DNA from: Pirellula staleyi DSM 6068
Lineage (GTDB): Bacteria; Planctomycetota; Planctomycetia; Pirellulales; Pirellulaceae
Reading direction: 5' to 3'
Length of the DNA: 32,000 bases
Assembly: GCA_000025185.1 (NCBI GenBank)
Contig: CP001848.1
Span: 1,350,001-1,382,000, forward strand
Program-made: the position numbers and the translations under genes
Part shown: one piece after another, positions 1 through 32,000 of the stretch
Layout of the letters: every line of letters starts with the position of its first letter
Position numbering within the stretch: position 1 is the first letter of the stretch
Notes under the pieces: generated by a model
What the model was told of the DNA's origin: nothing
The model's database searches: none
What the model saw: the letters and a program-made list of their open reading frames with translations, nothing else

Positions 1-8
1 CCGAGCCG

Positions 9-869
9 GTGAAAGCCAAAAAGGTCCTCTATATCGGCATCGACGGCTGTCGTTTCGATGCCATCCAAAAGGCCGAGGCCCCGGCGATCGACGCCCTGAT
101 CGAAAAAGGCGCCTACACCGGTCACTGCCTGATCCTCGGCGATCGCTACCGCAAGAACGACACCATCAGCGGACCAGGCTGGAGCACCATCCTCACCGGC
201 GTGTGGGCCGACAAACATGGCGTGCACAACAACACCTTCAAAGGCTCGCAGTACGACAAATTCCCCTGCCTCTTCGATCTCGTGAAGAAGAAGCTCCCCA
301 CAGCTCGCTGTGTTTCGCACGTCACTTGGGAGCCGATCGACAAATTCATCATCACCGCGGCTGACGAAAAGAAGAGCTATGAACAAAAGCCCCACACCAT
401 CGCCGACTATGTGAAATACGACACCGAGGCCACCGATGCCAGCGTGAAGGAACTGAAAGAACAAAACCCCGACATTGTGTTCCTCTACATTGGTCAGGTC
501 GATGTCACCGGACATACCCACGGCTTCCACCCGACAGTTCCTCAGTACATCGAAGCGATCGAGCGCGCCGATGGACATGTCGCCGCCGCTGTGGCCGCGA
601 TGAAGTCCCGTCCGACGTTCGACCAAGAAGATTGGCTCGTGGTGGTCACTAGTGATCACGGTGGCAAAGGAACCAACCACAGCAGCGGCCACGAGGTCCC
701 CGAGATCCTCAACAGCTTTTTGATCGTGAGTGGCAGCGATGTCGCGCCGGGCGAAATCGCCGAGCAATGCTACCTGGTCGACGGCGCCGCCACCGTCATC
801 CATCACCTCACTCCCCTCGACCCCGCCTGGCAACTCGACGGCACCCCCCGCGGCAAAACAAAACAATAA
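9..869 (+). CDS. Type I phosphodiesterase / nucleotide pyrophosphatase (alkaline phosphatase superfamily); N-terminus possibly outside the window
   Basis: Motifs of the NPP/alkaline phosphatase fold: GIDGCRFD (metal Asp), NDTISGPGWSTILTG (nucleophile Thr region), DVTGHTHG, SDHGG. The frame is open upstream to the window edge and no signal peptide is seen, so the GTG at 9 may not be the true start. Confidence 0.8.
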   Translation: MKAKKVLYIGIDGCRFDAIQKAEAPAIDALIEKGAYTGHCLILGDRYRKNDTISGPGWSTILTGVWADKHGVHNNTFKGSQYDKFPCLFDLVKKKLPTARCVSHVTWEPIDKFIITAADEKKSYEQKPHTIADYVKYDTEATDASVKELKEQNPDIVFLYIGQVDVTGHTHGFHPTVPQYIEAIERADGHVAAAVAAMKSRPTFDQEDWLVVVTSDHGGKGTNHSSGHEVPEILNSFLIVSGSDVAPGEIAEQCYLVDGAATVIHHLTPLDPAWQLDGTPRGKTKQ

Positions 870-962
870 CAGCCATCGCCCCAAGGCACGGGGCTAGAGG
901 CTAAGAACTAGAGGCAAGGGATGTTCGATCAGGACATGCCCAGCGCTCTGGGTTCACTGTCT

Positions 963-1117
963 AGTAGTAGTCCGTCCAGCGATGAATGTCAGGCTAAACG
1001 GGGTGGCACTGCTGGCTTGTCCAGCAGTGTGCAGCGTGATAATGCCTAAACTGTGTTGAGCTACGCACAACACAGCCACCCAATGCACATGACATTCATC
1101 GCTAGACGAAGTAGTAG
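963..1117. mobile_element. MITE-like non-autonomous element: 139-bp core (971-1109) with 21-bp imperfect terminal inverted repeats, flanked by an 8-bp direct repeat AGTAGTAG
   Basis: The left end tccgtccagcgatgaatgtca (971-991) matches the reverse complement of the right end tgacattcatcgctagacgaa (1089-1109) at 19 of 21 positions, with the inner 14 perfect. AGTAGTAG occurs at 963-970 and 1110-1117, immediately outside both ends. The interior holds nested perfect hairpins: 1007-1015/1021-1029 and 1051-1058/1068-1075, enclosed by gggtggc 1001-1007 / gccaccc 1075-1081. No coding capacity. Only one copy is visible in the window. Confidence 0.45.
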
Positions 1118-1434
1118 GTCCGGTTCCACCGGACGATCTCTTGCCAATAGGTATCCCAGGTAGCTCCCCAACCGGGGCCAGCTCCATCAGCCAGAGCCCT
1201 TCCCCCAATCCCATGCATCAAAGATTGGAGCTAAGTATCACTGAAGAACTCTTTATTTCGAATAAGCTCCAGCCCTAGTAAAATCTATGAGGAGTATGGC
1301 ATTCGTGCAAAAAATAAAAAATTGCTTCCACACCTTGAAGTGACTTTGATATCACTTTTTTATATGCCTGCGTGGAACAATAAACTCGACTATCATGCGA
1401 TCTTGCATGGACAGTTAGTGCCACTGCTGAGTTC

Positions 1435-3057
1435 ATGGGTGCGAGGGAGAATAGGGAATTGAGCCGATTCAACTTTCACGACCATCTGCTGCGATGTGAT
1501 CATACTCTCTTCGGAGGAATACTCCTTGGGATCGAAGGGCATGCCATTGAGCTCCAAGGTCGTGCTACGAGTGTGCTTCCGCGACCATCTCCAGTAGCTG
1601 AAGTCTGTGAAATCACAGGCATGGCTAAGGGGTCAGTCCGCGAAGCAATTTCTCGAATTAGCGGAGCATTTAGCAAACTTGGAATACCGAATTCCCCGGT
1701 AAGTATTCTTATCAACCTAGCTCCAGCAGCGCTAGAAAAAGGTGGCGCTTGGCTCGACCTTCCGCTAGCGGTGCTGATGCTTCAAGTAGCAGGACTTCTC
1801 CCCGATTTGCCGCAGGAGCAAGAGAAGAAGTACATGCTCATTGGAGAGCTTGGGATTCATGGTGAATTGCGGCGTGTGCCAGGAGCACTTTCACTCGCTT
1901 ATCGCGCCAATCCAGGGCAGTCTTTGATTGTGCCTGCTGGCAATGAAAAGGAGTGTGCACTGATCTTGGCGAAGCCAGGTCACGAAGGTTGCGGTGTCTA
2001 CCCCGCCCAAACATTAGAAGAGGTCTTAGAGTTCTTCCGTGGTAGAGCCAAGCTGCGCAATGCGTTGCGTGAAACCATCCGGTTCGAACCAATCATTGAA
2101 AAAGCTGTAGACTTCGGCAAAATTCGCGGGCAAAAGGAAGCCAAGCGTGCAGCAGTTATCGCCGCTGCAGGCGGACACAACCTGCTGATGATTGGGCCCC
2201 CTGGCGAAGGAAAGTCAATGATTGCTTCTGCAATCCCAGGGATTTTGCCGCGTTTACAAGAGGCAGAAATGGTTGAGTTGACTCGAATCTACTCCGCAGT
2301 TGGATTGTTGGGCGAAGACGGAAACGCAGTAACTCGTCGACCAATTCGAATCGTCCACCACAGCGTTTCAGCGGCCGCGTTGATCGGTGGAGGTTCGGGG
2401 ATTCCGCGACCTGGCGAAATCACACTAGCACACAATGGCGTTTTGTTTCTCGACGAACTTCCCGAATTTTCTCGGGGAACGCTCGAAGCACTTCGTCAGC
2501 CTATCGAGTCGGGCAAGGTAAACATTTCACGAGTACATGCTAGTCTCGAATTTCCAAGTCGATTTTCACTTGTAGCCGCCATGAATCCGTGTCCTTGTGG
2601 ATACGCAAGCACAGATCGCTGCACATGCACCCCCGCGCAAGTGCAAAAGTATCAGCAAAAAATTAGCGGACCTCTGCTTGATCGAATCGACCTTCAAGTC
2701 GTGCTAAAGCCGCTCACAACTGATGAGCGATTTGTCAAAGCGAGCGAAGGCGAGTCAAATCGCCTACGTACCATTGTTCAAGCTGCGCGAGCCATTCAGT
2801 TACGGCGTTTTCAAGGTACTGCAATTACCTGCAATGCATCCATACCAGGTGGAAGTGTGGCCGACTACTGTGAATTTTCGAGCGAGGGTTTTGCTCGCTA
2901 CAAGGAATTAATTGGGGCATCAACTGTTACAACTCGCACCGTCGACCGACTTGCTCGAGTCGCTCGTACCGTGGCCGATCTTGCCTCATCGCCGCAGATC
3001 GAATCTGCGCACGTTATGGAGGCATCACAATTCATGCTCAGTTTTGGAATGAACTAA
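1435..3057 (+). CDS. comM: ComM/YifB family Mg-chelatase-like AAA+ ATPase (Lon-C-like N domain + AAA+ + Mg_chelatase_C)
   Basis: Collinear with the YifB/ComM family: INLAPAALEKGGAWLDLPLAV (N domain), Walker A GPPGEGKS, Walker B VLFLDELPEF, AAMNPCPCGY zinc-type motif, LLDRIDL. The start is uncertain because the family N-terminus aligns near residue 25. Confidence 0.9.
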   Translation: MGARENRELSRFNFHDHLLRCDHTLFGGILLGIEGHAIELQGRATSVLPRPSPVAEVCEITGMAKGSVREAISRISGAFSKLGIPNSPVSILINLAPAALEKGGAWLDLPLAVLMLQVAGLLPDLPQEQEKKYMLIGELGIHGELRRVPGALSLAYRANPGQSLIVPAGNEKECALILAKPGHEGCGVYPAQTLEEVLEFFRGRAKLRNALRETIRFEPIIEKAVDFGKIRGQKEAKRAAVIAAAGGHNLLMIGPPGEGKSMIASAIPGILPRLQEAEMVELTRIYSAVGLLGEDGNAVTRRPIRIVHHSVSAAALIGGGSGIPRPGEITLAHNGVLFLDELPEFSRGTLEALRQPIESGKVNISRVHASLEFPSRFSLVAAMNPCPCGYASTDRCTCTPAQVQKYQQKISGPLLDRIDLQVVLKPLTTDERFVKASEGESNRLRTIVQAARAIQLRRFQGTAITCNASIPGGSVADYCEFSSEGFARYKELIGASTVTTRTVDRLARVARTVADLASSPQIESAHVMEASQFMLSFGMN

Positions 3058-3089
3058 GAACCTTGGGTTTGTCGAATTAGGACGGTTGG

Positions 3090-4583
3090 ATGTCAACGAT
3101 GACGACTTGCATCTGTTCGTTTTGCGAGAAGGTAATCAATTTTCCACAAGAAATGCTTCGCAAGCGAGGAAAGTGTCCTCGATGTCAGCAGGTAGTTCTC
3201 CTTGTTGATAATCGTGAACAGTCTCTCGATTCAGAGTTGAGAACACTTTGGTACTATCGATGGAATCAACTTCTTTTGGGAATGCGAATGGTCGGACCCA
3301 TCGAAGATATCGATTTCCTGCGCCTTGTCCAAAGTGGCCAAATCACAAGCTCTGTGGAGGTAATGAGCCCCGAGCTTACGAAGGGACAGTGGGCCCCACT
3401 GTCTGCAATTAAGTTGTCGGTGATCGAGCAGAATGTCCAGCAGCGACTTGCTGAACAGTCCCGCATTCAGAGGAACTTTATCAAACGCCAACAGGCCGAT
3501 GCTGAGAATCGAGGAAAGTTGCAGCGTGCTATCCGCTCGGCGCTCGAGTCGGGTGGATTATCAACGAACCATCGAAAATCGATCGAGGAATTCGGACTCG
3601 CTGCCGGCATCCCAGCCCACGAGATCGCCAACTATATTGCGCAACAAAGTAATAGTTTGGTGCGAGAGGTTTTCGAAGACGCTTTGTCAGATGGTCTTCT
3701 CGATCAGGCCGAGGAGCAGAAGATTGGGCAACTTGCTGTCGCACTCGGTGTGACTTTGAGCTTTAACGCAGATGACAGACGTCGCATCGTTCTTTGCAAA
3801 CTGGCTCACCAGATTGACCATGGCTCATTCCAGCCCGCGACTGAGATTTTGGTTCCATTTAAACTAGCGGCCAAAGAAACAGCGTTGGCGAGCACGCAGG
3901 TAACATGGCATGAAATTGTTTCTCTGAAGAAACCACAAGGGATCCCGCTAGGGGGCGGCTTTTTCCTAAAGCATGGGGGAGCTGGTAATGCTTACCTAAC
4001 CACGAAGCAAGTTTCTATGGTTGGAGCCCTGCAGTCGCAAAAGCTCGGACTATCATCTGTTCAGAGGGCTACCAGATACGTAGACGGCGTATTTTTAAAT
4101 CGAAGCACTGGGAAGAGCATATTTCTGGAGTTCGACAGCCTCACGGAAGCAGGTGGGAGCTTCGCTTTGCTCCTGGAGTATGCTTGCAGTGGTGATCCTG
4201 TACTGGGATTTGATCCTACGCATCAATTTGTACCACAAGTTGTTGATGCCGAGTCAATCGATGTACCTGAGCCTAGCTTTAGTTTAGATTCACCAAGCTC
4301 AGAACCTAAATATACGTTTCGTGTCGTGGGTGATCATGTAGGTACTCGCTCGCACTTTATCCAGCAACTTCAAGTTGGTGATCCAGTCCTGCTTATTCGC
4401 GAACCCGATAATCCTTTTGATGCGTGTGCTGTAGCAGTCTACGATGCTCAACGACGGCAGTTAGGCTACTTAAAACGTGAAGTTGCTGAGTGGTTTACGC
4501 ATATTTTGTCGCGACAGCAAGTTACTTCGATGGTTCATGCATTTACCGCTGCAGGTTCGCTTGTCGTTGGTGTGTACTACTAG
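3090..4583 (+). CDS. Multidomain protein: N-terminal Zn-ribbon, GYF_2-like domain, helical repeats, PH-like middle region, C-terminal HIRAN domain
   Basis: CxxC...CxxC (CSFC...CPRC) at residues 8-32. GYF_2-like WYYRWN...GP...QWAPL (nt 3246-3413). C-terminal LQVGDPVLLIREPDNPFDACAVAVYDAQRRQLGYLKREVA matches the HIRAN signature (nt about 4308-4580). Sits 32 nt after comM on the same strand. Confidence 0.8.
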   Translation: MSTMTTCICSFCEKVINFPQEMLRKRGKCPRCQQVVLLVDNREQSLDSELRTLWYYRWNQLLLGMRMVGPIEDIDFLRLVQSGQITSSVEVMSPELTKGQWAPLSAIKLSVIEQNVQQRLAEQSRIQRNFIKRQQADAENRGKLQRAIRSALESGGLSTNHRKSIEEFGLAAGIPAHEIANYIAQQSNSLVREVFEDALSDGLLDQAEEQKIGQLAVALGVTLSFNADDRRRIVLCKLAHQIDHGSFQPATEILVPFKLAAKETALASTQVTWHEIVSLKKPQGIPLGGGFFLKHGGAGNAYLTTKQVSMVGALQSQKLGLSSVQRATRYVDGVFLNRSTGKSIFLEFDSLTEAGGSFALLLEYACSGDPVLGFDPTHQFVPQVVDAESIDVPEPSFSLDSPSSEPKYTFRVVGDHVGTRSHFIQQLQVGDPVLLIREPDNPFDACAVAVYDAQRRQLGYLKREVAEWFTHILSRQQVTSMVHAFTAAGSLVVGVYY

Positions 4584-4846
4584 CTGATTGGAGTTTGCTA
4601 ATGCGAGTGACTAGCCTCTTGGGCAAGGCGTTTGAATGCGTGGGTGAAGCTGGTGGCGGAGTAAGGCGAGGCGGAAGTACATTGCTGCGCCGGTGAACCA
4701 GTTCGGGCAACCAGAGAGGTAGTCGAGCCGATTGGCCGGGCTCTCATCGGGGGTTGGGCAGCGCAGAAATCCACGCACCTCGGCATAGCGTAAGTACTTG
4801 GCCATCAGCGGCGGCTCCTGACACGATCAGCTCGTTTACTTAGCAC

Positions 4847-5557
4847 TTAGCACTTAGCGGTTTTGCGTTTCTTCCCAAGCGGGCCGCGCCGACGAACTTT
4901 CTCGATGTAGTCGGGGGCGTACGGGACCGAGCAATCGTTGTCTCCCAGGTCGGCGGTGATCGGGCCGAGTTTCTCGGCGATTTCGACCACCAGATCGGTG
5001 AGTGGCACCACGTAGACACCGACAGCAATGAGAAACGCGTTCATCTGATACCGCACAAAATCGGACTCTTTCAGGATCGATTTCTCGATTCGCCTGAGTA
5101 GCTTTTTCAGCATCGCGAGGTCGAGTTTGTCGTCGGGGGTGATCGAAACGATGCTGCCGAGCGTTCCCCACCCCGCCATGGCGGTGAGCTGTTTTTTGGC
5201 GTCGATCCACTCGAGAGCGAGCTCCCAGCCGTGGGGACTTCCCGCCGCGACCCAGGGGACTGTCCACCCGGCGAGCGCGCGACAATTTGCCCGCGCAACC
5301 CAGCTCTTGAGATCCTTCTTGGTCATCCGCGCATCGTCGGCAATGAGCCCGGCAAGATACATCGCGTCGTAGACACCGGTGGCATAGAGATCGAGCGCCA
5401 GCTGATAGTCCTTCTTGATCCGTTTGACGATCTTTTGCATGTCGCCAATTTTCACGCCGTAGATCGGCTCGGGGACTCCATGCTTCATCATCACCCGTTT
5501 GTAGCCCTCGCTGCCGAGCGGCTGAAGTTCCGCGAGTATCTCTTGCGCCGTAGTCAC
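4847..5557 (-). CDS. DNA alkylation repair protein (AlkD-like HEAT-repeat family)
   Basis: 235-aa all-helical protein whose length and repeat pattern are typical of the DNA_alkylation (AlkD/AlkC-like) family. N-terminal AQEILAELQPLGSEGYKRVMMKHGV... with conserved aromatic/basic repeats. Assigned by recognition, not by search. Confidence 0.7.
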   Translation of the reverse strand: MTTAQEILAELQPLGSEGYKRVMMKHGVPEPIYGVKIGDMQKIVKRIKKDYQLALDLYATGVYDAMYLAGLIADDARMTKKDLKSWVARANCRALAGWTVPWVAAGSPHGWELALEWIDAKKQLTAMAGWGTLGSIVSITPDDKLDLAMLKKLLRRIEKSILKESDFVRYQMNAFLIAVGVYVVPLTDLVVEIAEKLGPITADLGDNDCSVPYAPDYIEKVRRRGPLGKKRKTAKC

Positions 5558-5741
5558 CTAAAAATCTCCGCAGAGGATGGAGAGGTTGGGAATGTTCGCT
5601 GCATTCTAATGCGTGCTTCGTGGAGACGCCGCGTCCGTTTTTTTTGCGCCGCTACTCGCTACCAGCTTCGAGTCGAGAGTAGCTATACTTTCGTAAATCC
5701 AGAGCACTTGCTAGGCATCGATAGATTTTCTGAAAGCGACC

Positions 5742-6662
5742 ATGGACTGGCTCAACTACCACCATTTGCACTATTTTTGGGTCGTGGCGCGCGAGGGGAG
5801 CATTGTGCGGGCGTGCGAAGTGCTGCACTTATCACAGCCGACGATTTCGACGCAGCTGCAGCAGCTCGAGCAAAGTCTGGGTGGGAAATTGTTCGAGCGC
5901 GCGGGGCGTGGACTCAAGTTGACCGAGCTTGGGCAAACGGTTTTTACCTACGCCGACGAGATTTTTGCGCTCGGAAAACAGCTGCTCGATACGGCGAAAG
6001 GACGCCCGACGGGACAGCCGCTGCGATTGGTGGTGGGGGTTTCCGATGTGCTGGCGAAGCTAGTGGTTTACCGACTGCTGCAGCCGGCGCTCCGCATGCC
6101 CGAGCGGGTGTGCCTGATTTGTCGTGAGGGGAATACAGCGGAGCTGCTGACGAGTCTCGCGGCGTACGAGCTCGATCTGATGCTGAGCGACGCGCCGCTG
6201 GCGAGCGGCAGCCGCGTGAAGGCGTTTAGCCACTTGCTCGGCGAGTGTGGCATCACGATTTTCGGCAAACCGGCGCTCAAGAAAAAGTATGCGACCGACT
6301 TTCCTCGTTCGCTACATGGCGCGCCGATGCTCCTGCCGTTTTCCAGCACCAACACGCGCCGCTTGCTCGACCAGTGGTTCGACGACGCTGAGATCTCGCC
6401 GATGATCGAGGGGGAGTTCGAAGACTCCGCGCTGATGAAAGTCTTTGGCCAAGAGGGGCTCGGGCTCTTCCCCGCGCCAAGTGTGATCGAGAACGAACTG
6501 TGCGAGCAGTATGGTGTGCAGGTGGTGGGGCGAATCGATCAAGTCCGCGAACGTTTTTATGCCATCTCCGTCGAGCGGAAGCTGAAAAATCCAGCGGCTG
6601 TCGAGATCTCGCGTGCGGCGAGATCGCAGATTTTTGCTCCCAAAGCGGAGCCGCCTAAGTAG
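5742..6662 (+). CDS. nhaR: LysR-family transcriptional regulator, NhaR-like
   Basis: Collinear with E. coli NhaR as I recall it: LNYHHLHYFWVVAREGSIV, GKLFERAGRGLKLTELG, GEFEDSALMKVFG, YAISVERKLKNPAV. Winged-HTH N-terminus plus LysR substrate domain. Confidence 0.8.
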   Translation: MDWLNYHHLHYFWVVAREGSIVRACEVLHLSQPTISTQLQQLEQSLGGKLFERAGRGLKLTELGQTVFTYADEIFALGKQLLDTAKGRPTGQPLRLVVGVSDVLAKLVVYRLLQPALRMPERVCLICREGNTAELLTSLAAYELDLMLSDAPLASGSRVKAFSHLLGECGITIFGKPALKKKYATDFPRSLHGAPMLLPFSSTNTRRLLDQWFDDAEISPMIEGEFEDSALMKVFGQEGLGLFPAPSVIENELCEQYGVQVVGRIDQVRERFYAISVERKLKNPAAVEISRAARSQIFAPKAEPPK

Positions 6663-7137
6663 CCTCTGGTGAGGTCGCTTGCAGCGTCGCCAGGTCCGTG
6701 GCGAGAAGCTGCCGCTCGTCGGCCTTTTCGATCTCGTCGAGCAGCGCCGTCGCTTTCGCGCAAGCAGCTTCCGCCCGGTCGCGATCCTCTAGCAACCGGC
6801 ACGCTCGCGCCAGCGCTTCCAGGGCATAGCCCCTGTAGAACGGAGTCAGACTTTCGCTGATTTCTAGGCATTTTTCTGCATAATGGAGCGCTTTCGGTGG
6901 GTCGGAAGTCGACGCAAAGACGCGCGACATCAGCCAATATGCGACCGACATTTCTCGCGGCGAATAGTCGGGCCGCTGCATCCAGTGATAGAGCGATGCA
7001 TAGGCGCAGGCAATCATCTGCTCGTCGTCGGTGCCGCTGCGATGCGGTTTGTCGAGCCACTTCCAGGTCTCGTTGAAACAGGCGGCTGAGAAGTAGCGAT
7101 GCCCGCGTTCGACATCCAGTGGTGCCTCGCTGTTCAT
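6655..7137 (-). CDS. Hypothetical all-helical (TPR-like) protein, 160 aa
   Basis: ORF 6655..7176, with the ATG at 7137 (MNSEAPLD...) preferred over the upstream start. Helical repeat character. Lies 57 nt downstream of the kinase gene on the same strand. No family recognised. Confidence 0.55.
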   Translation of the reverse strand: MNSEAPLDVERGHRYFSAACFNETWKWLDKPHRSGTDDEQMIACAYASLYHWMQRPDYSPREMSVAYWLMSRVFASTSDPPKALHYAEKCLEISESLTPFYRGYALEALARACRLLEDRDRAEAACAKATALLDEIEKADERQLLATDLATLQATSPEAT

Positions 7138-7194
7138 GCCTGAAAACCTTAGGAGAAGAGGAAATCGCTGCAGCAAAACTTGGAGAGCGGCGCG

Positions 7195-10080
7195 CTACGA
7201 TTCACTACCGCCGAAGAAGAAGCCTAGGACCGCGATCGGAACCCCAATCGCCAGCGCGAGTGTTGCGGGTCCTCCTGGTAGTCCGAGATCGGGAAGGTAG
7301 AGTGCGCCGACGAGCATCACCGCTGCCGCTGGGATGGCGAAGAGGCTCATGCGCCAGCCGCCGAACATGCCGAGCACCATCAGCAGAAGTCCCGCGACCG
7401 CCGCGTTGTAGCTGCTGACCATGGGACCGATCAGTGGGATCGGCAGTGGCGTGGTGCTGCTGGTATCGGGGATTTGCATGCCGTTTTGTAGCGACGCCTT
7501 CACATCGGCGGGAGTTTTGTTAGCGATGTCGGAGGCAATCTGCTCGACGTTCGAAAAGAGTCCGTTTTGCTGGGCCCAGAGGGCAAATCCGAGCAGTAAA
7601 CAAGTGCCGAGGATGAATCGCACTTTGCCGCCGAACAGGAACGCCAGCGGCGAGAGGGCGGTGCTGGTGAGTTTTGAGCTGCGACCTTCGTAGGAACCTT
7701 GTCGGGCGGCGTGCAGCATCGCTTTGATGCGAGCCCGCTTTTTGATCGCTTCAGCCGCCGGATCGGCCACCGTTTGGGCCGAGGGCTGAACTGCAGCAGC
7801 GCGCACTTCGGCAGCTTCATCGACGAGCGCCTCGGCCATCCGCTTGGCTTGGCGTCGCGCTTGCAGTGGGTCGATCCCTTGGGCTTCAAGCCCTTTTTCT
7901 TCGACGATTTGCAGATGTTTTCGATCGCGCTCTTCCCGCAGGCGAGTGACGCGTCGGTCGATCCAGGCGATGAGGGGGTCGCGCCAGGCACGGAACTTGG
8001 AGCGGCGCTTTCCTTGCTCGGTGCGGCCGAAGCGCTCGCGGGCAGCGATTTTTGCTTCGTAACCAAAGAGGGACTCGAACAGCTCTTCCCACTGCTCACC
8101 GGAATAGCGGGCGACGAACTGGCGTAGCGAGTCTTCCTCGACCCCTTTCAAGCGAAAGCTTTTTAGCAAACCATGCAGTGGCGCCAGCGCCGCTTCGCGC
8201 TCTTGCGCAAGCGGGCGATCGATGGCGAAGTAGAGTGCGACGGCGAGTCCGACGGCTATCGGCAGCAGCACCATCCAAGTGATGAGCCAGCCGAGCAGCA
8301 TCAGCACCACAAGCGCAACGAGGCCACCTGCTCCCCAGGTGAGCCAGTCGCTGGTGCGTGTGGTGGAGAGCCAGAGACGAGCTTTATCGAACAAGAACGT
8401 ACGCTGCAGAAAGCCGCTGACTGCGAAGTAGACAAGCGCCGCCATCACCGGGACGAGCATCAATCCGAGCCCGAGATTCAGGCTCCAAAACGAAATGCCA
8501 AGTCCGAGCGCTGTGAAGCCAGCGGTGACCGAGAGGATGGCGAGCGAGCGAATCTTGGCAAACTTCGCTTCACCAAATTGCTTCACCGATTGCTCGAGCA
8601 AAGTGACCTGCTCTTCGCGCGGCGAGAAGGGTCCGGTCGATTGAATGCCGAGATAGGCCTCGAGGTCTTGTATCACTTCGGCTAGGCTCGGGTAGCGATC
8701 TTCAGGTCGCTTAGCGACCATCCGCACGACGATATCGGAGAGTCGCTTATCGAGTCGCTTGATGATCGCATCGGGGCGAACGATCGGTTCCGACTTGTGC
8801 TTGGTGATCACTTCATTGGCCGTTGCACCTTCAAACGGGGGGCGTCCGGTGAGCAGGACGTAGAGGGTACAGCCGAGCGAGTAGATATCGGCCCGATGAT
8901 CGACACCAGCGGCGTTAATCGCTTGTTCGGGGGCCATGTAGGCTGGCGTTCCCATGGCGACATTCACCATCGTGACATCGGTGCCGGTGAGGCTCCGCGC
9001 GGTGGCGGATTGACCGACGACGGTTCGCGCGCTCGATGATTTGGCGGCAGCATTCTCGGCCAGTTTTGCAGCGGCTGCAGCTTCGGCTTGCTCTTGTTCG
9101 AGCGCCACCTCTTGCTCGGCAGCTTGCGGCGTTTTCACGAGCCCCAGGTCGGCCACCTTCACGACACCGCGCTCGCTGAGAAGCAAATTGGCTGGCTTCA
9201 CATCGCGGTGAACCATTCCATGCTGATGCGCAAACTGCAAACCGCGAGCAGCCTGCAGCACGTAGCCAATCGCGACTTCGGCATCGAGATTCCCTTGCGA
9301 TTTGACGACGTGATCGAGCGAATCTCCCGGCACAAATTCCATGCTGAAGAAGTGCGAACCCGACGACGAACCGAGATCGTAAATCTGCACCACGTTGTGA
9401 TGCGACAGCTGCGCGGCGGCATAGGCTTCACGCGTGAAGCGGGCAATGAACGTTGGGTTGCTGGCCCACTGCGGCTGAATCACTTTCAGCGCGACGAGTC
9501 GATCAAGCGATAGCTGACGTGCTTTGTAAACTGCTCCCATCGCGCCACGTCCGAGTTCGCCTAGCAGCTCGTAGCCCGGAAGTTTTGTACCGGAGTTGAT
9601 GGGTTGCAGCGGTTGCTCGTGACGCGGGCTGGTGCTGCTGGCAACTGCGGCGGCGGTGTGGGCTTCGGTCGCTTCGATGGCGCGCTGAGGGCGCGTGAGG
9701 TTAGCGGCAAAGTCGGCTGTCGCGTTAGGATCGGCAAGCGGACTAGCGGTCGGCTGCGATGGGGGAAGCGTCGCCTCGACAGCTTGCGGAGATGAAGCGC
9801 GTGGCGGTGACGGAGGGGGAAGCGTGGCCTCGGCGGCGCGCGGCACGGACGGAGGTGACGATGGTTCTGCAACGGTCTTCGCGGCCGAAGTGGGTGGGAG
9901 CGTTTGCTCGACAGCGGCGGGCGGAGCGAGCTTGGCGGTGCTCCACGGTTTCGCGGGATCGTCGTGCACGCGCAGCGCGAACGACTGACCACACTTAGCG
10001 CATTTTGGCTTGTAGGTGCCAGGCTTCGCTTCGCGCACCGTCATGGAGTGGTTGCAGTGGGGGCAGGCGATGGCCGGCAT
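7195..10080 (-). CDS. Ser/Thr protein kinase with N-terminal Zn-ribbon, Pro-rich linker and polytopic membrane C-terminal half
   Basis: CPHC...CAKC Zn-ribbon. Hanks kinase motifs GELGRGAMGAVYKA, VALKV, HRDVKPANLLL (HRD at nt 9202-9210), DLG, GTPAYMAPE, DIYSLG. Several long hydrophobic segments in residues about 520-960. Confidence 0.9.
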   Translation of the reverse strand: MPAIACPHCNHSMTVREAKPGTYKPKCAKCGQSFALRVHDDPAKPWSTAKLAPPAAVEQTLPPTSAAKTVAEPSSPPSVPRAAEATLPPPSPPRASSPQAVEATLPPSQPTASPLADPNATADFAANLTRPQRAIEATEAHTAAAVASSTSPRHEQPLQPINSGTKLPGYELLGELGRGAMGAVYKARQLSLDRLVALKVIQPQWASNPTFIARFTREAYAAAQLSHHNVVQIYDLGSSSGSHFFSMEFVPGDSLDHVVKSQGNLDAEVAIGYVLQAARGLQFAHQHGMVHRDVKPANLLLSERGVVKVADLGLVKTPQAAEQEVALEQEQAEAAAAAKLAENAAAKSSSARTVVGQSATARSLTGTDVTMVNVAMGTPAYMAPEQAINAAGVDHRADIYSLGCTLYVLLTGRPPFEGATANEVITKHKSEPIVRPDAIIKRLDKRLSDIVVRMVAKRPEDRYPSLAEVIQDLEAYLGIQSTGPFSPREEQVTLLEQSVKQFGEAKFAKIRSLAILSVTAGFTALGLGISFWSLNLGLGLMLVPVMAALVYFAVSGFLQRTFLFDKARLWLSTTRTSDWLTWGAGGLVALVVLMLLGWLITWMVLLPIAVGLAVALYFAIDRPLAQEREAALAPLHGLLKSFRLKGVEEDSLRQFVARYSGEQWEELFESLFGYEAKIAARERFGRTEQGKRRSKFRAWRDPLIAWIDRRVTRLREERDRKHLQIVEEKGLEAQGIDPLQARRQAKRMAEALVDEAAEVRAAAVQPSAQTVADPAAEAIKKRARIKAMLHAARQGSYEGRSSKLTSTALSPLAFLFGGKVRFILGTCLLLGFALWAQQNGLFSNVEQIASDIANKTPADVKASLQNGMQIPDTSSTTPLPIPLIGPMVSSYNAAVAGLLLMVLGMFGGWRMSLFAIPAAAVMLVGALYLPDLGLPGGPATLALAIGVPIAVLGFFFGGSES

Positions 10081-10269
10081 TAAGACCTCGCAGAGGAAAG
10101 ACTCAAGGTGTGGTGGTCGCGCGAAGGAGCGGCTGAAGAAATCGAGACTTCGCTATCGTATTCTCGCGCACCAGTGCGGTGCAAATAACGCGCGATTATT
10201 TGCCATCGCAAGCTTCTCGCCAACAGCTGCGCATGCGTTGGGCCTGCGAAATACGGAGTCGATGCTGCT

Positions 10270-13161
10270 TTACGACGTCGATGGCGAACTTGTTGATGAA
10301 CTGGGAGGCGTGGCAGCGGCCGCGCTGCTGCCCGCCACTTTACCGACCACAAACTTCCCCTCGATCAGCCGCAATTCGCGCACTGGGCGTCCATAGAGGA
10401 GCTCGGTCATTTTCTGTTTCAGCGGGGTAAGTTGCTCATAGACTTCCACCGTTGCGCCGCTGGCGAGCAGTAGCAACAGCTTCTCGAGCGAGCAGTCGAG
10501 TGACAGATGTTTGAGTCCAAAACGTTCCGACAGCATCGTGACATCGGCCAGCAGCTGCGCCGCTTGAGGATGGTGATCTTCACTTCGATAGACAGCGGCT
10601 TGCGCCAGCTGCGCCGGGAGGATCATCTCGAGGAGCCCTGTTTTGCGCGCGAGTGTGCCGGCTTGCTGCACATGCTTGCGCGCCTCTTCGCGATAACGCC
10701 AATCTCCCGAATGAGCGCGGAGCGCGAGGTAGAGTCGTCCAAGAACAAAACGATAGCCAGCCGCGATGGCAAAATCGTGTGGCGCAACATCATCGATCTC
10801 GCGCCAGGCAGTTTTTTCGGCAAGCGGAAAATTACCCGAGTCGAAGACTGCTTCGACATGCCAGTGCTCGGCCCCCAAGAGATGCGACGACTCGCGCGGA
10901 ATCGACATCGCAAGCTTGTAGCGTTCGATCGCTTCGGCAAACTTCCCTTTCAGATGCAGCACGCGAGCTGTCAGCATCACGGCATCGCGAAACAGCTGCT
11001 TCTGTTTCGCCAGGTCGGGTAGCGCCACAAGTTCATTCACACGGCAGGTGGCATCTTTGACACGTCCTGCCAGCAGCAGTTGCTGTGCGAGTTCGATCAG
11101 CAGGTGCGGAACAAGTTCCAGGTTCCCCCCTTGCTCGTCGCTAGGTAACTTCGCGCGCTCGAGGTGACGCGTTGTCGTGGCAATCGCTTCCGAGAATCGT
11201 CCCGCGCTTCGCAGCGCATGCCGATGGAGCTGAGCAACGCGCCACTGATCGCTCGCCGATAGCCCAGCGCGAGGTAGCTGCGTGGTAGGGTCGATCAACA
11301 GCTCCAGGGCTCCCGCGCGATAACAAAAATCGCGCACCGTTTCGAGTTTCAAAACATCCTCCTGCTGCCAGAGTGCAGCGAGGAACGACTCGTGCCAGGC
11401 CGAGTGATAATCGCCTGCCTCAGTCCGGTGCTGCATCGCGCGGAGCAGCGTGGCGATACGTGGAGGAGTGATCGGCCCGTCGGACTTTTGGAGCTGAAGC
11501 TCTTCGGCTAGCCAGCGGTGGAGCTGTGCACCGCGAGAGGACTCCAGTGGTGCCTGACGACGCAAAAATGCCTCGCGCGCGACGCGCTGTAGCACCACGA
11601 GCTGCGTGGCCGGATGCGCGACGATTCCTGCCCCGCGCAGCTGCGCGAGAATCGCGCGGAGCTTTGTGCCGTCGAGCTGCACCAGCGTAGCACCCCACGG
11701 TTGCTGCTCAGCGGAAACATCGCTATTAGCCTGGAAATCCCGGCGTAAATGCCCGAGTAGGTTCTCGATCGTCGTGACTTCGAGCGGCTGATCGGCGCAT
11801 GCCAGTAGCGATAACAATTCGGTGATAGCGGGTTGATTCCAGGCCTCGAGCAGTTCCTGCAGCAGCCCATCGATTAGCTGGTCGAGCGGGATCGACGTCA
11901 GCCGCTGCGCGTGGCGTTTGAGCGTTGCCGGGAAACTGCCACGAGCCGCGCGGCACGCAGCGATCAAGCGCGCGGCGATGAAGTGACCCGACGCGGCGGC
12001 AGCAGCATCGTCGATTTCGCTACTCGTGACCGGGTAGCGCAGTTTTGCCAGCAGCTCGCGGCTGTCGGGCTTCGCAACGCGGTCGACCTGGATCGTCGAA
12101 AGGCCCTCCCCTTCCCACGGCGCAAGATCGGCCAAAGGCTGCTTGGAGATCACAATGCAGAGCCCATTGTGAGCGTGCAGCAATTTGCGGAGCAGCATTA
12201 AGAGCGCATCGTCGGCAATGCGCGCAGTCCCATGCTCGTCGGCGCGCAGCAAGTGGTCCAGACCATCGATCACTAGCAGGGTTCGTTCCTCTTGCAGTAG
12301 TCGCGCAAGACGTGCACCGGTTTCCCACCAAGCTTCGGGCGCGTCTTCGACATCGCTCAAAAATTGCCGGAGCGCGAAGCAGAACTCGTCGGCTGAATGA
12401 TGTCCCCCCGCGCGCTGCTGTTCGTCGAAAGACCAGCAAAACAGACGTTCCGCGCCGCGCCATGCTTCCCGACTGAGCAGTGCCAAAAAATGCGCGACGA
12501 GCGAGCTTTTCCCAACCCCCAACTCGCCGACGAGATTCACCACACGTGTGCCGGGCTCCATCCAAGCGACACCGAGTTGATGCAGCAGAATTTCTCGCTC
12601 GACCGATTCCGCTGCGACCAGTGCATGCCGAAAATTACCGAGCATCAGTTGCGATTCGGGAAGTGCACTCCACGCGAGTTCACTTGGCATTGCTCCGATA
12701 TGCACCAGGTGTCCCACCGCGCGGCGAGCGATGTAGGCCATGGCGCGATATGCCTCGCGCAGGTCGCGCTTCTCGAGTGGCTGCTGAAGTTCGCGCGACA
12801 CCTGCACCGTCACCGTCTCGGGCAACAGTCCCCAGGGACAATCCTTCAGAATGACTGGGAGAAATTCGGTATCGCCTGTTTGACCACGTGTCACTTTCAC
12901 GTTGGCCCGAATCACGAGTCGAGGGAGCGCTTCCTTCATCATCGCGCGCGATGCCAGAAAGTCGGGCGACACAAGCAGGATCGCGAGCCGTGCGCTCTCG
13001 ACCCCACGTAGTCCCTCGGCTGTCAGCCGCCCCGCTTCATCGGCGGTAGCGAGTCGCACATGCTCGCGCCCTAGTCCCAGGGCGAGCAAATGATTGGCAA
13101 TTAGCGTGGGCCATTTGGTGTCCCATTCATTCGAGCAGAGAAGAATTAGGGGATCGCTCAT
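10270..13161 (-). CDS. TIR-like domain / P-loop STAND NTPase / TPR-like helical repeat protein (963 aa)
   Basis: N-terminus LILLCSNEWD...ARLAILLVSPDFLASRAMMKEAL matches the TIR_2 pattern. Walker A GELGVGKS at nt 12505-12528. Walker B LLVIDGLD at nt 12256-12279. Long helical-repeat C-terminus. Confidence 0.8.
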   Translation of the reverse strand: MSDPLILLCSNEWDTKWPTLIANHLLALGLGREHVRLATADEAGRLTAEGLRGVESARLAILLVSPDFLASRAMMKEALPRLVIRANVKVTRGQTGDTEFLPVILKDCPWGLLPETVTVQVSRELQQPLEKRDLREAYRAMAYIARRAVGHLVHIGAMPSELAWSALPESQLMLGNFRHALVAAESVEREILLHQLGVAWMEPGTRVVNLVGELGVGKSSLVAHFLALLSREAWRGAERLFCWSFDEQQRAGGHHSADEFCFALRQFLSDVEDAPEAWWETGARLARLLQEERTLLVIDGLDHLLRADEHGTARIADDALLMLLRKLLHAHNGLCIVISKQPLADLAPWEGEGLSTIQVDRVAKPDSRELLAKLRYPVTSSEIDDAAAAASGHFIAARLIAACRAARGSFPATLKRHAQRLTSIPLDQLIDGLLQELLEAWNQPAITELLSLLACADQPLEVTTIENLLGHLRRDFQANSDVSAEQQPWGATLVQLDGTKLRAILAQLRGAGIVAHPATQLVVLQRVAREAFLRRQAPLESSRGAQLHRWLAEELQLQKSDGPITPPRIATLLRAMQHRTEAGDYHSAWHESFLAALWQQEDVLKLETVRDFCYRAGALELLIDPTTQLPRAGLSASDQWRVAQLHRHALRSAGRFSEAIATTTRHLERAKLPSDEQGGNLELVPHLLIELAQQLLLAGRVKDATCRVNELVALPDLAKQKQLFRDAVMLTARVLHLKGKFAEAIERYKLAMSIPRESSHLLGAEHWHVEAVFDSGNFPLAEKTAWREIDDVAPHDFAIAAGYRFVLGRLYLALRAHSGDWRYREEARKHVQQAGTLARKTGLLEMILPAQLAQAAVYRSEDHHPQAAQLLADVTMLSERFGLKHLSLDCSLEKLLLLLASGATVEVYEQLTPLKQKMTELLYGRPVRELRLIEGKFVVGKVAGSSAAAATPPSSSTSSPSTS

Positions 13162-13360
13162 GAACCATCTCCCTTAGCGAGATTGATGGTTCTAGCAAGC
13201 TTTCGTAAAGAGCCGGTGAAGGTTTGGCGACGGTCGCTCGCGAAGCAGAGTGCGCAGAGGACGATTCACACCACAGCTGCATGCAGCTAGAGGCCCGCAC
13301 GCTTTTTCTGTAGAAGCGGATGCTTAGTCAATTTCCGCTTGGAAGACTTGTTGCCGCGCG

Positions 13361-15517
13361 CTAGTTTTGAAGGAAATCGGGAAGGTAGCCCCCCGATTCG
13401 GTAGCAGGCGACTGCTTGCGCTTCGCCGCTTGCTCCGCTTCCCGCAGCGCCAGGTAAGAGCCCTGCATCAGCCGATCTTCGCGCCCTTCACCCGCTTGCA
13501 CCACGATGGCCGACTCGCTGAGGAGTTTCTTCTCGGCGACATTGATGGCATAGCAACGTGTTTGGCAAAGTCCACAGCCGACGCACTTGTCAGCTACGAC
13601 GCTGGGAGCCAAAAATCCGCTCGATTCAATCGGCTCGCCTTGGGCATCGACTTGTGTACCAACTCGCACAAACTCAATTGCGTGATAGCCGGCCGCGATG
13701 CAATCGTCGACGCACAGCTGACAGGCTTCCTTACCCGCGTGCGGCAGGCAGGTTTGCAAATCGACAATCGCGAGCCCCATTCGCGCGACACGTTTTTCCT
13801 CGAGCGGAATCGCGCGAATCGCACCTGTCGGACAAACCTGACCGCAGGCATTGCAGCTCGATTCGCACCCGGCCCAATCGGGCTTGGCGGCCGGTGTCCA
13901 CAACCCTTCCAGCCCTTGCTCGAATCCGAGCGGCTGTAAAACATTGTTCGGGCATGCCTTAAAACATTCGCCACAGCGAATGCACAGGTCGAGGAACTGC
14001 GGCTCGGGTACACTTCCCGGTGGTCGAATGGGAAGCAGCTGAGGATCGCTCGTCAGATCAGCTCCCAGCACTTTCGTGGCGATGGTGAGCGATGTGGCCC
14101 CCACAATCGTGGCGGCTGAACCAGCAGCGAGCGACAAAAATCCGCGGCGTCCGAGTGCCGTTTCGTGCGTCGGTGGATCGTTCTCCACTTTCAGCTGAAT
14201 CAAGTTCCAGCGCTCGACAAACTTGATCGCTTCGGTCGGACAAACCCCAGCGCAGGTCTGGCACAGCGTGCAGTCGGTGGTTCGCGTGGTGAAGTCGGGC
14301 TTGATCGCATCGAACGGACAAATTTGCACACACTTGTTGCAGTGGATACAGCTCGATTCGACCTTCCGCTCCGTAGCGCGAAACAGATTCGATACCGAGA
14401 AGACCGCCCCACTCGGACAGACATACTTGCACCAAAACCGAGGCCGCAGAAAACCGAGCCCCAGCACGACAGCAAACATCGCCAGCGAAAGAAAATGCCC
14501 CGCCGAAGGTGCCGGCACATTGTGCCAGCCGCGCGAGGCTGCAGTTTGCAGCGGCTCGAACAGGAACAGCATCCCGCGCGTGATGACCGGAATCGCCGCA
14601 AAATAGCCACTCACCAAAACGCCGAACACCGAGCAGAGGAGCGTTCCCGCGAGCAGGTAGTACTTGATATGCACCCACCAACCATCCTCGGCGACTCGAA
14701 AGCGCTTGACGCGCTTACCGATCCCCCAGTCGAACAGATCGATCAGGGTCCCGAGCGGGCAGAGATAGCCGCAGAAACCTCGCGGAACGAGGATCGCAAC
14801 CACTAAGATTCCGATTGCCGAGACGAGCGACCAAACCCAAGTCCGACCGGCAATAGCGGTCGAGATCGCCACCAAAGGATCGATCACCAGCAGACTCTCG
14901 GCATGCAGCAACTCTTTCGAAGCGAGCGAGTCGGCATAGTGCGACGGCCAGGCATCAGGGGCCGTTTCCGAAAGGGTCCAGGGTCCTCCGGGATCAAACT
15001 GCAGTTCCTCGAGTTTCTCCGCCGGAAAATCAGGTTCGGCAGCGAGCACGAGCGACTCGTTTTGCACCTCGCGCACTGTGACCGGACCTAGCAGCGCAAG
15101 CTTTCCCGTCGCGGGATCGGCGCTCGATACAAAGTACCGCTGCAAGGGCCGAATCCCGACGAGCGCGCCAGGCTGGGCGGTGATCGCGATCGTCTGGTCC
15201 TCGGCAGGAGCAGCGGGCGCAAGGCCGGGCCAAACCTGCGCCGGACGCGCCGAGTAGGGCCACGCAACGTAGAAGAAAAGGAACAGAAACAGCAGAAAGA
15301 AAACTGTTTGCACCACACGGCGCACCGGCGCGGAGAGCCAACTCGGACCGAGTCGCTTCAGCCACTGCCGCACCAGCCCCGGTTTGGCTGTCGCACGATC
15401 GGAAAACAGAGCCGCCGGCAGGATCTGCTTAGCGATGCGCACTAGCAGTGTGTCGGGCTTGAGCTCGGTCCCCTTCTTCGGTTTTCGCAAGAAGGGGAGA
15501 AACATATCGAGTCGCAT
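13361..15517 (-). CDS. Membrane polyferredoxin, NapH-like (CX3CP x2 + 2 [4Fe-4S]) fused to a NapG-like poly-[4Fe-4S] module
   Basis: FCGYLCP (nt 14756-14773) and FWCKYVCP (nt 14414-14431) CX3CP motifs within TM helices. CIHCNKCVQICP, CTLCQTCAGVCP. Internal twin-arginine-like RRGFLSLAAGSAATIVGA (nt 14078-14152). Then CIRCGECFKACP, CNACGQVCP, CQLCVDDC, CVGCGLCQTRC. Confidence 0.85.
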   Translation of the reverse strand: MRLDMFLPFLRKPKKGTELKPDTLLVRIAKQILPAALFSDRATAKPGLVRQWLKRLGPSWLSAPVRRVVQTVFFLLFLFLFFYVAWPYSARPAQVWPGLAPAAPAEDQTIAITAQPGALVGIRPLQRYFVSSADPATGKLALLGPVTVREVQNESLVLAAEPDFPAEKLEELQFDPGGPWTLSETAPDAWPSHYADSLASKELLHAESLLVIDPLVAISTAIAGRTWVWSLVSAIGILVVAILVPRGFCGYLCPLGTLIDLFDWGIGKRVKRFRVAEDGWWVHIKYYLLAGTLLCSVFGVLVSGYFAAIPVITRGMLFLFEPLQTAASRGWHNVPAPSAGHFLSLAMFAVVLGLGFLRPRFWCKYVCPSGAVFSVSNLFRATERKVESSCIHCNKCVQICPFDAIKPDFTTRTTDCTLCQTCAGVCPTEAIKFVERWNLIQLKVENDPPTHETALGRRGFLSLAAGSAATIVGATSLTIATKVLGADLTSDPQLLPIRPPGSVPEPQFLDLCIRCGECFKACPNNVLQPLGFEQGLEGLWTPAAKPDWAGCESSCNACGQVCPTGAIRAIPLEEKRVARMGLAIVDLQTCLPHAGKEACQLCVDDCIAAGYHAIEFVRVGTQVDAQGEPIESSGFLAPSVVADKCVGCGLCQTRCYAINVAEKKLLSESAIVVQAGEGREDRLMQGSYLALREAEQAAKRKQSPATESGGYLPDFLQN

Positions 15518-15523
15518 AGAATG

Positions 15524-16831
15524 CTACTTTCCACCGGCAGCGTTGCTGCCCGATGCGAGAGCCTTGGCCGTGGCGTTGATGATCGCCTGACTCGTAATCG
15601 TAGCATTGCTCGTGGCATCCACCCCCTTCACCCCTTGCCGTGCTTGGATCTTTTGGGGCGTGTCGGTCAGAGCGGAATAGAACTGCTTCTCGCGATGCTG
15701 AATCACCGAAAGGGCCGTGATCTTGCCACCTTTCACGGTCAGCGAAATGCGCACGGGACCTTCGTAGCCAATCGACTCTTCTTCGTACGTTCCATCGGCC
15801 ACTTTCGTCGCGTCGGCGAGATCGAACAACTTCACCGCCTCGATGCCGCGCTGGGCCCGCTCTTGGCTCCGCTTCAGCCGACCGTTAGGTGGGTTGGCTT
15901 GTTTGATCGCTAACACTTTTTGATACCACTCGAGCGATGCTTGCGGATTACCAGCCTGACGATAACCGTCGGCGACGTAGAGATAGGCTTCGTCGGCACC
16001 GCTACCAACATTAGCGGCAAACAGCTTCGTAAACTGCACCGCTTTGGCAATATCTCCCATGTCGGCCCAGAGCTTAATGTGGGCCGTCGAGATCGTCTTT
16101 TGCTTACTCATCAGTTCGACTGCCATCGCTTTATTTCCCAAATGGAAATAACACTCGGCAAGCTTGGCGATTAGCGAGGGAGGTCCATTCCGCTCGACTC
16201 CCGCTTGTCGCCACCAGTAAGCAGCACGGGCATAGTCTTGATGCAAGTTATGGTACATGCGCCCCAAATCAAGCATCGCGCGTGTCCGTTTGGCAGGATC
16301 ACTTTGATGCGTCAGCAGCAGGTGGTGCATCAGCTTCACCCCTTCTTGCCACTTATTAGGGTTGGGATTAATCACGTCCCAAACATACTGCCCTACATTT
16401 TTTTGATTGTTCCAGCCTCCCGGAGGCTTATCGGGCCAGCTCAGATCGAGCGATTCGGGCCAGTCGGTCGAGGCGTTATCAAACCAGTCGGGAGGCTGAC
16501 GACCAAGGTCGCTAATCATTTTTTCAACCTCCGCCTTCGTCCGGCGGACTACCATTCCCGCTGCTGGTTCGGCGGCAGCTTCCCGCTCGTTGATCACATA
16601 CCGTTTGCCATTGATGGTGACGGTGTGAATGGTGCTGAGGTCATAAGTTTTGGTGATCGTCTTTCCCGCTTGGGTCTCCTCGACTTTGATGGTCGAGCTA
16701 TCTTTGGAAAGAACTTTGGCCTCGAGCTTCTGGCCGTCGAGAAACACGATCTCGGCCGCGCTCAGCGGAATCGATAAAGCCAGGCATAGTGCCATGGTCA
16801 CGAGGGGCGTAAATGATTTTCTAGCAATCAT
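15524..16831 (-). CDS. Secreted TPR-like protein with C-terminal FMN-binding (FMN_bind) domain
   Basis: Start moved to the ATG at 16831 (MIARKSFTPLVTMALCLALSIPLSAAEIV is a signal peptide); the upstream 69 codons overlap apbE. The C-terminal FMN_bind region carries the flavinylation-type motif DATSNAT (Thr codon at 15599-15601). The ATG overlaps the apbE stop (ATGA at 16828-16831). Confidence 0.85.
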   Translation of the reverse strand: MIARKSFTPLVTMALCLALSIPLSAAEIVFLDGQKLEAKVLSKDSSTIKVEETQAGKTITKTYDLSTIHTVTINGKRYVINEREAAAEPAAGMVVRRTKAEVEKMISDLGRQPPDWFDNASTDWPESLDLSWPDKPPGGWNNQKNVGQYVWDVINPNPNKWQEGVKLMHHLLLTHQSDPAKRTRAMLDLGRMYHNLHQDYARAAYWWRQAGVERNGPPSLIAKLAECYFHLGNKAMAVELMSKQKTISTAHIKLWADMGDIAKAVQFTKLFAANVGSGADEAYLYVADGYRQAGNPQASLEWYQKVLAIKQANPPNGRLKRSQERAQRGIEAVKLFDLADATKVADGTYEEESIGYEGPVRISLTVKGGKITALSVIQHREKQFYSALTDTPQKIQARQGVKGVDATSNATITSQAIINATAKALASGSNAAGGK

Positions 16832-17877
16832 GAGCGCACCTCGCTGATCAAAGGAAATCCGGGGGTGGCGAGCGTGGTGCCATCGCGCAGCGTGAAGTAG
16901 GCATCGATTCCGGGGCGACTGGCGAGGAGCTTCATGCTGCGGACGGGACCAAGCACAAAGCAGGCGGTTGACCACGCGTCGGCAAGCGTGCAATCGGGTG
17001 CTGCCACCGAGCAACTCGTTACGATTTGCGGCGAGCAACCGGTGTGAGGATCGAGCAGGTGATGATCGGTCGAGTGGGGAGAGAAGCGGGTGGCATAGTC
17101 CCCGGATGTCGAGAGGGATCGCCCCTGCAGTTCCACGAGCATCGGTGCCCCGCTCATCAGCGGATTAGCGATTCCAACTTGCCAATCTTGGGAGTCGGTT
17201 TTAGTGCCCAGCGGTCGAATTTCCCCGGCATCAATCAAGGCATGCTCAATTCCCCATTCTTTTAAGGTCTCGAATGCCTGGTCAGTTGCATAGCCTTGAG
17301 CAATTCCATTGAAAGTTATTTGCATCCCAGGATCTTGAAACGTAATGCAGTCGCTTTGAATATTGATTTTGCGGTAATCAACAAGTTGGCGAGCCGTTTG
17401 AAGATCGCTCGGACCTGTAGTTTGAAGATGGTGTTTGGCAGCGTAGTAGTTCCAGAGTGGCTGAACGCTGATATCAAACGCCCCTTGGGTGGTTGAAGAG
17501 ACGGCGTGAGATTGCTGGAGAATGTCGACCAGCATCGCCGAGGGGGTATCGAGCTTCCCCACTCGGTTGAGCCGCGAAATTTCGCTATCGGGGCGATAGA
17601 TGCTCAGCGACTGCTCGACACGCTCGATGGTGGCAAAAGCTGCGTCGATCGCGGCTGTGGCGTACTGCGAATCGTCGTGAATCACGCCGATGGCGACTTT
17701 GGAGCCGAGTGCGTGGGAGGTTTTGCGGTGGAGTCGCGAGTGGTTGGCATGCGGCTCGCGTGGCTGTCCACTGAGTGACCAAGTTGCCAGAGACGAGGTT
17801 GCCAGCGAACTGGCTATGACGGCGCCGAGCCCGATCGATCCGAGCAGGAGCTTGCGCCGTGAAAGTGTGGGTTGCAT
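16828..17877 (-). CDS. apbE: ApbE-family FAD:protein FMN transferase with Tat-type signal
   Basis: Start set at the ATG at 17877 (MQPTLSRRKLLLGSIGLGAVIASS, twin-arginine signal). ApbE motifs SIYRPDSEISRLN, FDISVQPLWNYY, FNGIAQGYATDQA, GDYATRF...HHLLDPHTG. Confidence 0.9.
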   Translation of the reverse strand: MQPTLSRRKLLLGSIGLGAVIASSLATSSLATWSLSGQPREPHANHSRLHRKTSHALGSKVAIGVIHDDSQYATAAIDAAFATIERVEQSLSIYRPDSEISRLNRVGKLDTPSAMLVDILQQSHAVSSTTQGAFDISVQPLWNYYAAKHHLQTTGPSDLQTARQLVDYRKINIQSDCITFQDPGMQITFNGIAQGYATDQAFETLKEWGIEHALIDAGEIRPLGTKTDSQDWQVGIANPLMSGAPMLVELQGRSLSTSGDYATRFSPHSTDHHLLDPHTGCSPQIVTSCSVAAPDCTLADAWSTACFVLGPVRSMKLLASRPGIDAYFTLRDGTTLATPGFPLISEVRS

Positions 17878-18469
17878 CAGCCGCCTCGAAGGAGTGTTGC
17901 TCGCGAGTGAATTTGCCCCTGGTGAATCGCCAGGCGCGAGCTTGGGTGATGGGGCGAATTCTAGCGAGCGGGAGTCGCGCGCTGCAACGAAAAAACCAGC
18001 GGCTGAGAAATCGATGCACCAGAAAAACGACTTTAGTAGTTCTACTTTAGTAGTCGTAGTGGTTCGTTGAGACTCTGTCTCACTGATGCCGCGTTGTGGG
18101 AGCCTCGACAGCAGTCGCTTGCACCGGCGATTAGCGACCGCTCGATCCCGGCCATGATCGAAAAAAGGGCGGAAGTTTTCCTGGCTCTGCCTGAGGGGGT
18201 TAAGAGCCCAGGAAATGCGGTGCGGCTGGTGCGGTAACACTTGGGGTGTGCTGACCGTTTGTGGCAGTGAGCGAGACATGGTTTACGGTTAATGGCGTGG
18301 ATGTGGACCCTCTGGGGGCAAAGGTAGTTAGGGTGTGGGTGCAGTATGCGGTAGATGCGGGTAGTCGTATCGCCTGAAAAGGCGCTATCTATCCCACAAA
18401 GGGATGGTTTAGTTGCTTGACGGTGTTCGAACCGCTGATTATTCTCCCCCCCTGCACCACTCTGTACTT

Positions 18470-20767
18470 ATGGGGGATATTGCCGTGCCTCCCGCGCCGT
18501 CCAGGATTACGATTCGACAGCTGATTTCCGCCATGGAATCTGGGTCCCCTCTTGCGCCGCATGCTGTGCTGGGGGTGACTGAAGGTGAGACCTTGCCGGC
18601 GGTGATAGAGCAGGCGTATCGGCTGCGTGTGAGTGAGCTGGCGGGTGTGCGAAGCGAGCTTGGTGAGTCGCGTGTAGGCAAAGTGATGCGCGCGATTTCA
18701 GCCGCTAAGGTTCAGCTCACTTCGGCGCCTGGCTCAGCAGCCGCGGCGGTCGGTTTGCCAGTCAGGGGGGCGGCTCCAAGTGCTGCGCCGCTGCCAGAAC
18801 GCTCGTTTGCGTTGGGAGCTCCGCAAGGTCCTTCTCCACTGGGTAAGCCTGCTCTCTCCTCGGCTGTATCCTCGTCGCCGGAACACTCGTCGCCACTCGA
18901 TACGCTGCGGTTCAGTCCGTTGATGCTGGCGTTTGGGGGTGGTGCTGCGGTCGGTGTCGTCGTGCTGCTGCTGGTTGTGGTGGTGTGGTCGCTGAGTGGT
19001 TCGAAATCGCGCACGCCTGTAGCTGATGCAAACGCTGCGAGTAGCTTGCCGAGCCCCCTGTTTCCCAGTGTTCCGAGTTTGCCTCCTCCTCCGCCGCCCG
19101 TAGTCCCAGAGTTGCCCGTAGTCCCAGAGTTGCCCGTAGTCCCAGAGTTGCCCGTAGTCCCAGAGTTGCCTGTAGTCCCAGAGTTGCCTGTAGTCCCAGA
19201 GTTGAGTCAGCCGCCACCTCCGCAGCCAGCAGTGCCGGATGTGAGTGTGCCGGATGTAAGCACGCCACCACCTTCCGCTTCTTCGCCTGCGGTGAAATTG
19301 CCTCCCCCCCGACCAGCGTTCGGCTTTGGGGGTGGAGGTAGTCTCCCTTCCGACAGCGGCGCGGATGATACGGCAGGCGGTTTCTTTCCGTCGAGCCGTC
19401 CCGCTGGCTCAGAGCCAAAATCCGTTCCGAGTGCTGCCTCGCCCGGCAGCTTTTCGGGGGCTCCCTTTGGTGGTCAGCCTGCGACTCCTGTCGCAGGATC
19501 GTCCCGTCCCGCACTACCAGCCACCTCGAACGGTCCACCCGAGCGTTCGCTCTCCGATTTACTACCGGGTGGAAAGAGTAGTGAGTCAGGAACAGGAACA
19601 TCGAGCGCGAAGTCTCCCGCTGCTGTCGATTACAGCCCCACGCTGCAGTTGCCTCCGACAGGGAAGTCCGAACCGGTTCAACTCTTGGCCGGTGACTTTG
19701 CGAAGAGTGATTTAACGATCGATGGCTCGGCCGCCGAGTTAGATGGCAACTTGGTGTTTGCGATATCGAAGATCGCTGGCTCAGCGCCGCCGAGTTGGCG
19801 CATCGAAACCGTTCCTGGAGCTCCGCCCGTTGCAGCCAGCGGGGCTGATCGAGCCAAAGCAGCAGCGCCGTCGGTTTTCGCGCGGCCCGAATCGACAGGA
19901 CCGACGACCGTAGCGATATGCACGCTCGAATCGCGAGGCATTACGTTTCAGTGGGAGCCCCAAGTGGCGGCAACCACCGCTGGGCAACTCACGAACTGTT
20001 TGATCTATGTCACGACCGATCAGAAGTCGACGGTCTACTCGCTCCGGTCATACATCAATGCGTCGCGTGTTCCGCTCGACCTGTCGAAGTCGCCGCAGCG
20101 GATCGTAGTCCCTCTCGAGCATCTTCCGAAATCAGAACGGATCCGGCTCGAAGTGAGGCCGAAATCAGGTTTCGTCTCCACGCTGGAGATCGAGCCACCG
20201 GAAGGGAAAGTGGGAGTGAATCGTCGTCTGCGGATCGTTCCCAAGGCGGAGTACAACGTCGAGTTTCAGTTTGATTTGAGTTTACTTTCGGGCGAATTGA
20301 ATTTGTTTCATCGTCCATTCTTCTCGCTCGGCAATTCGCAGCGACAAGAGTTCACCACTGAGAAGCTCGAGAGCCTGGTCGCATCGACAAGTCTGAAGAT
20401 TCGTCGCGATATCGACCGCCACGATGAGCTGAAGCGAAGGTTGGGAGCGATTGGCGACGAGATCTCGCAGGCCAACTCGGCACGTGTCACGACGGCGCAG
20501 CGCAATGCGGTGCTGTCGCGTTTATTGCAAGAGCGCAAGTCTTCGATCAGCGGGATCGAGCGTCTCAGCCGATCGATTCCCACCACCCAAGAGGCGCTCG
20601 AGGCACTCGAGAACTACGCCAAGCTGGCCGAGCGACTTCACCTTGTGACGGAGGTGGAGGTGCGCATCACTGCCCTTGGGGAACATGGCGAGATTCCACT
20701 TTGGCTCGGCACGATGCCGGTAACGGTCGCACCCGAAGCGAGTGCCCCACGGAGGTCGGCATCGTAG
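18470..20767 (+). CDS. Hypothetical single-pass membrane protein: small N-terminal cytoplasmic domain, TM, long Pro-rich repeat linker, beta-rich ectodomain, coiled coil
   Basis: ATG at 18470 preferred (MGDIAVPP...). TM LMLAFGGGAAVGVVVLLLVVVVWSL. Six VVPELP repeats. C-terminal half has alternating beta-like pattern, then a heptad-rich segment. No family recognised. Confidence 0.7.
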   Translation: MGDIAVPPAPSRITIRQLISAMESGSPLAPHAVLGVTEGETLPAVIEQAYRLRVSELAGVRSELGESRVGKVMRAISAAKVQLTSAPGSAAAAVGLPVRGAAPSAAPLPERSFALGAPQGPSPLGKPALSSAVSSSPEHSSPLDTLRFSPLMLAFGGGAAVGVVVLLLVVVVWSLSGSKSRTPVADANAASSLPSPLFPSVPSLPPPPPPVVPELPVVPELPVVPELPVVPELPVVPELPVVPELSQPPPPQPAVPDVSVPDVSTPPPSASSPAVKLPPPRPAFGFGGGGSLPSDSGADDTAGGFFPSSRPAGSEPKSVPSAASPGSFSGAPFGGQPATPVAGSSRPALPATSNGPPERSLSDLLPGGKSSESGTGTSSAKSPAAVDYSPTLQLPPTGKSEPVQLLAGDFAKSDLTIDGSAAELDGNLVFAISKIAGSAPPSWRIETVPGAPPVAASGADRAKAAAPSVFARPESTGPTTVAICTLESRGITFQWEPQVAATTAGQLTNCLIYVTTDQKSTVYSLRSYINASRVPLDLSKSPQRIVVPLEHLPKSERIRLEVRPKSGFVSTLEIEPPEGKVGVNRRLRIVPKAEYNVEFQFDLSLLSGELNLFHRPFFSLGNSQRQEFTTEKLESLVASTSLKIRRDIDRHDELKRRLGAIGDEISQANSARVTTAQRNAVLSRLLQERKSSISGIERLSRSIPTTQEALEALENYAKLAERLHLVTEVEVRITALGEHGEIPLWLGTMPVTVAPEASAPRRSAS
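19100..19207 (+). repeat. In-frame 18-bp tandem repeat x6 (gtagtcccagagttgccc; encodes VVPELP), followed by a 15-bp x2 repeat at 19232-19261 (VPDVS)
   Basis: Units at 19100, 19118, 19136 (identical), 19154 and 19172 (c to t at the last base) and 19190 (degenerate end). Read directly from the sequence. Confidence 0.95.
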
Positions 20768-20773
20768 CGCGGG

Positions 20774-21505
20774 ATGAAACGAAATCAGGCGATATCCATG
20801 AGCACTTCAACCTTGAGAACATCGCAAGCCCCCAGGAAGCAGCAAGTGTCGGAACCACGAAAGATTTTGCTAAGGCCGCGTGCTCTGGCGCTGCTGATGA
20901 TGCTTGGAAGCCTGGCGCTGGGAGGCTGTTTCTCCCCGCCTCCGCCAAGCGAGCCGCCGCCGGCTGTCGAGAGCGAGTCCACCGATAGCCCAGCGCCAGC
21001 AAAAGCAGCGGAAGCCGCAACGGATCCAGCTGCTGAAGAGGCTCCGCCAAAGCCTGACAGCGAAACCGCTCCGCCTCCAGCGAGTGCGGGTGCAGAGGAT
21101 CCCGGCGCTGGTCAGCCGCCAGCGGCCAGCGGTGCTTCGAAAAACGACAAGTCGGGTCCCCAGGATCGCCCGAGTGGGATGGGACGCTCGCAAGCTGCTG
21201 CTGGAGATTTCGCGAGTTCGGCAGCTAAGGAGGCTGATAGCAAGCTGAGCCTAGCGGAAAGCGCGCGCTTAGCCGCGCAAATGCGCGCGAAAGCGCGTGA
21301 GCTGCAAGCCACCAATCCCGGCCAGGCGTTCGAGGCGGCACTGCGTGGCTGGCAGCTGACCTCGCGTTTTCCGGACGACCCGGCATGTGCTGCCATGCAT
21401 GGCGAGTTTGGTCGCATGCTCGACCTCCTGGGGACTCAAGCCAACAGCGGCCTAGGTGGTAGCACTCCCCCCTTACGAGCAAACGCCGAAACAATCATCG
21501 AATAG
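20774..21505 (+). CDS. Putative lipoprotein with acidic/Pro-rich low-complexity linker and small helical C-terminal domain
   Basis: Signal peptide ending in the lipobox LALGGC. Starts 6 nt after the stop of the preceding gene. An alternative start at the internal Met (MSTSTL) is possible. Confidence 0.65.
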   Translation: MKRNQAISMSTSTLRTSQAPRKQQVSEPRKILLRPRALALLMMLGSLALGGCFSPPPPSEPPPAVESESTDSPAPAKAAEAATDPAAEEAPPKPDSETAPPPASAGAEDPGAGQPPAASGASKNDKSGPQDRPSGMGRSQAAAGDFASSAAKEADSKLSLAESARLAAQMRAKARELQATNPGQAFEAALRGWQLTSRFPDDPACAAMHGEFGRMLDLLGTQANSGLGGSTPPLRANAETIIE

Positions 21506-21706
21506 CCATCATTATATGATTAGTAGTAAGTATCGATTTGAGATGCGTGAAGCAATGTTTGTGACTAATACCTAAATAAAAAATAACAATAGATTGAAGC
21601 TGCGGAGTGCATTGAGATCAAACTTATATCGCGTTCCTACGATACTCCCCACCGAATCTTCTGCCTGCACTAGCCCACCACCAACTTCCTGCAATAGCGA
21701 CCCACC
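21506..21706 (+). promoter_or_regulatory. AT-rich intergenic region, probable promoter for the GTPase sub-operon
   Basis: The 21506-21640 stretch is far more AT-rich (by eye about 30 % GC) than the about 62 % GC flanks and contains an aaataaaaaataacaa A-tract. It lies directly upstream of 21710. No sigma-factor motif is assigned. Confidence 0.35.
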
Positions 21707-21709
21707 GTG

Positions 21710-23002
21710 ATGTCGACGAAAGCCCCGCGCCAAGATCTACCGCGCAGCGATGACGTGAAAATTCGATTGCGTATCACCTGTCCGCATTGCTGGTCGAACT
21801 TTGCGACCGAAGATGTGCACTGGCTCACCGAGCACGAACTGCTGCGCGGCGATCCGATGCTTGGGCCCGATGCTCAGCAACGATTCTTGCCGACACGTTT
21901 CGACGTCGCCGGAAATGCCATCGATTCGAGCGGCATGACCTGCCAGAGCCTTGCCTGTCCTAAGTGCCATCTCACTTTGCCTCGCGTAATGATTGATATG
22001 GCCCCGGTATTTGTTTCGATCCTGGGAATTCCCTCGTGCGGCAAGTCCTATTTCTTGTCGTCGATGACGTGGCAGATGCGGCGCACTCTGCCACACTACT
22101 TTGCCATCGACTTTAGCGACGCCGATCCCGCCTCGAACGAAATCCTGAATCAGTACGAGCGACAGCAGTTTTTAAACGCTGATTCGCGTGCGATTGTGAA
22201 GCTCGACAAAACCGAAGAGCAAGGATACTGGTACGACGCGGTGCGTTATGGCGATCAGATCGTCAACTATCCGCGTCCTTTTCTCTTCGGGCTGCGACCT
22301 TTGTTTGGGCATCCCAGTTTTGAGAATCGGAGCGATGTCTCGCGCGTTCTCTGCATGTACGACAACGCGGGCGAGTCGTTTCAGCCCGGCAAAGATACAT
22401 CGGCCAACCCCGTCACGCGTCACTTGGCCCGTTCTCAAGCGATGCTGTTTCTATTTGATCCCACGCAAGACCATCGATTTCGCGCAGCGTGTGTCGGTCG
22501 CTCATCCGACCCGCAAATGACCTCCACGCGGGCTCAAGTCTATCGCCAAGATACCGTGCTTCACGAAGCAGCATCACGCGTGCGCAAATACACAGGACTT
22601 AAACACGACGAGCGTCATAATCGACCTTTAATTGTGGTTGTCACGAAATACGATGCTTGGGAACCGCTTCTCCCTGGTTTGTTAGATACACCTCCCTTCT
22701 TGCCGCAAAAGAGTGGTGCGGCTCATGCACTCGATTGGGAGCGTGTACGTGAGACCTCGGCGAAGCTTCGTCACCTCCTTTGGCAGCACTCGCCCGAATT
22801 GGTATCTGGGGCTGAAGCGTTTGCTCAAGAGGTGGTCTATGTGCCCGTCAGTGCCACCGGCTGTGCTCCGGTCACCAATGAGCAAGGAGCAATCGAGGGG
22901 ATGCGCACCGGAGATATCCAGCCGAAGTGGGTCGAGGTGCCGATGCTGGTGGTCCTCGCGCGATGGTCGAAAGGTCTGATTCCTTATAATCGTCGGACTT
23001 AG
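21710..23002 (+). CDS. Zn-ribbon-fused P-loop GTPase (TRAFAC-type, all G motifs present)
   Basis: CPHC...CPKC (nt 21779-21964). G1 GIPSCGKS (22025-22048). G3 DNAG (22361-22372). G4 TKYD (22643-22654). G5 SAT (22850-22858). Confidence 0.85.
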   Translation: MSTKAPRQDLPRSDDVKIRLRITCPHCWSNFATEDVHWLTEHELLRGDPMLGPDAQQRFLPTRFDVAGNAIDSSGMTCQSLACPKCHLTLPRVMIDMAPVFVSILGIPSCGKSYFLSSMTWQMRRTLPHYFAIDFSDADPASNEILNQYERQQFLNADSRAIVKLDKTEEQGYWYDAVRYGDQIVNYPRPFLFGLRPLFGHPSFENRSDVSRVLCMYDNAGESFQPGKDTSANPVTRHLARSQAMLFLFDPTQDHRFRAACVGRSSDPQMTSTRAQVYRQDTVLHEAASRVRKYTGLKHDERHNRPLIVVVTKYDAWEPLLPGLLDTPPFLPQKSGAAHALDWERVRETSAKLRHLLWQHSPELVSGAEAFAQEVVYVPVSATGCAPVTNEQGAIEGMRTGDIQPKWVEVPMLVVLARWSKGLIPYNRRT

Positions 23003-23058
23003 AAGGCGCTACTCACTGACGGTTGTACTTCATTGAATGTTCGGGAGAGGCTTGTTGT

Positions 23059-25593
23059 ATGTCGCAGGAGATTATTTATACATCCGCACCACAAGGCTTA
23101 CGCCCAGGTAGTTTTGGGTTTTGTATTGTGGCGATGACAACCGGAATGCCCACGCCTTTGGCCGAGCGGCTCGAGTCGTTGTCGGGGTATCGCCATGTCT
23201 ATTCCCCTGGCGATCCGCGCGCGGTGAATAATCCTGTCGTCCATTCGCATGTGCAGCTGAAGATCGGTGCTCAAAAGTATTTTGTCCTCTCGCGACTCGC
23301 AGACGCTGGTTTCGACTATTCGCAGCGCACCAACAAGCTGGTGCATCATGTGGCTCTCGAGCCATCAGAGCTGGTTCCGGCGGGACCAGCTTGGGTTCTT
23401 TCGCAGCCCGGATATATGGTCACCTCGTTCAGCGGACAGCCCCATTTGCTTCCGGCGGGACGTCGCACACCAGCGGGCGAGATTCCGCGCACCGTTTGTC
23501 ATCGCTGGGGAGAGTTGACCGGCGATCCAGGTTGGGGTGCGGTGCTGGCTTCGAGCGCGCTCACCGGGGGAGCACTCACGCCTGGTGCGGGACGCCCGGT
23601 CCATCTGATTGTTCCCGAGGGGCTCGATCCCTTGCCGCTGATCGTCGAAGCGCAGTCGCTTCTCCCTTCCCAGCGGCGCTGGGAGGTTTCGTTCTCCACC
23701 TTCTTCACACGCTTGCCCCCCGGCGTCGAGTGCCAGTGGCGCTGTGTCCTGGCGGGAACTCCCGAGGCGACCGCGCTGGCCGGAATGCGTGGCGATTTGG
23801 TGATCGATCTCACGCGTCCTCTCGGTCCTGCTCCCGACACTCCCCTCTCCGCTGCAGCCCGCACTGGCGTGTTTCCAGCCGAGCCTGCTCCAACCACTCG
23901 GGCGATTCCGACGACACAGGCAGCTCCGGTGCAGCTGGCTCGACCGGTGCGCGAGTCGGCTGCGGAGGAACTCCGTTTGGGGCCACCTCCGGCACCCGGC
24001 GGCGCAAGAGCTCGCACCAGCAGCAGCGGCGTGATGATCATCGACGACGGCCCCCCCGAGCTTCCTGGCGAAACGACTCCACCCCCGATGACGAGCCTCC
24101 ACCGACGAAGCGCGCCGTCCGCTGGATTTGGTTGGTCGCATCTGACAGCGGTCGCCATGGTGGCTGCGTTGGTGGGTGTGGTGGTGGGCTATCTTTTCCG
24201 TTCCTCGCAAACCGATCCCGCCCCGATCGCCACCCAAACAGCCGCCCCTGCAATTCCCGCTACCGACAACCAGCCCCCTGCTCCTCCCGCTGCAGCGGCT
24301 CCCGACCCTCAGCCTCCCGCCATGCCTTCACCAGCACCACCCGCTACTCCACCAGTCTCGCCAGTAGGTGAGAAGAATACGGCCAACGCCGAGAATCCGG
24401 CGTCAAAAAGCCCTACTGGCGATACTACTCCTGCGGCAGCAAATGGCGGGACTGCTCAGCCGATGCCCGCTGCAGAGAATCCGCCCACGCCATCAGTTCC
24501 CACGCCTGTCCCTGCACCCCCGGCGGTCGTCGAACTGAAGTACGGCCCCGAACCCCTCGAGTCGATCCTGGCGCTGAAGCATGGATCAGACCCGCGTGAG
24601 ATCAAGCTGGCTAGTTTTCCAAAATCAGACGGGAGCGCAATATCCAAGATTGAGCTTCTGGGCGCACCAAAGTCACTACGCATTGAGAAATCAAAGGATA
24701 ACTCTTGGGTGGTGCAGTTTAACAACGGAACAAAAATCGGGAGTGACATACCAACGGCCGAGTTTACTCAGGTCGAAGAAGGTAGTAGTTTCGCGCTGAT
24801 GGCATCTCAGCGGACGCCTGGAGTAGCATGGAATGATCTATGTGGTAGCGTGATTCAAGTGATTCACGAAAAAGGTCAAGAACATATCCTTTATCTAGTC
24901 AAGCCACATTTAGTTGTTACTAAACAAGGGAAAATATCGCCCTGTTTTGTGGAGTATAACATGCCTTATCTAGAGCTGATGGATAGGTTTGACAAAGAAC
25001 TTTTCTTTGATGTGTCTGATATACACATTGAAACCATTCCGAGTGGCAATTGGAAATCAGCTACGAAGGGCAGATGGCAGCATACATATGTATGTCATAA
25101 TGCGACTGAGATAGACACTCAGGTAGAGGCAGAATTCAGTGGGCAGCCTCGAAAAACAACAAAGATAGCAATTCGCGTGCGATTTCATCAGAAAGATTCA
25201 ACGAAGCTACTCGATGAAAATGCAATTCAGGACATCGGCAATCGGTTATCAAACTACAGGAAAGTATTTCTAGATGAGTGGGAGAAGGCAAAGCTAGACA
25301 GAGATAATGCAGAAAAGGATTTCAATGCTGAAGCAAAGCCAGAAGAGAAAGAGAAGAAGCGACAAAAGCTTGATGTATTGAAAAATAAATTTATCGAGAT
25401 CGATAGCAGTCGCGAACGTTTCGATTCGGATTACCCCAAAATAATTACTACATCAGAGGGACGAGAGGTCATCGCTTCACTTAGTAAAAATGCCTCCGCT
25501 AAGTCAGCTCCTAGAGCTAAGGTAACGATTGGACGTGAGATCAAGACCGAGTCGCAAAGTATTAAGGTGCCTTATTTGTTACTTGTGGATTAG
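23059..25593 (+). CDS. Single-pass membrane protein with GAP1-N-like (GTPase-associated protein 1 N-terminal-like) cytoplasmic domain, Pro-rich linker and low-GC extracytoplasmic C-terminal module
   Basis: ATG at 23059 preceded by gggagagg. The N-terminus MSQEIIYTSAPQGLRPGSFGFCIVAMTTGMP...LSGY resembles the xxYTS..GL..G..GF opening of GAP1-N-type domains; this is from memory and unverified. TM at nt 24130-24198. C-terminal beta-rich domain plus Lys/Glu coiled coil. Confidence 0.75.
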   Translation: MSQEIIYTSAPQGLRPGSFGFCIVAMTTGMPTPLAERLESLSGYRHVYSPGDPRAVNNPVVHSHVQLKIGAQKYFVLSRLADAGFDYSQRTNKLVHHVALEPSELVPAGPAWVLSQPGYMVTSFSGQPHLLPAGRRTPAGEIPRTVCHRWGELTGDPGWGAVLASSALTGGALTPGAGRPVHLIVPEGLDPLPLIVEAQSLLPSQRRWEVSFSTFFTRLPPGVECQWRCVLAGTPEATALAGMRGDLVIDLTRPLGPAPDTPLSAAARTGVFPAEPAPTTRAIPTTQAAPVQLARPVRESAAEELRLGPPPAPGGARARTSSSGVMIIDDGPPELPGETTPPPMTSLHRRSAPSAGFGWSHLTAVAMVAALVGVVVGYLFRSSQTDPAPIATQTAAPAIPATDNQPPAPPAAAAPDPQPPAMPSPAPPATPPVSPVGEKNTANAENPASKSPTGDTTPAAANGGTAQPMPAAENPPTPSVPTPVPAPPAVVELKYGPEPLESILALKHGSDPREIKLASFPKSDGSAISKIELLGAPKSLRIEKSKDNSWVVQFNNGTKIGSDIPTAEFTQVEEGSSFALMASQRTPGVAWNDLCGSVIQVIHEKGQEHILYLVKPHLVVTKQGKISPCFVEYNMPYLELMDRFDKELFFDVSDIHIETIPSGNWKSATKGRWQHTYVCHNATEIDTQVEAEFSGQPRKTTKIAIRVRFHQKDSTKLLDENAIQDIGNRLSNYRKVFLDEWEKAKLDRDNAEKDFNAEAKPEEKEKKRQKLDVLKNKFIEIDSSRERFDSDYPKIITTSEGREVIASLSKNASAKSAPRAKVTIGREIKTESQSIKVPYLLLVD

Positions 25594-25664
25594 CCGTGAC
25601 GTTTGCGATGTGGTGGATGTCACAGGTCACGTAAGATTCAAGTAAATTTGTTAGTGAGTTGGTT

Positions 25665-28628
25665 ATGCTTGATTATCAGCGGATTGTGGAAGAGATTCAG
25701 GCGGCGATTCATTCGCAGGGCACGCTCGATTGGGATTTGCTGCGCGATGCGTCCGCCGAATATGCCGCTGCTTGCGACGAAGTGAACACCCGGCTCGAGC
25801 GGATCAGTAAGCTGCTGCGGCAAGGACTTCGAAGCGAGGCGATTCAGCTCGCCGATTTGGAGCCCCCGCTGCTCGATTCAGCGGCAATCCTCGATTTTCC
25901 CGAGCTTCCCGAGTGGGTTCAGCTGCTGACGATCAACGGCATGGTTCCGCCCCCTGCGATTCGGATCGAAATTGCCAGCGATCTCAATGCGGCCTATGCC
26001 CTGGAAGCGCCGCTGATGGCGCATCTGAAATCGCACCGACTTCTGGCCCTCGCTCGTGCTCCCCTCACTGTCCGCATTCAAACCTTGCGACAGATTCACC
26101 GGGCCGATGCGCATAACCCGATCTGGGCCACTGATCTCACGATCCTAGAAACTGCGCGACAAACCGAGGTCGCCCGGCAGGCTGAAGAGTGCACCACCAG
26201 TCGACACTTGCCAGCGCTCGAGCAACTTTGCCACGAGCTTGCCATGCCCGACTGGCTAGCGCAGCCACGTCGCGACTTCATCGATTCGATTGCCAGGCGC
26301 CGCGATCGTTTGGTGGTCGTACAGGCTCGCGAGAAACTGGAGGCGATCGAAGGGGAACTCGCCAACTGCTATGGCGCGTTCGATGTCGCAGCTGGTCGTG
26401 CAGCGCGCGACGCTTGGAATAGGGAAGCGGCCAAGGCGGGACTCTTGGCCGACGATCCACTGGCTCAAGCGGCAACTCCCGCACTCGCCTGGCTCGCCGA
26501 ACAAGATCGTCGCGAAGCGCGGGATCGCGAGTTCGCAATCGCTGTCGATAACCTCGAGCGGGCACTCGAAGAAGAAAAAGATCGCGCGACACTCACGCGT
26601 CTGTTTCACGCTATAGAACGGCTCGAGCAACGTCCTCCCGATCTCTTGTTGCGGCGCTATCACGAACAGATGCGGCAGTTCGAAACCGATCAGCGGCGCC
26701 GCTTTGTTCTGATCACCTCTGCCACCGTCCTCGCCTTGCTGCTTGTTGCCGGTGGGATCAGCTGGGTGGCAATCCGGGCGAGCGAACACCGCCGCATGCT
26801 CGCGACAGCAGAACAGCTACGTCAGCTGATTGATAGCTCGCAGTGGAAACAGGCGTCTGAGCTTTTGGCGCAGCTGCAAGTCAGCGACCCGCGTATCGCG
26901 CAGGCGACCGAAATTCAGTCGCAAAATGTTCGTCTGCAGGAGCTCGAAAAAGCGGAGTCCGAACGTCGTGCGGCGTTCGAGCAGTATCTGCAGCAGGCAC
27001 GCAGCTCCGATCCCGAGCGCCCCGATCGTCTGGCGCTCTCGGAGGCCAAAAAGGTGGCCATCGGAGCTGCAGAGAAAGCCGACGTTGCTCGACTCGAGTC
27101 CGAGTTTGCCAGTCTCGATCGCGCTCGGCAACAAAAGCGAGATTCCGAGTTCCAAGCTTCGCTGGAAACGATTTTGTTCGGAGTTGAGAAGGTCGAGGCG
27201 ACGCTGGCCGACGATCCGGTTGCGCCAGTCAAGGAGCTCGCGCAGCTGGTTGCTGAGATCGATGCACTTGGGAAAAGTACCGGTGGTGTCTCGACCTCTT
27301 TGATCGCGCAGCTGGCACCACTCAAGCTGCGGCTCACGTCGCTTCAGCAGCAGCGTGCGGCGCGTATGGACGAGTATCGCGCGCTCGAACAGTTGACGAC
27401 GCATATTGGTCAGCCCGAGGCCTACCAAAGTGCGCTGCAGAAGTTTGTCGAGAAGTTTCCGACATCGCCGCTGGCGATAGAGTTTGCACGAACGACAGCC
27501 GAACTGCCGTACTGGGAAGTGCAGGAGCGGTGGCGAAAACTACTTGGACAAAAGGCCTTTCGAAGCTTGCCTAACGTCCAGCCGCTCGAGGCTGCCAAGC
27601 TCCTCGAGGAGGCGAATGAAATTCAGCTGTTTGGTCAGCCATCGCCACTCGCTGAAAAGTTTGATGCGAAGCGAAAGTATCTGCAAGGAATCGCCGACCG
27701 ACTAGACGACGATGGTCAGCCGATTGTGAAACAGCTCGATGAAGTCTTTAAAGATGTGTTCATCACGGGACTTTGGTACGTCGAAGCAACGGGTGGCGAT
27801 CGCTATTACTTGTCAAAAAGTTTCGAGCAGTATCTTGCAAAACCGGGTGAAACGATTGGATTTGAACATATCGTTTCATTTGACTTGCAAACGCTGACGA
27901 AGCGACACCCAAGAAGCGGGATCGCGCGGCATGGTACGGCGCCGCAAGCAGCTTTAGCGAGCGCCGCGCGAACGCATCTGGCGATCGTCACCAACGGCGA
28001 TTGGGAGAAAGGGATGTATGGTCTGCTCCGCGCGACACTCGACGACAGCGAGACCGATCCGCTGCTGAAGTTCATCTTGGTGCAGCGCATTTTGGAGACA
28101 GCCGAGACAGGGAGTCACTCCATTGCCGAAGCGCTGGGGCCTTCCATCGCGCGGGTGAAAGGGGCCGATGTCGATGTCACGGCCAACTGGCTCTTGCCGA
28201 CCGATGCAGCGGCAGCAGCAGCGCGGCTGAAAGCGCGAGCCCTCTTGGGATCGCTTAGCGATCTATCGAGCGAGGCGCGCAAAGCGGCAGAAATTCTGCG
28301 CGCTGATACGAGTCCCATCGAGGTTCCTCCGGAGTGGATTGGCGTGCTCGTTCCGATCGGCGAAGGACGCTGGAAATGCCTCGGAAGTCCGCAAGTAGCT
28401 GTGGGGGAACTCTATGTCATCGATCCGACTGCCGAGAAGTCGGCGGGTGGAATTTGGCAGCGCGTGGGGACTTACGATCGAGCCAAAACGACCTGGCAAA
28501 ACGGAACATCGAACTCGATGGCGGCGGGGCGACCCTTGTACTTGGTGACTCGGGGGCCGGGGGCGCTCAGCTCTCCTGCTGACCAGCCGAGTGAAGTTTC
28601 CAGCCGCCGTTCCGAGCGACTGCAATGA
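25665..28628 (+). CDS. Large all-helical single-pass membrane protein (987 aa): about 345-aa cytoplasmic helical domain, TM, about 615-aa extracytoplasmic helical/coiled-coil domain
   Basis: ATG at 25665 (MLDYQRIVEEI). TM FVLITSATVLALLLVAGGISWVAI at nt 26703-26774. Heptad-rich Ala/Glu/Arg/Gln sequence on both sides. No family recognised. Confidence 0.8.
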   Translation: MLDYQRIVEEIQAAIHSQGTLDWDLLRDASAEYAAACDEVNTRLERISKLLRQGLRSEAIQLADLEPPLLDSAAILDFPELPEWVQLLTINGMVPPPAIRIEIASDLNAAYALEAPLMAHLKSHRLLALARAPLTVRIQTLRQIHRADAHNPIWATDLTILETARQTEVARQAEECTTSRHLPALEQLCHELAMPDWLAQPRRDFIDSIARRRDRLVVVQAREKLEAIEGELANCYGAFDVAAGRAARDAWNREAAKAGLLADDPLAQAATPALAWLAEQDRREARDREFAIAVDNLERALEEEKDRATLTRLFHAIERLEQRPPDLLLRRYHEQMRQFETDQRRRFVLITSATVLALLLVAGGISWVAIRASEHRRMLATAEQLRQLIDSSQWKQASELLAQLQVSDPRIAQATEIQSQNVRLQELEKAESERRAAFEQYLQQARSSDPERPDRLALSEAKKVAIGAAEKADVARLESEFASLDRARQQKRDSEFQASLETILFGVEKVEATLADDPVAPVKELAQLVAEIDALGKSTGGVSTSLIAQLAPLKLRLTSLQQQRAARMDEYRALEQLTTHIGQPEAYQSALQKFVEKFPTSPLAIEFARTTAELPYWEVQERWRKLLGQKAFRSLPNVQPLEAAKLLEEANEIQLFGQPSPLAEKFDAKRKYLQGIADRLDDDGQPIVKQLDEVFKDVFITGLWYVEATGGDRYYLSKSFEQYLAKPGETIGFEHIVSFDLQTLTKRHPRSGIARHGTAPQAALASAARTHLAIVTNGDWEKGMYGLLRATLDDSETDPLLKFILVQRILETAETGSHSIAEALGPSIARVKGADVDVTANWLLPTDAAAAAARLKARALLGSLSDLSSEARKAAEILRADTSPIEVPPEWIGVLVPIGEGRWKCLGSPQVAVGELYVIDPTAEKSAGGIWQRVGTYDRAKTTWQNGTSNSMAAGRPLYLVTRGPGALSSPADQPSEVSSRRSERLQ

Positions 28629-29667
28629 ACGTGGCGAATCGAATGTTTCAGGGGGGCCACTGTTCCCCCTCACCACTCCCCACCGAACCTCCTTCCACCC
28701 CCGACGTGCTCCATTGACCGATCAGTTTTACATTCGAATTCGTGGGCGTGTGCAAGGCCCGTTTGATAGCGAAAAGTTACGTGGACTCGCGCGGCGTGGC
28801 CAGTTCAGCAGGCTCTATGAAGTCTCGCGCGATGGCCAAACATGGCAGCCAGCGAAGGACTTTCCCGAACTCTTCGCGGCACCAGCAGCGCAGGTTGCGC
28901 AGCCAGCAGCAGCGCAAACCACTGCGGCTCCCTCCGCTGCATCGTCGAAGGGGAACTCGGCATCCAGCGGTGGAGGATACAGCTTACAATCCCCCGCGCC
29001 GCAAAACGCAACGAGCGCGGCCACTTGGTACTACGCCTATCAAGGTCGCGAGCAAGGACCGATCGATTTTAACACGCTGGCCAGCATGTTCAGCTCACGG
29101 CAGTTAGCGCCGGAAACTGAGGTCTGGAGTCAGGGGATGATCAACTGGACTCCGGCCCAAAACGTGCCCGGCCTCGTACCGCCACAAGCGCCGACCAAGA
29201 GCAGCATGGGAGTGAGTTCCTATAGCACCGAGAGTGTCCGTAGCGAAACCGAACAGGTCTCGGCCGCGACCATCCGCGCACTGACCGACTCGAGACCTTG
29301 GGTCGCGTTCATTGCGATCATCGGATTCCTCTACGCCCTTCTGACCCTCCTCAGCGGCGTGTTTCAGCTGATCGTTGGAGCAAGGTCGGGCGTATTTCCA
29401 GTCACTGCGAGTGGACTCACGACGATTGTGATGTCACTGGTGATTGCCTTCGGTGCTTGGCTGCTGGTGAGTTTCGGAAGTGCCATTTCGAACGTCGAAC
29501 GCTCGCGCCGTGAGGCGTCTCTCGTTCGGGCTTTGTCGACACTCAAATCCTTTTGGGTTTATATCGGCGTGGTCTTAATTGTCATCCTTACGTTTGTGAT
29601 TCTAGGAGTCATTCTCGTTATTTCAGTCGCAGGGACGATTGCAGGGTCCTTTCCCGAGCTTGATTGA
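28591..29667 (+). CDS. Double GYF_2-domain protein with polytopic membrane C-terminus (true start possibly TTG at 28714)
   Basis: GYF_2 no. 1 FYIRIRGRVQGPFD...GQTWQPAKDFPELF (nt 28723-28875). GYF_2 no. 2 WYYAYQGREQGPID...VWSQGMINWTPAQNVPGL (nt 29026-29175). At least 3-4 hydrophobic helices in the last 130 aa. The GTG at 28591 would overlap the upstream gene by 38 nt. Confidence 0.8.
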   Translation: MKFPAAVPSDCNERGESNVSGGPLFPLTTPHRTSFHPRRAPLTDQFYIRIRGRVQGPFDSEKLRGLARRGQFSRLYEVSRDGQTWQPAKDFPELFAAPAAQVAQPAAAQTTAAPSAASSKGNSASSGGGYSLQSPAPQNATSAATWYYAYQGREQGPIDFNTLASMFSSRQLAPETEVWSQGMINWTPAQNVPGLVPPQAPTKSSMGVSSYSTESVRSETEQVSAATIRALTDSRPWVAFIAIIGFLYALLTLLSGVFQLIVGARSGVFPVTASGLTTIVMSLVIAFGAWLLVSFGSAISNVERSRREASLVRALSTLKSFWVYIGVVLIVILTFVILGVILVISVAGTIAGSFPELD

Positions 29668-29747
29668 AAACCAACGCTGGCGCTTCAGTTGCTCATGATA
29701 ATATTTATTAATATACATTCTATCGCATCATATTAGGCAGGTGGATT
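29668..29747 (+). promoter_or_regulatory. AT-rich spacer, possible internal promoter for the MotA/ExbB-like sub-operon
   Basis: catgataatatttattaatatacattctatcgcatcatattagg is strongly AT-rich against GC-rich flanks. It is followed by aggcaggtgg and GTG at 29748. Confidence 0.3.
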
Positions 29748-30638
29748 GTGGCTTCAAGTTATGAGACGGCACTCGCCGCAAAAACGCTTGCCGATCATCC
29801 GGCGCTCTGCTGGTCCCGGATGGACCTCGAGCAGCGGGTCGGATTTCGTGGCGGCCGATTCACAAAAGTGAACAACTGGCTGGCTTTTTTGATCGCGGCG
29901 GTGGCCACCGTTCTCTTCTATACGGTGGTGATTGTTGCCCGGCAATTTCCGTTCACCCATTCGATGCGCGGTCTGCTCGACTCGTTCACCGATCGCGGTC
30001 CAACCCCTTATGCGATCGTCGCGTTTTCCTGGTGGGCGATTGCGATCCTCCTACTGAAGTGGCGGAAGCTTGCCTTTCAAAAACGATCGCTCACCTATGA
30101 CGTGGTCCCTCGCGATCACGATTTTGTCCTTTCCATTCCAACAGCCGACCGTGTAATTGAGCATATGCATTTGGTAGCCGACGATCCCCGTCACTTTGTT
30201 CTTTATAACCGTATGATGATCGCCCTCTCGAACATGAAAAACCTGGGACGAGTCGCCGATCTTGATGAGATCCTCCGTTCGCAAGGGGAGCATGATGAGT
30301 CGTCGATGGAAACAAGCTACTCGCTGGTGCGCGGGCTTCTCTGGGCGATTCCGGTGCTTGGGTTCATCGGCACGGTGCTCGGACTTTCCGAAGCCATTGG
30401 CGGGTTTAGCAATGTCTTGACCACCGCTACCGACATCTCTTTGGTGCTCGATGCACTGAAGGTTGTTACGGCGGGACTCGCGACCGCTTTTGAAACGACA
30501 CTGCAGGCTCTGGTGGCTGCACTCGGCATTCAAATGCTCCTCACCTTTATCAAAAAGGGAGAAGAGGAATTTTTGGATCAGTGCAGCGATTACTGTATGC
30601 GGCGACTTGTGAGTCGTTTGCGTTTGTCCCCGACGTAA
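29748..30638 (+). CDS. MotA/TolQ/ExbB-family proton-channel protein
   Basis: Conserved C-terminal core LWAIPVLGFIGTVLGLSEAIGGF...GLATAFETTLQALVAALGIQMLL (nt 30321-30557), typical of MotA_ExbB. Two N-terminal TM helices precede a cytoplasmic insert. Confidence 0.85.
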   Translation: MASSYETALAAKTLADHPALCWSRMDLEQRVGFRGGRFTKVNNWLAFLIAAVATVLFYTVVIVARQFPFTHSMRGLLDSFTDRGPTPYAIVAFSWWAIAILLLKWRKLAFQKRSLTYDVVPRDHDFVLSIPTADRVIEHMHLVADDPRHFVLYNRMMIALSNMKNLGRVADLDEILRSQGEHDESSMETSYSLVRGLLWAIPVLGFIGTVLGLSEAIGGFSNVLTTATDISLVLDALKVVTAGLATAFETTLQALVAALGIQMLLTFIKKGEEEFLDQCSDYCMRRLVSRLRLSPT

Positions 30639-30653
30639 CGAAAGGATCGTGCG

Positions 30654-31484
30654 ATGGGACGACGTACCGCGCAAGCACCTTTCTCCCTCTTTTCGTTTCA
30701 AGACATCATCACCTCGGTCACCGGGATTGTGGTCCTGATGCTGCTGGTGATGGCGCTGGAACTCGCGAGCCGCAAGTTGCAAGCGCCAGCCGTGCAGCAA
30801 TCGATCACGCGCGAAGATACACGCGCTGCGCTCTCGGCGGCACAGACCAAAATCCAAGAGCTGCAGCGGATGCTCGAGTCGAGCGACTGGAGCGAGCTTG
30901 CCTCACGAACCCCGACCGAGTTTGCTATCGAACAGGAAGTTTTGACGCGGCAGATTCCCCTTCTGAAGTCCGATCTCGCCGCGGCCAAGCGTCGCGTCGC
31001 TGAGCTCGAGCGACAAGAAAAAGCTGCTCACGACCAGTGGAACGCTCGGGGTAAAGACCGCCAGCAGCTAGAACGAATGGAGGCCGAAATCGGGGCCCTC
31101 GAGGCGAAGCTGAAGAAAGTGCAAAAGTCGGGTACGCTGGTCTATCGCGCGGGGCCACGCGAGTCGCGACAGCCGTGGATCATCGAGTGTACGGCCGCTT
31201 CGATTAGCGCCGCTCCTTTGGGGCCGATATCGAAGCCACTGCAGTTTGTTGGGAGCGATTCTCTTTCGCGCATTCGTCAGGTCGAGGCCTGGGCCAAAGG
31301 CTTGTCGCGCAGCGAGGTCTATCTCGTTTTGATGGTGAAACCGGGCGGGGCTGAGACCGCAACCATCCTCGAGGAGAAGCTGCGCGATTTGGGACTCGGT
31401 GTCGGACTCGATCTTATCGGCAGCGATCAGGCGGCGATCGACCCCGAAGAAGGGGCACCAGTCGTCGAGGAGCCGGCTCGATGA
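30654..31484 (+). CDS. ExbD/TolR/MotB-like N-terminal anchor (Asp17 at TM edge) fused to a coiled coil and C-terminal globular domain
   Basis: FSFQDIITSVTGIVVLMLLV has an Asp at the cytoplasmic edge of a single TM (nt 30702-30704), the same arrangement as ExbD D25, TolR D23 and MotB D32. Followed by a heptad-rich segment. Starts 15 nt after the MotA-like gene. Confidence 0.7.
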   Translation: MGRRTAQAPFSLFSFQDIITSVTGIVVLMLLVMALELASRKLQAPAVQQSITREDTRAALSAAQTKIQELQRMLESSDWSELASRTPTEFAIEQEVLTRQIPLLKSDLAAAKRRVAELERQEKAAHDQWNARGKDRQQLERMEAEIGALEAKLKKVQKSGTLVYRAGPRESRQPWIIECTAASISAAPLGPISKPLQFVGSDSLSRIRQVEAWAKGLSRSEVYLVLMVKPGGAETATILEEKLRDLGLGVGLDLIGSDQAAIDPEEGAPVVEEPAR

Positions 31485-32000
31485 GGCGAAAAACACTCGA
31501 CACCAGCGACAGCCTGGAGCTGCTGCTCGACACCATCTCGAACGCCTTTGGAGGGATTCTGTTCCTCGCGCTGCTGGTCGGTTTACTGCTGCAAATGTCG
31601 CATCGCCCTTCAGCCCCGGTAGAAGTCGACCCCCAGGCAGAAGTGGAGATGATCGAGCTCGACGCCGCCTTGACCGAAGCACTTGCGCAACTGGAATCGC
31701 TCGAGCGCTCGGTTGCGCTGCAGCGGCAATCGCGCGAGCGATTGGTCGACCCCAGCACCGAGCAGATCGCCGCCGAGGTGCGCGCGTCGCGCGCCGAGGT
31801 TAGTGACCTCGAGAAGAAAATCGAGGCTGCCCGCAAGAGTGCCAGCACTACCCAGGTGGAGATCGACGCACTGCGCCGCAGTTCGACGGAGCTCGATAGC
31901 AAACTGGCCACAGCCAAAACCGATCAGGCGGAAGTTGCCAGTCGACTGAAGCGCGAGCAGCTGTTGCGTTCGCAAGTGATAGCGCCTCCCCGAACGCGTG
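31481..32000 (+). CDS. Second Asp-in-TM (Asp17) anchor + coiled-coil protein, 3'-partial (runs off the window)
   Basis: Not in the ORF track because no stop occurs in the window. My translation from the ATG at 31481 is open to 32000: MRRKTLDTSDSLELLLDTISNAFGGILFLALLVGLLL..., then coiled coil. The ATG overlaps the upstream stop (ATGA, 31481-31484). Asp17 codon at 31529-31531. Confidence 0.7.
   Translation, partial: MRRKTLDTSDSLELLLDTISNAFGGILFLALLVGLLLQMSHRPSAPVEVDPQAEVEMIELDAALTEALAQLESLERSVALQRQSRERLVDPSTEQIAAEVRASRAEVSDLEKKIEAARKSASTTQVEIDALRRSSTELDSKLATAKTDQAEVASRLKREQLLRSQVIAPPRTR

Follow-up and report, generated by a model that had tools for sequence, protein, structure and literature searches.

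The open reading frame at positions 10270 to 13161 (minus strand) of a 32,000-nucleotide stretch of Pirellula staleyi DSM 6068 (contig CP001848.1, positions 1,350,001 to 1,382,000; this whole stretch is called the window) raises the question whether a bacterial protein composed of a TIR-like domain, a NACHT-like STAND NTPase and a TPR-like sensor acts as an NAD+-consuming antiphage protein or in another way. A first-pass annotation had proposed a candidate NLR-type immune sensor of the Avs-like antiphage type, including the segment in which NADase TIRs carry their catalytic Glu. To our knowledge, the bacterial TIR domains studied to date are NAD+-consuming or signal-making enzymes, and scaffold-type TIRs are deemed eukaryotic. 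Here, the gene, its relatives and its neighborhood were analyzed by profile searches, structure models and searches for known defense systems.

Gene structure and domain organization

The reading frame is intact and comprises 963 codons from an ATG start. Since the stop-to-stop frame has 967 aa, this start is near-unambiguous. Residues 1–175 (12637..13161) form the TIR-derived domain, followed by the NACHT-like nucleotide-binding domain (NBD; residues 186–360; 12082..12606), the helical and winged-helix STAND domains (residues 361–600; 11362..12081), which are the least conserved part, the TPR/MalT-like repeats as presumed sensor (residues 601–940; 10342..11361), and a tail rich in Ser, Thr, Pro and Ala (residues 941–963; 10273..10341), all on the minus strand. 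This tail is not kept in the ortholog P0004. The Walker A motif GELGVGKS (residues 212–219; 12505..12528) and the Walker B motif LLVIDGLD (residues 295–302; 12256..12279), both on the same strand, lie where the first-pass annotation had placed them. Its tripartite layout also stands, given the TIR homology, a Pfam NACHT match above the cut-off and a TPR/MalT-like C-terminus. What had been described as about 550 aa of helical repeats really falls into two regions: helical and winged-helix STAND domains of about 240 aa and, C-terminal to them, TPR-like repeats of about 340 aa. The protein is a rare bacterial relative of the plant and animal NLR immune receptors.

TIR homology of the N-terminal domain

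For the N-terminal domain, a TIR family HMM was built from 19 TIR_2-positive domains, leaving out the query. It matched residues 1–174 with 52 bits (E = 6e-15), while the best of 2000 shuffles reached 7.3 bits. An AF2 model of the domain (pLDDT 83.7) gave only TIRs as top matches in Foldseek (E down to 5e-4), the first 15 rows of VIA-align were all TIRs (Z 14.6–10.6), and the Atlas model had TM values of 0.67–0.71 to ten TIR_2 clusters; AF2, Foldseek, VIA-align and Atlas alike point to the flavodoxin-like TIR fold. Judged by profile and models, residues 1–175 are a true TIR homolog with a TIR fold.

The earlier description of the N-terminus as TIR_2-like is thereby supported by family profile and fold, but not by Pfam, as the cut-off of TIR_2 (PF13676; 28 bits) was missed both by the full-length protein (15.1 bits) and by its N-terminal domain alone (19 bits). 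No TIR_2 match at E 0.1 or better was obtained for the clade members P0004, P0126, P0275 and P0127; the basal member P0128 exceeded the cut-off with 29.7 bits.

The clade is small and sporadic and descends from a widespread bacterial and archaeal family of TIR-STAND-TPR proteins. Uncharacterized members of this family from Acidobacteriota, Chloroflexota, Heliomicrobium, Methanosarcinales and Desulfobacter (L004–L027) have the same domain order and length, align with the Pirellula protein over residues 1 to about 930 with 23–27% identity, and share with it GAExVxxWSF after Walker A and LLVxDGh[DE]. Unlike the Pirellula protein, they carry FISYSHKD, WxDR, G..W and Glu-[VIL]-Pro in a canonical TIR_2 domain, with matches reaching E = 7e-35; these motifs were lost in the clade, in which P0128 alone passes the Pfam cut-off. 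In an NBD tree, the clade stands on its own long branch, weakly beside the TIR-type relatives.

Degeneration of the NAD+-cleaving site

In the TIR domains of the STAND relatives, the catalytic motif reads aromatic-x4-E-[VIL]-P, with Glu in 88 of 94 domains (94%). The LLVSPDFLAS...KEAL segment of the first-pass annotation is present and contains Glu77, but the placement of the NADase Glu was off by one: the family Glu column (Glu in 39 of 43 relatives of one set) is Ala78 in this protein and in P0004, and Glu77 lies one residue before it, at a variable position (codons of Glu77-Ala78 at 12928..12933, minus strand). At columns 77/78, the five other clade members variously carry A-V, D-V, H-V or S-L, with no conserved Glu at either column. 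The catalytic Glu expected in the alignment is therefore lacking. Furthermore, the aromatic residue of the WxxxE motif at column 73 (F/Y in 86 of 94 relatives), four residues before Glu77, is Ala, and the beta-A pocket motif FISYSH is changed to LLCSNE. Altogether, the protein retains only 10 of the 25 TIR columns conserved in the family, where the median is 23. On the alignments, part of this decay is general drift, since the whole protein is divergent and has kept 66 of 133 conserved NBD/winged-helix columns.

These substitutions bear on the reading as a canonical TIR-effector antiviral STAND protein of the Avs/bNACHT type, in which the TPR sensor would bind a phage protein, oligomerization would follow, and a Glu77-dependent NADase or signal synthase would abort infection. 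In its favor, the BB-loop Gly44 is kept and the distance of Glu77 from Ser71 (Ser+6) is the canonical TIR Glu spacing, as found in plant TIRs, TLRs, Cat1 and the relatives P0019, L040 and L022. Glu77 could therefore rescue some activity in this protein and in P0004. An adjacent Glu-Glu is found at the catalytic site in 46 of 94 bacterial STAND relatives and likewise in the plant TIR-NBARC-TPR protein ZmTNP-IIa, whereas the Pirellula protein has Glu-Ala. ZmTNP-IIa and other plant TNP proteins share the order of TIR, STAND and TPR domains, a likeness of layout; mutating either of the two adjacent Glu of ZmTNP-IIa abolishes cell death, which requires both Glu and the P-loop (PMC9806590). The AbTir variant E208A is inactive, and W204 of AbTir belongs to the WxxxE motif (bioRxiv 10.1101/2022.05.07.491051). 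From the residues present, a NADase output is poorly supported, and the protein, its TIR domain being devoid of the NAD+-cleaving Glu and of pocket residues, probably signals in another mode.

STAND NTPase module and presumed sensor

Pfam NACHT (PF05729) matched residues ~186–360 with 41.9 bits at a cut-off of 26.7, and the five clade relatives scanned were all above this cut-off. Walker A conforms to GxxxxGK[ST] and the Walker B Asp is present; all clade members share G215, G217, K218 and D299. We call the module NACHT-like because the NACHT signature D[GAS]hDE (as quoted from Kibby et al.) is incomplete, reading D-G-L-D-H with His in place of the second acidic residue. At this site, relatives mostly have D-G-L-E-P.

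The best Foldseek match of a model of residues 176–620 was MalT (8bob, E = 4e-8), and further matches comprised Apaf-1, the STAND-TPR protein 6mfv, NOD2, NLRP3, RPP1, Roq1, ORC/Cdc6 and plant TNLs. These matches indicate the STAND fold of NBD, helical domain and winged helix, with confident modeling for the NBD alone (pLDDT ~85–92). Regarding further STAND motifs, the sensor-1 Arg is replaced by Lys340 and the Pro of GxP by Phe. The MHD-like His is ambiguous, as alignment A3 assigns it to 'AHP' near residue 516, and alignment A1 and the clade alignment A4 lead to Gln523; it was probably lost and replaced by Gln523.

Pfam TPR matches in the C-terminus were sub-threshold. A family profile of this region matched the TPRs of LGN/Pins and of MalT (1hz4), and TPR_MalT was found in P0128. 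MalT resembles the protein in the NBD-winged helix part and the family in the repeats, but it lacks a TIR and its output domain binds DNA. In the clade, 13% of the columns of the repeat region are invariant, and conservation is higher in this sensor region than in the helical and winged-helix domains.

Conservation and distribution

The replacement of the TIR Glu by Ala78, of the sensor-1 Arg, of the GxP Pro and probably of the MHD-like His might suggest a functionless, decaying relic of a TIR-STAND defense gene. We consider this extremely improbable in view of the intact frame of 963 codons, the invariant Walker A and B motifs, full-length relatives with 57%, 43%, 42%, 30% and 29% identity and 96 invariant columns, and the high conservation of the TIR-like domain. 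By sequence comparison with the ortholog P0004, this domain is more conserved (74% identity) than any of the other parts (56%, 42% and 63%).

The gene is accessory and has a patchy distribution. Searches of 40 related genomes and of 400 genomes sampled across the phylum yielded no ortholog, which bears out that it does not belong to a universally conserved core. It is located at a synteny break adjoining a conserved ApbE/FMN/Fer4 operon. A metagenome scan yielded just two clade fragments (L108 and L109), whose neighboring genes are unrelated. In its own genome, no paralog of the TIR-like or the sensor part and no second TIR were detected.

Search for known defense systems

The protein shares with Avs and bNACHT proteins (PMC13581612; bioRxiv 10.1101/2022.07.19.500537) a single gene encoding an N-terminal effector-type domain, a STAND NTPase and a C-terminal TPR-like sensor, and it passes the Pfam NACHT cut-off. 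It differs from them by the incomplete signature DGLDH and by an effector domain devoid of the catalytic residue. With PADLOC (2023 database; newer Avs families, up to Avs21, lie outside of it), no system match was obtained, and none of its Avs/AVAST models matched at E 1 or better; the sole match was a weak one to the TIR-like ThsB (E = 3.4e-4). The Avs-like antiphage assignment of the first-pass annotation was not supported by this search. A recognizable defense island was not found by PADLOC among ten neighbors, which gave weak domain-level matches only, namely HIRAN to PDC-M03B and a kinase domain to PD-T4-6 models. We presume that the latter match any Ser/Thr kinase domain.

The tripartite architecture as in TIR-bearing Avs/bNACHT proteins, the patchy distribution and the ThsB match are in line with the canonical antiviral STAND reading. 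Together with the TIR substitutions, the missing Avs match, the lack of PADLOC defense genes nearby and a sensor whose conservation exceeds that of the helical and winged-helix domains argue against it, and we regard it as distinctly unlikely. An immune role of the protein as such is possible.

The adjacent membrane Ser/Thr kinase

As annotated before, the gene is followed on the same strand, after a gap of 189 nt (10270 − 10080 − 1), by a Ser/Thr kinase gene (P0002; 7195..10080, minus strand). The kinase has a Zn-ribbon and a Pkinase domain (E = 3.5e-48), and its C-terminal half is hydrophobic, resembling a membrane protein with multiple TM segments (judged by eye). Beyond it, the small helical protein noticed in the first pass (6655..7176, minus strand) was found to contain a TPR_12 domain. 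Any functional link of these genes with the STAND gene is putative.

This neighborhood gives rise to another explanation, a non-immune cellular signaling module in which the STAND protein regulates the membrane Ser/Thr kinase or is phosphorylated by it, perhaps together with the small TPR protein. A recent survey found non-defense STAND clades interspersed among defense clades (PMC13581612), a Ser/Thr kinase is fused to many STAND relatives, and the tail of the protein is rich in Ser and Thr, although this is not conserved in P0004. In a sister organism, the STAND ortholog (57% identity) and the kinase ortholog (77%) were each found on Logan contigs that measure exactly 58,213 and 59,209 nt; on the sole basis of these identical lengths, both orthologs very likely share contigs. 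On the other hand, 9 of 40 related genomes carry a kinase ortholog, all of them without the STAND gene and in unrelated contexts (PLD and pseudouridine synthase; TetR and NUDIX), and the clade relative L109 has no kinase downstream, but an opposite-strand ORF that looks lipoprotein-like. A promoter-like site lies in the 189-nt gap, though the counts of the promoter and terminator scan of positions 6400–13600 were within chance. In the NBD tree, the clade did not show any affinity to STANDs fused to a kinase. We hold such a module to be possible, if rather unlikely, and the kinase to be a weak candidate for a partner.

Separately, the idea that the protein is the split form of kinase-NACHT-TPR fusions ('Rosetta stone') was rejected on the NBD tree.

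Proposed mode of action and implications

The explanation we favor, with moderate confidence, is a stand-alone NLR-like STAND switch which uses a degenerate TIR-derived domain as non-enzymatic module. In this switch, binding of a ligand to the TPR array would release autoinhibition, and nucleotide-dependent oligomerization would then bring the N-terminal domains together. The clustered TIR-derived domains would most likely serve as an assembly or adaptor surface, as do the TIRs of RRS1, TLRs and MyD88, and not as NADase; the adaptor reading follows from the degenerate NAD+-cleaving site. Counterpoints are the canonical spacing of Glu77, the overall divergence of the protein, and that no adaptor partner was found. 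The TIRs of RRS1, TLRs, MyD88 and MAL work by assembly and not by catalysis. Such non-enzymatic TIRs share the fold of the N-terminal domain, with VIA-align Z values of 14.6 for a chain of the RPS4/RRS1 TIR pair, 13.0 for MAL and 11.7 for MyD88. They differ in being eukaryotic and in having other TIR proteins as partners, whereas the genome studied here has no detectable second TIR.

A bolder version, which we judge very unlikely, would be that, in this bacterial NLR-like lineage, a former TIR enzyme now serves as an adaptor of purely structural function, as an independent counterpart of the animal TLR/MyD88 scaffolds. In P. staleyi and the sister organism, clusters of the pseudo-TIR would by analogy recruit or activate the neighboring membrane Ser/Thr kinase, similar to the recruitment of IRAK kinases by MyD88.

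For the annotation of related proteins, a TIR-STAND-TPR layout alone is insufficient ground for a label as NADase defense protein. Despite the loss of the catalytic Glu, the TIR-derived domain is under strong constraint in the clade. If this domain is functional, bacteria, too, would use TIRs non-enzymatically, and the clade would offer a simple system to find the binding partners of such a domain.

Gene organization and domain architecture

The gene of the STAND protein under study (P0001; window 10270-13161, (-) strand) is an intact open reading frame of 963 codons with an ATG start. The layout proposed in the first-pass annotation, TIR-like / P-loop STAND / TPR, was borne out: the protein joins a TIR-derived N-terminus, a P-loop switch of NACHT-like type and an array of TPR-like repeats, and both the Walker A motif GELGVGKS (12505-12528, (-)) and the Walker B motif LLVIDGLD (12256-12279, (-)) are present where they had been placed. 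Upstream lie genes for a polyferredoxin, an FMN_bind/TPR protein and ApbE. Downstream, after the 189-nt gap already described, the next same-strand gene (7195-10080, (-)) indeed encodes a Ser/Thr kinase. Its product has a Zn-ribbon and a Pkinase domain (E 3.5e-48), and the long C-terminal half is hydrophobic and, judged by eye, looks membrane-spanning; the gene is followed by a gene for a TPR_12 protein of 173 aa (6655-7176). The last ~20 residues of P0001 (10273-10341, (-)) form a Ser/Thr/Pro/Ala-rich tail, which is absent from its orthologue P0004 in the sister organism and could be a phosphorylation target.

The N-terminal 175 residues of P0001 are a TIR homologue. With Pfam TIR_2 they scored 15-19 bits, below the cut-off of 28, while a TIR HMM trained on 19 TIR_2-positive domains from related proteins, leaving P0001 out, matched them end to end with 52 bits (E 6e-15); the best of 2000 shuffled sequences reached 7.3 bits. 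For the AF2 model of this domain (pLDDT 83.7), the top Foldseek matches were exclusively TIRs, and in an all-against-representatives comparison by VIA-align the first 15 rows were TIRs (Z 14.6 to 10.6). Also, the ESM Atlas's own model, which is independent of the alignment used for the AF2 model, gave TM values of 0.67-0.71 to ten TIR_2 clusters. Neither the TIR-like domain nor the sensor of P0001 was found a second time in its genome, and no TIR_2 domain was detectable elsewhere in it.

Pfam NACHT matched residues 206-342 with 41.9 bits (cut-off 26.7), the sole above-cut-off NACHT match in the genome. Since the NACHT signature D[GAS]hDE, as quoted by Kibby et al., is incomplete in P0001 (DGLDH), the module is named NACHT-like here. 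The AF2 model of residues 176-620, in which confidence is confined to the nucleotide-binding domain (NBD; pLDDT ~85-92), had MalT as best structural match (8bob, E 4e-8), with further matches to Apaf-1, ORC/Cdc6, the STAND-TPR protein 6mfv, NOD2, NLRP3 and plant TIR-NLRs. Several canonical STAND positions have drifted: Lys340 replaces the sensor-1 Arg, Phe replaces the Pro of GxP, and Gln523 probably takes the place of the MHD-like His, for which one alignment gave 'AHP' as an alternative. In the C-terminal third, Pfam TPR matches were found below threshold only; the family profile matches the TPRs of LGN/Pins and MalT 1hz4, and the clade member P0128 has a TPR_MalT match.

Relatives and distribution

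Searches with P0001 yielded 2327 proteins at E <=1e-3 and 55 at E <=1e-30. The known orthologue P0004 (57% identity) came from Logan assemblies, and an exhaustive representative search added P0126 (43%), P0127 (31%), P0128 (31%) and the cluster P0129/P0275 (~42% over the full length). The six close sequences group together in an NBD tree (support 86; 95 for five of them). Outside this clade stands a large TIR-STAND-TPR family of equal length, with 23-27% identity across almost the whole protein and scattered hosts (Acidobacteriota, Chloroflexota, Bacteroidota, Desulfobacter, a Heliomicrobium and Methanosarcinales archaea); some STAND relatives are fused to a Ser/Thr kinase. No orthologue of P0001 was found in 40 genomes from the same family and order. 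The same held for 400 genomes sampled from the phylum, the best match there (100 bits) covering the NBD only. The gene is therefore accessory and not the universally conserved core gene that the first-pass annotation had considered as a counter-case. P0001 is a member of a rare, accessory clade that arose from the TIR-STAND-TPR family. On an uncultured Acidobacteriota contig (L040), the 1246-aa open frame of a STAND relative has two separate TIR HMM matches (residues 111-176 and 304-475); these may be two TIRs in tandem, or the stop-to-stop frame may have taken in a TIR gene lying upstream.

Catalytic site and constraint

In 94 TIR domains from STAND relatives outside the clade, strand beta-C is followed by the motif S-x-[FY]-x-x-x-x-E-[VIL]-P (Glu in 88/94, aromatic in 86/94, Pro in 72/94; Glu also in 39/43 of a second alignment set). 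The P0001 segment S71-R-A-M-M-K-E77-A78-L-P80 aligns without gaps on either side, so the family Glu corresponds to Ala78 and the family aromatic to Ala73. Column 77, one before the family Glu, is Glu in only 54% of relatives, and otherwise V, Q, K, R, H, T or N. It is to this column, however, that HMMER assigns the Glu found in plant TIRs, in TLRs and in Cat1, and a few relatives with canonical TIRs (P0019, L040, L022) have their Glu there as well. The main family Glu thus seems to lie one residue later than in the classical WxxxE register. In the TIR-STAND-TPR family (TIR domains of L004-L083 and P0130-P0273), the conserved Glu stands five residues past the aromatic, compared with four for WxxxE, and [VIL]-Pro comes next, which suggests that the family has its own helix alpha-C register. 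A Glu-Glu doublet occurs in 46 of the 94 domains, like E130/E131 of the plant TIR-NBARC-TPR protein ZmTNP-IIa, in which Ala at either Glu abolished cell death (PMC9806590), whereas P0001 has Glu-Ala.

Within the clade, columns 77/78 read E-A (P0001, P0004), A-V (P0126), D-V (P0275/P0129), H-V (P0127) and S-L (P0128), the subsequent [LI]-P being kept in all members except P0128. As Glu is conserved at neither column, Glu77 does not qualify as a conserved catalytic residue, and its earlier assignment to the NADase-TIR position is not supported, the family Glu column being that of Ala78. A canonical NADase acting through Glu77 is improbable. In AbTir, E208A is inactive, and W204 of WxxxE and BB-loop residues matter too (bioRxiv 10.1101/2022.05.07.491051). 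P0001 and P0004 retain only 10 of 25 family-conserved TIR columns (family median 23, minimum 11); among the losses are FISYSH (LLCSNE here), Trp and Asp of beta-B, and Trp of the BB loop.

Between P0001 and P0004, identity is 74% in the TIR-like part, 56% in the NBD, 42% in the helical/winged-helix region and 63% at the C-terminus; to P0126 and P0275, the TIR-like part is 50-54% identical. That the TIR-like part is the most conserved region between P0001 and P0004 and that Walker A and B do not vary across the clade make a dead relic very unlikely, and the changed N-domain appears not simply to reflect decay. The alignments reveal a clade that lacks the catalytic Glu and the pocket residues of the family, yet has a conserved N-domain.

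Genomic context

PADLOC, consulted for the antiphage role proposed earlier, matched P0001 to no system and gave only ThsB TIR-like (E 3.4e-4); its ten neighbours had weak domain-level matches only. The kinase matches PD-T4-6 models, as would presumably any Ser/Thr kinase domain. The ApbE/FMN/Fer4 operon is kept in the nearest genome (G004; Fer4 73% identical) with unrelated genes beyond it, which places the STAND gene at a synteny break. This block (ApbE, FMN_bind/TPR, polyferredoxin; 13361-18279, (-)) shows 73%, 58% and 48% identity, and synteny stops exactly at its downstream edge, the start of the STAND gene.

Elsewhere in the window, at 1435-4583 (+), a gene for a ComM/YifB-like Mg-chelatase ATPase precedes one for a protein of 497 aa. 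The latter carries a HIRAN domain at its C-terminus, which matches PDC-M03B, a candidate family of PADLOC (E 3e-8). A same-strand cluster at 18413-31999 (+) with DO-GTPase2 (26.4 bits, slightly below the cut-off of 27), GAP1-N2/GAP1-M, tandem GYF_2, MotA/ExbB and a 989-aa ORF without Pfam match looks like a GAP1-type GTPase-centric system.

The STAND protein and the kinase might form a kinase-coupled cellular module, an explanation that is rather unlikely and overlaps with a non-enzymatic output. In the sister organism, both orthologues very probably share contigs, because each was found on contigs of exactly 58,213 and 59,209 nt. Against such a module, orthologues of the kinase's non-catalytic half occur in 9 of 40 related genomes, none of the nine having a STAND orthologue; three of these loci, when examined, had unrelated contexts, including PLD with pseudouridine synthase and TetR with NUDIX. 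The neighbours of two metagenome clade fragments differ again, with a divergent ZIP transporter upstream in one (L108); the other (L109) has no kinase, and its downstream neighbour is a convergent, lipoprotein-like ORF. In G004, the kinase orthologue (L105 12971-15750, G004:C1) is split into two overlapping frames of 374 aa and 579 aa, by either a frameshift or an assembly error.

Proposed function

We favour, with some reservation, a non-enzymatic, TIR-derived output of P0001. A ligand would trigger nucleotide-dependent oligomerisation, as in STAND proteins generally, and the clustered N-domains would act as an assembly or adaptor surface rather than by canonical NAD+ cleavage. The input may be a phage component or a cellular signal; in a 2026 survey, STAND clades for defence and non-defence were interspersed (PMC13581612). 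TIR-bearing STAND/NLR-like proteins are already well known, and inactive effector domains have been mentioned for bacterial NACHT architectures (Kibby et al.). No earlier description was found, however, of a bacterial NLR-like protein whose TIR lacks the Glu across a whole clade and is still under constraint.

Follow-up and report, generated by a model that had tools for sequence, protein, structure and literature searches.

The last part of the window, the 32,000-nt stretch of Pirellula staleyi DSM 6068 DNA analysed here, carries nine plus-strand ORFs (A to I; 18470 to beyond 32000, Psta_1114 region) and raises the question whether these genes form one system, and whether such a system has been described before. 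A sequence-only reading had put them forward as a candidate undescribed system, and the nine co-directional ORFs were all found with the coordinates and spacing it had listed (Table 1). Six nucleotides separate A from B, 201 nt (GTG at 21707) or 204 nt (ATG at 21710) lie between B and C, 56 nt between C and the ATG of D, and 71 nt between D and the ATG of E at 25665; the E/F junction is an overlap or an 85-nt gap depending on the start of F, F and G are 80 nt apart, G and H 15 nt, and H and I overlap by 4 nt. The longest ORF for F begins at 28591, the most likely start being 28714 because the alignments to homologs set in only at residue 42-46 and F was independently called at 317 aa. For A, the start is ambiguous (TTG at 18413, ATG at 18470, or 18547/18562 according to gene callers). 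Independent gene calls in the 97-98% identical assembly L163 returned the same nine genes, encoding 735 (A), 234 (B), 430 (C), 848 (D), 987 (E), 317 (F), 296 (G), 276 (H) and 303 aa (I). Opposite-strand genes bracket the cluster, a minus-strand ApbE gene upstream and a minus-strand glycogen phosphorylase gene downstream; the latter places the end of the cluster at the end of I, at about window position 32392 just past the window. No tRNA genes were found in the window.

Table 1. Features of the nine-gene cluster (window coordinates; residue numbers refer to the encoded protein)
Feature	Position	Strand	Basis or remark
A, single-pass membrane protein	18470..20767	+	ORF call; TM by hydropathy
18-nt tandem repeat in A, 6.1 copies, 98% matches	19096..19204	+	encodes (PVVPEL)n, periplasmic linker of A
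B, predicted lipoprotein	20774..21505	+	signal peptide, lipobox Cys
C (Psta_1114), Zn-ribbon TRAFAC GTPase, DO-GTPase2 family	21707..23002	+	Pfam; homologs
D, cytoplasmic part and TM	23059..24198	+	Pfam; TM by hydropathy
D, GAP1-N2 (residues 1-128)	23059-23442	+	Pfam, 99 bits
D, GAP1-M (residues 153-253)	23515-23817	+	Pfam, 53 bits
D, Pro-rich juxtamembrane linker (residues ~255-361) and TM (residues 362-380)			
Hypervariable cassette: D ectodomain (codons ~503-844) and D-E spacer	24567..25652	+	
E, 989-aa bitopic protein	25659..28628	+	AF2 model, pLDDT 86
F, two cytoplasmic GYF_2 domains, then 3-4 TM helices	28714..29667	+	Pfam, 99.6 bits
G, MotA/ExbB/TolQ-superfamily channel subunit	29748..30638	+	Pfam MotA_ExbB, 36 bits
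H, candidate stator 'B' subunit	30654..31484	+	alignments; AF2 pLDDT 83, C-domain >90
I, H paralog, cut by window end	31481..32000	+	full 303 aa, ends ~32392 (full gene in L163)

Profile searches returned GAP1-N2/M, DO-GTPase2, GYF and MotA_ExbB, all as predicted from the sequence. The GTPase C is a 100% match to Psta_1114, has 1737 homologs and scores 26.4 bits against the Pfam DO-GTPase2 profile, whose gathering score is 27 (E 6e-6). The Zn-ribbon and G motifs proposed for it are borne out: the P-loop GIPSCGKS (107-114), the Walker B/G3 motif YDNAGE (218-223) with the Glu of the family, TKYD (313-316) and SAT (382-384) are all present, and G107/G112/K113 of G1, YDNAGE, T313/K314/D316 and S382 are invariant in 25 homologs, as are the Zn-ribbon cysteines C25/C28 and C84/C87. 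The suspected GAP1-like N-terminus of D proved to contain both GAP1-N2 and GAP1-M. The TM position behind them is conserved (median 341, 41 orthologs), and so is the composition of the linker, with a median of 15.2% Pro (41 orthologs) versus 6.2% in the background. F, rightly taken for a double-GYF polytopic protein, carries a first GYF domain that is 50-58% identical to that of the GYF-T2SSE ATPases described below. By hydropathy, C is soluble, A, D, E, H and I have one TM helix each and G about four; together with F and the lipobox of B, this agrees with the claim that every partner except the GTPase is membrane anchored.

E had been described as all-helical, which holds for its cytoplasmic N-domain (residues 1-340) and, behind the TM helix (349-367), for the periplasmic helical repeats, while the AF2 model adds two small beta domains. 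A fold search gave only generic alpha-solenoid matches and Pfam none, and since E lacks recognisable relatives, any role assigned to it is a guess. The suggested equivalence to the all-helical partner, GASH, is not supported: E is not detectably its counterpart, and GASH is tied to GAP1-N1 and not to GAP1-N2 systems (Kaur et al., 2020, PMC7159879). The two upstream genes, A and B, are both fast-evolving. A consists of a cytoplasmic N-domain, a TM helix, a Pro-rich linker and a beta-rich and coiled-coil ectodomain module (residues ~499-764 of the 784-aa ORF), which recurs in A-like upstream genes of the loci L004, L005, L013 and L001 and forms the GAP1 ectodomain itself in L050 (268 bits), L011, L036, L010 and L087. 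In B, a long linker rich in acidic residues, Pro and Ser connects the lipobox to a small helical domain at the C-terminus, which is conserved. Pfam gave no match for B; an iterative HMM search collected 23 family members, most of them with the lipobox Cys, and those checked are encoded directly 5' of the GTPase in the same orientation.

The last three genes encode what had been read as a MotA/ExbB channel with two coiled-coil partners bearing an Asp in the TM segment, and this assignment stood. G has two invariant motifs in its TM hairpin, IPVLGFIGTVLGL and GLATAFETT. In hhalign comparisons, G is closest to E. coli TolQ (E 5e-5) and ExbB (E 1e-4), to both of which the hairpin aligns, followed by MotA (E 0.027); its score of 15.8 bits lies far below the TolQ family cut-off of 221 bits. 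H starts with a short cytoplasmic N-terminus and a TM helix with the invariant FxFQDIxT (D17), continues as a periplasmic coiled coil of ~115 aa and ends in an alpha/beta domain with the TolR-like order beta-beta-beta-alpha-beta-alpha-beta in the AF2 model, the top PDB fold match of which is a weak one to E. coli TolR (5by4; E 3.5e-3, rmsd 8 A). I has an invariant D16 in SLxLLLDTxxNxFGG, a coiled coil and the same C-domain, and the two are paralogs over their full length (hhalign probability 98.9%, E 2.7e-17) with the invariant Asp at the N-terminal edge of the TM helix. Neither H nor I matched the ExbD, TolR or MotB profiles. C and G evolve slowly, being 86% and 80% identical where H and I reach only 51-55%.

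Whether these parts belong together can be judged from their linkage. The GTPase occurs in at least 542 species genomes of Pirellulales, Planctomycetales, Isosphaerales and Gemmatales (45-54% identity), and C-D-E-F are collinear in all loci with enough DNA (80 species genomes). Of the 34 long-type GTPase loci that are informative, about 22 have the trio G-H-I directly downstream, namely 17 of the 29 with at least 3 kb of room and five shorter ones in which G is visible; twelve long-type loci with enough DNA, including those of Rhodopirellula, Stieleria and Singulisphaera, have no G-H-I there. From the motor side, 566 metagenomic relatives of G were found and the best 80 were scanned; in this set the trio is almost never found apart from the GTPase/GAP1/E/GYF genes: H (61/63 loci) and I (47/49) follow 3' of G, and F (39/48), E (28/29) and C (15/17) precede it. 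The F-to-G gaps are short across loci. Linkage also holds in lineages with GTPases just 36-37% identical. In L116, an FHA-GYF-GTPase fusion is followed by a GAP1-N2/M protein and then directly by G and H, and L122 keeps the same order despite a GTPase of only 36% identity. Long-type loci keep E at full length, and short-type loci retain only its residues 1 to ~375 and carry a GYF-T2SSE (PilB-type) ATPase in place of F-G-H-I; with GYF-trypsin neighbours at some loci, the outputs differ by lineage. Independent assortment of 21710-29667 and the part from 29748 onward, named beforehand as a refuting outcome, was not seen. Of the three blocks that had been joined into one set, C to I thus hold together, while A and B (18470-21505) belong to the conserved set only loosely, A being tied to it solely through the shared ectodomain module.

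Within this conserved frame, the ectodomain of D is hypervariable. The cassette has a GC content of 0.43 compared to 0.60-0.64 in its flanks and, in a strain with 97-98% identity elsewhere, is swapped with sharp breakpoints for an allele of ~30% identity. A second strain pair (L039/L042) shows such an ectodomain replacement again, with 94% versus 19% identity. The 61 D orthologs fall into 44 ectodomain similarity clusters, the ectodomain is AT-enriched in 58 of 61, third codon positions included, and only three relatives of it were found among 1.84 billion representative proteins.

Based on our data, we cautiously favour the view that the cluster encodes one envelope-spanning machine, vertically inherited across Planctomycetia, in which a membrane-tethered GTPase switch controls a dedicated PMF motor. 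The proteins would interact physically, with C, the GAP1-N2/M part of D and the cytoplasmic helical domain of E acting as a nucleotide-dependent switch at the inner face of the cytoplasmic membrane and the periplasmic ectodomain of D as the input sensor. The GYF domains, which are placed on F here, on the GTPase in one lineage and on the PilB-type ATPase in another, may couple switch and output; their probable ligand is the Pro-rich linker next to the TM helix of D. In Pirellula, the predicted output is the TolQ/ExbB-like channel G with the TolR-like H and I (edge Asp, stalk and head): by analogy with 5:2 motors, and presumably with this stoichiometry and by rotation, proton flow would drive the H/I stalk to act mechanically on the outer membrane or within the periplasm. 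The assembly on the periplasmic side may be completed by A, B and the conserved portion of E located there. As to the biological role, we tend to see a chromosomally encoded function at the envelope or cell surface rather than abortive-infection defence, which is the weakest step; candidates are the dynamics of a polar organelle or surface structure, outer-membrane handling during budding, or uptake. Lineage-varying outputs and a strain-swapped sensor domain are seen more typically in conflict systems than in housekeeping machinery, and count against our main reading.

A conflict or immune system, as proposed for the GAP1-N2 class (Kaur et al., 2020), is a less probable alternative. In such a system, the GAP1 ectodomain would detect invaders or non-self signals against a threshold set by the GTPase, and the GYF-tagged output would be an effector or signal transducer, as proposed for Zorya: a PMF channel or motor here, a PilB-like ATPase or trypsin-like protease elsewhere. 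Besides the family assignment, the lineage-specific outputs and the behaviour of the ectodomain, the fast evolution of A and B fits this explanation, and so does the weak similarity of G to the PADLOC ZorA1 model (19 bits, E 9e-5, TM hairpin only). Ser/Thr kinases are also frequent neighbours and, together with the FHA fusion, suggest a signalling input. With Zorya (ZorAB plus ZorC/D/E) the cluster shares a MotA/ExbB-superfamily subunit and Asp-bearing partners linked to cytoplasmic signalling, and a role in sensing the envelope state is conceivable. However, the long tail of ZorA is missing from G (296 aa) and a peptidoglycan-binding domain from H and I, and ZorC, ZorD and ZorE are absent. 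Eight of the nine proteins gave no PADLOC match beyond coiled-coil noise, Pfam searches of the nine proteins revealed neither a nuclease nor a pore toxin or NADase, and the GTPase was not found in viral contigs. Nor are the flanks defence islands: 46 PADLOC families matched among the 102 immediately flanking ORFs, yet the 25 best-populated are all kinase-type models, matched by seven ORFs (Pkinase-bearing ORFs are likewise seven), and the flanking ORFs are otherwise miscellaneous housekeeping genes. The Zorya-like defence suggested earlier is thus without contextual support, although the hypervariable ectodomain keeps a conflict role alive. The broad, syntenic and apparently vertical conservation across Planctomycetia orders and the slow evolution of C and G also speak against it, and conserved long H/I stalks with folded heads would be needless for a simple depolarising effector. 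Besides, the defence role of GAP1-N2 systems is a computational inference alone, for which we found no experimental follow-up in the literature.

We regard it as unlikely that G-H-I are a TonB/Tol-like energiser that supports uptake or maintains the outer membrane by passing PMF energy on to this membrane or to the periplasm, with the ectodomains of D and A as substrate or partner adaptors and the GTPase regulating only assembly. In its favour, TolQ/ExbB hairpin motifs are found in the final two TM helices of G, the edge Asp and the TolR-like C-domain topology are present in H and I, their coiled coils span the periplasm, conservation is housekeeping-like, and variable ectodomains could follow variable substrates. 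In contrast to Tol-Pal (TolQRA) and ExbB-ExbD-TonB, every score stays under the family thresholds, H and I are heteroparalogs with a coiled-coil insertion of ~115-130 aa, and the motor is joined with a GTPase/GAP1 module; TonB_C, TonB, TolA, TolB, Pal and TonB-dependent receptor genes are absent in or near the cluster, and the GYF-PilB-ATPase substitution would be left unexplained. That two or three unrelated operons (A-B; C-D-E-F; G-H-I) merely adjoin in Pirellula is highly improbable and, for C to I, largely refuted by the linkage data: the gap 5' of C, the twelve long-type loci lacking the trio and the poor conservation of A would fit, but linkage is near-obligate from the motor side and kept both where the GTPase is distant and in the fused, shortened arrangement of L116, F-to-G gaps are short, terminator-like signals show no excess in the region (15 versus 13.6 expected), and the ectodomain module of A is GAP1-fused in other genomes.

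Returning to the envelope-spanning machine, the statement that no system linking a GTPase/GAP1-like pair with a 5:2-type motor is known overlooked Myxococcus xanthus, in which GltJ recognises a proline-rich segment of AglZ through its GYF domain and MglA-GTP through its linker, thereby connecting MglA to the TolQR-like AglRQS motor of one A-type and two B-type subunits (PMC11135422). The proposed machine would work along the same lines (PMC11135422), with a cytoplasmic GTPase as the switch, a membrane protein whose cytoplasmic GYF domain pairs with a proline-rich segment of another protein, and a PMF-driven motor of the TolQR type. As in Myxococcus, this motor has a single channel subunit and two distinct single-pass subunits with an Asp, and the complex would span the envelope. 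However, the GTPase families are unrelated (Ras-like MglA versus DO-GTPase2), MglB, AglZ and the Glt proteins are absent here, F scores 14.9 bits against a GltJ model with a cut-off of 450, the long coiled coils of H and I are not found in AglQ/AglS, and the Pirellula cluster comes without evidence of gliding.

Likewise, the cluster is not wholly undescribed, since a core of GTPase, GAP1-N2 and double-GYF/TM-rich protein is already known from planctomycetes (Kaur et al., 2020, PMC7159879). As in those GAP1-N2 systems, a Zn-ribbon TRAFAC GTPase with a Walker B Glu precedes a GAP1 protein that combines N2 and M with a C-terminal TM helix and an extracytoplasmic extension, and a rapidly diversifying extracytoplasmic element is present; paired GYF domains fused to a TM-rich region are shared with the planctomycete sub-variant. 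Unlike them, the cluster has one GTPase instead of a pair, no detectable GAP1-C and no detected FNIII-repeat component, and its core is conserved class-wide rather than patchily. Neither the conserved 989-aa E, the MotA/ExbB-like gene and the two TolR-like paralogs nor the GYF-PilB-type ATPase that replaces them in short-type loci is part of that description; MotA, ExbB, TolQ, 'stator' and PilB are absent from its text. What our analysis adds to the known core is therefore the conserved link between the proposed GTPase switch and TolQ/TolR-like motor genes of its own.

A survey of open reading frames reproduces nine plus-strand ORFs from 18413/18470 to the end of the window together with their small gaps, and independent gene calls on an assembly 97-98% identical to the window (L163) recover the same nine genes, with I at 303 aa. 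These calls place the cluster between a minus-strand ApbE gene upstream and a minus-strand glycogen phosphorylase gene downstream. Pfam matches agree with the domains that the sequence-only reading had guessed for the GTPase C (Psta_1114), the GAP1 protein D, the double-GYF protein F and the channel subunit G, and hydropathy agrees with its statement that all proteins save C are membrane-anchored. For C, the DO-GTPase2 score falls just under the gathering score; the family is listed for C in the database's precomputed Pfam column, and the motifs i) G1, ii) Walker-B YDNAGE (E223), iii) TKxD, iv) SA and v) the Zn-ribbon cysteines (CPHC/CPKC) are invariant among homologs. No Pfam family matched A, B, E, H or I. 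Among the cluster proteins, the NCBIfam scan gave no score close to the cut-offs, and the PADLOC scan returned a weak ZorA1 match for G and coiled-coil noise for the others. A promoter and terminator scan stayed at chance level. The observations of the sequence-only reading are thereby confirmed, its interpretation in part only.

Coordinates of the cluster genes, embedded features and compared loci
Feature	Location	Description
A	window 18470-20767, plus strand	single-pass membrane protein
Tandem repeat in A	window 19096-19204	18-nt unit, 6.1 copies, near-perfect; encodes (PVVPEL)n in the periplasmic linker
B	window 20774-21505, plus strand	predicted lipoprotein
C	window 21707-23002, plus strand	DO-GTPase2 PF19993, E 6e-6, 26.4 bits (gathering score 27)
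D	window from 23059, plus strand	starts 56 nt past C; GAP1-N2 99.1 bits, GAP1-M 53.1 bits (gathering score 24 for both)
Variable cassette	window 24567-25652	3' third of D and D-E spacer, 1086 nt, GC 0.43, against about 0.6
Low-GC segment	window 24650-25600	GC 0.40-0.45, against 0.58-0.68 around
F		two GYF_2 domains, 99.6 bits; 3-4 TM helices (hydropathy)
G		MotA_ExbB PF01618, 36.2 bits (gathering score 22.9)
Upstream pair	window 1435-3057; 3090-4583	Mg-chelatase/ComM-like AAA+; 497-aa protein with C-terminal HIRAN domain
NACHT/kinase/TPR genes	window 10270-13161; 7195-10080; 6655-7176, minus strand	963-aa NACHT NTPase; 961-aa Ser/Thr kinase; small TPR protein
Ser/Thr kinases near the cluster	L001, L007, L015, L031, L033, L036, L046, L050, L058; window 7195-10080	7/102 flanking ORFs, raw count
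Deep-branching locus	L122:8209-9887	two GYF domains fused to RDD-family membrane domain (F equivalent); then DUF2752 protein; then motor genes
Fused architecture	L116:2343-6655	FHA-GYF-DO-GTPase fusion, 475-aa GAP1-N2/M protein, then G and H directly
GYF-T2SSE locus	L059:4027-5931	equivalents in L052-54, L064, L066, L070, L073, L078-80
Rearranged contig (Planctomycetaceae)	L065:1-17150	E-G-H-I, second H-I pair, then C-D-E; motor genes duplicated and upstream of the GTPase
GTPase with GAP1 not directly downstream	L038, L041, L043, L045, L049, L057, L058	same family, 47-49% identical

The cluster had been put forward as an undescribed system, which holds for its motor genes and not for its core. 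GAP1-N2/DO-GTPase systems are known from a single computational comparative-genomics paper, which reports that some planctomycete systems are coupled to a gene for a GYF pair fused to trypsin or to a TM-rich region (Kaur et al., 2020; PMC7159879). Therefore, C, D and F represent an already described computational variant: a Walker-B Glu TRAFAC GTPase with Zn ribbon (C), a GAP1-N2 plus GAP1-M protein directly downstream (D) and the GYF pair with TM-rich region (F). Past residue 253 of D, Pfam (E up to 0.1) gives no match, GAP1-C included, and the protein continues there with a Pro-rich linker, then a TM helix and an orphan ectodomain. The rapidly evolving FNIII repeats of GAP1-N2 systems have no Pfam match in the nine proteins; D and A, whose beta-rich ectodomains evolve fast, could supply functional analogues of them. 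MotA, ExbB, TolQ, stator and PilB are nowhere named in the text of Kaur et al. (2020), and one of its supplementary files has no match for MotA, ExbB, GYF or Pirellula staleyi. A literature search found no later work on GAP1-N2/DO-GTPase systems, and none of the cluster genes is named in the text of the essential-gene paper on P. limnophila. The novelty is fourfold: i) a dedicated motor trio, ii) the partner protein E, iii) an alternative ATPase output and iv) strain-level replacement of the ectodomain.

This replacement is seen by comparing the window with L163, whose GTPase is identical. The DNA is 97.4% identical up to 24566 and 98.5% from 25653 on, and the 1086 nt in between are unalignable. 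Among the encoded proteins, D has an identity of about 99% within residues 1-500 and of about 30% in its ectodomain, compared with 100% for C and G, 99.1% for F, 98.8% for E and 97.5% for H; both ectodomain alleles have a GC content of about 0.43-0.44. Only three relatives of the window's D ectodomain exist among 1.84 billion representative proteins. The ectodomains of 61 orthologs fall into 44 similarity clusters, and in 58 of the 61 their GC lies below that of the locus; their GC3 is likewise below that of the first 250 codons of the same gene in 58/61. The periplasmic part of E has no comparable dip. Another pair of close relatives (L039/L042) shares 94% identity in the cytoplasmic part of D and 19% in the ectodomain, in contrast to L029/L030, where D is kept at 95% and 88%. 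No repeats were found flanking the variable cassette. These data point to a periplasmic sensor that undergoes recurrent allele replacement or diversifying evolution.

Replacement or diversification of the D ectodomain is also the strongest point for a conflict system in the sense of Kaur et al. (2020), a reading that we consider somewhat unlikely. The genes upstream of the cluster in the window (ApbE, FMN-binding protein, Fe-S protein, NACHT NTPase, Ser/Thr kinase, LysR regulator and others) are not kept beside it in other genomes. We ran PADLOC and Pfam on the immediate neighbours of the cluster, 102 ORFs from 40-odd genomes. Of 46 PADLOC families with a match, the 25 most populated are all kinase-type (PD-T4-6, mad6, MkoA, C3a189) with 7 ORFs each, which equals the Pfam count of Pkinase-bearing flanking ORFs; by Pfam, seven are trypsin-like and five carry GYF_2, and the remainder is miscellaneous housekeeping. 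The flanks are not defence islands. IMG/VR viral contigs scanned with the GTPase alignment contained no relative. There are no tRNA genes in the window. GTPase identity follows taxonomic tiers, at 86% and 77% in relatives of Pirellula and 45-54% between orders, and the overall context fits a vertically inherited chromosomal system. Besides, Ser/Thr kinases are common near the cluster, GYF-trypsin proteins stand beside several loci, and the NACHT, kinase and TPR neighbours in the window may form a STAND-type module, for signalling or conflict, with no relation to the cluster.

The motor trio consists of the channel subunit G and the two small membrane proteins H and I. The invariant G motifs IPVLGFIGTVLGL and GLATAFETT align in hhalign to the TM hairpin of TolQ (E 5e-5) and ExbB (E 1e-4) and much more poorly to MotA (E 0.027); the G profile found no relative among PDB sequences. 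H and I are paralogs over their full length (hhalign probability 98.9%). Both begin with a short basic segment, followed by a TM helix in which an Asp is invariant (D17 of H in 47 homologs, D16 of I in 16), then a long coiled coil and, at the C-terminus, a compact domain. Like the 5:2 stators of the MotA/ExbB/TolQ type, the trio thus combines an A-subunit carrying the MotA_ExbB channel domain with adjacent B-subunits having a single N-terminal TM and a conserved protonatable Asp. In contrast to these stators, neither H nor I matches a recognised B family: 19 H and 16 I members gave no ExbD/TolR (PF02472), MotB or ZorB in the Pfam scan at E up to 1, hhalign found no significant similarity between either protein and E. 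coli TolR, and their profiles returned only coiled-coil noise from PDB sequences. The best PDB fold match of the H AlphaFold model (pLDDT 83, C-domain above 90) is the E. coli stator protein TolR (5by4), a weak one (E 3.5e-3; TM-score 0.49 normalised to the target, rmsd 8 A) in which the order of strands and helices agrees. Since no sequence profile ties H/I to ExbD, TolR or MotB, we regard G-H-I as a divergent TolQ/TolR-like unit whose B component is heteromeric. One A gene with two B genes is likewise found in Myxococcus AglRQS (PMC11135422).

Despite the TolQ and ExbB alignments, a TonB/Tol-like energiser is very unlikely: the TolQ equivalog scores 15.8 bits against a cut-off of 221, and TolR, TolA and TonB are without match. 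The Agl-Glt gliding machinery (GltJ, AglR/Q/S, other Glt) is not recognised either: the GltJ model, with a cut-off of 450 bits, reaches 14.9 and aligns with the GYF region alone. The proposed resemblance to Zorya, which has a long-tailed ZorA, a peptidoglycan-binding ZorB and ZorC/D or ZorE, did not hold up, as the 296-aa G matches PADLOC ZorA1 with 19.3 bits over residues 187-274 and there is no other Zor match.

Whether switch and motor genes belong together was approached from both sides. A search of one genome per GTDB species with the GTPase alignment yielded at least 542 loci, of which nearly all carry the label Planctomycetota; among the best 80 of these, C-D-E-F are collinear wherever the DNA suffices. 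In long-type loci (full-length E) with at least 3 kb downstream of F, G-H-I follow F immediately in 17 and not in 12; G is also visible in five shorter long-type loci, and the F-G gaps are short across loci. From the motor side, a search of metagenomes with the G alignment yielded 566 relatives, and in the best 80 of them H (61/63) and I (47/49) lie downstream of G, and F (39/48), E (28/29) and C (15/17) upstream. Even the deep-branching locus L122 keeps the gene order with a GTPase at 36% identity.

Two variant architectures retain parts of this arrangement. In a low-GC metagenomic lineage (L116), E and F are absent and the GYF domain is fused to the GTPase; the FHA domain of this fusion hints at a possible phospho-threonine input. 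The short architecture, seen in Planctomycetaceae and Fuerstiella, has C followed by a TM-less D, the first ~375 residues of E and a GYF-T2SSE (PilB/GspE-type) ATPase, and lacks both the GYF membrane protein and the motor trio. The GYF domain of this ATPase is 50-58% identical to GYF1 of F. Because GYF recurs in the long, fused and short architectures, it is the constant connector from the switch to a mechanical output. The conserved linkage in both scans, together with the variants, refutes independent assortment of 21710-29667 and 29748 onward and upholds the single unit that had been proposed. Even with 12 long-type loci in which the trio does not follow F, mere coincidental adjacency of genes linked in this way is hardly credible. 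Seven loci have a same-family GTPase with GAP1 not directly downstream, and these GTPases may be paralogs or remnants of broken operons; in L041 and L049, this GTPase lies two ORFs upstream of a predicted ~850-890-aa ORF common to both (cluster 35).

The remaining genes could be assigned to different degrees. A is linked to the system by domain fusion: its ectodomain module (beta-rich plus coiled coil), which occurs in separate A-like genes upstream of C, is in other genomes the ectodomain at the C-terminus of GAP1. Only A has its cytoplasmic N-domain, and hhalign of the A module with the window's D ectodomain was not significant. The 18-nt repeat in A could vary in copy number between strains. 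The lipoprotein B combines a linker that evolves fast with a C-terminal domain that is small and conserved; 23 members came out of an iterative HMM search, and those checked lie directly upstream of C by their listed coordinates. A B-like match inside a D-like ORF of L089 was discarded, as it falls in the low-complexity half of the model. Conservation of E spans its whole length of about 960-1000 aa in the Pirellulales, the Isosphaeraceae, the Gemmataceae and part of the Planctomycetaceae. Its cytoplasmic domain is all-helical in the model (pLDDT 86), which further contains a TM helix, helical repeats in the periplasm and two small beta domains. The suggestion that E is the counterpart of the helical partner in GTPase systems found no backing in the fold search, which gave only generic alpha-solenoid/TPR matches with TM-scores of 0.16 or less; an assignment to GASH or another named domain was dropped. 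Since the cytoplasmic domain of E is still present in short-type loci, it is probably part of the switch core.

On balance, we think it moderately probable that the cluster encodes a sensor-switch-motor machine with a chromosomal envelope function. In such a machine, the D ectodomain would sense a periplasmic cue, and C, D and the N-domain of E would form a GTP-dependent switch. The GYF domains of F may bind proline-rich segments, as the GYF domain of Myxococcus GltJ binds a proline-rich segment of AglZ (PMC11135422); the cytoplasmic linker of D is a conserved Pro-rich stretch (median 15% Pro). The switch could then recruit or gate a G5(HI) PMF motor, whose coiled-coil stalk would work in the periplasm. 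A more specific version is distinctly unlikely as a whole: a class-wide, vertically inherited machine of the Planctomycetia, in which the DO-GTPase/GAP1 switch gates, via GYF, a new subfamily of 5:2 PMF motors for a core FtsZ-independent envelope process. The subfamily would pair a TolQ-like G with heterodimeric, coiled-coil-stalked TolR-like H/I, and the process might, for example, be budding or division, the dynamics of polar organelles or crateriform structures, or the uptake of macromolecules. The sensor would be hypervariable through recombination because of its exposure to phages or other antagonists.

For GAP1-N2/DO-GTPase systems, the planctomycete version is a conserved chromosomal fixture, with a periplasmic sensor domain swapped among near-identical strains. 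Its GYF-coupled output is a dedicated TolQ/TolR-like proton motor, replaced in another lineage by a PilB-type ATPase. Its logic parallels the Myxococcus MglA-GltJ-AglRQS machine and is built of unrelated parts. The locus bears on whether a system classified under 'conflict' is really housekeeping, and offers a concrete, genetically tractable candidate for a bacterial GTPase that gates a PMF motor. To our knowledge, planctomycetes are a phylum without FtsZ, and the machine is a candidate for some of their unexplained envelope biology.

Follow-up and report, generated by a model that had tools for sequence, protein, structure and literature searches.

A putative zinc-binding GTPase of the DO-GTPase2 family is the first gene of a conserved membrane-associated operon in Pirellula staleyi

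The DO-GTPases were described from sequence analysis alone by Kaur, Burroughs, Iyer and Aravind, who had already set out the family, its Zn ribbons, the Walker-B glutamate and the GAP1 partner (2020, eLife 9:e52696). In that description the Walker-B glutamate is the family-defining feature, one or two N-terminal zinc ribbons are present in 60% of the family, and the GAP1 gene lies downstream of the DO-GTPase gene or is fused to it. Two GTPases occur in 38% of the systems and are not a required feature, planctomycete systems carry a protein that joins a GYF pair to a TM-rich region, and a response in conflict or defence is predicted as the output (Kaur et al. 2020, eLife 9:e52696). The supplementary text of the same paper mentions neither Pirellula staleyi nor GYF nor MotA. 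No experimental study of any family member was found in the searchable literature, and DO-GTPase/GAP1 systems are widespread. The P. staleyi genome is complete (one contig, 99.99%) and holds both planctomycete subtypes, which makes it a reasonable place to test these predictions.

We analyzed a stretch of 32,000 nucleotides of this genome (the window), in which a reading of the sequence alone had proposed a guanine-specific, soluble GTPase switch with a split Zn ribbon. The features are listed in Table 1. The gene starts with the ATG at 21710, and a GTG is also present at 21707. The gene is real, and its product is, on the sequence comparisons given below, a putative Zn-binding GTPase of the DO-GTPase2 family. 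Together with its cluster it probably represents the planctomycete GAP1-N2 "GTPase-centric" system that carries a GYF pair, with the GTPase as the putative switch subunit.

Table 1. Features of the GTPase gene and its neighbours (window positions), and the second system of the same genome (L001), which lies outside the window
Feature	Position	Strand	Description
AT-rich intergenic region upstream of the GTPase gene	21506..21709	+	204 nt; likely start of the conserved transcription unit, with a putative promoter
ZnR-GTPase gene, DO-GTPase2 family (putative)	21710..23002	+	430 aa
Zn module (predicted), residues 14-97	21749..22000	+	CPHC knuckle, fixed beta-rich insert, C78, CPKCH knuckle
CPHC knuckle, residues 24-27	21779..21790	+	C24 and C27 in 137/137 relatives
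CPKCH knuckle (CPKC, residues 83-86)	21956..21970	+	C83 and C86 in 141/142 relatives
G1 / Walker A GIPSCGKS, residues 106-113	22025..22048	+	Motif read and alignment
Candidate G2 / switch I, K167-T168	22208..22213	+	Conserved in 144/145 relatives; probable assignment
G3 / Walker B DNAGE, residues 218-222	22361..22375	+	Family-specific glutamate; motif read and alignment
G4 TKYD, residues 312-315	22643..22654	+	Guanine-specificity motif; K313 in 141/142, D315 in 142/142 relatives
G5 SAT, residues 381-383	22850..22858	+	S381 in 127/137 relatives
GAP1, next gene	23059..25593	+	Cytoplasmic GAP1-N2 and GAP1-M, then a single TM segment and an ectodomain that varies; predicted to bind the GTPase directly
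Bitopic helical membrane protein, third gene	25659..28628	+	989 aa; one TM segment; conserved in 43/48 loci
GYF protein, fourth gene	28591..29667	+	Two GYF_2 domains (Pfam, 99.6 bits) and about four TM helices; conserved in 42/48 loci
Optional tail	29748..32000	+	MotA/ExbB-like channel (Pfam MotA_ExbB, 36 bits) and two single-TM coiled-coil proteins
Second DO-GTPase/GAP1-N2 system (L001)	5994979-5997500	minus	301-aa ZnR-GTPase, then GAP1-N2 protein

The only Pfam match of the protein was DO-GTPase2 (PF19993), covering residues 197-316 only, with 26.4 bits (E 6.4e-6), which is 0.6 bits below the gathering cut-off of 27 bits; in a whole-genome Pfam scan the score was 21.3 bits. The precomputed database annotation gives PF19993 for this protein. 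The relatives revealed the same assignment, DO-GTPase2 being matched by 49 of 50 aligned relatives (E <= 0.01, best 2e-9) and DO-GTPase1 by 8 of the 50. The comparison with these two families, which the sequence-only reading had suggested, places the protein in DO-GTPase2. The nearest predicted-structure clusters in the ESM Atlas all carry PF19993. The TM score was 0.94 to a planctomycete cluster, 0.90 also occurred among the PF19993-annotated clusters, and actinobacterial and firmicute "Double-GTPase" clusters gave 0.75/0.84 and 0.74/0.76 with residues 16-430 aligned. The genome also encodes a canonical DO-GTPase of 301 aa, which scores 44.8 bits to PF19993; in the profile alignment with it the second CxxC knuckle, the P-loop, the KT pair, DxAGE and TKxD coincide, with an hhalign probability of only 18%. 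No NCBIfam match was found, and a PDB sequence search with the protein gave nothing meaningful.

The conservation of the motifs was determined in an alignment of 145 relatives taken from 50%-identity cluster representatives, with ungapped rows counted. The G1, G3, G4 and G5 motifs proposed by the sequence-only reading were all present, and no motif was lost in this alignment: G106 and K112 are conserved in 144/144 relatives, D218, G221 and E222 in at least 144/145, and the residues of G4 and G5 are near-invariant. The motif set, as read from this alignment, is far beyond chance. The DxxGE signature of the DO-GTPases is present as DNAGE, with E222 found in 144 of the 145 relatives and a G-domain fold in the structure model. 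The distance from G1 to G3, which had been put at about 100 residues, is 106 residues (K112 to D218) and is a family constant, with a median of 107 and mostly 105-109 among the 145 relatives; G3 and G4 are 94 residues apart. In H-Ras the G1-G3 spacing is about 41 residues (K16 to D57). We infer that G2 is K167-T168, which lies shortly ahead of strand 175-180, itself ahead of G3, in the AlphaFold2 model and in the profile alignment lines up with the KT pair of the genome's second DO-GTPase. The xKxD motif points to GTP-specific binding, and E222, at the position equivalent to Gln61 of Ras, is a candidate catalytic residue.

No second P-loop or [NT]KxD motif was found by a motif search of the cluster proteins, and no further DO-GTPase match by a Pfam profile search of the window, indicating that the GTPase is single here; the two paralogous GTPases that give the "double" of the name are not present. 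A crude hydropathy scan showed no convincing TM segment in the GTPase. One borderline window (residues 93-111, score 1.67) corresponds to strand beta1 and the P-loop in the structure model. Every other protein of the cluster has at least one TM segment in the same scan, and at the level of that scan the claim that the GTPase is the only soluble component of the cluster holds.

The N-terminal region forms a predicted module of about 75 residues in which two CxxC knuckles would supply the sole four obligatory Zn ligands. The two cysteine pairs had been described as a ribbon with its halves some 55 residues apart; 55 residues do separate the knuckles, and the four cysteines, the predicted Zn ligands, are effectively invariant in the alignment. 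Of the 117 relatives carrying the module, 115 have C78 at a spacing of 49-51 residues from the first CxxC. Since the obligatory cysteines are those of the two CxxC pairs only, a single Zn site is predicted, its two halves separated by an insert of fixed length, about 55 residues. H26, H42, C78 and H87 might make up a second site, but such a site is not obligatory: H26 is replaced in 43/137 relatives, C78 in 17/142 and H87 in 10/142. An extra compact ZnR is found only in some relatives with N-terminal extensions. The sequence CPKCH also fits the c-type haem motif CxxCH; this was rejected, there being no hydrophobic signal-like N-terminal segment and the module being a ribbon knuckle.

Folded alone, the Zn module gave a pLDDT of 91.1. 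No solved fold was found for the isolated module (best VIA-align Z 2.2, best Foldseek E 0.18). Several weak Foldseek rows are beta-rich modules that hold one Zn and have two CxxC pairs far apart, namely Mis18/Yippee, YPEL5, the RIG-I CTD and the cereblon CULT domain, and the MetRS Zn knuckle is listed too; since these rows all had E > 0.1 and TM < 0.35, no fold was assigned. A PDB search with the family profile ranked designed ankyrin repeats first (E 0.002-0.005, residues 40-93). This was dismissed as a consensus-repeat artefact, the region being confidently beta-rich and no natural ankyrin appearing among the best 60 matches. The earlier suggestion that the ribbon might bind nucleic acid was supported by nothing found; the module with its conserved insert is more readily seen as a protein-protein interface than as a nucleic-acid binder.

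The AlphaFold2 model of the GTPase was confident (mean pLDDT 90.8, pTM 0.89) and shows a TRAFAC-type G domain with five intact G motifs, the Walker-B glutamate and large family-constant inserts. In the fold search the G-domain core matched Rag, Rab, Arl and Ras with Z of 11-13, and MglA was among the structural neighbours (Z 11.2-11.7). The core superposes on the Rag/Gtr, Arl/Rab/Ras and MglA proteins at Z 11.5-13.3 over about 160-180 residues, and these share with it the guanine-specific NKxD-type G4 and the switch logic. Unlike the small GTPases, the P. staleyi protein has a G domain of about 330 residues with five inserts, an N-terminal Zn module and a glutamate instead of a glutamine after DxxG.

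The same searches bear on the possibility that a housekeeping GTPase (Era, Obg, EngA, FeoB or translation-factor-like) or an inactive pseudo-GTPase happens to lie beside membrane genes. Foldseek matches did include EF-Tu, Obg (1udx) and atlastin at E 1e-6 to 1e-4, but with TM of about 0.2-0.3 that reflect the shared G-domain core only. No such family was matched at E <= 0.01 in Pfam or NCBIfam, EngA/Der appeared only at E 0.095-0.56 in the PDB profile search, and the gene was found in about 5% of the sampled planctomycete genomes. The invariance of every catalytic motif speaks against a pseudo-enzyme. With Pfam, NCBIfam, PDB sequence and fold searches all negative for a housekeeping family, this explanation is effectively refuted, and we give it almost no chance.

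The best solved structural match was YcjX (PDB 6nz4/6nz5; Z 14.1 and 13.8, 247-253 residues aligned), with about 70 more aligned residues than any small GTPase. The GTPase could therefore be a distant member or sister of YcjX (DUF463) and work like YcjX/YcjF, a stress-induced GTPase with a membrane partner. The unusual motifs recur in E. coli YcjX (GxxxxGKT, DYPGE about 100 residues past the P-loop lysine, and TKAD), and the ycjX gene is followed by the membrane-protein gene ycjF. On the other hand, a genome-wide search with the DUF463 HMM (PF04317) gave nothing at E <= 0.001, and when the family profile was compared with E. coli YcjX by hhalign, 24 P-loop residues only were aligned, with a probability of 5.5%. 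The margin in Z over Rag-type GTPases is less than 1, with an rmsd of 4.3-4.5 A; YcjX is without the Zn module and has 204 residues from G3 to G4, where the P. staleyi protein has 94. The partners also differ, that of YcjX being YcjF (DUF697) and that of the P. staleyi GTPase being, as predicted, GAP1. Kinship of this kind with YcjX is thus considered improbable, and assignment to DO-GTPase2 is preferred.

The genomic context agrees with that assignment. The order GTPase, GAP1, membrane protein of about 980 aa and GYF protein is kept in 42-43 of 48 species loci, and the two genes upstream of the GTPase are kept in only 2/48 and 1/48 loci: a conserved, membrane-associated operon of planctomycetes begins with the GTPase gene. 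A sigma-70 consensus scan of the upstream intergenic region found nothing, and sigma-70 and terminator scans around the GTPase gene were at background level. GAP1-N2 (99 bits) and GAP1-M (53 bits) were matched by Pfam in the next ORF. GAP1 is immediately downstream of the GTPase in 42 of the 48 loci and elsewhere in the locus in one more (43/48), with gene order and strand shared across those loci, and one close relative (P0127) is a natural GTPase-GAP1 fusion. No Pfam family was found for the 989-aa protein. An FNIII-repeat protein is said to be typical of GAP1-N2 systems, and no fn3 match was obtained with Pfam in the cluster proteins. The FNIII repeats have been called rapidly evolving (Kaur et al. 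2020, eLife 9:e52696), so that they may escape the Pfam HMM.

The interaction with GAP1 was also modelled. A complex of the GTPase with GAP1(1-275), GTP and Zn gave an ipSAE of 0.45 (runs 0.44-0.51; best control 0.00), a value in the range up to 0.60, where the calibrated mark was reached by just 7/80 solved complexes plus both passing mismatches; overall the mark was reached by 58/80 solved complexes and 2/110 mismatches. The runs agreed in at least 86% of the contacts, with a partner pLDDT of at least 84. The model, rated by the prediction tool as weak support, tentatively suggests that the GTPase may bind GAP1(1-275) directly. The cytoplasmic GTPase would dock on the GAP1-N2/M domains, which are the cytoplasmic part of the membrane-anchored GAP1, and GTP/GDP cycling would relay a signal between GAP1, with its variable ectodomain, and the downstream membrane proteins. 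The proposed reading as a guanine-specific, soluble GTPase with a split Zn ribbon and a long G1-G3 region is supported by the results above, and the protein would act as the switch of the cluster.

The genes after the four-gene core could point to another function for the same proteins. The tail encodes a MotA/ExbB-like channel and two coiled-coil proteins whose TM segment has an Asp within it or at it; MotA was found in 21 of the 48 loci (about 44%) and the two coiled-coil partners in 18/48 and 16/48. MglA controls the Agl/Glt gliding motor and, like the Tol/Ton systems, offers an analogy for a constitutive planctomycete envelope machine, unrelated to conflict or defence, in which the GTPase would gate or position a proton-driven MotA/ExbB-ExbD-like motor and trans-envelope scaffolds. 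All partners of the GTPase are membrane proteins, MglA is a structural neighbour, and Pfam revealed no enzymatic toxin-type effector in the cluster of the window, as such a machine would have it. PADLOC gave no match for the GTPase or five neighbours, and none of the cluster proteins is covered by a PADLOC model, leaving a role in defence without independent backing.

However, the motor trio was not found in over half of the 48 loci, indicating an accessory module and not part of the core. Among 300 other planctomycete genomes that were sampled, the system was found in 15, with a patchy distribution inside families and genera that would not be expected of a core envelope machine. In relatives, trypsin (as in locus L006) or FGE-sulfatase effectors take the place of these partners, and mobile-element genes flank several loci, adjoining three of four metagenomic ones. 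Patchy distribution and mobile-element neighbours point to an accessory character of the system, and an envelope machine of this type is judged unlikely. A search of 50%-identity cluster representatives gave 1213 matches at E <= 0.001. Close relatives of the GTPase occur in at least 579 species-level genomes, and some are fused to Ser/Thr kinase, FHA, AAA_35/TPR STAND-like, fn3 or FGE-sulfatase domains; these fusions suggest a signalling role, as in the GTPase-centric reading that we prefer. A bolder combination would make the DO-GTPases and YcjX sister lineages of an ancient membrane-partnered "DxxGE" clade, the GTPase a GTP-gated controller of the MotA/ExbB motor and not a defence switch, and the Zn module a new small GAP1-docking fold; we regard it as a long shot.

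The second DO-GTPase/GAP1-N2 system of the genome corresponds to the other planctomycete subtype of Kaur et al., with an FGE-sulfatase (FGS) domain protein. Its GTPase also has a ZnR, with GPSGAGKT, DLAGE and TKAD, but its ribbon is compact (CxxC-x10-CxxC), without the 55-residue insert, and equivalents of residues ~173-204 are missing. Its GAP1 is short (246 aa) and soluble-looking, and the system is without GYF, the 980-aa protein and MotA.

Compared with the systems of Kaur et al., the P. staleyi locus has a single GTPase instead of a paralogous pair, the GTPase has one split predicted Zn site instead of two ZnRs, and the linkage to the MotA/ExbB-type trio (about 44% of loci) is absent from the main text of that paper. 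The present analysis adds that the predicted Zn site is single and split, that G2 probably includes T168, that the protein resembles YcjX, and that a core of four genes can be followed by a motor tail; these details refine the existing prediction without changing it, and no new kind of protein is involved. In common with those systems, the locus has a TRAFAC G domain with DxxGE, an N-terminal Zn ribbon, membrane-proximal partners and a planctomycete host, with GAP1-N2 and GAP1-M encoded immediately downstream and a protein with a GYF pair and a TM-rich region in the operon.

The GTPase was compared with 145 diverse representatives drawn from 50%-identity clusters, with conservation counted over ungapped rows. 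The gene is real: a word-indexed search returned 1477 homologues (top identity 86%), and an exhaustive search of 50%-identity cluster representatives gave 1213 matches at E ≤ 0.001. The CxxC pairs and the G1, G3, G4 and G5 motifs listed in the sequence-only reading were all found in their places. GxxxxGK[ST] was conserved in 144/144 relatives, the D, G and E of DNAGE in at least 144/145 each, and the G4 lysine and aspartate in 141/142 and 142/142, respectively; the first G4 residue varied (T, S, N, P or A) and the G5 serine was present in 127/137. The G domain is intact and of the guanine type. The long G1-G3 stretch was likewise confirmed, with 106 residues between the P-loop lysine and the Walker-B aspartate compared to 41 in H-Ras (K16 to D57), and this spacing is constant in the family (median 107). 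K167-T168 was conserved in 144/145 relatives and, since in the model it comes right before the strand that leads into G3, we infer that it represents G2/switch I.

Coordinates of the GTPase gene, its motifs and the surrounding features (loci, tblastn matches among 48 related loci)
Feature	Position	Strand	Remarks
GTPase ORF	21710-23002	+	430 residues; ATG start, GTG 3 bases upstream
CPHC knuckle	residues 24-27
CPKC knuckle	residues 83-86
G1 GIPSCGKS	residues 106-113
G2/switch I (proposed)	K167-T168		from conservation and position before the strand preceding G3
G3 DNAG	residues 218-221		followed by E222
G4 TKYD	residues 312-315
G5 SAT	residues 381-383
G-domain insert 1	residues 132-167		after alpha1
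G-domain insert 2	hairpin 183-197, helix 204-210		between beta2 and beta3; missing in short paralogue
G-domain insert 3			in alpha3
G-domain insert 4	residues 330-371		between alpha4 and beta6
G-domain insert 5			before last helix
Intergenic spacer	21506-21709		204 nt, strongly AT-rich, directly upstream of GTPase gene
GAP1	23059-25593	+	43/48 loci; immediately downstream of GTPase in 42
~980-aa bitopic protein	25659-28628		43/48 loci
GYF protein	28591-29667		42/48 loci
MotA/ExbB-like gene	within 29748-32000		21/48 loci
First single-TM coiled-coil protein	within 29748-32000		18/48 loci
Second single-TM coiled-coil protein	within 29748-32000		16/48 loci
Upstream 784-aa gene			2/48 loci
Upstream 243-aa gene			1/48 loci
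Ser/Thr protein kinase (961 aa), NACHT-type STAND NTPase (963 aa)	7195-13161	-
ApbE flavin transferase, FMN_bind plus TPR protein, multi-4Fe-4S polyferredoxin	13361-18279	-
Second compact DO-GTPase system (L001)	G000:C1:5994979-5997500	-	outside the window

The AlphaFold2 model was confident (pLDDT 90.8, pTM 0.89) and showed a G domain (residues ~98-425) with the canonical core kept, into which inserts are placed as read from the DSSP string and motif positions. D250-P251, after beta4, is invariant in the 145-relative alignment. Foldseek returned only generic G-domain matches such as atlastin and EF-Tu (TM ~0.3). VIA-align ranked YcjX first (Z 14.1 and 13.8, 247-253 residues, rmsd 4.3-4.5 Å), followed by Rag/Gtr (Z 12.6-13.3 over ~178 residues) and by Arl, Rab, Ras and MglA (Z 11.5-12.5). 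YcjX is therefore the closest solved structure; the E. coli protein carries GLSRSGKT, DYPGE 101 residues past the P-loop lysine and then TKAD, and its gene is followed by ycjF, which encodes a membrane protein. YcjX was not taken as the family of the GTPase because the DUF463 HMM did not detect the GTPase, hhalign of the family profile against E. coli YcjX aligned the P-loop alone and the Z lead over Rag-type GTPases was below 1, but it is possibly a distant relative. YcjX is absent from Kaur et al. (2020).

The GTPase also has a four-Cys site, all four CxxC cysteines being conserved (137/137 and 141/142). In the model the N-terminal module (residues ~14-97) consists of two knuckles, each flanked by short strands, separated by a strongly conserved beta-rich insert of fixed length (49-51 residues from CxxC to C78 in 115/117 module-bearing relatives). 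Only the four CxxC cysteines are obligatory across the 145-relative alignment, H26, H42, C78 and H87 being conserved yet replaceable, so a single Zn site is predicted, supporting the split ribbon proposed from the sequence. An additional compact CxxC...CxxC ribbon occurs in 11/59 relatives with an N-terminal extension of at least 40 residues, and Zn_ribbon_4 was found in one Atlas cluster; the "two ZnRs" of Kaur et al. are probably such relatives with the extra ribbon. Folded alone, the module reached a pLDDT of 91.1, and no solved structural neighbour was found for it (top Z 2.2, top Foldseek E 0.18). At residues 40-93 (21827-21988) the family profile weakly matched designed consensus ankyrin repeats (E 0.002-0.005) through a G-NA-D--G----LA---HL pattern, probably by coincidence since a beta-rich structure is predicted for this stretch. 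In the second knuckle, the invariant CPxCH (21956-21970) fits the c-type haem attachment pattern CxxCH; haem attachment is unlikely in a GTPase lacking a hydrophobic, signal-like N-terminal segment.

The comparison with DO-GTPase1/2 called for earlier placed the protein in DO-GTPase2. Its sole Pfam match was DO-GTPase2 (PF19993; 26.4 bits, below the cut-off of 27, residues 197-316), which was matched by 49/50 aligned relatives, eight of them matching DO-GTPase1 as well. The nearest ESM Atlas clusters all carry PF19993, and actinobacterial and firmicute "Double-GTPase" clusters had TM 0.74-0.84 to the model over residues 16-430. The next gene encodes GAP1 (GAP1-N2 99 bits, GAP1-M 53 bits in Pfam). 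The family profile also aligned, with weak statistics (E 1.3e-3, probability 18%), to the canonical DO-GTPase of 301 aa encoded elsewhere in this genome, matching the second Zn knuckle, P-loop, KT, DxAGE and TKxD. Taken together, these matches, neighbours and alignment place the GTPase in DO-GTPase2. Kaur, Burroughs, Iyer and Aravind (eLife 2020, PMC7159879) defined the DO-GTPases by a TRAFAC GTPase domain that carries a glutamate in Walker B, by zinc ribbons at the N-terminus, and by a GAP1 that is either fused or encoded downstream.

Gene neighbourhoods were determined by tblastn with the window proteins at 48 loci of species-representative genomes in which the GTPase gene is followed by at least 9 kb of sequence. 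All matches had identical strand and order, and the linkage to GAP1 is tight and conserved. Because they were so rarely matched, the two upstream genes lie outside the conserved set, which, given also the AT-rich spacer, begins with the GTPase. The spacer, lying in a genome region of ~57% GC, coincides with this upstream edge and is likely a promoter or regulatory region; a scan of it for the sigma-70 consensus found nothing. The GTPase is single, since no second P-loop protein occurs in the window cluster, and this is the majority state of such systems (PMC7159879). By a crude hydropathy scan it had no convincing TM segment, whereas every partner protein had TM segments, in agreement with its proposed role as the soluble component. 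The GYF protein of the window is a TM-rich form; a trypsin form occurs at one related locus. After the GTPase core, the MotA/ExbB-like channel is accompanied by two coiled-coil proteins, each with an Asp located in or at its single TM segment; this tail also occurs at related loci L037, L038, L044, L047 and others, and Kaur et al. make no mention in their main text of its linkage to the core. Towards the 3' end of the GAP1 gene (25000-25999), GC drops to 0.474, compared with 0.55-0.62 in the surrounding sequence. The kinase and STAND genes lie ~8-14 kb upstream of the GTPase and a functional link is possible: some close relatives of the GTPase carry fused kinase or STAND-like AAA_35 modules, and at related locus L007 a kinase gene is located just upstream. 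The ApbE, FMN_bind-TPR and polyferredoxin genes form a tight three-gene unit, divergent from the cluster, that looks unrelated to it.

One relative (P0127) is a natural GTPase-GAP1 fusion, suggesting that the GTPase directly binds the cytoplasmic N-terminal domains of GAP1. The predicted complex of GTPase, GAP1(1-275), GTP and Zn gave an ipSAE of 0.45, with individual runs at 0.44-0.51, whereas the best of three controls reached 0.00; the runs shared at least 86% of contacts with a partner pLDDT of at least 84, and the output named no interface. The mark used was passed by 58/80 solved complexes and 2/110 mismatches, but at 0.60 or under by only 7/80 solved complexes plus both passing mismatches, and the prediction weakly supports such a complex. 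The GTPase could cycle between GTP and GDP on the cytoplasmic face of GAP1, linking its variable ectodomain to the 980-aa and GYF-TM proteins and, where present, to the MotA/ExbB-type motor; E222, at the Gln61-equivalent position, would be a candidate catalytic residue and the Zn module may serve as a protein interface. Fusions found in close relatives join the GTPase to Ser/Thr kinase (four), FHA (two), AAA_35 plus TPR, fn3 or FGE-sulfatase domains, a pattern in keeping with a signalling hub that, in some lineages, receives phospho-dependent inputs. The output may be defence, the prediction of Kaur et al. (PMC7159879), or an envelope function. No PADLOC model exists for the cluster proteins and no experimental literature on DO-GTPase family members was found.

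The system was present in 15/300 other sampled planctomycete genomes and in 1/3 genomes of one genus, and named relatives are Planctomycetota, mostly Pirellulales; it is accessory. Transposase, integrase or resolvase genes flank 3/4 metagenomic loci, consistent with an accessory, mobile island. In these three (L006, L007 and L009), such genes or Prim-Pol genes are found less than 10 kb from the operon.

Overall, the reading of the GTPase was supported and the sequence observation upheld. Its family and system subtype were already published in 2020, and additions to that picture are limited: a predicted single split Zn site with a fixed insert, an inferred candidate G2 at K167-T168, similarity to YcjX, counts that define a four-gene core and its optional motor tail, and a weakly supported predicted GTPase-GAP1 complex. 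The other planctomycete subtype, with an FGE-sulfatase protein, is present in the same genome at 5.995 Mb. This locus (L001) encodes the 301-aa ZnR-GTPase (44.8 bits to PF19993, 43.9 to PF19975), a 246-aa GAP1-N2 protein and a 411-aa product that, judged by where it lies and by its sequence, resembles FGE-sulfatase-type proteins; it corresponds to the planctomycete subtype that Kaur et al. describe as FGS-linked (PMC7159879).

What the first reader, a model, noticed from the sequence alone, without database searches (positions are those of the whole stretch)
23059..24198. GAP1-N-like domain placed on a membrane anchor
The opening MSQEIIYTSAPQGLRPGSFGFCIVAMTTGMPTPLAERLESLSGYRHVY and the later WEVSFSTFFTRLP resemble what I remember of GAP1-N-type domains from GTPase-associated conflict systems. 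Here the roughly 350-aa domain is followed by a TM helix (nt 24130-24198) and an extracytoplasmic region, rather than the cytoplasmic GAP1-M/GAP1-C arrangement I recall. That topology would let an external signal gate the GTPase.
Basis: inference. Interest (0 to 1): 0.65.

Follow-up and report, generated by a model that had tools for sequence, protein, structure and literature searches.

The report
Membrane-anchored GAP1 GTPase partner, swappable ectodomain
This gene is a genuine but already-described type of membrane-anchored partner of a bacterial GTPase switch in planctomycetes; its outward-facing end is swapped wholesale between near-identical strains, which is what an outside-facing recognition surface would be expected to do.

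Summary
A single TM helix lies at residues 360-380, in N-in/C-out orientation.

The topology is not new. Kaur et al. 2020 (eLife) describe GAP1-N2 proteins fused to C-terminal TM segments, and planctomycete systems linked to a GYF-pair/TM-rich protein, which is the arrangement here. 117 of 120 homologues carry the TM helix. The order GTPase, GAP1, ~980-aa TM protein, GYF-TM is conserved across Planctomycetota.

Points I did not find in that paper's main text:
- The extracytoplasmic module (beta domain plus coiled-coil hairpin) has no Pfam family and no clear PDB fold match. It also ends transmembrane Ser/Thr-kinase-domain proteins and the neighbouring 784-aa protein.
- It behaves as a replaceable low-GC cassette. 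A contig 96-99% identical on both flanks has no DNA similarity across 24567-25652. GC there is 43%, against 64% in the rest of the gene.
- A MotA/ExbB gene follows in about half of the loci.
- The cytoplasmic module has a weak TagF-like fold match.

Verdict: a new member of a known kind. The external-sensing idea is plausible but untested.

The parts
21707..23002 (+). DO-GTPase2-like P-loop GTPase (431 aa) with an N-terminal Cys4 zinc ribbon
   Evidence: Pfam DO-GTPase2 scores 26.4 bits (cutoff 27), E 6.4e-6. 34 of 39 orthologues hit DO-GTPase2 at E<=1e-3. Invariant residues are C25, C84 and C87 (C28 in >=90%), Walker A G107/G112/K113, Walker B D219-N-A-G-E223 including the family's hallmark Glu, and TKxD K314/D316. 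It lies directly upstream of GAP1 in 71 of 80 loci.
23059..23442 (+). GAP1-N2 domain (residues 1-128), cytoplasmic
   Evidence: Pfam PF20013, E 2.9e-28. AF2 pLDDT >90 with strand/helix order b-b-a-b-b-b-a.
23515..23817 (+). GAP1-M domain (residues 153-253), cytoplasmic
   Evidence: Pfam PF20014, E 4.1e-14. Invariant W150, D156, W159, R207 and C225. Alternating alpha/beta elements in the AF2 model.
23908..24135 (+). Cytoplasmic juxtamembrane proline-rich segment (residues 284-359), predicted disordered, with a conserved GPPP motif (P309, P310)
   Evidence: pLDDT <50. P284, P290, P309 and P310 are conserved in >=90% of 108 homologues. Its role as a ligand for the neighbouring GYF domains is inferred from Attia 2024.
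24136..24198 (+). Single transmembrane helix (residues 360-380), N-in/C-out
   Evidence: Present in 117 of 120 homologues at residues 320-370.
24199..24566 (+). Extracytoplasmic proline-rich spacer (residues 381-502)
   Evidence: pLDDT <50. The sequence is rich in P, A and T. It is still 96% identical at DNA level to L084.
24567..25652 (+). Hypervariable low-GC ecto-module cassette. It covers GAP1 residues ~503-844 plus 59 nt after the stop codon. Elements: beta domain (residues 514-620), less confident beta region (624-718), coiled-coil hairpin (720-795), terminal beta hairpin (821-843).
   Evidence: No blastn similarity to L084 although the flanks are 96.3% and 98.6% identical, and the breakpoint is sharp. 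Coding part 24567-25593 has GC 43.2% against 63.9% for the rest of the gene. AF2 model pLDDT 75.6, pTM 0.65. No PDB fold match better than E 0.016, TM <0.3.
25659..28628 (+). Conserved 989-aa single-TM partner with no Pfam family. It has a conserved ~350-aa cytoplasmic N-terminus, a TM helix at residues 349-367, and a ~620-aa C-terminal part.
   Evidence: Found downstream of GAP1 in 56 of 58 loci. No Pfam or PDB sequence match. 18 invariant residues in 25 orthologues.
28591..29667 (+). Protein with two GYF_2 domains followed by 3-4 TM helices
   Evidence: Pfam GYF_2, E 8.4e-29, two stretches. TM peaks at residues 240-343. Present in 46 of 50 loci. Matches the planctomycete subtype in Kaur 2020.
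29748..30638 (+). MotA/ExbB/TolQ-family proton-channel protein
   Evidence: Pfam MotA_ExbB, E 5.8e-9. Weak ZorA and TolQ hits. Present within 10.5 kb in 23 of 47 loci.
30654..31484 (+). 276-aa bitopic protein: N-terminal TM with an Asp at its cytoplasmic edge, then coiled coil. A possible ExbD/TolR-like stator partner.
   Evidence: Sequence. No Pfam hit. Co-occurs with MotA in 21 of 47 loci. The ExbD-like reading is inference only.
31481..32000 (+). Start of a second bitopic TM plus coiled-coil protein (about 303 aa in L084), cut off by the window end
   Evidence: Translation. Gene called at the equivalent position in L084 and L001.
18413..20767 (+). 784-aa bitopic protein: N-terminal cytoplasmic part, TM (residues 173-191), PELPVV x6 proline-rich spacer, and a paralogous copy of the ecto module (residues ~482-763)
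   Evidence: An HMM of GAP1-family ectodomains, built without this protein, hits it at E 2.6e-15 (46 bits, bias 0). Its ecto part resembles those of the J-like and kinase proteins. 18-nt tandem repeat x6.1 at 19096-19204. It is conserved only in close relatives.
20774..21505 (+). 243-aa probable lipoprotein (signal peptide ending LGGC)
   Evidence: Hydrophobic N-terminal segment followed by Cys. No Pfam hit. Not conserved outside close relatives.

Best explanation
ORF 23059-25593 encodes a true GAP1-class protein (GAP1-N2 plus GAP1-M). It is the dedicated partner of the DO-GTPase2-like GTPase encoded just upstream, and it has the single-pass membrane architecture that is standard for this family in Planctomycetota.

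Shown:
- The two cytoplasmic domains, the TM helix and the N-in/C-out orientation.
- The conserved gene order GTPase, GAP1, ~980-aa TM protein, GYF-TM protein, with MotA/ExbB in about half of the loci.
- An extracytoplasmic module that also ends transmembrane Ser/Thr-kinase-domain proteins.
- Replacement of that module as a low-GC cassette between otherwise near-identical loci.

Inferred mechanism:
- The hypervariable ecto module, held away from the membrane on a proline-rich spacer, is the recognition surface for a variable external or periplasmic ligand such as a phage, a neighbouring cell or an envelope component.
- Binding is relayed through the single TM helix, probably by oligomerisation or repositioning, to the GAP1-N2/M module.
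- That module binds the GTPase and sets its nucleotide state or its assembly.
- Output runs through the co-conserved membrane partners: the 989-aa protein, and the GYF protein, which may dock on GAP1's conserved cytoplasmic GPPP segment. Where present, a MotA/ExbB-type proton channel is also involved.
For: Identity:
- Pfam GAP1-N2 at E 2.9e-28 and GAP1-M at E 4.1e-14.
- 243 homologues at E<=1e-3; nearly all of the 120 listed carry both Pfam domains.
- The GTPase motifs are intact and 34 of 39 orthologues hit DO-GTPase2.

Topology.

Synteny:
- GTPase in 71 of 80 loci, 989-aa protein in 56 of 58, GYF in 46 of 50, MotA in 23 of 47.
- All 80 genome loci come from Planctomycetota, including Pirellulales, Planctomycetales, Gemmataceae, Isosphaeraceae and Phycisphaerae.
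- The GTPase and GAP1 genes overlap by a few bases in L002 and L003.

Prior description of this architecture and of the GYF link: Kaur 2020.

Sensor reading:
- The ecto-module profile finds 1376 representative proteins; in all 150 listed the match lies at or near the C-terminus.
- At least 36 of these are Pkinase-TM-module proteins and 16 are J-like-TM-module proteins.
- An HMM of the beta domain alone still hits them at 1e-11 to 1e-20.

Hypervariability:
- The N-terminus is 99.3% identical to P0001 while the ecto part is 30% identical.
- The DNA breakpoint is sharp.
- At least 8 further pairs have N >=95% and ecto <=60% or undetectable.
- Ecto GC is below N-terminal GC in all 54 orthologues, by a median of 12 points.

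GYF and proline-rich precedent: Attia 2024. Conserved P309/P310.
Against: - There is no direct evidence of a GTPase-GAP1 interface, and no multimer model could be run.
- No ligand is known. Foldseek finds no known binding fold for the ecto module.
- No PADLOC defence model hits GAP1, the GTPase, the 989-aa protein or the GYF protein.
- No recognisable toxin or effector is in the operon.
- Phylum-wide conservation with fixed gene order is more typical of a housekeeping machine than of a mobile defence system.
- The set of N-identical, ecto-divergent pairs is enriched by the database's 90% clustering. Only the window/L084 DNA comparison is free of that bias.
Confidence: 0.6

Rival explanations
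1. It is a housekeeping trans-envelope machine and not a sensor or conflict system. In this reading GAP1's TM helix, proline-rich spacer and C-terminal domain act as a TonB-like periplasm-spanning arm. The arm is energised by the MotA/ExbB channel and its two ExbD-like partners. The GTPase and the GYF protein act as an assembly or polarity switch, as MglA and GltJ do in the Myxococcus Agl-Glt gliding motor.
For: - The syntenic core is phylum-wide, and the cytoplasmic module is ~50% identical across classes.
- A MotA/ExbB gene and two bitopic TM plus coiled-coil proteins sit downstream.
- The TM-Pro-rich-globular layout recurs in GAP1 and in the 784-aa protein.
- The GYF protein gives a weak hit to GltJ (E 0.011), and GltJ's GYF/linker region is an MglA-GTP-controlled switch.
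- No toxin-like effector and no PADLOC hit.
Against: - MotA/ExbB is detected within 10.5 kb in only 23 of 47 loci.
- There is no Pfam TonB_C, ExbD or OmpA hit.
- A structural arm would not be expected to have its distal domain replaced wholesale between 97-99% identical strains while every neighbouring gene stays conserved.
- The same module ends signalling kinases.
Confidence: 0.22
2. The ecto module is an output and not an input. It would be a displayed adhesin or kin/self-recognition surface whose exposure or clustering is controlled from inside by the GTPase-GAP1 switch (inside-out signalling). Its hypervariability would then reflect greenbeard-type or immune-evasion polymorphism.
For: - Cassette-like replacement and low GC resemble polymorphic surface loci.
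- Kaur 2020 report that GAP1-N2 systems associate with aggregate-forming or multicellular bacteria (Table 1).
- The coiled-coil hairpin could mediate oligomerisation.
Against: - The module is fused to kinase-domain proteins in the classic receptor orientation.
- No adhesin-type fold or repeat was found.
- Nothing shows that the module reaches the cell surface beyond the periplasm.
Confidence: 0.13
3. One reading: the membrane anchor is an unusual rearrangement of a normally cytoplasmic GAP1 (N-M-C) protein, and so a novel topology.
For: No GAP1-C-like third cytoplasmic domain is detected.
Against: - 117 of 120 homologues have the TM helix at the same position.
- GAP1-M is present.
- The TM-fused form and the planctomycete GYF-linked subtype are described in Kaur 2020.
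Confidence: 0.03

Closest known systems
GAP1-N2-type GTPase-centric (DO-GTPase) systems, planctomycete GYF-linked subtype (Kaur, Burroughs, Iyer, Aravind 2020, eLife 9:e52696)
   Same: - GAP1-N2 plus GAP1-M protein directly downstream of a ZnR-bearing DO-GTPase with a Walker-B Glu.
- GAP1 fused to a C-terminal TM segment.
- An adjacent gene for a GYF pair fused to a TM-rich region.
- Planctomycete host.
- A variable, non-enzymatic module attached to the constant GAP1 part.
   Different: - No Pfam fn3 or cadherin domain, and Foldseek finds no Ig-like match for the ecto module.
- There is only one GTPase gene.
- The GTPase scores just under the Pfam DO-GTPase2 cutoff.
- The constant ~980-aa TM partner, the MotA/ExbB link (0 mentions in the main text) and the sharing of the ecto module with Ser/Thr kinases were not found in the main text I searched. 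The paper's figures and supplementary tables were not examined.
TagF (type VI secretion accessory protein; PDB 9t0n)
   Same: It is the best Foldseek PDB match of the full-length model (E 3.3e-3, probability 0.98, 311 aligned columns). The aligned length fits the two-domain cytoplasmic GAP1-N2/M module (the table gives no query coordinates). Weaker matches go to PAS/LOV domains and to SEA/GATOR complex subunits. The GAP1-N2 strand order b-b-a-b-b-b-a is, from my own knowledge, longin-like, and those complexes carry longin/roadblock domains.
   Different: - The TM-score is only 0.38 (normalised to the target) and rmsd is 8.3 A.
- There is no sequence-level link.
- There are no T6SS genes in the window.
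- I found no literature tying GAP1 to TagF, longin or DENN folds.
This is a lead and not evidence of membership.
Bacterial transmembrane (receptor-type) Ser/Thr protein kinases of Planctomycetota
   Same: They carry the same C-terminal extracytoplasmic module after a single TM helix. The layout is therefore the same: a cytoplasmic signalling head, a TM helix, a spacer and the ecto module.
   Different: The cytoplasmic head here is GAP1-N2/M, working with a separate GTPase, and not a kinase domain.
TonB-ExbB-ExbD and Agl-Glt/MglA-GltJ systems
   Same: - An N-terminal TM anchor, a proline-rich periplasmic spacer and a distal domain.
- A neighbouring MotA/ExbB-family gene.
- A GYF-domain membrane protein and a small-GTPase-type switch, as with GltJ and MglA.
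   Different: - No TonB_C, ExbD or Glt family hits; the only one is a GltJ match at E 0.011, far below its cutoff.
- The GTPase is of the DO-GTPase type and not the MglA/Ras-like type.
- MotA is present in only about half of the loci.

Membership tests
GAP1 (GTPase-associated protein 1), GAP1-N2 subtype | N-terminal GAP1-N2 domain | tested here: met
   Pfam PF20013, E 2.9e-28, 99.1 bits against cutoff 24, profile positions 1-130 of 139.
GAP1 (GTPase-associated protein 1), GAP1-N2 subtype | GAP1-M middle domain | tested here: met
   Pfam PF20014, E 4.1e-14, 53.1 bits against cutoff 24, profile positions 5-101 of 101.
GAP1 (GTPase-associated protein 1), GAP1-N2 subtype | Third globular GAP1-C domain | tested here: not met
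   No further Pfam hit at E<=0.1. Residues 284-359 are predicted disordered and are followed by the TM helix. Kaur 2020 accept TM-fused GAP1-N2 forms as members, so this does not exclude membership.
GAP1 (GTPase-associated protein 1), GAP1-N2 subtype | Encoded directly downstream of a DO-GTPase | tested here: met
   The GTPase gene ends at 23002, 56 nt before the GAP1 start. The same order holds in 71 of 80 loci.
DO-GTPase2 (neighbouring gene 21707-23002) | Profile match, TRAFAC-type P-loop with a conserved Glu in Walker B, and an N-terminal zinc ribbon | tested here: inconclusive
   The Pfam score of 26.4 bits is just under the cutoff of 27. 34 of 39 orthologues match at E<=1e-3, best 1e-8. 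Walker A, DNAGE and TKxD are invariant and a Cys4 ribbon is present. It is probably a divergent subfamily.
GAP1-N2-type system (Kaur 2020) | Accompanying protein with rapidly evolving FNIII repeats | tested here: not met
   No fn3 hit in any of the eight cluster proteins scanned. The ecto-module model has no Ig/FNIII match in the PDB. The beta-rich ecto module of GAP1 and of the 784-aa protein may be the functional counterpart, but this is inference.
GAP1-N2-type system, planctomycete subtype (Kaur 2020) | [quoted passage not shown] | tested here: met
   28591-29667 has GYF_2 twice (E 8.4e-29) plus 3-4 TM peaks. Present in 46 of 50 loci.
TagF / longin-type GTPase-regulator folds | Clear structural superposition and/or a sequence-profile link | tested here: inconclusive
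   Foldseek probability 0.98 but TM-score 0.38. No sequence link.
TonB | TonB C-terminal domain, with an ExbD partner | tested here: not met
   No TonB_C or ExbD Pfam hit. Only the general layout and a MotA/ExbB neighbour are shared.
Known anti-phage defence systems (PADLOC-DB 2.0) | Match to any defence-system protein model | tested here: not met
   No hit for GAP1, the GTPase, the 989-aa, GYF, 784-aa or 243-aa proteins. MotA gives a weak ZorA hit, E 9.2e-5.

The most novel reading that the evidence does not exclude
The ecto module would be an undescribed, phylum-wide family of exchangeable recognition cassettes in Planctomycetota. Low-GC, hypervariable versions would be plugged by recombination onto at least three different cytoplasmic signalling heads: GAP1/DO-GTPase, Ser/Thr-kinase domains, and J-like domains. 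That would give each strain a private repertoire of envelope receptors for phages, competitors or kin. The GAP1 branch would couple this recognition to a GTPase switch and, in many genomes, to a proton-driven MotA/ExbB stator.
Probability: 0.3. Interest if true: 0.75.

Novelty: new member of a known kind. Interest (0 to 1): 0.42.

Why it matters
The finding as stated does not change what is known. A membrane-anchored GAP1-N2 protein next to a DO-GTPase and a GYF protein in a planctomycete was catalogued computationally in 2020.

No DO-GTPase/GAP1 system appears to have been studied experimentally in the literature I could search. This locus offers a concrete way in:
- Nature has already done the domain-swap experiment. 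Identical cytoplasmic machinery carries unrelated ectodomains in near-identical strains.
- The same ectodomain family sits on receptor-type kinases.

If the ecto module is a recognition cassette, it would be a handle for asking what these 'conflict systems' actually sense. It would also help to settle whether they are immune-like devices or envelope machines in a phylum whose cell biology is poorly understood.

Tried and rejected
- BLASTP of the GAP1 ectodomain against the C-terminus of the 784-aa protein gave nothing (E 0.41). The relationship only appeared with a family profile.
- The search for homologous proteins with the ectodomain alone returned only the window's own fragment. This is a word-index limitation, because P0001 scores 170-206 bits locally.
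- Alignment A2 (ecto fragment against full-length homologues) was misaligned to the N-terminal domains and was discarded.
- PDB sequence searches with GAP1, with the A1 profile, with the GTPase and with the 989-aa family profile gave only low-complexity, coiled-coil or chance hits.
- Foldseek of the ecto model found no credible fold neighbour (best E 0.016, TM <0.3). I therefore reject the cadherin and FNIII labels for this protein.
- PADLOC gave no hit for the core genes.
- Literature searches for a TagF/DENN/longin link gave nothing usable. The 'DENN' hits were the author name Dennis. The longin-like reading therefore rests only on the model's strand order and weak Foldseek hits.
- No direct repeats, and only two short imperfect inverted repeats, lie near the cassette, so no recombination site is evident.
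- A diversity-generating retroelement is unlikely. I saw no reverse-transcriptase hit in the ORFs scanned (not every ORF was), and the divergent stretch (about 1.1 kb) is, from my own knowledge, far longer than a typical retroelement variable region.
- The window's own Ser/Thr kinase (7195-10080) does not carry the ecto module.
Full report
**Observation**

The window carries a long + strand ORF (TTG 23023 / ATG 23059 to 25593). The ATG at 23059 opens MSQEIIYTSAP, which is the start of the family consensus MSQELIYTSAP in 108 aligned homologues. I take 23059 as the start, giving 844 aa.

Pfam gives two significant domains: GAP1-N2 (PF20013, E 2.9e-28, residues 1-128) and GAP1-M (PF20014, E 4.1e-14, residues 153-253).

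A full-length AlphaFold2 model built on the 108-sequence alignment shows the following:
- Residues 1-275 are compact, with pLDDT >90.
- Residues 284-359 are predicted disordered and are proline-rich.
- Residues 360-378 form a helix that coincides with the only strong hydrophobic peak (362-380).
- Residues 377-511 are again predicted disordered and proline-rich.
- A structured C-terminal part follows.

Across 113 homologues the 15 residues before the helix carry on average 4.0 Lys+Arg, against 1.8 after it. The N side exceeds the C side in 91 cases and the reverse holds in 6. The orientation is therefore N-in/C-out, as expected if the N-terminal module meets a cytoplasmic GTPase.

**Surroundings**

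The gene immediately upstream (21707-23002) encodes a 431-aa P-loop protein.
- It matches Pfam DO-GTPase2 just under the curated cutoff (26.4 against 27 bits).
- 34 of 39 orthologues from related loci match the same family at E<=1e-3.
- In the orthologue alignment these residues are invariant: C25, C84 and C87 of a Cys4 ribbon (C28 is in >=90%), Walker A (G107, G112, K113), the Walker B stretch D219-N-A-G-E223 with the glutamate that Kaur et al. name as the family hallmark, and K314/D316 of a TKxD motif.

Downstream lie:
- a 989-aa single-TM protein without any Pfam or PDB sequence match;
- a protein with two GYF_2 domains followed by 3-4 TM helices;
- a MotA/ExbB-family protein;
- two bitopic TM plus coiled-coil proteins.

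Upstream of the GTPase are a probable lipoprotein and a 784-aa bitopic protein.

**Relatives**

The protein search returned 243 homologues. The 120 listed are mostly 750-1000 aa, nearly all carry both Pfam domains, and those that are named come from Pirellulales, Thermoguttaceae and Planctomicrobium. 117 of the 120 have a hydrophobic helix at residues 320-370.

A scan of one genome per species found at least 344 relatives. The best 80 loci are all Planctomycetota, from Pirellulales, Planctomycetales, Gemmataceae, Isosphaeraceae, and Tepidisphaerales and Phycisphaerales.

In these loci plus three contigs found by protein identity, gene order is strongly conserved:
- GTPase upstream in 71 of 80;
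- the 989-aa protein's homologue downstream in 56 of 58;
- a GYF protein in 46 of 50;
- MotA/ExbB within 10.5 kb in 23 of 47.

**Comparison with the literature**

Kaur, Burroughs, Iyer and Aravind (eLife 2020) defined GAP1, its N1/N2, M and C domains, and the DO-GTPases. For GAP1-N2 systems they state three things:
[quoted passage not shown] That is the arrangement in this window. I found no later paper on DO-GTPase or GAP1 in the searchable library.

**The cytoplasmic module**

Foldseek of the full-length model against the PDB gives TagF of the type VI secretion system (9t0n) as the top hit. The values are E 3.3e-3, probability 0.98, 311 aligned columns, TM-score 0.38 and rmsd 8.3 A. It is followed by PAS/LOV domains and by subunits of the SEA/GATOR complexes.

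The strand/helix order of GAP1-N2 is b-b-a-b-b-b-a. From my own knowledge this is the longin order, and longin/roadblock domains are common platforms for GTPase regulators.

This is a lead only. There is no sequence-level link, and I found no literature on it.

**The extracytoplasmic module**

A separate model of residues 500-844 (pLDDT 75.6, pTM 0.65) shows:
- a beta-rich domain;
- a second, less confident beta region;
- a long antiparallel coiled-coil hairpin;
- a terminal beta hairpin.

Foldseek finds nothing credible in the PDB (best E 0.016, TM <0.3), and Pfam finds nothing. I therefore do not label it FNIII or cadherin.

Within the family the module is recognisable by a motif of the form LxLiGg ... 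W ... iAxF ... LxFxW ... LrNCxL ... LRkP and by a terminal hYRvY...V.L hairpin.

A profile of GAP1 ectodomains built without the neighbouring gene hits the C-terminus of the 784-aa protein (residues 482-763) at E 2.6e-15. The operon therefore carries two copies of the module on different cytoplasmic heads.

Searched against 1.84 billion representative proteins, the module profile finds 1376 proteins at E<=1e-3 and 510 at E<=1e-10. In all 150 listed the match lies at or near the C-terminus. Among the best 150:
- 29 are GAP1-N2/M proteins.
- At least 36 have a Pfam protein-kinase domain, then a TM helix, then the module (36 of the 42 non-GAP1 hits of 820 aa or more).
- 16 start with an FDPYHKWLGIPP...YRLLGI motif that resembles a J domain without HPD, then a TM helix, then the module. 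Pfam does not detect that N-terminal motif.

An HMM restricted to the beta domain, with no coiled coil, still hits these proteins at 1e-11 to 1e-20 with zero bias. The match is therefore not a coiled-coil artefact. Sharing an ectodomain with receptor-type kinases is the best evidence here that the module is a sensing or recognition surface.

**Hypervariability**

The closest homologue, P0001, is 99.3% identical over residues 1-275 but only 30% identical over the ecto module. At DNA level its contig (L084) compares with the window as follows:
- 96.3% identical over window 21635-24566;
- 98.6% identical over 25653-32000;
- no detectable similarity across 24567-25652.

The breakpoint is sharp. 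It falls right after the codons for YGPEPLESI.

The coding part of the replaced segment (24567-25593) has 43.2% GC, against 63.9% for the rest of the gene and 57.6% for the window. The unrelated cassette in L084 is also low, at 44.0%.

This pattern is general. In 54 orthologues the ecto region always has lower GC than the N-terminal region. The median gap is 12 points, or 13.5 points at third codon positions. The largest is 72.8% against 45.3% in a Singulisphaera genome.

At least eight further pairs of proteins combine >=95% identical N-termini with <=60% identical or undetectable ectodomains. That count is inflated by the database's 90% clustering, which hides pairs that are similar throughout.

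No flanking repeats explain the exchange.

I read this as recurrent cassette replacement, or extreme diversification, of an exposed recognition surface. The constant cytoplasmic machinery and all the neighbouring genes stay conserved. The general idea of a constant GAP1 joined to a rapidly varying non-enzymatic module is in Kaur 2020 (discussion passage). I did not find the low-GC cassette behaviour, the link to kinases or the MotA/ExbB link in that paper's main text. Its figures and supplementary tables were not examined.

**Mechanism**

Shown:
- domain identities and topology;
- conserved gene order, with the GTPase and GAP1 genes overlapping by a few bases in some genomes;
- intact GTPase motifs;
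- module sharing and cassette replacement.

Inferred:
- The ecto module binds a variable external or periplasmic ligand.
- The signal crosses the membrane through the single helix to GAP1-N2/M.
- GAP1-N2/M engages the GTPase.
- Output goes through the 989-aa protein and the GYF protein.

A specific, testable inference concerns the GYF protein. Its cytoplasmic GYF domains may bind the conserved GPPP motif in GAP1's juxtamembrane segment (P309 and P310 in >=90% of homologues). Bacterial GYF domains bind proline-rich sequences in the MglA-controlled GltJ switch (Attia 2024).

The main rival is that the cluster is a housekeeping, proton-driven trans-envelope machine of the TonB or Agl-Glt kind.
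- For: phylum-wide synteny, the MotA/ExbB link, and the lack of any toxin or PADLOC hit.
- Against: the wholesale replacement of one distal domain between near-identical strains, and the absence of MotA in half of the loci.

I cannot decide between 'conflict system' and 'envelope machine' with these tools.

**Verdict**

The claimed novelty of the topology is not supported.

The item is a new member of a known kind. Its interest comes mainly from the side results on the ecto module.

Noticed in passing
window 24567-25652 (compare L084 2927-4017): The last ~340 codons of the GAP1 gene plus 59 nt of spacer form a replaced low-GC segment. The coding part (24567-25593) is 43% GC against 64% for the rest of the gene. 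It has no DNA similarity to a contig that is 96-99% identical on both sides. The GC drop in the ecto region holds in all 54 orthologues examined.
   Followed up: yes
window 18413-20767: A 784-aa bitopic protein carries a paralogous copy of the GAP1 ecto module (residues ~482-763). Its periplasmic spacer is an 18-nt tandem repeat x6.1 (19096-19204, PELPVV). Its N-terminus loosely resembles the HPD-less J-like motif of other module-bearing proteins, but Pfam finds nothing there. It is conserved only in close relatives.
   Followed up: partly
window 29748-32000; also L001, L002, L003, L084: A MotA/ExbB-family gene follows the GYF gene in about half of the related loci. Two bitopic proteins come after it, each with a TM helix bearing an Asp at its cytoplasmic edge and then a coiled coil. 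This could be a 5:2-type proton-driven stator. MotA and ExbB are not mentioned in the main text of Kaur 2020.
   Followed up: partly
proteins P0137, P0170, P0187, P0219 and others (one search hits): Many planctomycete transmembrane proteins with a Pfam protein-kinase domain end in the same Pfam-less ecto module. In their consensus the catalytic-loop region reads HGxLxPxNL where kinases normally (from my own knowledge) have HRDxKPxN. Some may therefore be pseudokinases.
   Followed up: partly
window 23059-23883 (GAP1 residues 1-275): The best PDB fold match of the full-length model is T6SS TagF (9t0n); its 311 aligned columns fit this two-domain cytoplasmic module. Weaker PAS/LOV and SEA/GATOR-subunit matches follow. 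GAP1-N2 may be a longin-like GTPase-regulator fold, which I did not find stated in the literature searched.
   Followed up: partly
window 25659-28628: A 989-aa single-TM protein with a strongly conserved ~350-aa cytoplasmic N-terminus (invariant G56, E60, R127, R139, D150, W156, D159 and others). It is present next to GAP1 in 56 of 58 loci and has no Pfam family. It is an uncharacterised constant component of the system.
   Followed up: partly
window 7195-13161 (- strand): Two large signalling genes lie upstream. One is a 961-aa Ser/Thr kinase with a weak N-terminal zinc-ribbon hit (E 0.003, below the Pfam cutoff; 7195-10080). The other is a 963-aa NACHT-family STAND NTPase with a weak TPR hit (below cutoff; 10270-13161). 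The kinase does not carry the ecto module.
   Followed up: partly
window 13361-18279 (- strand): A redox/flavin cluster: a 718-aa poly-ferredoxin (multiple 4Fe-4S domains), a 504-aa protein with an FMN_bind domain and weak TPR hits, and an ApbE flavin-transferase homologue. ApbE is also the upstream neighbour in the related contig L001.
   Followed up: no
window 1-6662: Unrelated genes at the left end: a phosphodiesterase/metalloenzyme fragment, a Mg-chelatase ChlI/ComM-like ATPase (1435-3057), a HIRAN-domain protein (3090-4583), a DNA-alkylation-repair protein (- strand) and a LysR regulator. GC is lower here, at about 0.50-0.52 over 1001-5000.
   Followed up: no
L003 3322-8339 (- strand): In one genome (GCA_021651095) a second GAP1-N2/M paralogue (800 aa) sits next to a WD40 beta-propeller protein, only 2 kb from the main cluster. 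Some genomes therefore carry more than one GAP1-N2 gene.
   Followed up: no

Follow-up and report, generated by a model that had tools for sequence, protein, structure and literature searches.

We analyzed 32,000 nucleotides of the Pirellula staleyi DSM 6068 genome (CP001848.1, positions 1,350,001 to 1,382,000; hereafter the window) and found a gene whose C-terminal module is very likely a swapped, anciently dimorphic extracytoplasmic cassette, with low GC as a standing property and a putative role in sensing. The gene, Psta_1115 (ADB15798.1), encodes a single-pass GAP1-N2 protein predicted to belong to a DO-GTPase/GAP1-N2/GYF-TM conflict system of P. staleyi, and the low-GC block within it would correspond to the extracytoplasmic C-terminal module and the 3′ spacer. 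A recombinational replacement of this cassette is well supported by alignments to related loci. The original prediction had read the drop in GC as the footprint of such a swap. The exchange of the module, with the N-terminal domains kept, was borne out by near-identical flanks, a saturated block, and an N-terminal part that groups with that of a strain bearing the other allele, but the drop is not its footprint, as the other alleles and distant GAP1-N2 genes drop too.

The true start of Psta_1115 is the ATG at 23059; all homologs open with MSQE[IL]IYTSAP. The protein consists of GAP1-N2, GAP1-M, a Pro-rich region of low complexity (residues 254–350), one transmembrane (TM) helix, a Pro/Ala linker, and a C-terminal module of 342 residues (Table 1). 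Past GAP1-M, Pfam gave no match even at E ≤ 10, although the library may hold no GAP1-C model. The residues HRR stand directly before the TM helix, consistent with an N-in, C-out topology, and the module is thereby predicted to lie outside the cell. In a low-confidence AlphaFold2 model (pLDDT 57, poor), the module comprises a beta-rich section, a K/E-rich helical hairpin, and a terminal beta-hairpin; no fold match was found for the model, and the module has no recognizable fold. The replaced block holds no credible ORF, and in the spacer that was exchanged neither a promoter nor a terminator exceeded shuffle expectation.

Table 1. Features of the Psta_1115 locus, with positions counted from the first nucleotide of the window
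Feature	Position	Strand	Evidence or remark
Zn-ribbon DO-GTPase, upstream GAP1 partner	21710..23002	+	Pfam DO-GTPase2, E 6.4e-6, 26.4 bits vs. cut-off 27
GAP1-N2 protein Psta_1115, 844 aa	23059..25593	+	Pfam GAP1-N2 E 2.9e-28, GAP1-M E 4.1e-14
GAP1-N2 domain, residues 1-128, predicted cytoplasmic	23059..23442	+	Pfam PF20013, E 2.9e-28
GAP1-M domain, residues 153-253, predicted cytoplasmic	23515..23817	+	Pfam PF20014, E 4.1e-14
Single TM helix, residues 357-383	24127..24207	+	Hydropathy scan
Hypervariable Pro/Ala-rich linker, host-like GC	24298..24486	+	60-70% identity to allele-2 carriers, 6-nt indel
Conserved 80-nt island encoding ...PTPVPAPPAVVELKYGPEPLESI	24487..24566	+	~98% identity across allele classes
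Replaced low-GC cassette	24567..25652	+	Codons 503-844, stop codon, and 59 nt of the 71-nt spacer; no blastn alignment to conspecific loci
Right breakpoint, start of right homology arm	25653..25664	+	100% identity resumes 12 nt before next ATG
987-aa single-TM protein without recognized domain	25665..28628	+	99% identity in allele-2 carriers
Two GYF_2 domains fused to TM-rich region	28714..29667	+	Pfam GYF_2, E 8.4e-29, two stretches
MotA/ExbB-family channel protein	29748..30638	+	Pfam MotA_ExbB, E 5.8e-9; weak PADLOC ZorA match, E 9e-5

The low-GC region lies inside one unbroken ORF and takes in its last 342 codons and almost the whole spacer. Sliding 120-nt GC was 0.62–0.72 across 23460–24600, 0.55 at 24540–24659, and then 0.37–0.50 through 25560–25679, and it was back at 0.60 by 25680–25799; values counted earlier by hand in 60-nt lines agree with this profile. 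With a GC of 0.433, the block is the lowest stretch of 1086 nt in the window, and nonoverlapping windows of that length elsewhere in the 32 kb had a minimum of 0.489 and a mean of 0.579 (sd 0.036; block z = –4.0). Both measures confirm an abrupt drop within a single ORF, and the linker and the N-terminal part retain the host composition ascribed to them. The block had been drawn to about 25700: GC does recover near that position, but the divergence from relatives stops at 25652, and the low GC of 25653–25700 is part of the conserved start of the next gene, outside the divergent block. At third codon positions, GC fell from 0.64 in the N-terminal part to 0.416 in the module. Recoding the amino acids of the module with the codon preferences found in the other genes of the window gave an expected GC3 of 0.625, and 340-codon windows from these genes had a GC3 of 0.645 ± 0.040 (minimum 0.562), placing the module more than 5 sd under them.

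Up to 24566 and from 25653 on, four other conspecific haplotypes match the window at 97–100% identity, and they are essentially unalignable to it over 24567–25652 (~45% nucleotide and 30–33% amino acid identity). In each of the related loci (L007/L010, L008, L011, L013, and L014), alignment to the window was lost at 24566/24567 and regained at 25652/25653; their flanks are 96.3–98.6% identical to the window, or 97–100% leaving out the linker. Loci L007–L019 were drawn from Logan and ENA runs. The left breakpoint falls at the 3′ edge of the 80-nt island, which has no special nucleotide-level conservation in L003, a locus of another species. As anticipated, the N-terminal part was conserved and the module variable among conspecific haplotypes, with sharp edges common to the loci. 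The homologous protein P0062 differs from that of the window by three or four substitutions over residues 1–413, with the module 30–33% identical. We call the module of the window allele 1 and that of the other haplotypes allele 2. Between them, amino acid identity was 0.30, pS 0.79, and pN 0.48, and the identity of the spacer was 0.32–0.43. Since the synonymous sites of the module are saturated while the dS of the flanks is 0.015–0.05, the alleles are far older than the strains.

Within allele 2, dN/dS was 0.5–1.1 in the module, a ratio near 1 based on 5–15 nonsynonymous and 3–4 synonymous substitutions, in comparison with 0.08–0.11 in the N-terminal part and 0.06–0.21 in the next gene. The high ratio could reflect relaxed constraint instead of positive selection. 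The Pro/Ala linker is also hypervariable, with an Nd of 10–11 and an Sd of 3 among allele-2 carriers. Such patterns would suit a module that diverged in place, without recombination, under extreme positive selection or targeted hypermutation (e.g., by a diversity-generating retroelement). However, the synonymous sites and the noncoding spacer are equally diverged, with flank dS at most 0.05, and the differences span all base types and 1086 nt including noncoding DNA. The dS of the allele-2 module is low (0.013–0.017), with no ongoing hypermutation seen; within 20–30 kb there is no template or other repeat, and the scanned ORFs contain no reverse-transcriptase domain. Divergence in place thus appears exceedingly improbable.

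The strain relationships agree with exchange of the cassette. Allele 1 was found in the window only and allele 2 in every other sampled strain. Allele-2 genes are mutually 97.8–100% identical, and their carriers differ by 0.9–1.5% elsewhere, about their distance from the window. Among informative sites in 21640–24290, 19 unite the window with the allele-2 carrier L007, and the alternative groupings received 5 and 5. Downstream of the cassette, the site patterns were mixed (21/12/10), which argues for a recombining population. No further allele-1 contig was returned by exact look-up for the 844-aa or the 519-aa protein, and looking up p276 and the GYF protein brought no additional locus extending to the cassette; neither the protein searches nor the exact look-ups yielded a donor of allele 1. 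The outgroup allele of L003 is about equidistant from alleles 1 and 2 (0.195 and 0.227 identity), and as a root of the strain tree L003 lies at a distance of 38%, too noisy to polarize the swap. The window lineage may have gained allele 1, allele 2 may have spread, or the two may long have been maintained together.

The low GC is not particular to the window. Allele 2 has a GC of 0.439 and a GC3 of 0.405 and the L003 allele a GC of 0.461 and a GC3 of 0.438, and in both the drop falls at the same domain boundary. The module is rich in Lys, Ile, Glu, Asp, and Asn and follows an N-terminal part rich in Pro, Ala, and Gly; on amino acid composition alone, a GC of 0.507 would be expected in place of 0.649, which makes up about two thirds of the drop, and the remaining third comes from AT-shifted synonymous codons common to all alleles. 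These two thirds, and a low-GC tail common to orthologs, are what one would expect if the Lys/Ile/Glu-rich domain were inherited vertically and no exchange had taken place, an outcome that the original prediction had named as contrary to it. The orthologs do have the same low-GC C terminus. However, each of the three alleles has a GC3 0.21 lower than expected, so amino acids drive the drop only in part, and a module of 30–33% identity stands between flanks of ~98.5% identity whose phylogeny is incongruent, which leaves vertical inheritance next to no probability. Composition is refuted as a full explanation by GC3, module divergence, and incongruence, and it remains a partial contributor to the GC value.

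A GC3 more than 5 sd below that of the other genes, sharp boundaries, and the presence of allele 1 in a single genome might also be taken as the unameliorated signature of a module newly acquired from a foreign donor of low GC, for example a phage, a plasmid, or a distant bacterium. Against such a donor, allele 2 in four haplotypes and the allele of another species are equally low in GC and GC3 from the same boundary on. Distant planctomycete GAP1-N2 genes behave likewise: in hosts of 48–65% GC and with unrelated-looking tails, all three show a drop in GC3 (L004, L005, and L006), and two of the three (L004 and L006) a comparable drop in GC, that of L005 being mainly in GC3. The polymorphism spectrum comprised 8 S>W and 9 W>S changes, which shows no AT-to-GC excess and no sign of amelioration, though the sites are too few to decide. 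The locus has no mobility genes, tRNA, or flanking repeats, no viral match was obtained, and no homolog was found beyond the GAP1 genes of the clade among 1.84 billion representative proteins. We consider a foreign donor quite improbable; low GC common to both alleles and to the allele of another species carries no trace of a low-GC donor. The comparison of alleles indicates that this fast-evolving module has long been low in GC and that its composition is no scar of the swap.

The search for the low-GC module elsewhere succeeded in part: an exhaustive HMMER search of the 1.84 billion representative proteins found two homologs (P0062 and P0063), both in orthologous GAP1 genes. Word-indexed searches of proteins, whether by the module on its own or by a profile of three sequences, returned only the protein of the window and missed P0062 and P0063, the index being evidently incomplete there. 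A search of genome contigs with the N-terminal part and one of metagenome contigs with the full-length alignment gave the distant GAP1-N2 loci L004–L006 only, which served solely to compare GC, and the viral contigs searched gave no match. A profile HMM of the three modules matched none of the tails of 61 planctomycete GAP1-N2 homologs, and with hhalign the tails of L006, L004, and L005 aligned to the module at nonsignificant E values of 0.03, 0.33, and 0.55. The L006 alignment, not significant, is suggestive in its W...LC..V.KI...L..P motifs and in its similar architecture and length. The module matched no Pfam family and no toxin family in Pfam or PADLOC.

The conserved island at the left junction and the conserved right junction could serve as anchors for conversion, and alleles might then be switched within a genome by a programmed process, either gene conversion of the pilE/pilS type or a site-specific shufflon, from silent copies elsewhere. 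Such switching is very improbable. Beyond the three orthologous genes, the exhaustive protein search turned up no module-like ORF that would be a paralog, either in P. staleyi or in other genomes, and in the 32 kb of the window genome that were inspected no inverted or direct repeat or recombinase lies beside the locus; moreover, four distinct strains all carry allele 2 at ordinary low diversity. Within 20–30 kb there is also no repeat of the module itself, and no Rfam match was obtained at the locus.

The genes around the cassette are constant. The DO-GTPase, Psta_1114, whose translation contains CPHC...CPKC motifs and a Walker A GxxxxGKS, is 100% identical as a protein in four other assemblies, and its order with the GAP1 gene is kept in all related loci. 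The 987-aa protein downstream, with no Pfam (even at E ≤ 10), NCBIfam, or PADLOC family match, carries seven scattered window-specific substitutions and does not covary with the module allele. The GYF_2 protein has several hydrophobic segments in residues 194–316. Further on, the MotA/ExbB gene is conserved downstream of the GAP1 operon in all related loci, and a gene for a small TM/coiled-coil protein comes after it. A natural deletion covering 23437–28974 also exists. As the partner proteins are the same in both allele backgrounds (GTPase, GAP1-N2/M, and partners 99–100% identical), an external binding partner of the module is favored over one within the operon.

In the explanation that we propose, the module would occur within one species-level population in the form of two or more allelic cassettes of ancient divergence and would be carried between genomes by homologous recombination, with the downstream gene start as the right arm and, likely, the island at the linker end as the left. 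Judged from topology and context, the module is probably an extracytoplasmic sensor under diversifying selection: an outward-facing sensing or binding end that would signal across the membrane to the cytoplasmic GAP1-N2/M and GTPase switch, its diversity upheld by an external antagonist or ligand that imposes diversifying or balancing selection. A variable cassette on a constant GTPase, GAP1-N2/M, and partners makes the extracytoplasmic tail the likely determinant of specificity or sensing. A more far-reaching reading, which we regard as unlikely, is that the module represents a recognition polymorphism, balanced and maintained trans-specifically, in which it acts either as a receptor that senses phages or as a self/nonself determinant of rosette-forming planctomycetes. 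Highly divergent alleles would then bar the module from ordinary homologous exchange, and its synonymous sites would settle at a GC equilibrium below that of the remaining genome, for example because GC-biased gene conversion or codon selection no longer reached them. If this were true, the sensor end of an uncharacterized GTPase conflict system would be marked here, and the locus would provide a natural test of what maintains bacterial GC content.

We found no report of an experimental characterization of DO-GTPase/GAP1 systems, which are predicted conflict systems. Here one part of such an operon has a dN/dS near 1 and appears as a deeply dimorphic cassette that can be swapped, the rest being 99–100% identical. 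The case also holds a methodological warning: a sharp intragenic drop in GC and GC3 matched the bounds of a true recombination cassette exactly but was not caused by transfer, and composition alone would have given the right answer for the wrong reason.

Modular exchange of a similar form is familiar from other systems. Polymorphic toxin loci (CdiA-CT/CdiI and Rhs/YD-repeat tips) have a conserved N-terminal body and a sharply bounded, divergent C-terminal cassette, often of lower GC, that is swapped between strains by recombination just past a short conserved motif. Psta_1115 resembles them in its conserved body and sharply bounded, hyperdivergent C-terminal cassette; it differs in having no toxin domain and no covarying immunity gene, the block ending 12 nt before an unchanged gene, and in that the module would be the tail of a membrane-anchored regulator and no secreted effector. 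The target-recognition domains of type I restriction-modification HsdS subunits and the receptor-binding tips of phage tail fibers are specificity modules swapped between conserved segments by homologous recombination, which produces discrete, deeply diverged allele classes within species. The Psta_1115 module shares the conserved bounding segments and the discrete, deeply diverged alleles, but it belongs to an unrelated protein family and has no inversion system or duplicated half-genes nearby. In contrast to the target of a diversity-generating retroelement, the locus has no reverse transcriptase in scanned ORFs and no repeat in 20–30 kb, and all base types are changed. It differs from a low-GC genomic islet in that the low GC is common to orthologs and the alternative allele, with no tRNA, Rfam match, flanking repeats, or viral match. 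The MotA/ExbB-family protein and the small TM/coiled-coil protein just downstream of the GAP1 operon recall ZorA/ZorB of Zorya, but the match is at family level only (PADLOC ZorA, E 9e-5), there is no ZorC or ZorD, and the resemblance is separate from the cassette finding.

The closest counterparts are the DO-GTPase-centric conflict systems of the GAP1-N2 type (Kaur, Burroughs, Iyer, and Aravind 2020, eLife 9:e52696; PMC7159879). The passages of that article that were searched contain no mention of allelic cassettes exchanged within a species at mapped breakpoints or of a recurrent GC3 drop, and the locus differs from the systems described there in its 342-residue module, which is in no Pfam family and has two homologs only, and in that Pfam detected no FNIII-repeat component; Pfam also detected no GAP1-C domain, for which the library may hold no model. 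The article describes GAP1 proteins with C-terminal TM segments and extracellular domains, with variable domains fused to the GAP1 C terminus, and planctomycete variants in which a protein with a GYF pair, fused to a TM-rich region, takes the place of FNIII proteins; the GYF_2/TM protein downstream of Psta_1115 has this architecture and is predicted to be the accessory or effector component that GAP1-N2 systems have in planctomycetes. As in those systems, a Zn-ribbon DO-GTPase is followed by a GAP1-N2/GAP1-M protein with a linked GYF pair-TM protein, and Psta_1115 has the C-terminal TM segment and the predicted extracellular tail.

The GC drop of the original prediction is real and lies where it was placed. 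In 120-nt windows, GC is 0.62-0.72 over 23460-24600, 0.37-0.50 from 24600 to ~25680, and 0.60 from 25680; the low-GC stretch lies inside a single intact ORF (23059-25593) and extends across the 3' spacer. The block at 24567-25652 (1,086 nt) has a GC of 0.433, against at least 0.489 in the other non-overlapping 1,086-nt stretches of the 32-kb window (z = -4.0). Amino acid composition, named beforehand as an explanation that would speak against exchange, accounts for only part of the drop. The module contains 10.5% K, 7.9% I, 8.5% E, and 6.4% D; the N part before it is rich in P/A/G, the linker has 29% Pro and 23% Ala, and the GC expected from amino acid composition falls from 0.649 to 0.507. 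Roughly two-thirds of the drop comes from this source and the remaining third from synonymous usage: GC3 declines from 0.64 in the N part to 0.416 in the module, compared with 0.625 predicted for the module protein recoded with the codon preferences of the other genes in the window and 0.645 +/- 0.040 (minimum 0.562) in 340-codon windows from those genes. Most genes in the window have a GC3 of 0.6-0.75; a second stretch of lower values, at 1435-4583, covered by none of the related loci, holds a ComM/Mg-chelatase-like AAA+ gene (0.45) and a TerB-HIRAN protein gene (0.47).

The ORF is Psta_1115 of Pirellula staleyi DSM 6068 (ADB15798.1 in the original GenBank annotation; 844 aa). The RefSeq version, WP_123784677.1 (519 aa, start MIIDD), is without the first 325 codons (23059-24033) and thus without GAP1-N2 and GAP1-M, the recognizable domains, and searches using it would miss the system assignment. 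The module had no sequence match in Pfam, NCBIfam, PADLOC, or the PDB. It is most likely extracytoplasmic, because the N-terminal domains must meet the cytoplasmic GTPase and the motif HRR precedes the helix. A weak AlphaFold2 model (pLDDT 57), with no structural match in the PDB, suggests an N-terminal half rich in beta structure, followed by a long K/E-rich helical hairpin and, at the end, a beta-hairpin.

Features of the Psta_1115 operon and identity of the window to contig L002/L011, which carries the alternative module
Feature	Position	Remarks
Zn-ribbon P-loop GTPase gene	21710-23002	upstream of Psta_1115; marginal DO-GTPase2 match
GAP1-N2 domain	residues 1-128	E 2.9e-28
GAP1-M domain	residues 153-253	E 4.1e-14
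Pro-rich stretch		after GAP1-M, before helix
Single hydrophobic helix	residues 357-383
Pro/Ala linker		between helix and module
C-terminal module	residues 503-844	342 residues, end of protein
GTPase gene, GAP1 N part	to ~24297	97-100% identity
Linker	24298-24486	60-70% identity, 6-nt indel
80-nt island	24487-24566	~98% identity
Module + spacer	24567-25652	35-55% identity, blastn cannot align
Next gene's flank	from 25653 (12 nt 5' of ATG)	100% identity at junction, then ~98.6%
987-aa single-TM protein gene	25665-28628	downstream; no family matched
Two GYF_2 domains, TM-rich tail	28714-29667	downstream
MotA/ExbB protein gene		downstream
Small TM/coiled-coil protein gene		downstream

Searched exhaustively with HMMER, 1.84 billion representative proteins contained only two homologues of the module, both GAP1 proteins of the same architecture. 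The 848-aa protein P0062 differs from the window protein by three or four substitutions over residues 1-413, while the modules are 30-33% identical; the table gives the identity to its contig (L002/L011). Exact-protein look-ups of the neighboring GTPase and MotA proteins provided further conspecific contigs (GCA_002483025.1, SRR845265, SRR28423922, and ERZ27292797), and in every contig reaching the region, the alignment to the window stops and restarts at the identical two coordinates. Four distinct haplotypes are present in these contigs (L007 and L008 have the same sequence and may share source data); they are 0.9-1.5% apart in the flanks and about as distant from the window. Among these haplotypes, the GAP1 genes including the module are nearly identical (97.8-99.1%) despite the flank differences, and there are therefore two discrete allele classes, not a continuum: allele 1, carried only by the window's genome, and allele 2. 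The linker at 24298-24486 is hypervariable even within the allele-2 strains (Nd 10-11 vs. Sd 3).

Between the alleles, synonymous differences are saturated (pS 0.79, pN 0.48), and the noncoding spacer is scrambled to the same degree; flank dS is 0.015-0.05. Selection cannot speed up synonymous and intergenic sites, and hypermutation is contradicted by the low module dS among allele-2 carriers (0.013-0.017). Repeats fit for a DGR template or a shufflon site were not found in 20-30 kb, nor any tRNA or Rfam element in the window. Over 21640-24290, 19 informative sites group the window with the allele-2 carrier L007, and each of the two other pairings is backed by 5; the window's N-part haplotype thus occurs joined to both module alleles. 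The downstream groupings are mixed (21/12/10). At the beginning of the linker (near 24298-24305), L007 agrees with the window where L011 and L013 differ; it has private differences at ~24318-24323, and matches allele 2 from ~24345, consistent with a crossover within the linker. With the shared breakpoints, these comparisons support the predicted recombinational replacement over rapid in-place evolution of the module.

The GC drop recurs in allele 2 and in another species (L003; ~75% nucleotide identity to the window, 85% for the GTPase protein, and 21% for the module). Of the proposed counterevidence to exchange, orthologues with the same low-GC C terminus and congruent phylogeny, the first half was thus observed, but the phylogeny is incongruent. 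In three full-length GAP1-N2 genes of distant planctomycetes (L004-L006), whose tails have no detectable homology to the window module, GC3 falls after the TM helix in all three and GC drops markedly in L004 and L006 only. With the drop common to all alleles and the GC3 drop in distant genes, low GC is therefore not evidence of a low-GC donor; it is a standing trait of a fast-evolving extracytoplasmic region. The AT-to-GC excess expected under amelioration is not seen among allele-2 polymorphisms (8 S>W vs. 9 W>S, small counts). Hypothetically, the AT-shifted synonymous sites could arise because the segment is cut off from homologous exchange and from any GC-biased conversion, or because codon selection is weak in a segment that turns over rapidly.

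Composition of the GAP1 module or tail and its change from the N part
Locus	Locus GC	Module GC	Module GC3	Change GC / GC3
Window, allele 1	0.576	0.432	0.418	-0.18 / -0.22
L011, allele 2	0.568	0.439	0.405	-0.18 / -0.24
L003, another species	0.565	0.461	0.438	-0.19 / -0.24
L004, distant	0.483	0.431	0.506	-0.15 / -0.11
L005, distant	0.620	0.620	0.635	-0.03 / -0.12
L006, distant	0.655	0.526	0.635	-0.16 / -0.20

The tail of the 841-aa L006 protein (JGI Ga0307374, 7501-8520) equals window 24526-25590 in length and layout, with a part rich in beta structure, then a K/E coiled coil, and a hairpin at the end. An hhalign comparison, aligned over W...L(C/R)..V.KI...L..P motifs, gave an E of only 0.03, which is not significant, and deep homology of planctomycete GAP1 tails is no more than a possibility. 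In L003 (Logan SRR33531176), a frameshift at about residue 140 splits GAP1 between its N2 and M domains (9616-10369), and the homologue of the 987-aa gene (12210-15188) is called as two ORFs (493 + 486 aa), reflecting either system decay or assembly error.

The module is the only dimorphic part of the operon, with a within-class dN/dS of 0.5-1.1, compared with ~0.1 in the N part and 0.06-0.21 in the next gene. The partner proteins do not covary with the module allele: the GTPase and MotA proteins show 100% identity between the backgrounds, and the seven window-specific changes in the 987-aa protein are scattered and conservative. We infer from this that the contact partner of the module lies outside the operon. 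Most plausibly, the module would do the sensing or binding in a relay that runs across the membrane to the GAP1-N2/M domains and the GTPase switch, with an external antagonist or ligand driving its diversification.

Directly 5' of the GTPase gene, the intergenic region at 21480-21660 is strongly AT-rich (GC 0.32-0.39) and kept in relatives; it is probably the operon promoter or regulatory region. A sigma-70 consensus scan of it gave no match. At 29748-32000, as in every related locus, the other species included, the GYF gene is followed by genes for a MotA/ExbB-family protein (weak PADLOC ZorA match), a TM and coiled-coil protein of 276 aa, and a protein of 303 aa, which may form a stator-like module of the same system. 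The conspecific contig L001 (Logan SRR28423907; 98.3-98.6% identical) is missing 5,538 bp relative to window 23437-28974 (L001 3798-3800). The reading frame continues from GAP1-N2 codon ~126 into the GYF protein, and the fusion product is P0034 (355 aa). GAP1-M, TM helix, and module are lost, as are the entire 987-aa gene and the beginning of the GYF gene; junction microhomology is GGA only, and the deletion has the look of a naturally occurring knock-out of the system.

The operon is the planctomycete form of a GAP1-N2-type GTPase-centric conflict system. Kaur et al. 2020 (PMC7159879) note that GAP1 is often extended at its C terminus by TM segments, extracellular domains, and variable fusions, and variable GAP1 C termini are in that account already part of the GAP1-N2 class to which Psta_1115 belongs. 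In evolutionary behavior, the cassette resembles polymorphic-toxin tips and specificity-domain shuffling, but the locus falls outside those families because a toxin domain and a covarying immunity gene are absent. Apparently new against these systems are the module family, with three known members, the nucleotide-level breakpoints of a within-species cassette exchange, and the recurrent GC3 shift in the GAP1-N2 tail.

Follow-up and report, generated by a model that had tools for sequence, protein, structure and literature searches.

The last three genes of a conserved operon in Pirellula staleyi probably encode a MotA/ExbB/TolQ-like motor of the "5:2" kind, powered by ions (most likely protons), that works within a GTPase-linked envelope complex. 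The genes, here called A, B1 and B2, occupy positions 29748-32000 of the 32,000 nt stretch of DNA that was analysed (the window) and correspond to Psta_1118-1120. Together they comprise an A-type gene and a co-inherited B-type partner with a carboxylate in its transmembrane (TM) helix, the features by which the 5:2 motor class is recognized. The original prediction, made from the DNA sequence, had rightly seen the trio as a MotA/ExbB-like unit and had overlooked the DO-GTPase/GAP1-N2 cluster in which it is embedded.

Gene A (29748..30638, + strand, GTG start) encodes a 296 aa putative channel subunit of the MotA/ExbB/TolQ type with four predicted TM helices, and its product is 100% identical to that of Psta_1118. 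After a gap of exactly 15 nt (30639-30653) follows B1 (30654..31484, + strand, Psta_1119 by position), whose 276 aa product consists of an anchor helix with Asp17, a coiled-coil rod and a C-terminal α/β domain. The stop codon of B1 and the start codon of B2 overlap in an ATGA at 31481-31484; both the gap and the overlap are as first described. B2 (31481..32000, + strand, Psta_1120) runs past the window edge with its first 173 of 303 codons inside, and the end of its rod and the 130 aa C-terminal domain were read from the sister contig L001. The full B2 reading frame, retrieved together with its downstream region, is 303 aa long; the operon stops there, and a convergent glucan-phosphorylase gene lies beyond. 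Promoter and terminator scans inside the cluster gave nothing above shuffle expectation.

The assignment of A is supported by profile comparisons. The MotA_ExbB core originally attributed to it was recovered with Pfam PF01618 at residues 163-273 (score 36.2 bits, with a Pfam threshold of 22.9; E=5.8e-9), and all listed A homologues carry this domain. The A family aligns with TolQ/ExbB across 184 columns (hhalign, E=2.9e-6), the alignment beginning only at A residue 76. Upstream of this point lies TM1 (29880..29936, + strand; residues 45-63, from a hydropathy scan), an N-terminal helix without TolQ counterpart, preceded by a conserved cytoplasmic tail in which W22, D26, E28, T39 and N42 are invariant. 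At the C-terminus 28 residues extend beyond the last TM helix. Searching PDB with the A-family profile gave zero chains at E<=0.01. Two threonines, Thr209 (codon ACG, 30372..30374, + strand; motif GFIGTVLG) and Thr251 (codon ACA, 30498..30500, + strand; motif AFETTLQALVAA), are invariant in 39 homologues and align with TolQ T145 and T178, respectively. We take the pore-lining threonines in the last two TM helices to be T145/T178 in TolQ and T148/T181 in ExbB. A Thr ring opposite an Asp is a conserved feature of these motors (PMC12204202).

B1 and B2 both start with a short N-tail and a TM anchor (B1, 30681..30764, + strand, residues 10-37; B2, 31505..31597, + strand, residues 9-39). As had been predicted, each anchor carries an Asp at residue 17, encoded by GAC codons at 30702-30704 in B1 (FSFQD17IITSVTGIVVLMLLV) and at 31529-31531 in B2 (LLLD17TISNAFGGILFLALLV). 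Across 48 homologues of B1 and 53 of B2, at ~30% identity, this Asp never varies, and neither do F13, F15, Q16, I18, T20, S21, V22 and G24 in B1 or N21, F23, G24, G25 and F28 in B2; independently fetched genomic pairs have D at this position in 77/77 B1 and 77/77 B2. TM maps of the conserved cluster show acidic residues within a TM helix only in B1 and B2. The N-tails are basic, as predicted, with net charges of +3.1 (B1) and +1.1 (B2) versus about 0 and -0.7 past the TM helix; the N-in/C-out topology predicted from this charge bias, its sole basis, fits the positive-inside rule.

The position of Asp17 had been likened to that of the essential Asp in ExbD, TolR and MotB. The likeness holds for the single N-in TM helix, for the conserved Asp near its cytoplasmic end and for the location next to A, but not for the anchor profiles. 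Compared with thin reference sets of MotB/ZorB and ExbD/TolR anchors, those of B1 and B2 gave no Asp-on-Asp alignment and scores inside the column-shuffle controls, whereas the MotB/ZorB and ExbD/TolR anchors from the same thin references aligned with each other Asp-on-Asp (E=6.4e-4). By the standard of the original prediction itself, under which anchors without profile similarity to ExbD/TolR/MotB would refute it, this result formally counts against it. Since the anchors do not align while the control works, B1 and B2 are either more remote from the known B families than these are from each other, or non-homologous to them. A MotB/ZorB-type anchor, which we suspected from a shared D-Φ-Φ-T pattern, was unsupported by this comparison. 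Searches with the full proteins gave zero ExbD (PF02472) match at E<=1 and no OmpA or MotB Pfam match; by sequence, B1 and B2 are not members of the ExbD/TolR or MotB/PomB/ZorB families. Among the Pfam models, FtsL_2 scores 20.3 bits with B2, less than its cut-off of 24.6, over the TM helix and the beginning of the coiled coil. JGI has given the name FtsB to one B1 relative.

These comparisons bear on a different reading, in which B1 and B2 would be a bitopic coiled-coil pair that is not inserted in a pore. The pair would lie outside the A pentamer, as TolA, TonB or GltG do, or act independently of A like FtsB and FtsL, and the Asp would serve helix packing. FtsB and FtsL are also N-in bitopic heterodimeric coiled coils, and the FtsL_2 match of B2 and the name of the B1 relative point in this direction, as does the failure of the anchors to show Asp-registered similarity to known B subunits when the known families detect each other. 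FtsB and FtsL, however, are of ~100 aa and are not known to have a conserved TM Asp. TolA/TonB-type helices carry an SHLS/His motif (PMC12204202), which is absent from the anchors of B1 and B2 and likewise from the variable GYF-TM-X proteins described below. In addition, the cluster has no other candidate acidic partner for a MotA/ExbB pentamer, yet the Thr ring of A is invariant, and linkage to A is near-absolute (A is present in 46/47 loci). We therefore regard a pair outside the pore as rather unlikely.

Beyond the anchors, both proteins continue into heptad coiled coils of conserved length. The B1 rod (30786..31130, + strand, residues 45-159) contains helices at residues 45-75 and 87-159, and the B2 rod (31631..31969, + strand, residues 51-163) at 51-88 and 91-163; the distal helix has 73 residues in both models. 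In each of the four helical segments, family-averaged hydropathy is most strongly periodic at 3.45-3.50 residues, and for the two distal helices the observed power was reached by 0/2000 shuffles. In B1 the length of the rod is conserved (114-130, mode 120) and its sequence is not. To compare the paired rods we determined anchor-to-domain distances by hmmalign in genomic B1/B2 pairs. The distances in B1 and B2 correlate with a Pearson coefficient of 0.80 but a Spearman coefficient of only 0.35; a few lineages drive the correlation. In four divergent lineages, whose B1 proteins are mutually <=37% identical, both rods change length in the same direction, by unequal amounts (+25/+10 and -24/-39).

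The long coiled coils of the original prediction are thus genuine, but they had been said to stand instead of a peptidoglycan-binding or TonB-like domain, and this overlooked a conserved domain at the end of each rod. The C-terminal domain of B1 (31146..31448, + strand, residues ~165-265) is modelled as β-β-β-α-β-α-β with a pLDDT of 93-98. That of B2 (residues ~170-303) is a conserved and confidently modelled globular α/β domain, and the two models are unlike in size and strand content. The order of secondary-structure elements in the B1 domain is the same as in the ExbD/TolR domain; in a Foldseek search TolR (5by4) came at rank 10 (E=7e-3), on a par with integrase cores and with ribosomal protein S11. 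Foldseek found nothing for the B2 domain. A Pfam scan of 53 end domains (28 B1, 25 B2) matched no family, with ExbD absent even at E<=10, profile searches of PDB sequences with the end domains gave no match for either protein, and whole-protein profiles of B1 and B2 returned coiled-coil noise only from PDB. We rejected the end domains as ExbD/TolR domains by sequence on these negative Pfam and PDB profile searches and on hhalign E values of at least 0.19 against PDB-verified ExbD/TolR. No canonical ExbD genes were found in the DNA searched for a richer reference set.

Judged by profile comparison, B1 and B2 are distant paralogues. Their anchors align with Asp17 in register (hhalign, E=1.5e-4), and their C-terminal domains are also matched to each other (hhalign, 93% probability, E=2.9e-7). 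B2 is found immediately 3' of B1 in 74/74 loci. Given this paralogy, the constant co-encoding and the concordant rod lengths in four lineages, the heterodimeric axle originally suggested is the best reading, and we infer that B1 and B2 form a B1:B2 heterodimer. Having two distinct B subunits is less new than had been supposed, given the predicted AglR5:AglQ:AglS complex (PMC11761067) and the TPH-vWA pairs (PMC12204202).

The same motor might instead exist in two forms, A5:B1_2 and A5:B2_2, each with a homodimeric axle that has its own end domain and target. Canonical ExbD, TolR and MotB are homodimeric in their PDB entries, and the dissimilar end domains as well as the unequal changes in rod length would suit such a division of labour. 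Alternative axles are, however, difficult to reconcile with strict adjacency and ATGA translational coupling, with distal helices of identical length, with same-direction length shifts in independent lineages and with a single A gene per cluster, and heterodimers have precedents in AglQ/AglS and the TPH-vWA pairs. We find homodimeric axles quite unlikely.

The motor trio comes last in a cluster with the conserved order DO-GTPase2, GAP1-N2, 989-aa protein, GYF-TM, A, B1, B2. The DO-GTPase2-type GTPase gene (21707..23002, + strand, 26/32 loci) encodes the sole cluster protein without a convincing TM helix; in P. staleyi its DO-GTPase2 Pfam match of 26.4 bits is slightly under the cut-off of 27, and its orthologues show the same faint match or a clear one. 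The GAP1 gene (23023..25593, + strand, 29/32 loci) specifies GAP1-N2 (E=3e-28) and GAP1-M (E=4e-14) domains, a TM helix at residues 374-392 and then Pro-rich tracts. The U989 gene (25659..28628, + strand, 30/32 loci) encodes 989 aa with one TM helix (349-367) and no known domain, and the GYF-TM gene (28591..29667, + strand, 28/32 loci) two GYF_2 domains (Pfam E=8e-29) with a C-terminal region of 3-4 TM helices. With a DO-GTPase gene followed by a GAP1-N2 plus GAP1-M gene, the cluster belongs to the GAP1-N2-type DO-GTPase systems. The DO-GTPase-GAP1 pair also occurs in L002-L004, and the cluster order is kept across ~80 species-level genomes. The B1 family comprises 827 clusters at 50% identity (E<=1e-30) and is uniform in length. 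Many genomes have variable GYF-TM-X genes between A and B1, where X is a vWA, trypsin-like, cyclase/TED-like or small β-domain.

Planctomycete GAP1-N2 systems have been described as coupled to a two-GYF protein fused to a TM-rich region or trypsin (PMC7159879). MotA, ExbB and TolQ are unmentioned in the text and one supplement of that paper, and our literature search found no paper connecting DO-GTPase or GAP1 with MotA/ExbB. The motor trio appears to be an undescribed constant component of GAP1-N2 systems, and the seven-gene cluster, which is found across Planctomycetota, appears unstudied to date.

The DO-GTPase and GAP1-N2 core has been predicted to be a conflict system, often with membrane-acting effectors such as SLATT pores (PMC7159879). 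The trio could accordingly be a gated proton-leak effector of an immunity system, in which a DO-GTPase/GAP1 signal would lift a B plug and the A channel would collapse the membrane potential in an abortive response. The variable GYF-TM-X insertions are what an arms-race module would show, and A has a weak PADLOC match to ZorA (E=9e-5), but the other cluster proteins have no PADLOC match. Two paralogous, co-varying rods of conserved length with conserved end domains would also be unneeded for a simple leak. Moreover, A keeps ~60% identity between orders and the order of the seven genes hardly ever differs, so the cluster looks like a vertically inherited core machine and not like a patchy defence island. 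A leak effector is in our view unlikely.

For the 5:2 motor that we favour, we infer stoichiometry, pore insertion, periplasmic location, direction of force or signal and biological role as follows. A pentamer of A would enclose the two N-terminal helices of a single B1:B2 heterodimer, such that both Asp17 carboxylates oppose the rings of Thr209 and Thr251, and a protonation cycle of Asp17 would power relative rotation. Outside the membrane the B1 and B2 chains would form a two-stranded coiled-coil rod, each with a proximal helix of 31-38 residues, a conserved break and the 73-residue distal helix, reaching ~16-17 nm if fully extended. The two paralogous α/β domains would cap the rod and may dock on a periplasmic, wall or outer-membrane partner. 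The motor would be the constant part that converts energy in a membrane complex encoded by the same operon throughout the planctomycetes, together with the DO-GTPase, the GAP1-N2 protein with its Pro-rich tracts, the 989-aa bitopic protein and the GYF-TM adaptor, and in many genomes the periplasmic X domains of the GYF-TM-X proteins would join it. Its logic may be like that of Myxococcus Agl-Glt, with a cytoplasmic GTPase switch and GYF adaptors governing a TolQR-like trans-envelope motor. A more speculative view, possible but doubtful as a whole, is that of a phylum-wide, GTPase-gated and proton-driven trans-envelope machine, in which a B1:B2 driveshaft rotates in, or is held by, a TolQ-like pentamer, and the motor connects the cytoplasmic DO-GTPase/GAP1/GYF switch with interchangeable client domains in the periplasm, such as vWA, protease or TED-like ones. 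Planctomycetes would then have their own version of the logic of Agl-Glt focal adhesions or Zorya, built on an independent lineage of B subunits.

The 5:2 motors (flagellar stators, Ton, Tol, gliding/T9SS and Zorya) are among the few machines in which a flow of ions drives mechanical work, and each new architecture has so far revealed another mode of force or signal transmission. The present family would add an axle of two paralogous chains that forms a coiled-coil rod of fixed length ending in domains that belong to no known class. Beside Myxococcus Agl-Glt, it would be the second such motor wired via GYF adaptors to a GTPase switch. We regard the trio as a previously undescribed form of the 5:2 motor whose connection with a GTPase system is new; for heterodimeric axles and for long B subunits there are precedents. 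DO-GTPase/GAP1-N2 systems are known only from a computational prediction of 2020, and our finding suggests an undescribed energy source and mechanical output for at least their planctomycete versions. It also flags a conserved seven-gene machine in Planctomycetota, whose envelope biology is unusual and poorly understood, and if the reading is true the GTPase-gated machine might serve an envelope function that only these bacteria have.

Among known systems, ExbB-ExbD and TolQ-TolR share with the trio an A subunit with a short cytoplasmic domain, a MotA_ExbB domain and conserved GxxGT and TT motifs, and a small, N-in bitopic B subunit with Asp near the cytoplasmic end of its TM helix, encoded directly downstream. 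The secondary-structure order of the B1 end domain, with TolR among its Foldseek matches, may be a further likeness. In contrast to these systems, the trio has two obligatory paralogous B subunits, anchors and end domains without profile similarity to theirs, a coiled coil of ~120 residues inserted before the end domain and an extra N-terminal TM helix in A, and it is embedded in a GTPase cluster without a TonB/TolA-like partner.

GldL-GldM/PorL-PorM, the motor of gliding and type 9 secretion, is likewise of the 5:2 kind; its inner subunit, a dimer, begins with a TM helix and spans the periplasm with a long shaft that passes motion on to distant components, much as proposed here. GldM is, however, a homodimer of globular domains with no coiled coil, and GldL is not known to be a Thr-ring protein of the Pfam MotA_ExbB family. 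The charged pair of GldLM is also arranged otherwise, the acidic residue being on GldL and an Arg on GldM.

Zorya resembles the cluster as a multi-gene system with a MotAB-like motor in which a long coiled-coil extension relays a signal over distance. Its long tail is on ZorA and cytoplasmic, whereas the rods described here are on the B subunits and predicted to be periplasmic; ZorB has a peptidoglycan-binding domain, and the Pirellula cluster is without ZorC/ZorD homologues. Membership in Zorya was rejected, the ZorA1 match of A being weak and local, over the shared MotA core, with no match to any other Zor model.

In Myxococcus, the AglR-AglQ-AglS motor is predicted to have two different TolR-like proteins as a heterodimer inside its TolQ-like pentamer (PMC11761067), and the Agl-Glt machine is governed from the cytoplasm by a GTPase switch and a membrane protein with a GYF domain (PMC11135422). 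A heterodimeric B pair and control by GYF and GTPase are what we propose for the Pirellula system as well, vWA-domain components are common to both, and the GYF-TM protein has a weak NCBIfam match to GltJ (E=0.011). Long coiled coils like those of B1 and B2 are absent from AglQ and AglS; in place of MglA/MglB the Pirellula cluster has a DO-GTPase and GAP1, and it has no Glt outer-membrane genes and no known relation to motility.

The TPH-vWA pairs encoded next to tolQ-like genes carry an Asp-bearing transpore helix, are predominantly heterologous and have been modelled in a TolQ-like pentamer against its Thr ring (PMC12204202). They thus resemble B1 and B2 as noncanonical Asp-bearing B subunits that occur as a heterologous pair with a TolQ-like gene. 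Those pairs have vWA end domains and disordered linkers and come mainly from Proteobacteria and Verrucomicrobia, whereas the planctomycetal, GTPase-linked pair described here has a coiled-coil linker and small unclassified α/β end domains. Finally, the genes upstream of the trio are exactly a GAP1-N2-type DO-GTPase system as previously defined (PMC7159879), and it is the added motor trio that sets the cluster apart.

The three genes at the end of the window were read as ORFs on the forward strand. Gene A (Psta_1118, MotA/ExbB-type; 29748-30638, 296 aa) is followed after a gap of exactly 15 nt by B1 (Psta_1119; 30654-31484, 276 aa), which overlaps B2 (Psta_1120) by an exact ATGA. B2 starts at 31481 and extends past the window end; its remainder was read from L001, a near-identical Logan contig, giving 303 aa in total. 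A is 100% and B2 99% identical to Psta_1118 and Psta_1120 of Pirellula staleyi DSM 6068, respectively. These positions are as given in the original prediction, as are the Asp17 codons at 30702-30704 (B1) and 31529-31531 (B2), both GAC. In L001 the operon stops after B2, and the next gene, for a glucan phosphorylase, is convergent. Between the two lies a perfect 9-bp inverted repeat, CCCGGGAGC ... GCTCCCGGG (L001 2187-2222), which has a 13-nt loop and is followed by a T-run. It is likely a bidirectional terminator, which our pattern scan missed because of the loop length. On the 5′ side of A, an AT-rich spacer of 80 nt (29668-29747, ATAATATTTATTAATATACATTCTATCGCATCATATTAGG) lies in the surrounding GC-rich, tightly packed operon and may be an internal promoter or regulatory site. 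A sigma-70 scan called no promoter in this spacer.

The MotA_ExbB core proposed for A was matched by Pfam above threshold. The A-family profile gave an alignment of 184 columns to TolQ/ExbB (E=2.9e-6), and a search of the same profile against the PDB gave no chain at E<=0.01. The invariant Thr209 (GFIGTVLG) and Thr251 (AFETTLQALVAA) fell on T145 and T178, respectively, of a verified TolQ sequence. Thr rings encircle the B-subunit Asp in MotA, ExbB and TolQ (PMC12204202), and the alignment identifies Thr209 and Thr251 as the predicted equivalents of these rings. These comparisons place A as a remote member of the MotA/ExbB/TolQ family. Its own family shows ~60% identity across orders, a conservation far above that of the B families. 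A has four hydrophobic segments, of which the first (45-63) has no TolQ counterpart, nor has the strongly conserved cytoplasmic N-tail. The family carries an N-terminal cytoplasmic motif with invariant W22, D26, E28, T39 and N42 (window 29811-29875) and a conserved C-terminal CxxxC (C279, C283; 30582-30596), both of which TolQ and ExbB lack. The GTPase, GAP1 or GYF partners may dock at these two sites.

In B1 and B2, conservation is seen around the membrane anchor. Invariant columns are F13, F15, Q16, D17, I18, T20, S21, V22 and G24 among 48 B1 homologues (~30% identity), and D17, N21, F23, G24, G25 and F28 among 53 B2 homologues. Genomic loci sampled independently from species-level genomes had D at the Asp position in 77/77 B1 and 77/77 B2 sequences. 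The N-tails are net positive (+3.1 in B1, +1.1 in B2), and the charge of the 15 residues past the TM ranges from neutral to negative, a bias in favour of N-in/C-out topology. That B1 and B2 are instead a peripheral or FtsB/FtsL-like coiled-coil pair outside the pore, as a sub-threshold FtsL_2 match in B2 might suggest, is a rival reading that the evidence weakens.

No known family was recovered for either protein. Full-length B1 and B2 had no match in Pfam, and a Pfam scan of 28 B1 and 25 B2 end domains at E<=10 gave no consistent match. Nothing was found with the B1 and B2 domain profiles against the PDB, or by hhalign against PDB-verified ExbD/TolR sequences. The anchors had been likened to those of ExbD, TolR and MotB; comparison of the anchor profiles with ExbD/TolR or MotB/ZorB produced no Asp-on-Asp alignment, and the scores lay inside the column-shuffle controls. 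Sequence membership of B1 and B2 in ExbD/TolR or MotB was rejected on the Pfam, PDB, hhalign and anchor comparisons.

We built AlphaFold2 models of B1 and B2 on family alignments (mean pLDDT 85.1 and 84.6). An anchor followed by a coiled coil proved to be an incomplete description, as each protein has three parts and ends in a C-terminal α/β domain. The anchor helix (B1 13-42, B2 9-39) is followed by two long helices with a short break between them, at 45-75 and 87-159 in B1 and at 51-88 and 91-163 in B2, so that the distal helix has 73 residues in both models. The coiled coils themselves are real: family-averaged hydropathy peaks at a period of 3.45-3.50 residues in all four helical segments, and for the distal helices 0/2000 shuffles matched the observed periodicity power. 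Rod length is conserved and rod sequence is not, with 114-130 residues in B1 (mode 120) and 121-151 in B2 (mode 126). The B1 end domain (173-254, pLDDT 93-98) is a compact α/β fold of the order β-β-β-α-β-α-β, and that of B2 (173-302) is a compact α/β fold with additional strands. In the B2-family alignment the C-terminal Gln is invariant, usually with Val before it (..VQ; L001 2105-2107), which suggests a specific terminal contact or processing signal. One B1 relative, P0394 (163 aa), has a rod of only ~18 residues and consists of anchor, linker and end domain, making it ExbD-sized; as a lone sequence, it could represent either a natural deletion or a fault of assembly.

BLASTP detected no similarity between B1 and B2. 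In profile-profile comparison the anchors aligned residue-for-residue with Asp17 on Asp17 (E=1.5e-4) and the end domains aligned with 93% probability (E=2.9e-7); cross-controls of anchor versus end domain gave no signal. The profiles thereby indicate that B1 and B2 are paralogues. B2 lies immediately 3′ of B1 in 74/74 loci with enough sequence to tell. The distance from Asp to end domain co-varies between B1 and B2 of the same locus (Pearson 0.80, Spearman 0.35), a signal due to four lineages with B1 proteins that are <=37% identical to one another. In these, both rods shift in one direction (B1/B2: L051 +25/+10, L068 +20/+11, L056 -24/-39, L079 -18/-25). This is as predicted for a single paired rod and would be difficult to account for with separately acting proteins, and the reading of B1 and B2 as two alternative homodimeric axles is correspondingly weakened. 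The comparative evidence thus favours the motor and the B1:B2 heterodimer of the proposed heteromeric stator, both well supported as predictions; homology to ExbD, TolR and MotB was not shown. The view of the trio as a gated proton-leak effector is likewise weakened.

The trio closes a DO-GTPase/GAP1-N2 cluster, a membership that the original prediction had missed. Six same-strand genes lie upstream of A. They include a DO-GTPase2-type GTPase, GAP1 (GAP1-N2 and GAP1-M domains, one TM, Pro-rich tracts at residues 424-500), U989 (989 aa, bitopic, without known domains) and GYF-TM (two GYF domains, then a tail of 3-4 TMs). Genes for 784 and 243 aa lie upstream of the GTPase within 18413-21505, on the same strand. 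The 784-aa protein is bitopic, its single TM spanning 173-191 and its Pro-rich tracts 210-275; its gene was met again only in L066. The 243-aa protein begins with a signal of lipoprotein type (..SLALGGC), and its gene is also present in L008, L048, L057 and L063. Taken from its mechanical GTG start, GYF-TM shares 38 nt (28591-28628) with the end of the 989-aa ORF, and as the first ~40 residues look non-native, the true start is probably further downstream.

These upstream genes are the GAP1-N2-type DO-GTPase system of Kaur et al. (PMC7159879), predicted there to be a conflict system. The authors also describe forms from planctomycetes in which a protein with two GYF domains is fused to trypsin or to a TM-rich region. 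MotA, ExbB and TolQ are not mentioned in the text of that paper or in one supplement, and our literature search found no paper connecting DO-GTPase/GAP1 with MotA/ExbB. We found the order DO-GTPase, GAP1, U989, GYF-TM, A, B1, B2 in ~80 species-level genomes, from Pirellulales, Planctomycetaceae, Thermoguttaceae, the anammox Kuenenia and one MAG labelled Verrucomicrobiota. A is present in 46/47 loci with sufficient upstream DNA, and GAP1 and U989 in 29/32 and 30/32 loci with ~10 kb upstream; the link between the trio and the cluster is nearly absolute. In a few genomes B1-B2 is divergent from the other cluster genes or blocks are permuted, with adjacency kept. B1 relatives occur in 316 species genomes, and the family comprises 827 clusters at 50% identity (E<=1e-30). 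The sole orphan among the fetched loci is a B1-B2 pair (L033 9977-11703) without A, GYF-TM, U989, GAP1 or DO-GTPase within 10 kb on each side. The Verrucomicrobiota-labelled MAG (L079, CAZOLK010000052.1) holds a complete DO-GTPase, GAP1, U989, A, B1, B2 cluster, which may reflect a binning error, transfer or genuine presence in another PVC phylum.

About one third of the loci have one to three extra genes between A and B1, as in L002 (10846-11925), L003 (10858-14017) and L012, L016, L018, L019, L023, L026, L038, L040, L044, L049, L056, L061 and L075. Their products share an N-terminal GYF domain, one TM and a Gly/Pro-rich linker followed by a variable outer domain. This is a vWA domain bearing a DxSxS motif, a squalene-cyclase/TED-like domain, a trypsin-like domain (L038) or a small β-domain that contains the motif DVQISLAWNNGNDLDLHV...GELDVDMNA. 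Since the layout is shared and the outer domains vary, they look like exchangeable periplasmic clients of a constant core. The motor may pull on clients, sense the envelope or leak protons on command, and its role could lie in immunity or in envelope housekeeping. A core machine is suggested by the strong conservation and the constant order of the genes, an arms race by the variable inserts.

Elsewhere in the window, two neighbouring genes (7195-13161, -) make up a second pair of signalling or conflict type: one encodes a Ser/Thr protein kinase of 961 aa whose N-terminus is a zinc ribbon (7195-10080), the other a 963-aa NACHT/AAA-TPR STAND-type NTPase (10270-13161). At 1435-3057 a ComM-like Mg-chelatase/MCM-type AAA+ protein is encoded, and the next gene (3090-4583) specifies a protein with a weak TerB-like region and a HIRAN domain at its C-terminus. 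A redox gene set (13361-18279, -) immediately upstream of the cluster encodes a polyferredoxin of 718 aa that is rich in 4Fe-4S motifs, a TPR and FMN_bind protein and an ApbE flavin transferase.

Taken together, we propose that a pentamer of A would hold the anchors of one B1:B2 heterodimer, whose two Asp17 would cycle protons against the Thr209/Thr251 rings and so drive relative rotation. The paired rods would carry this motion ~16-17 nm from the membrane, as we infer from 0.15 nm per residue, and the paralogous end domains would attach to a partner in the wall or outer membrane or to a client. On the cytoplasmic face, the DO-GTPase and GAP1 could act as a switch and the GYF domains could bind Pro-rich tracts; in Myxococcus, the GYF domain of GltJ binds AglZ (PMC11135422). 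The closest working analogue is Agl-Glt. Its predicted motor has an AglQ:AglS heterodimer held by a TolQ-like pentamer of AglR (PMC11761067), and its assembly is gated by a GTPase together with a GYF protein. In GldLM/PorLM the dimeric subunit likewise bears a long shaft in the periplasm, and TPH-vWA pairs (PMC12204202) are a precedent for noncanonical, heterologous, Asp-bearing axle proteins. With the AglQ:AglS prediction and the TPH-vWA pairs, the idea of two distinct B subunits was already known; what does appear to be new is a pair of coiled-coil axle proteins that bear end domains of their own and are constant in the planctomycete DO-GTPase/GAP1-N2 cluster.
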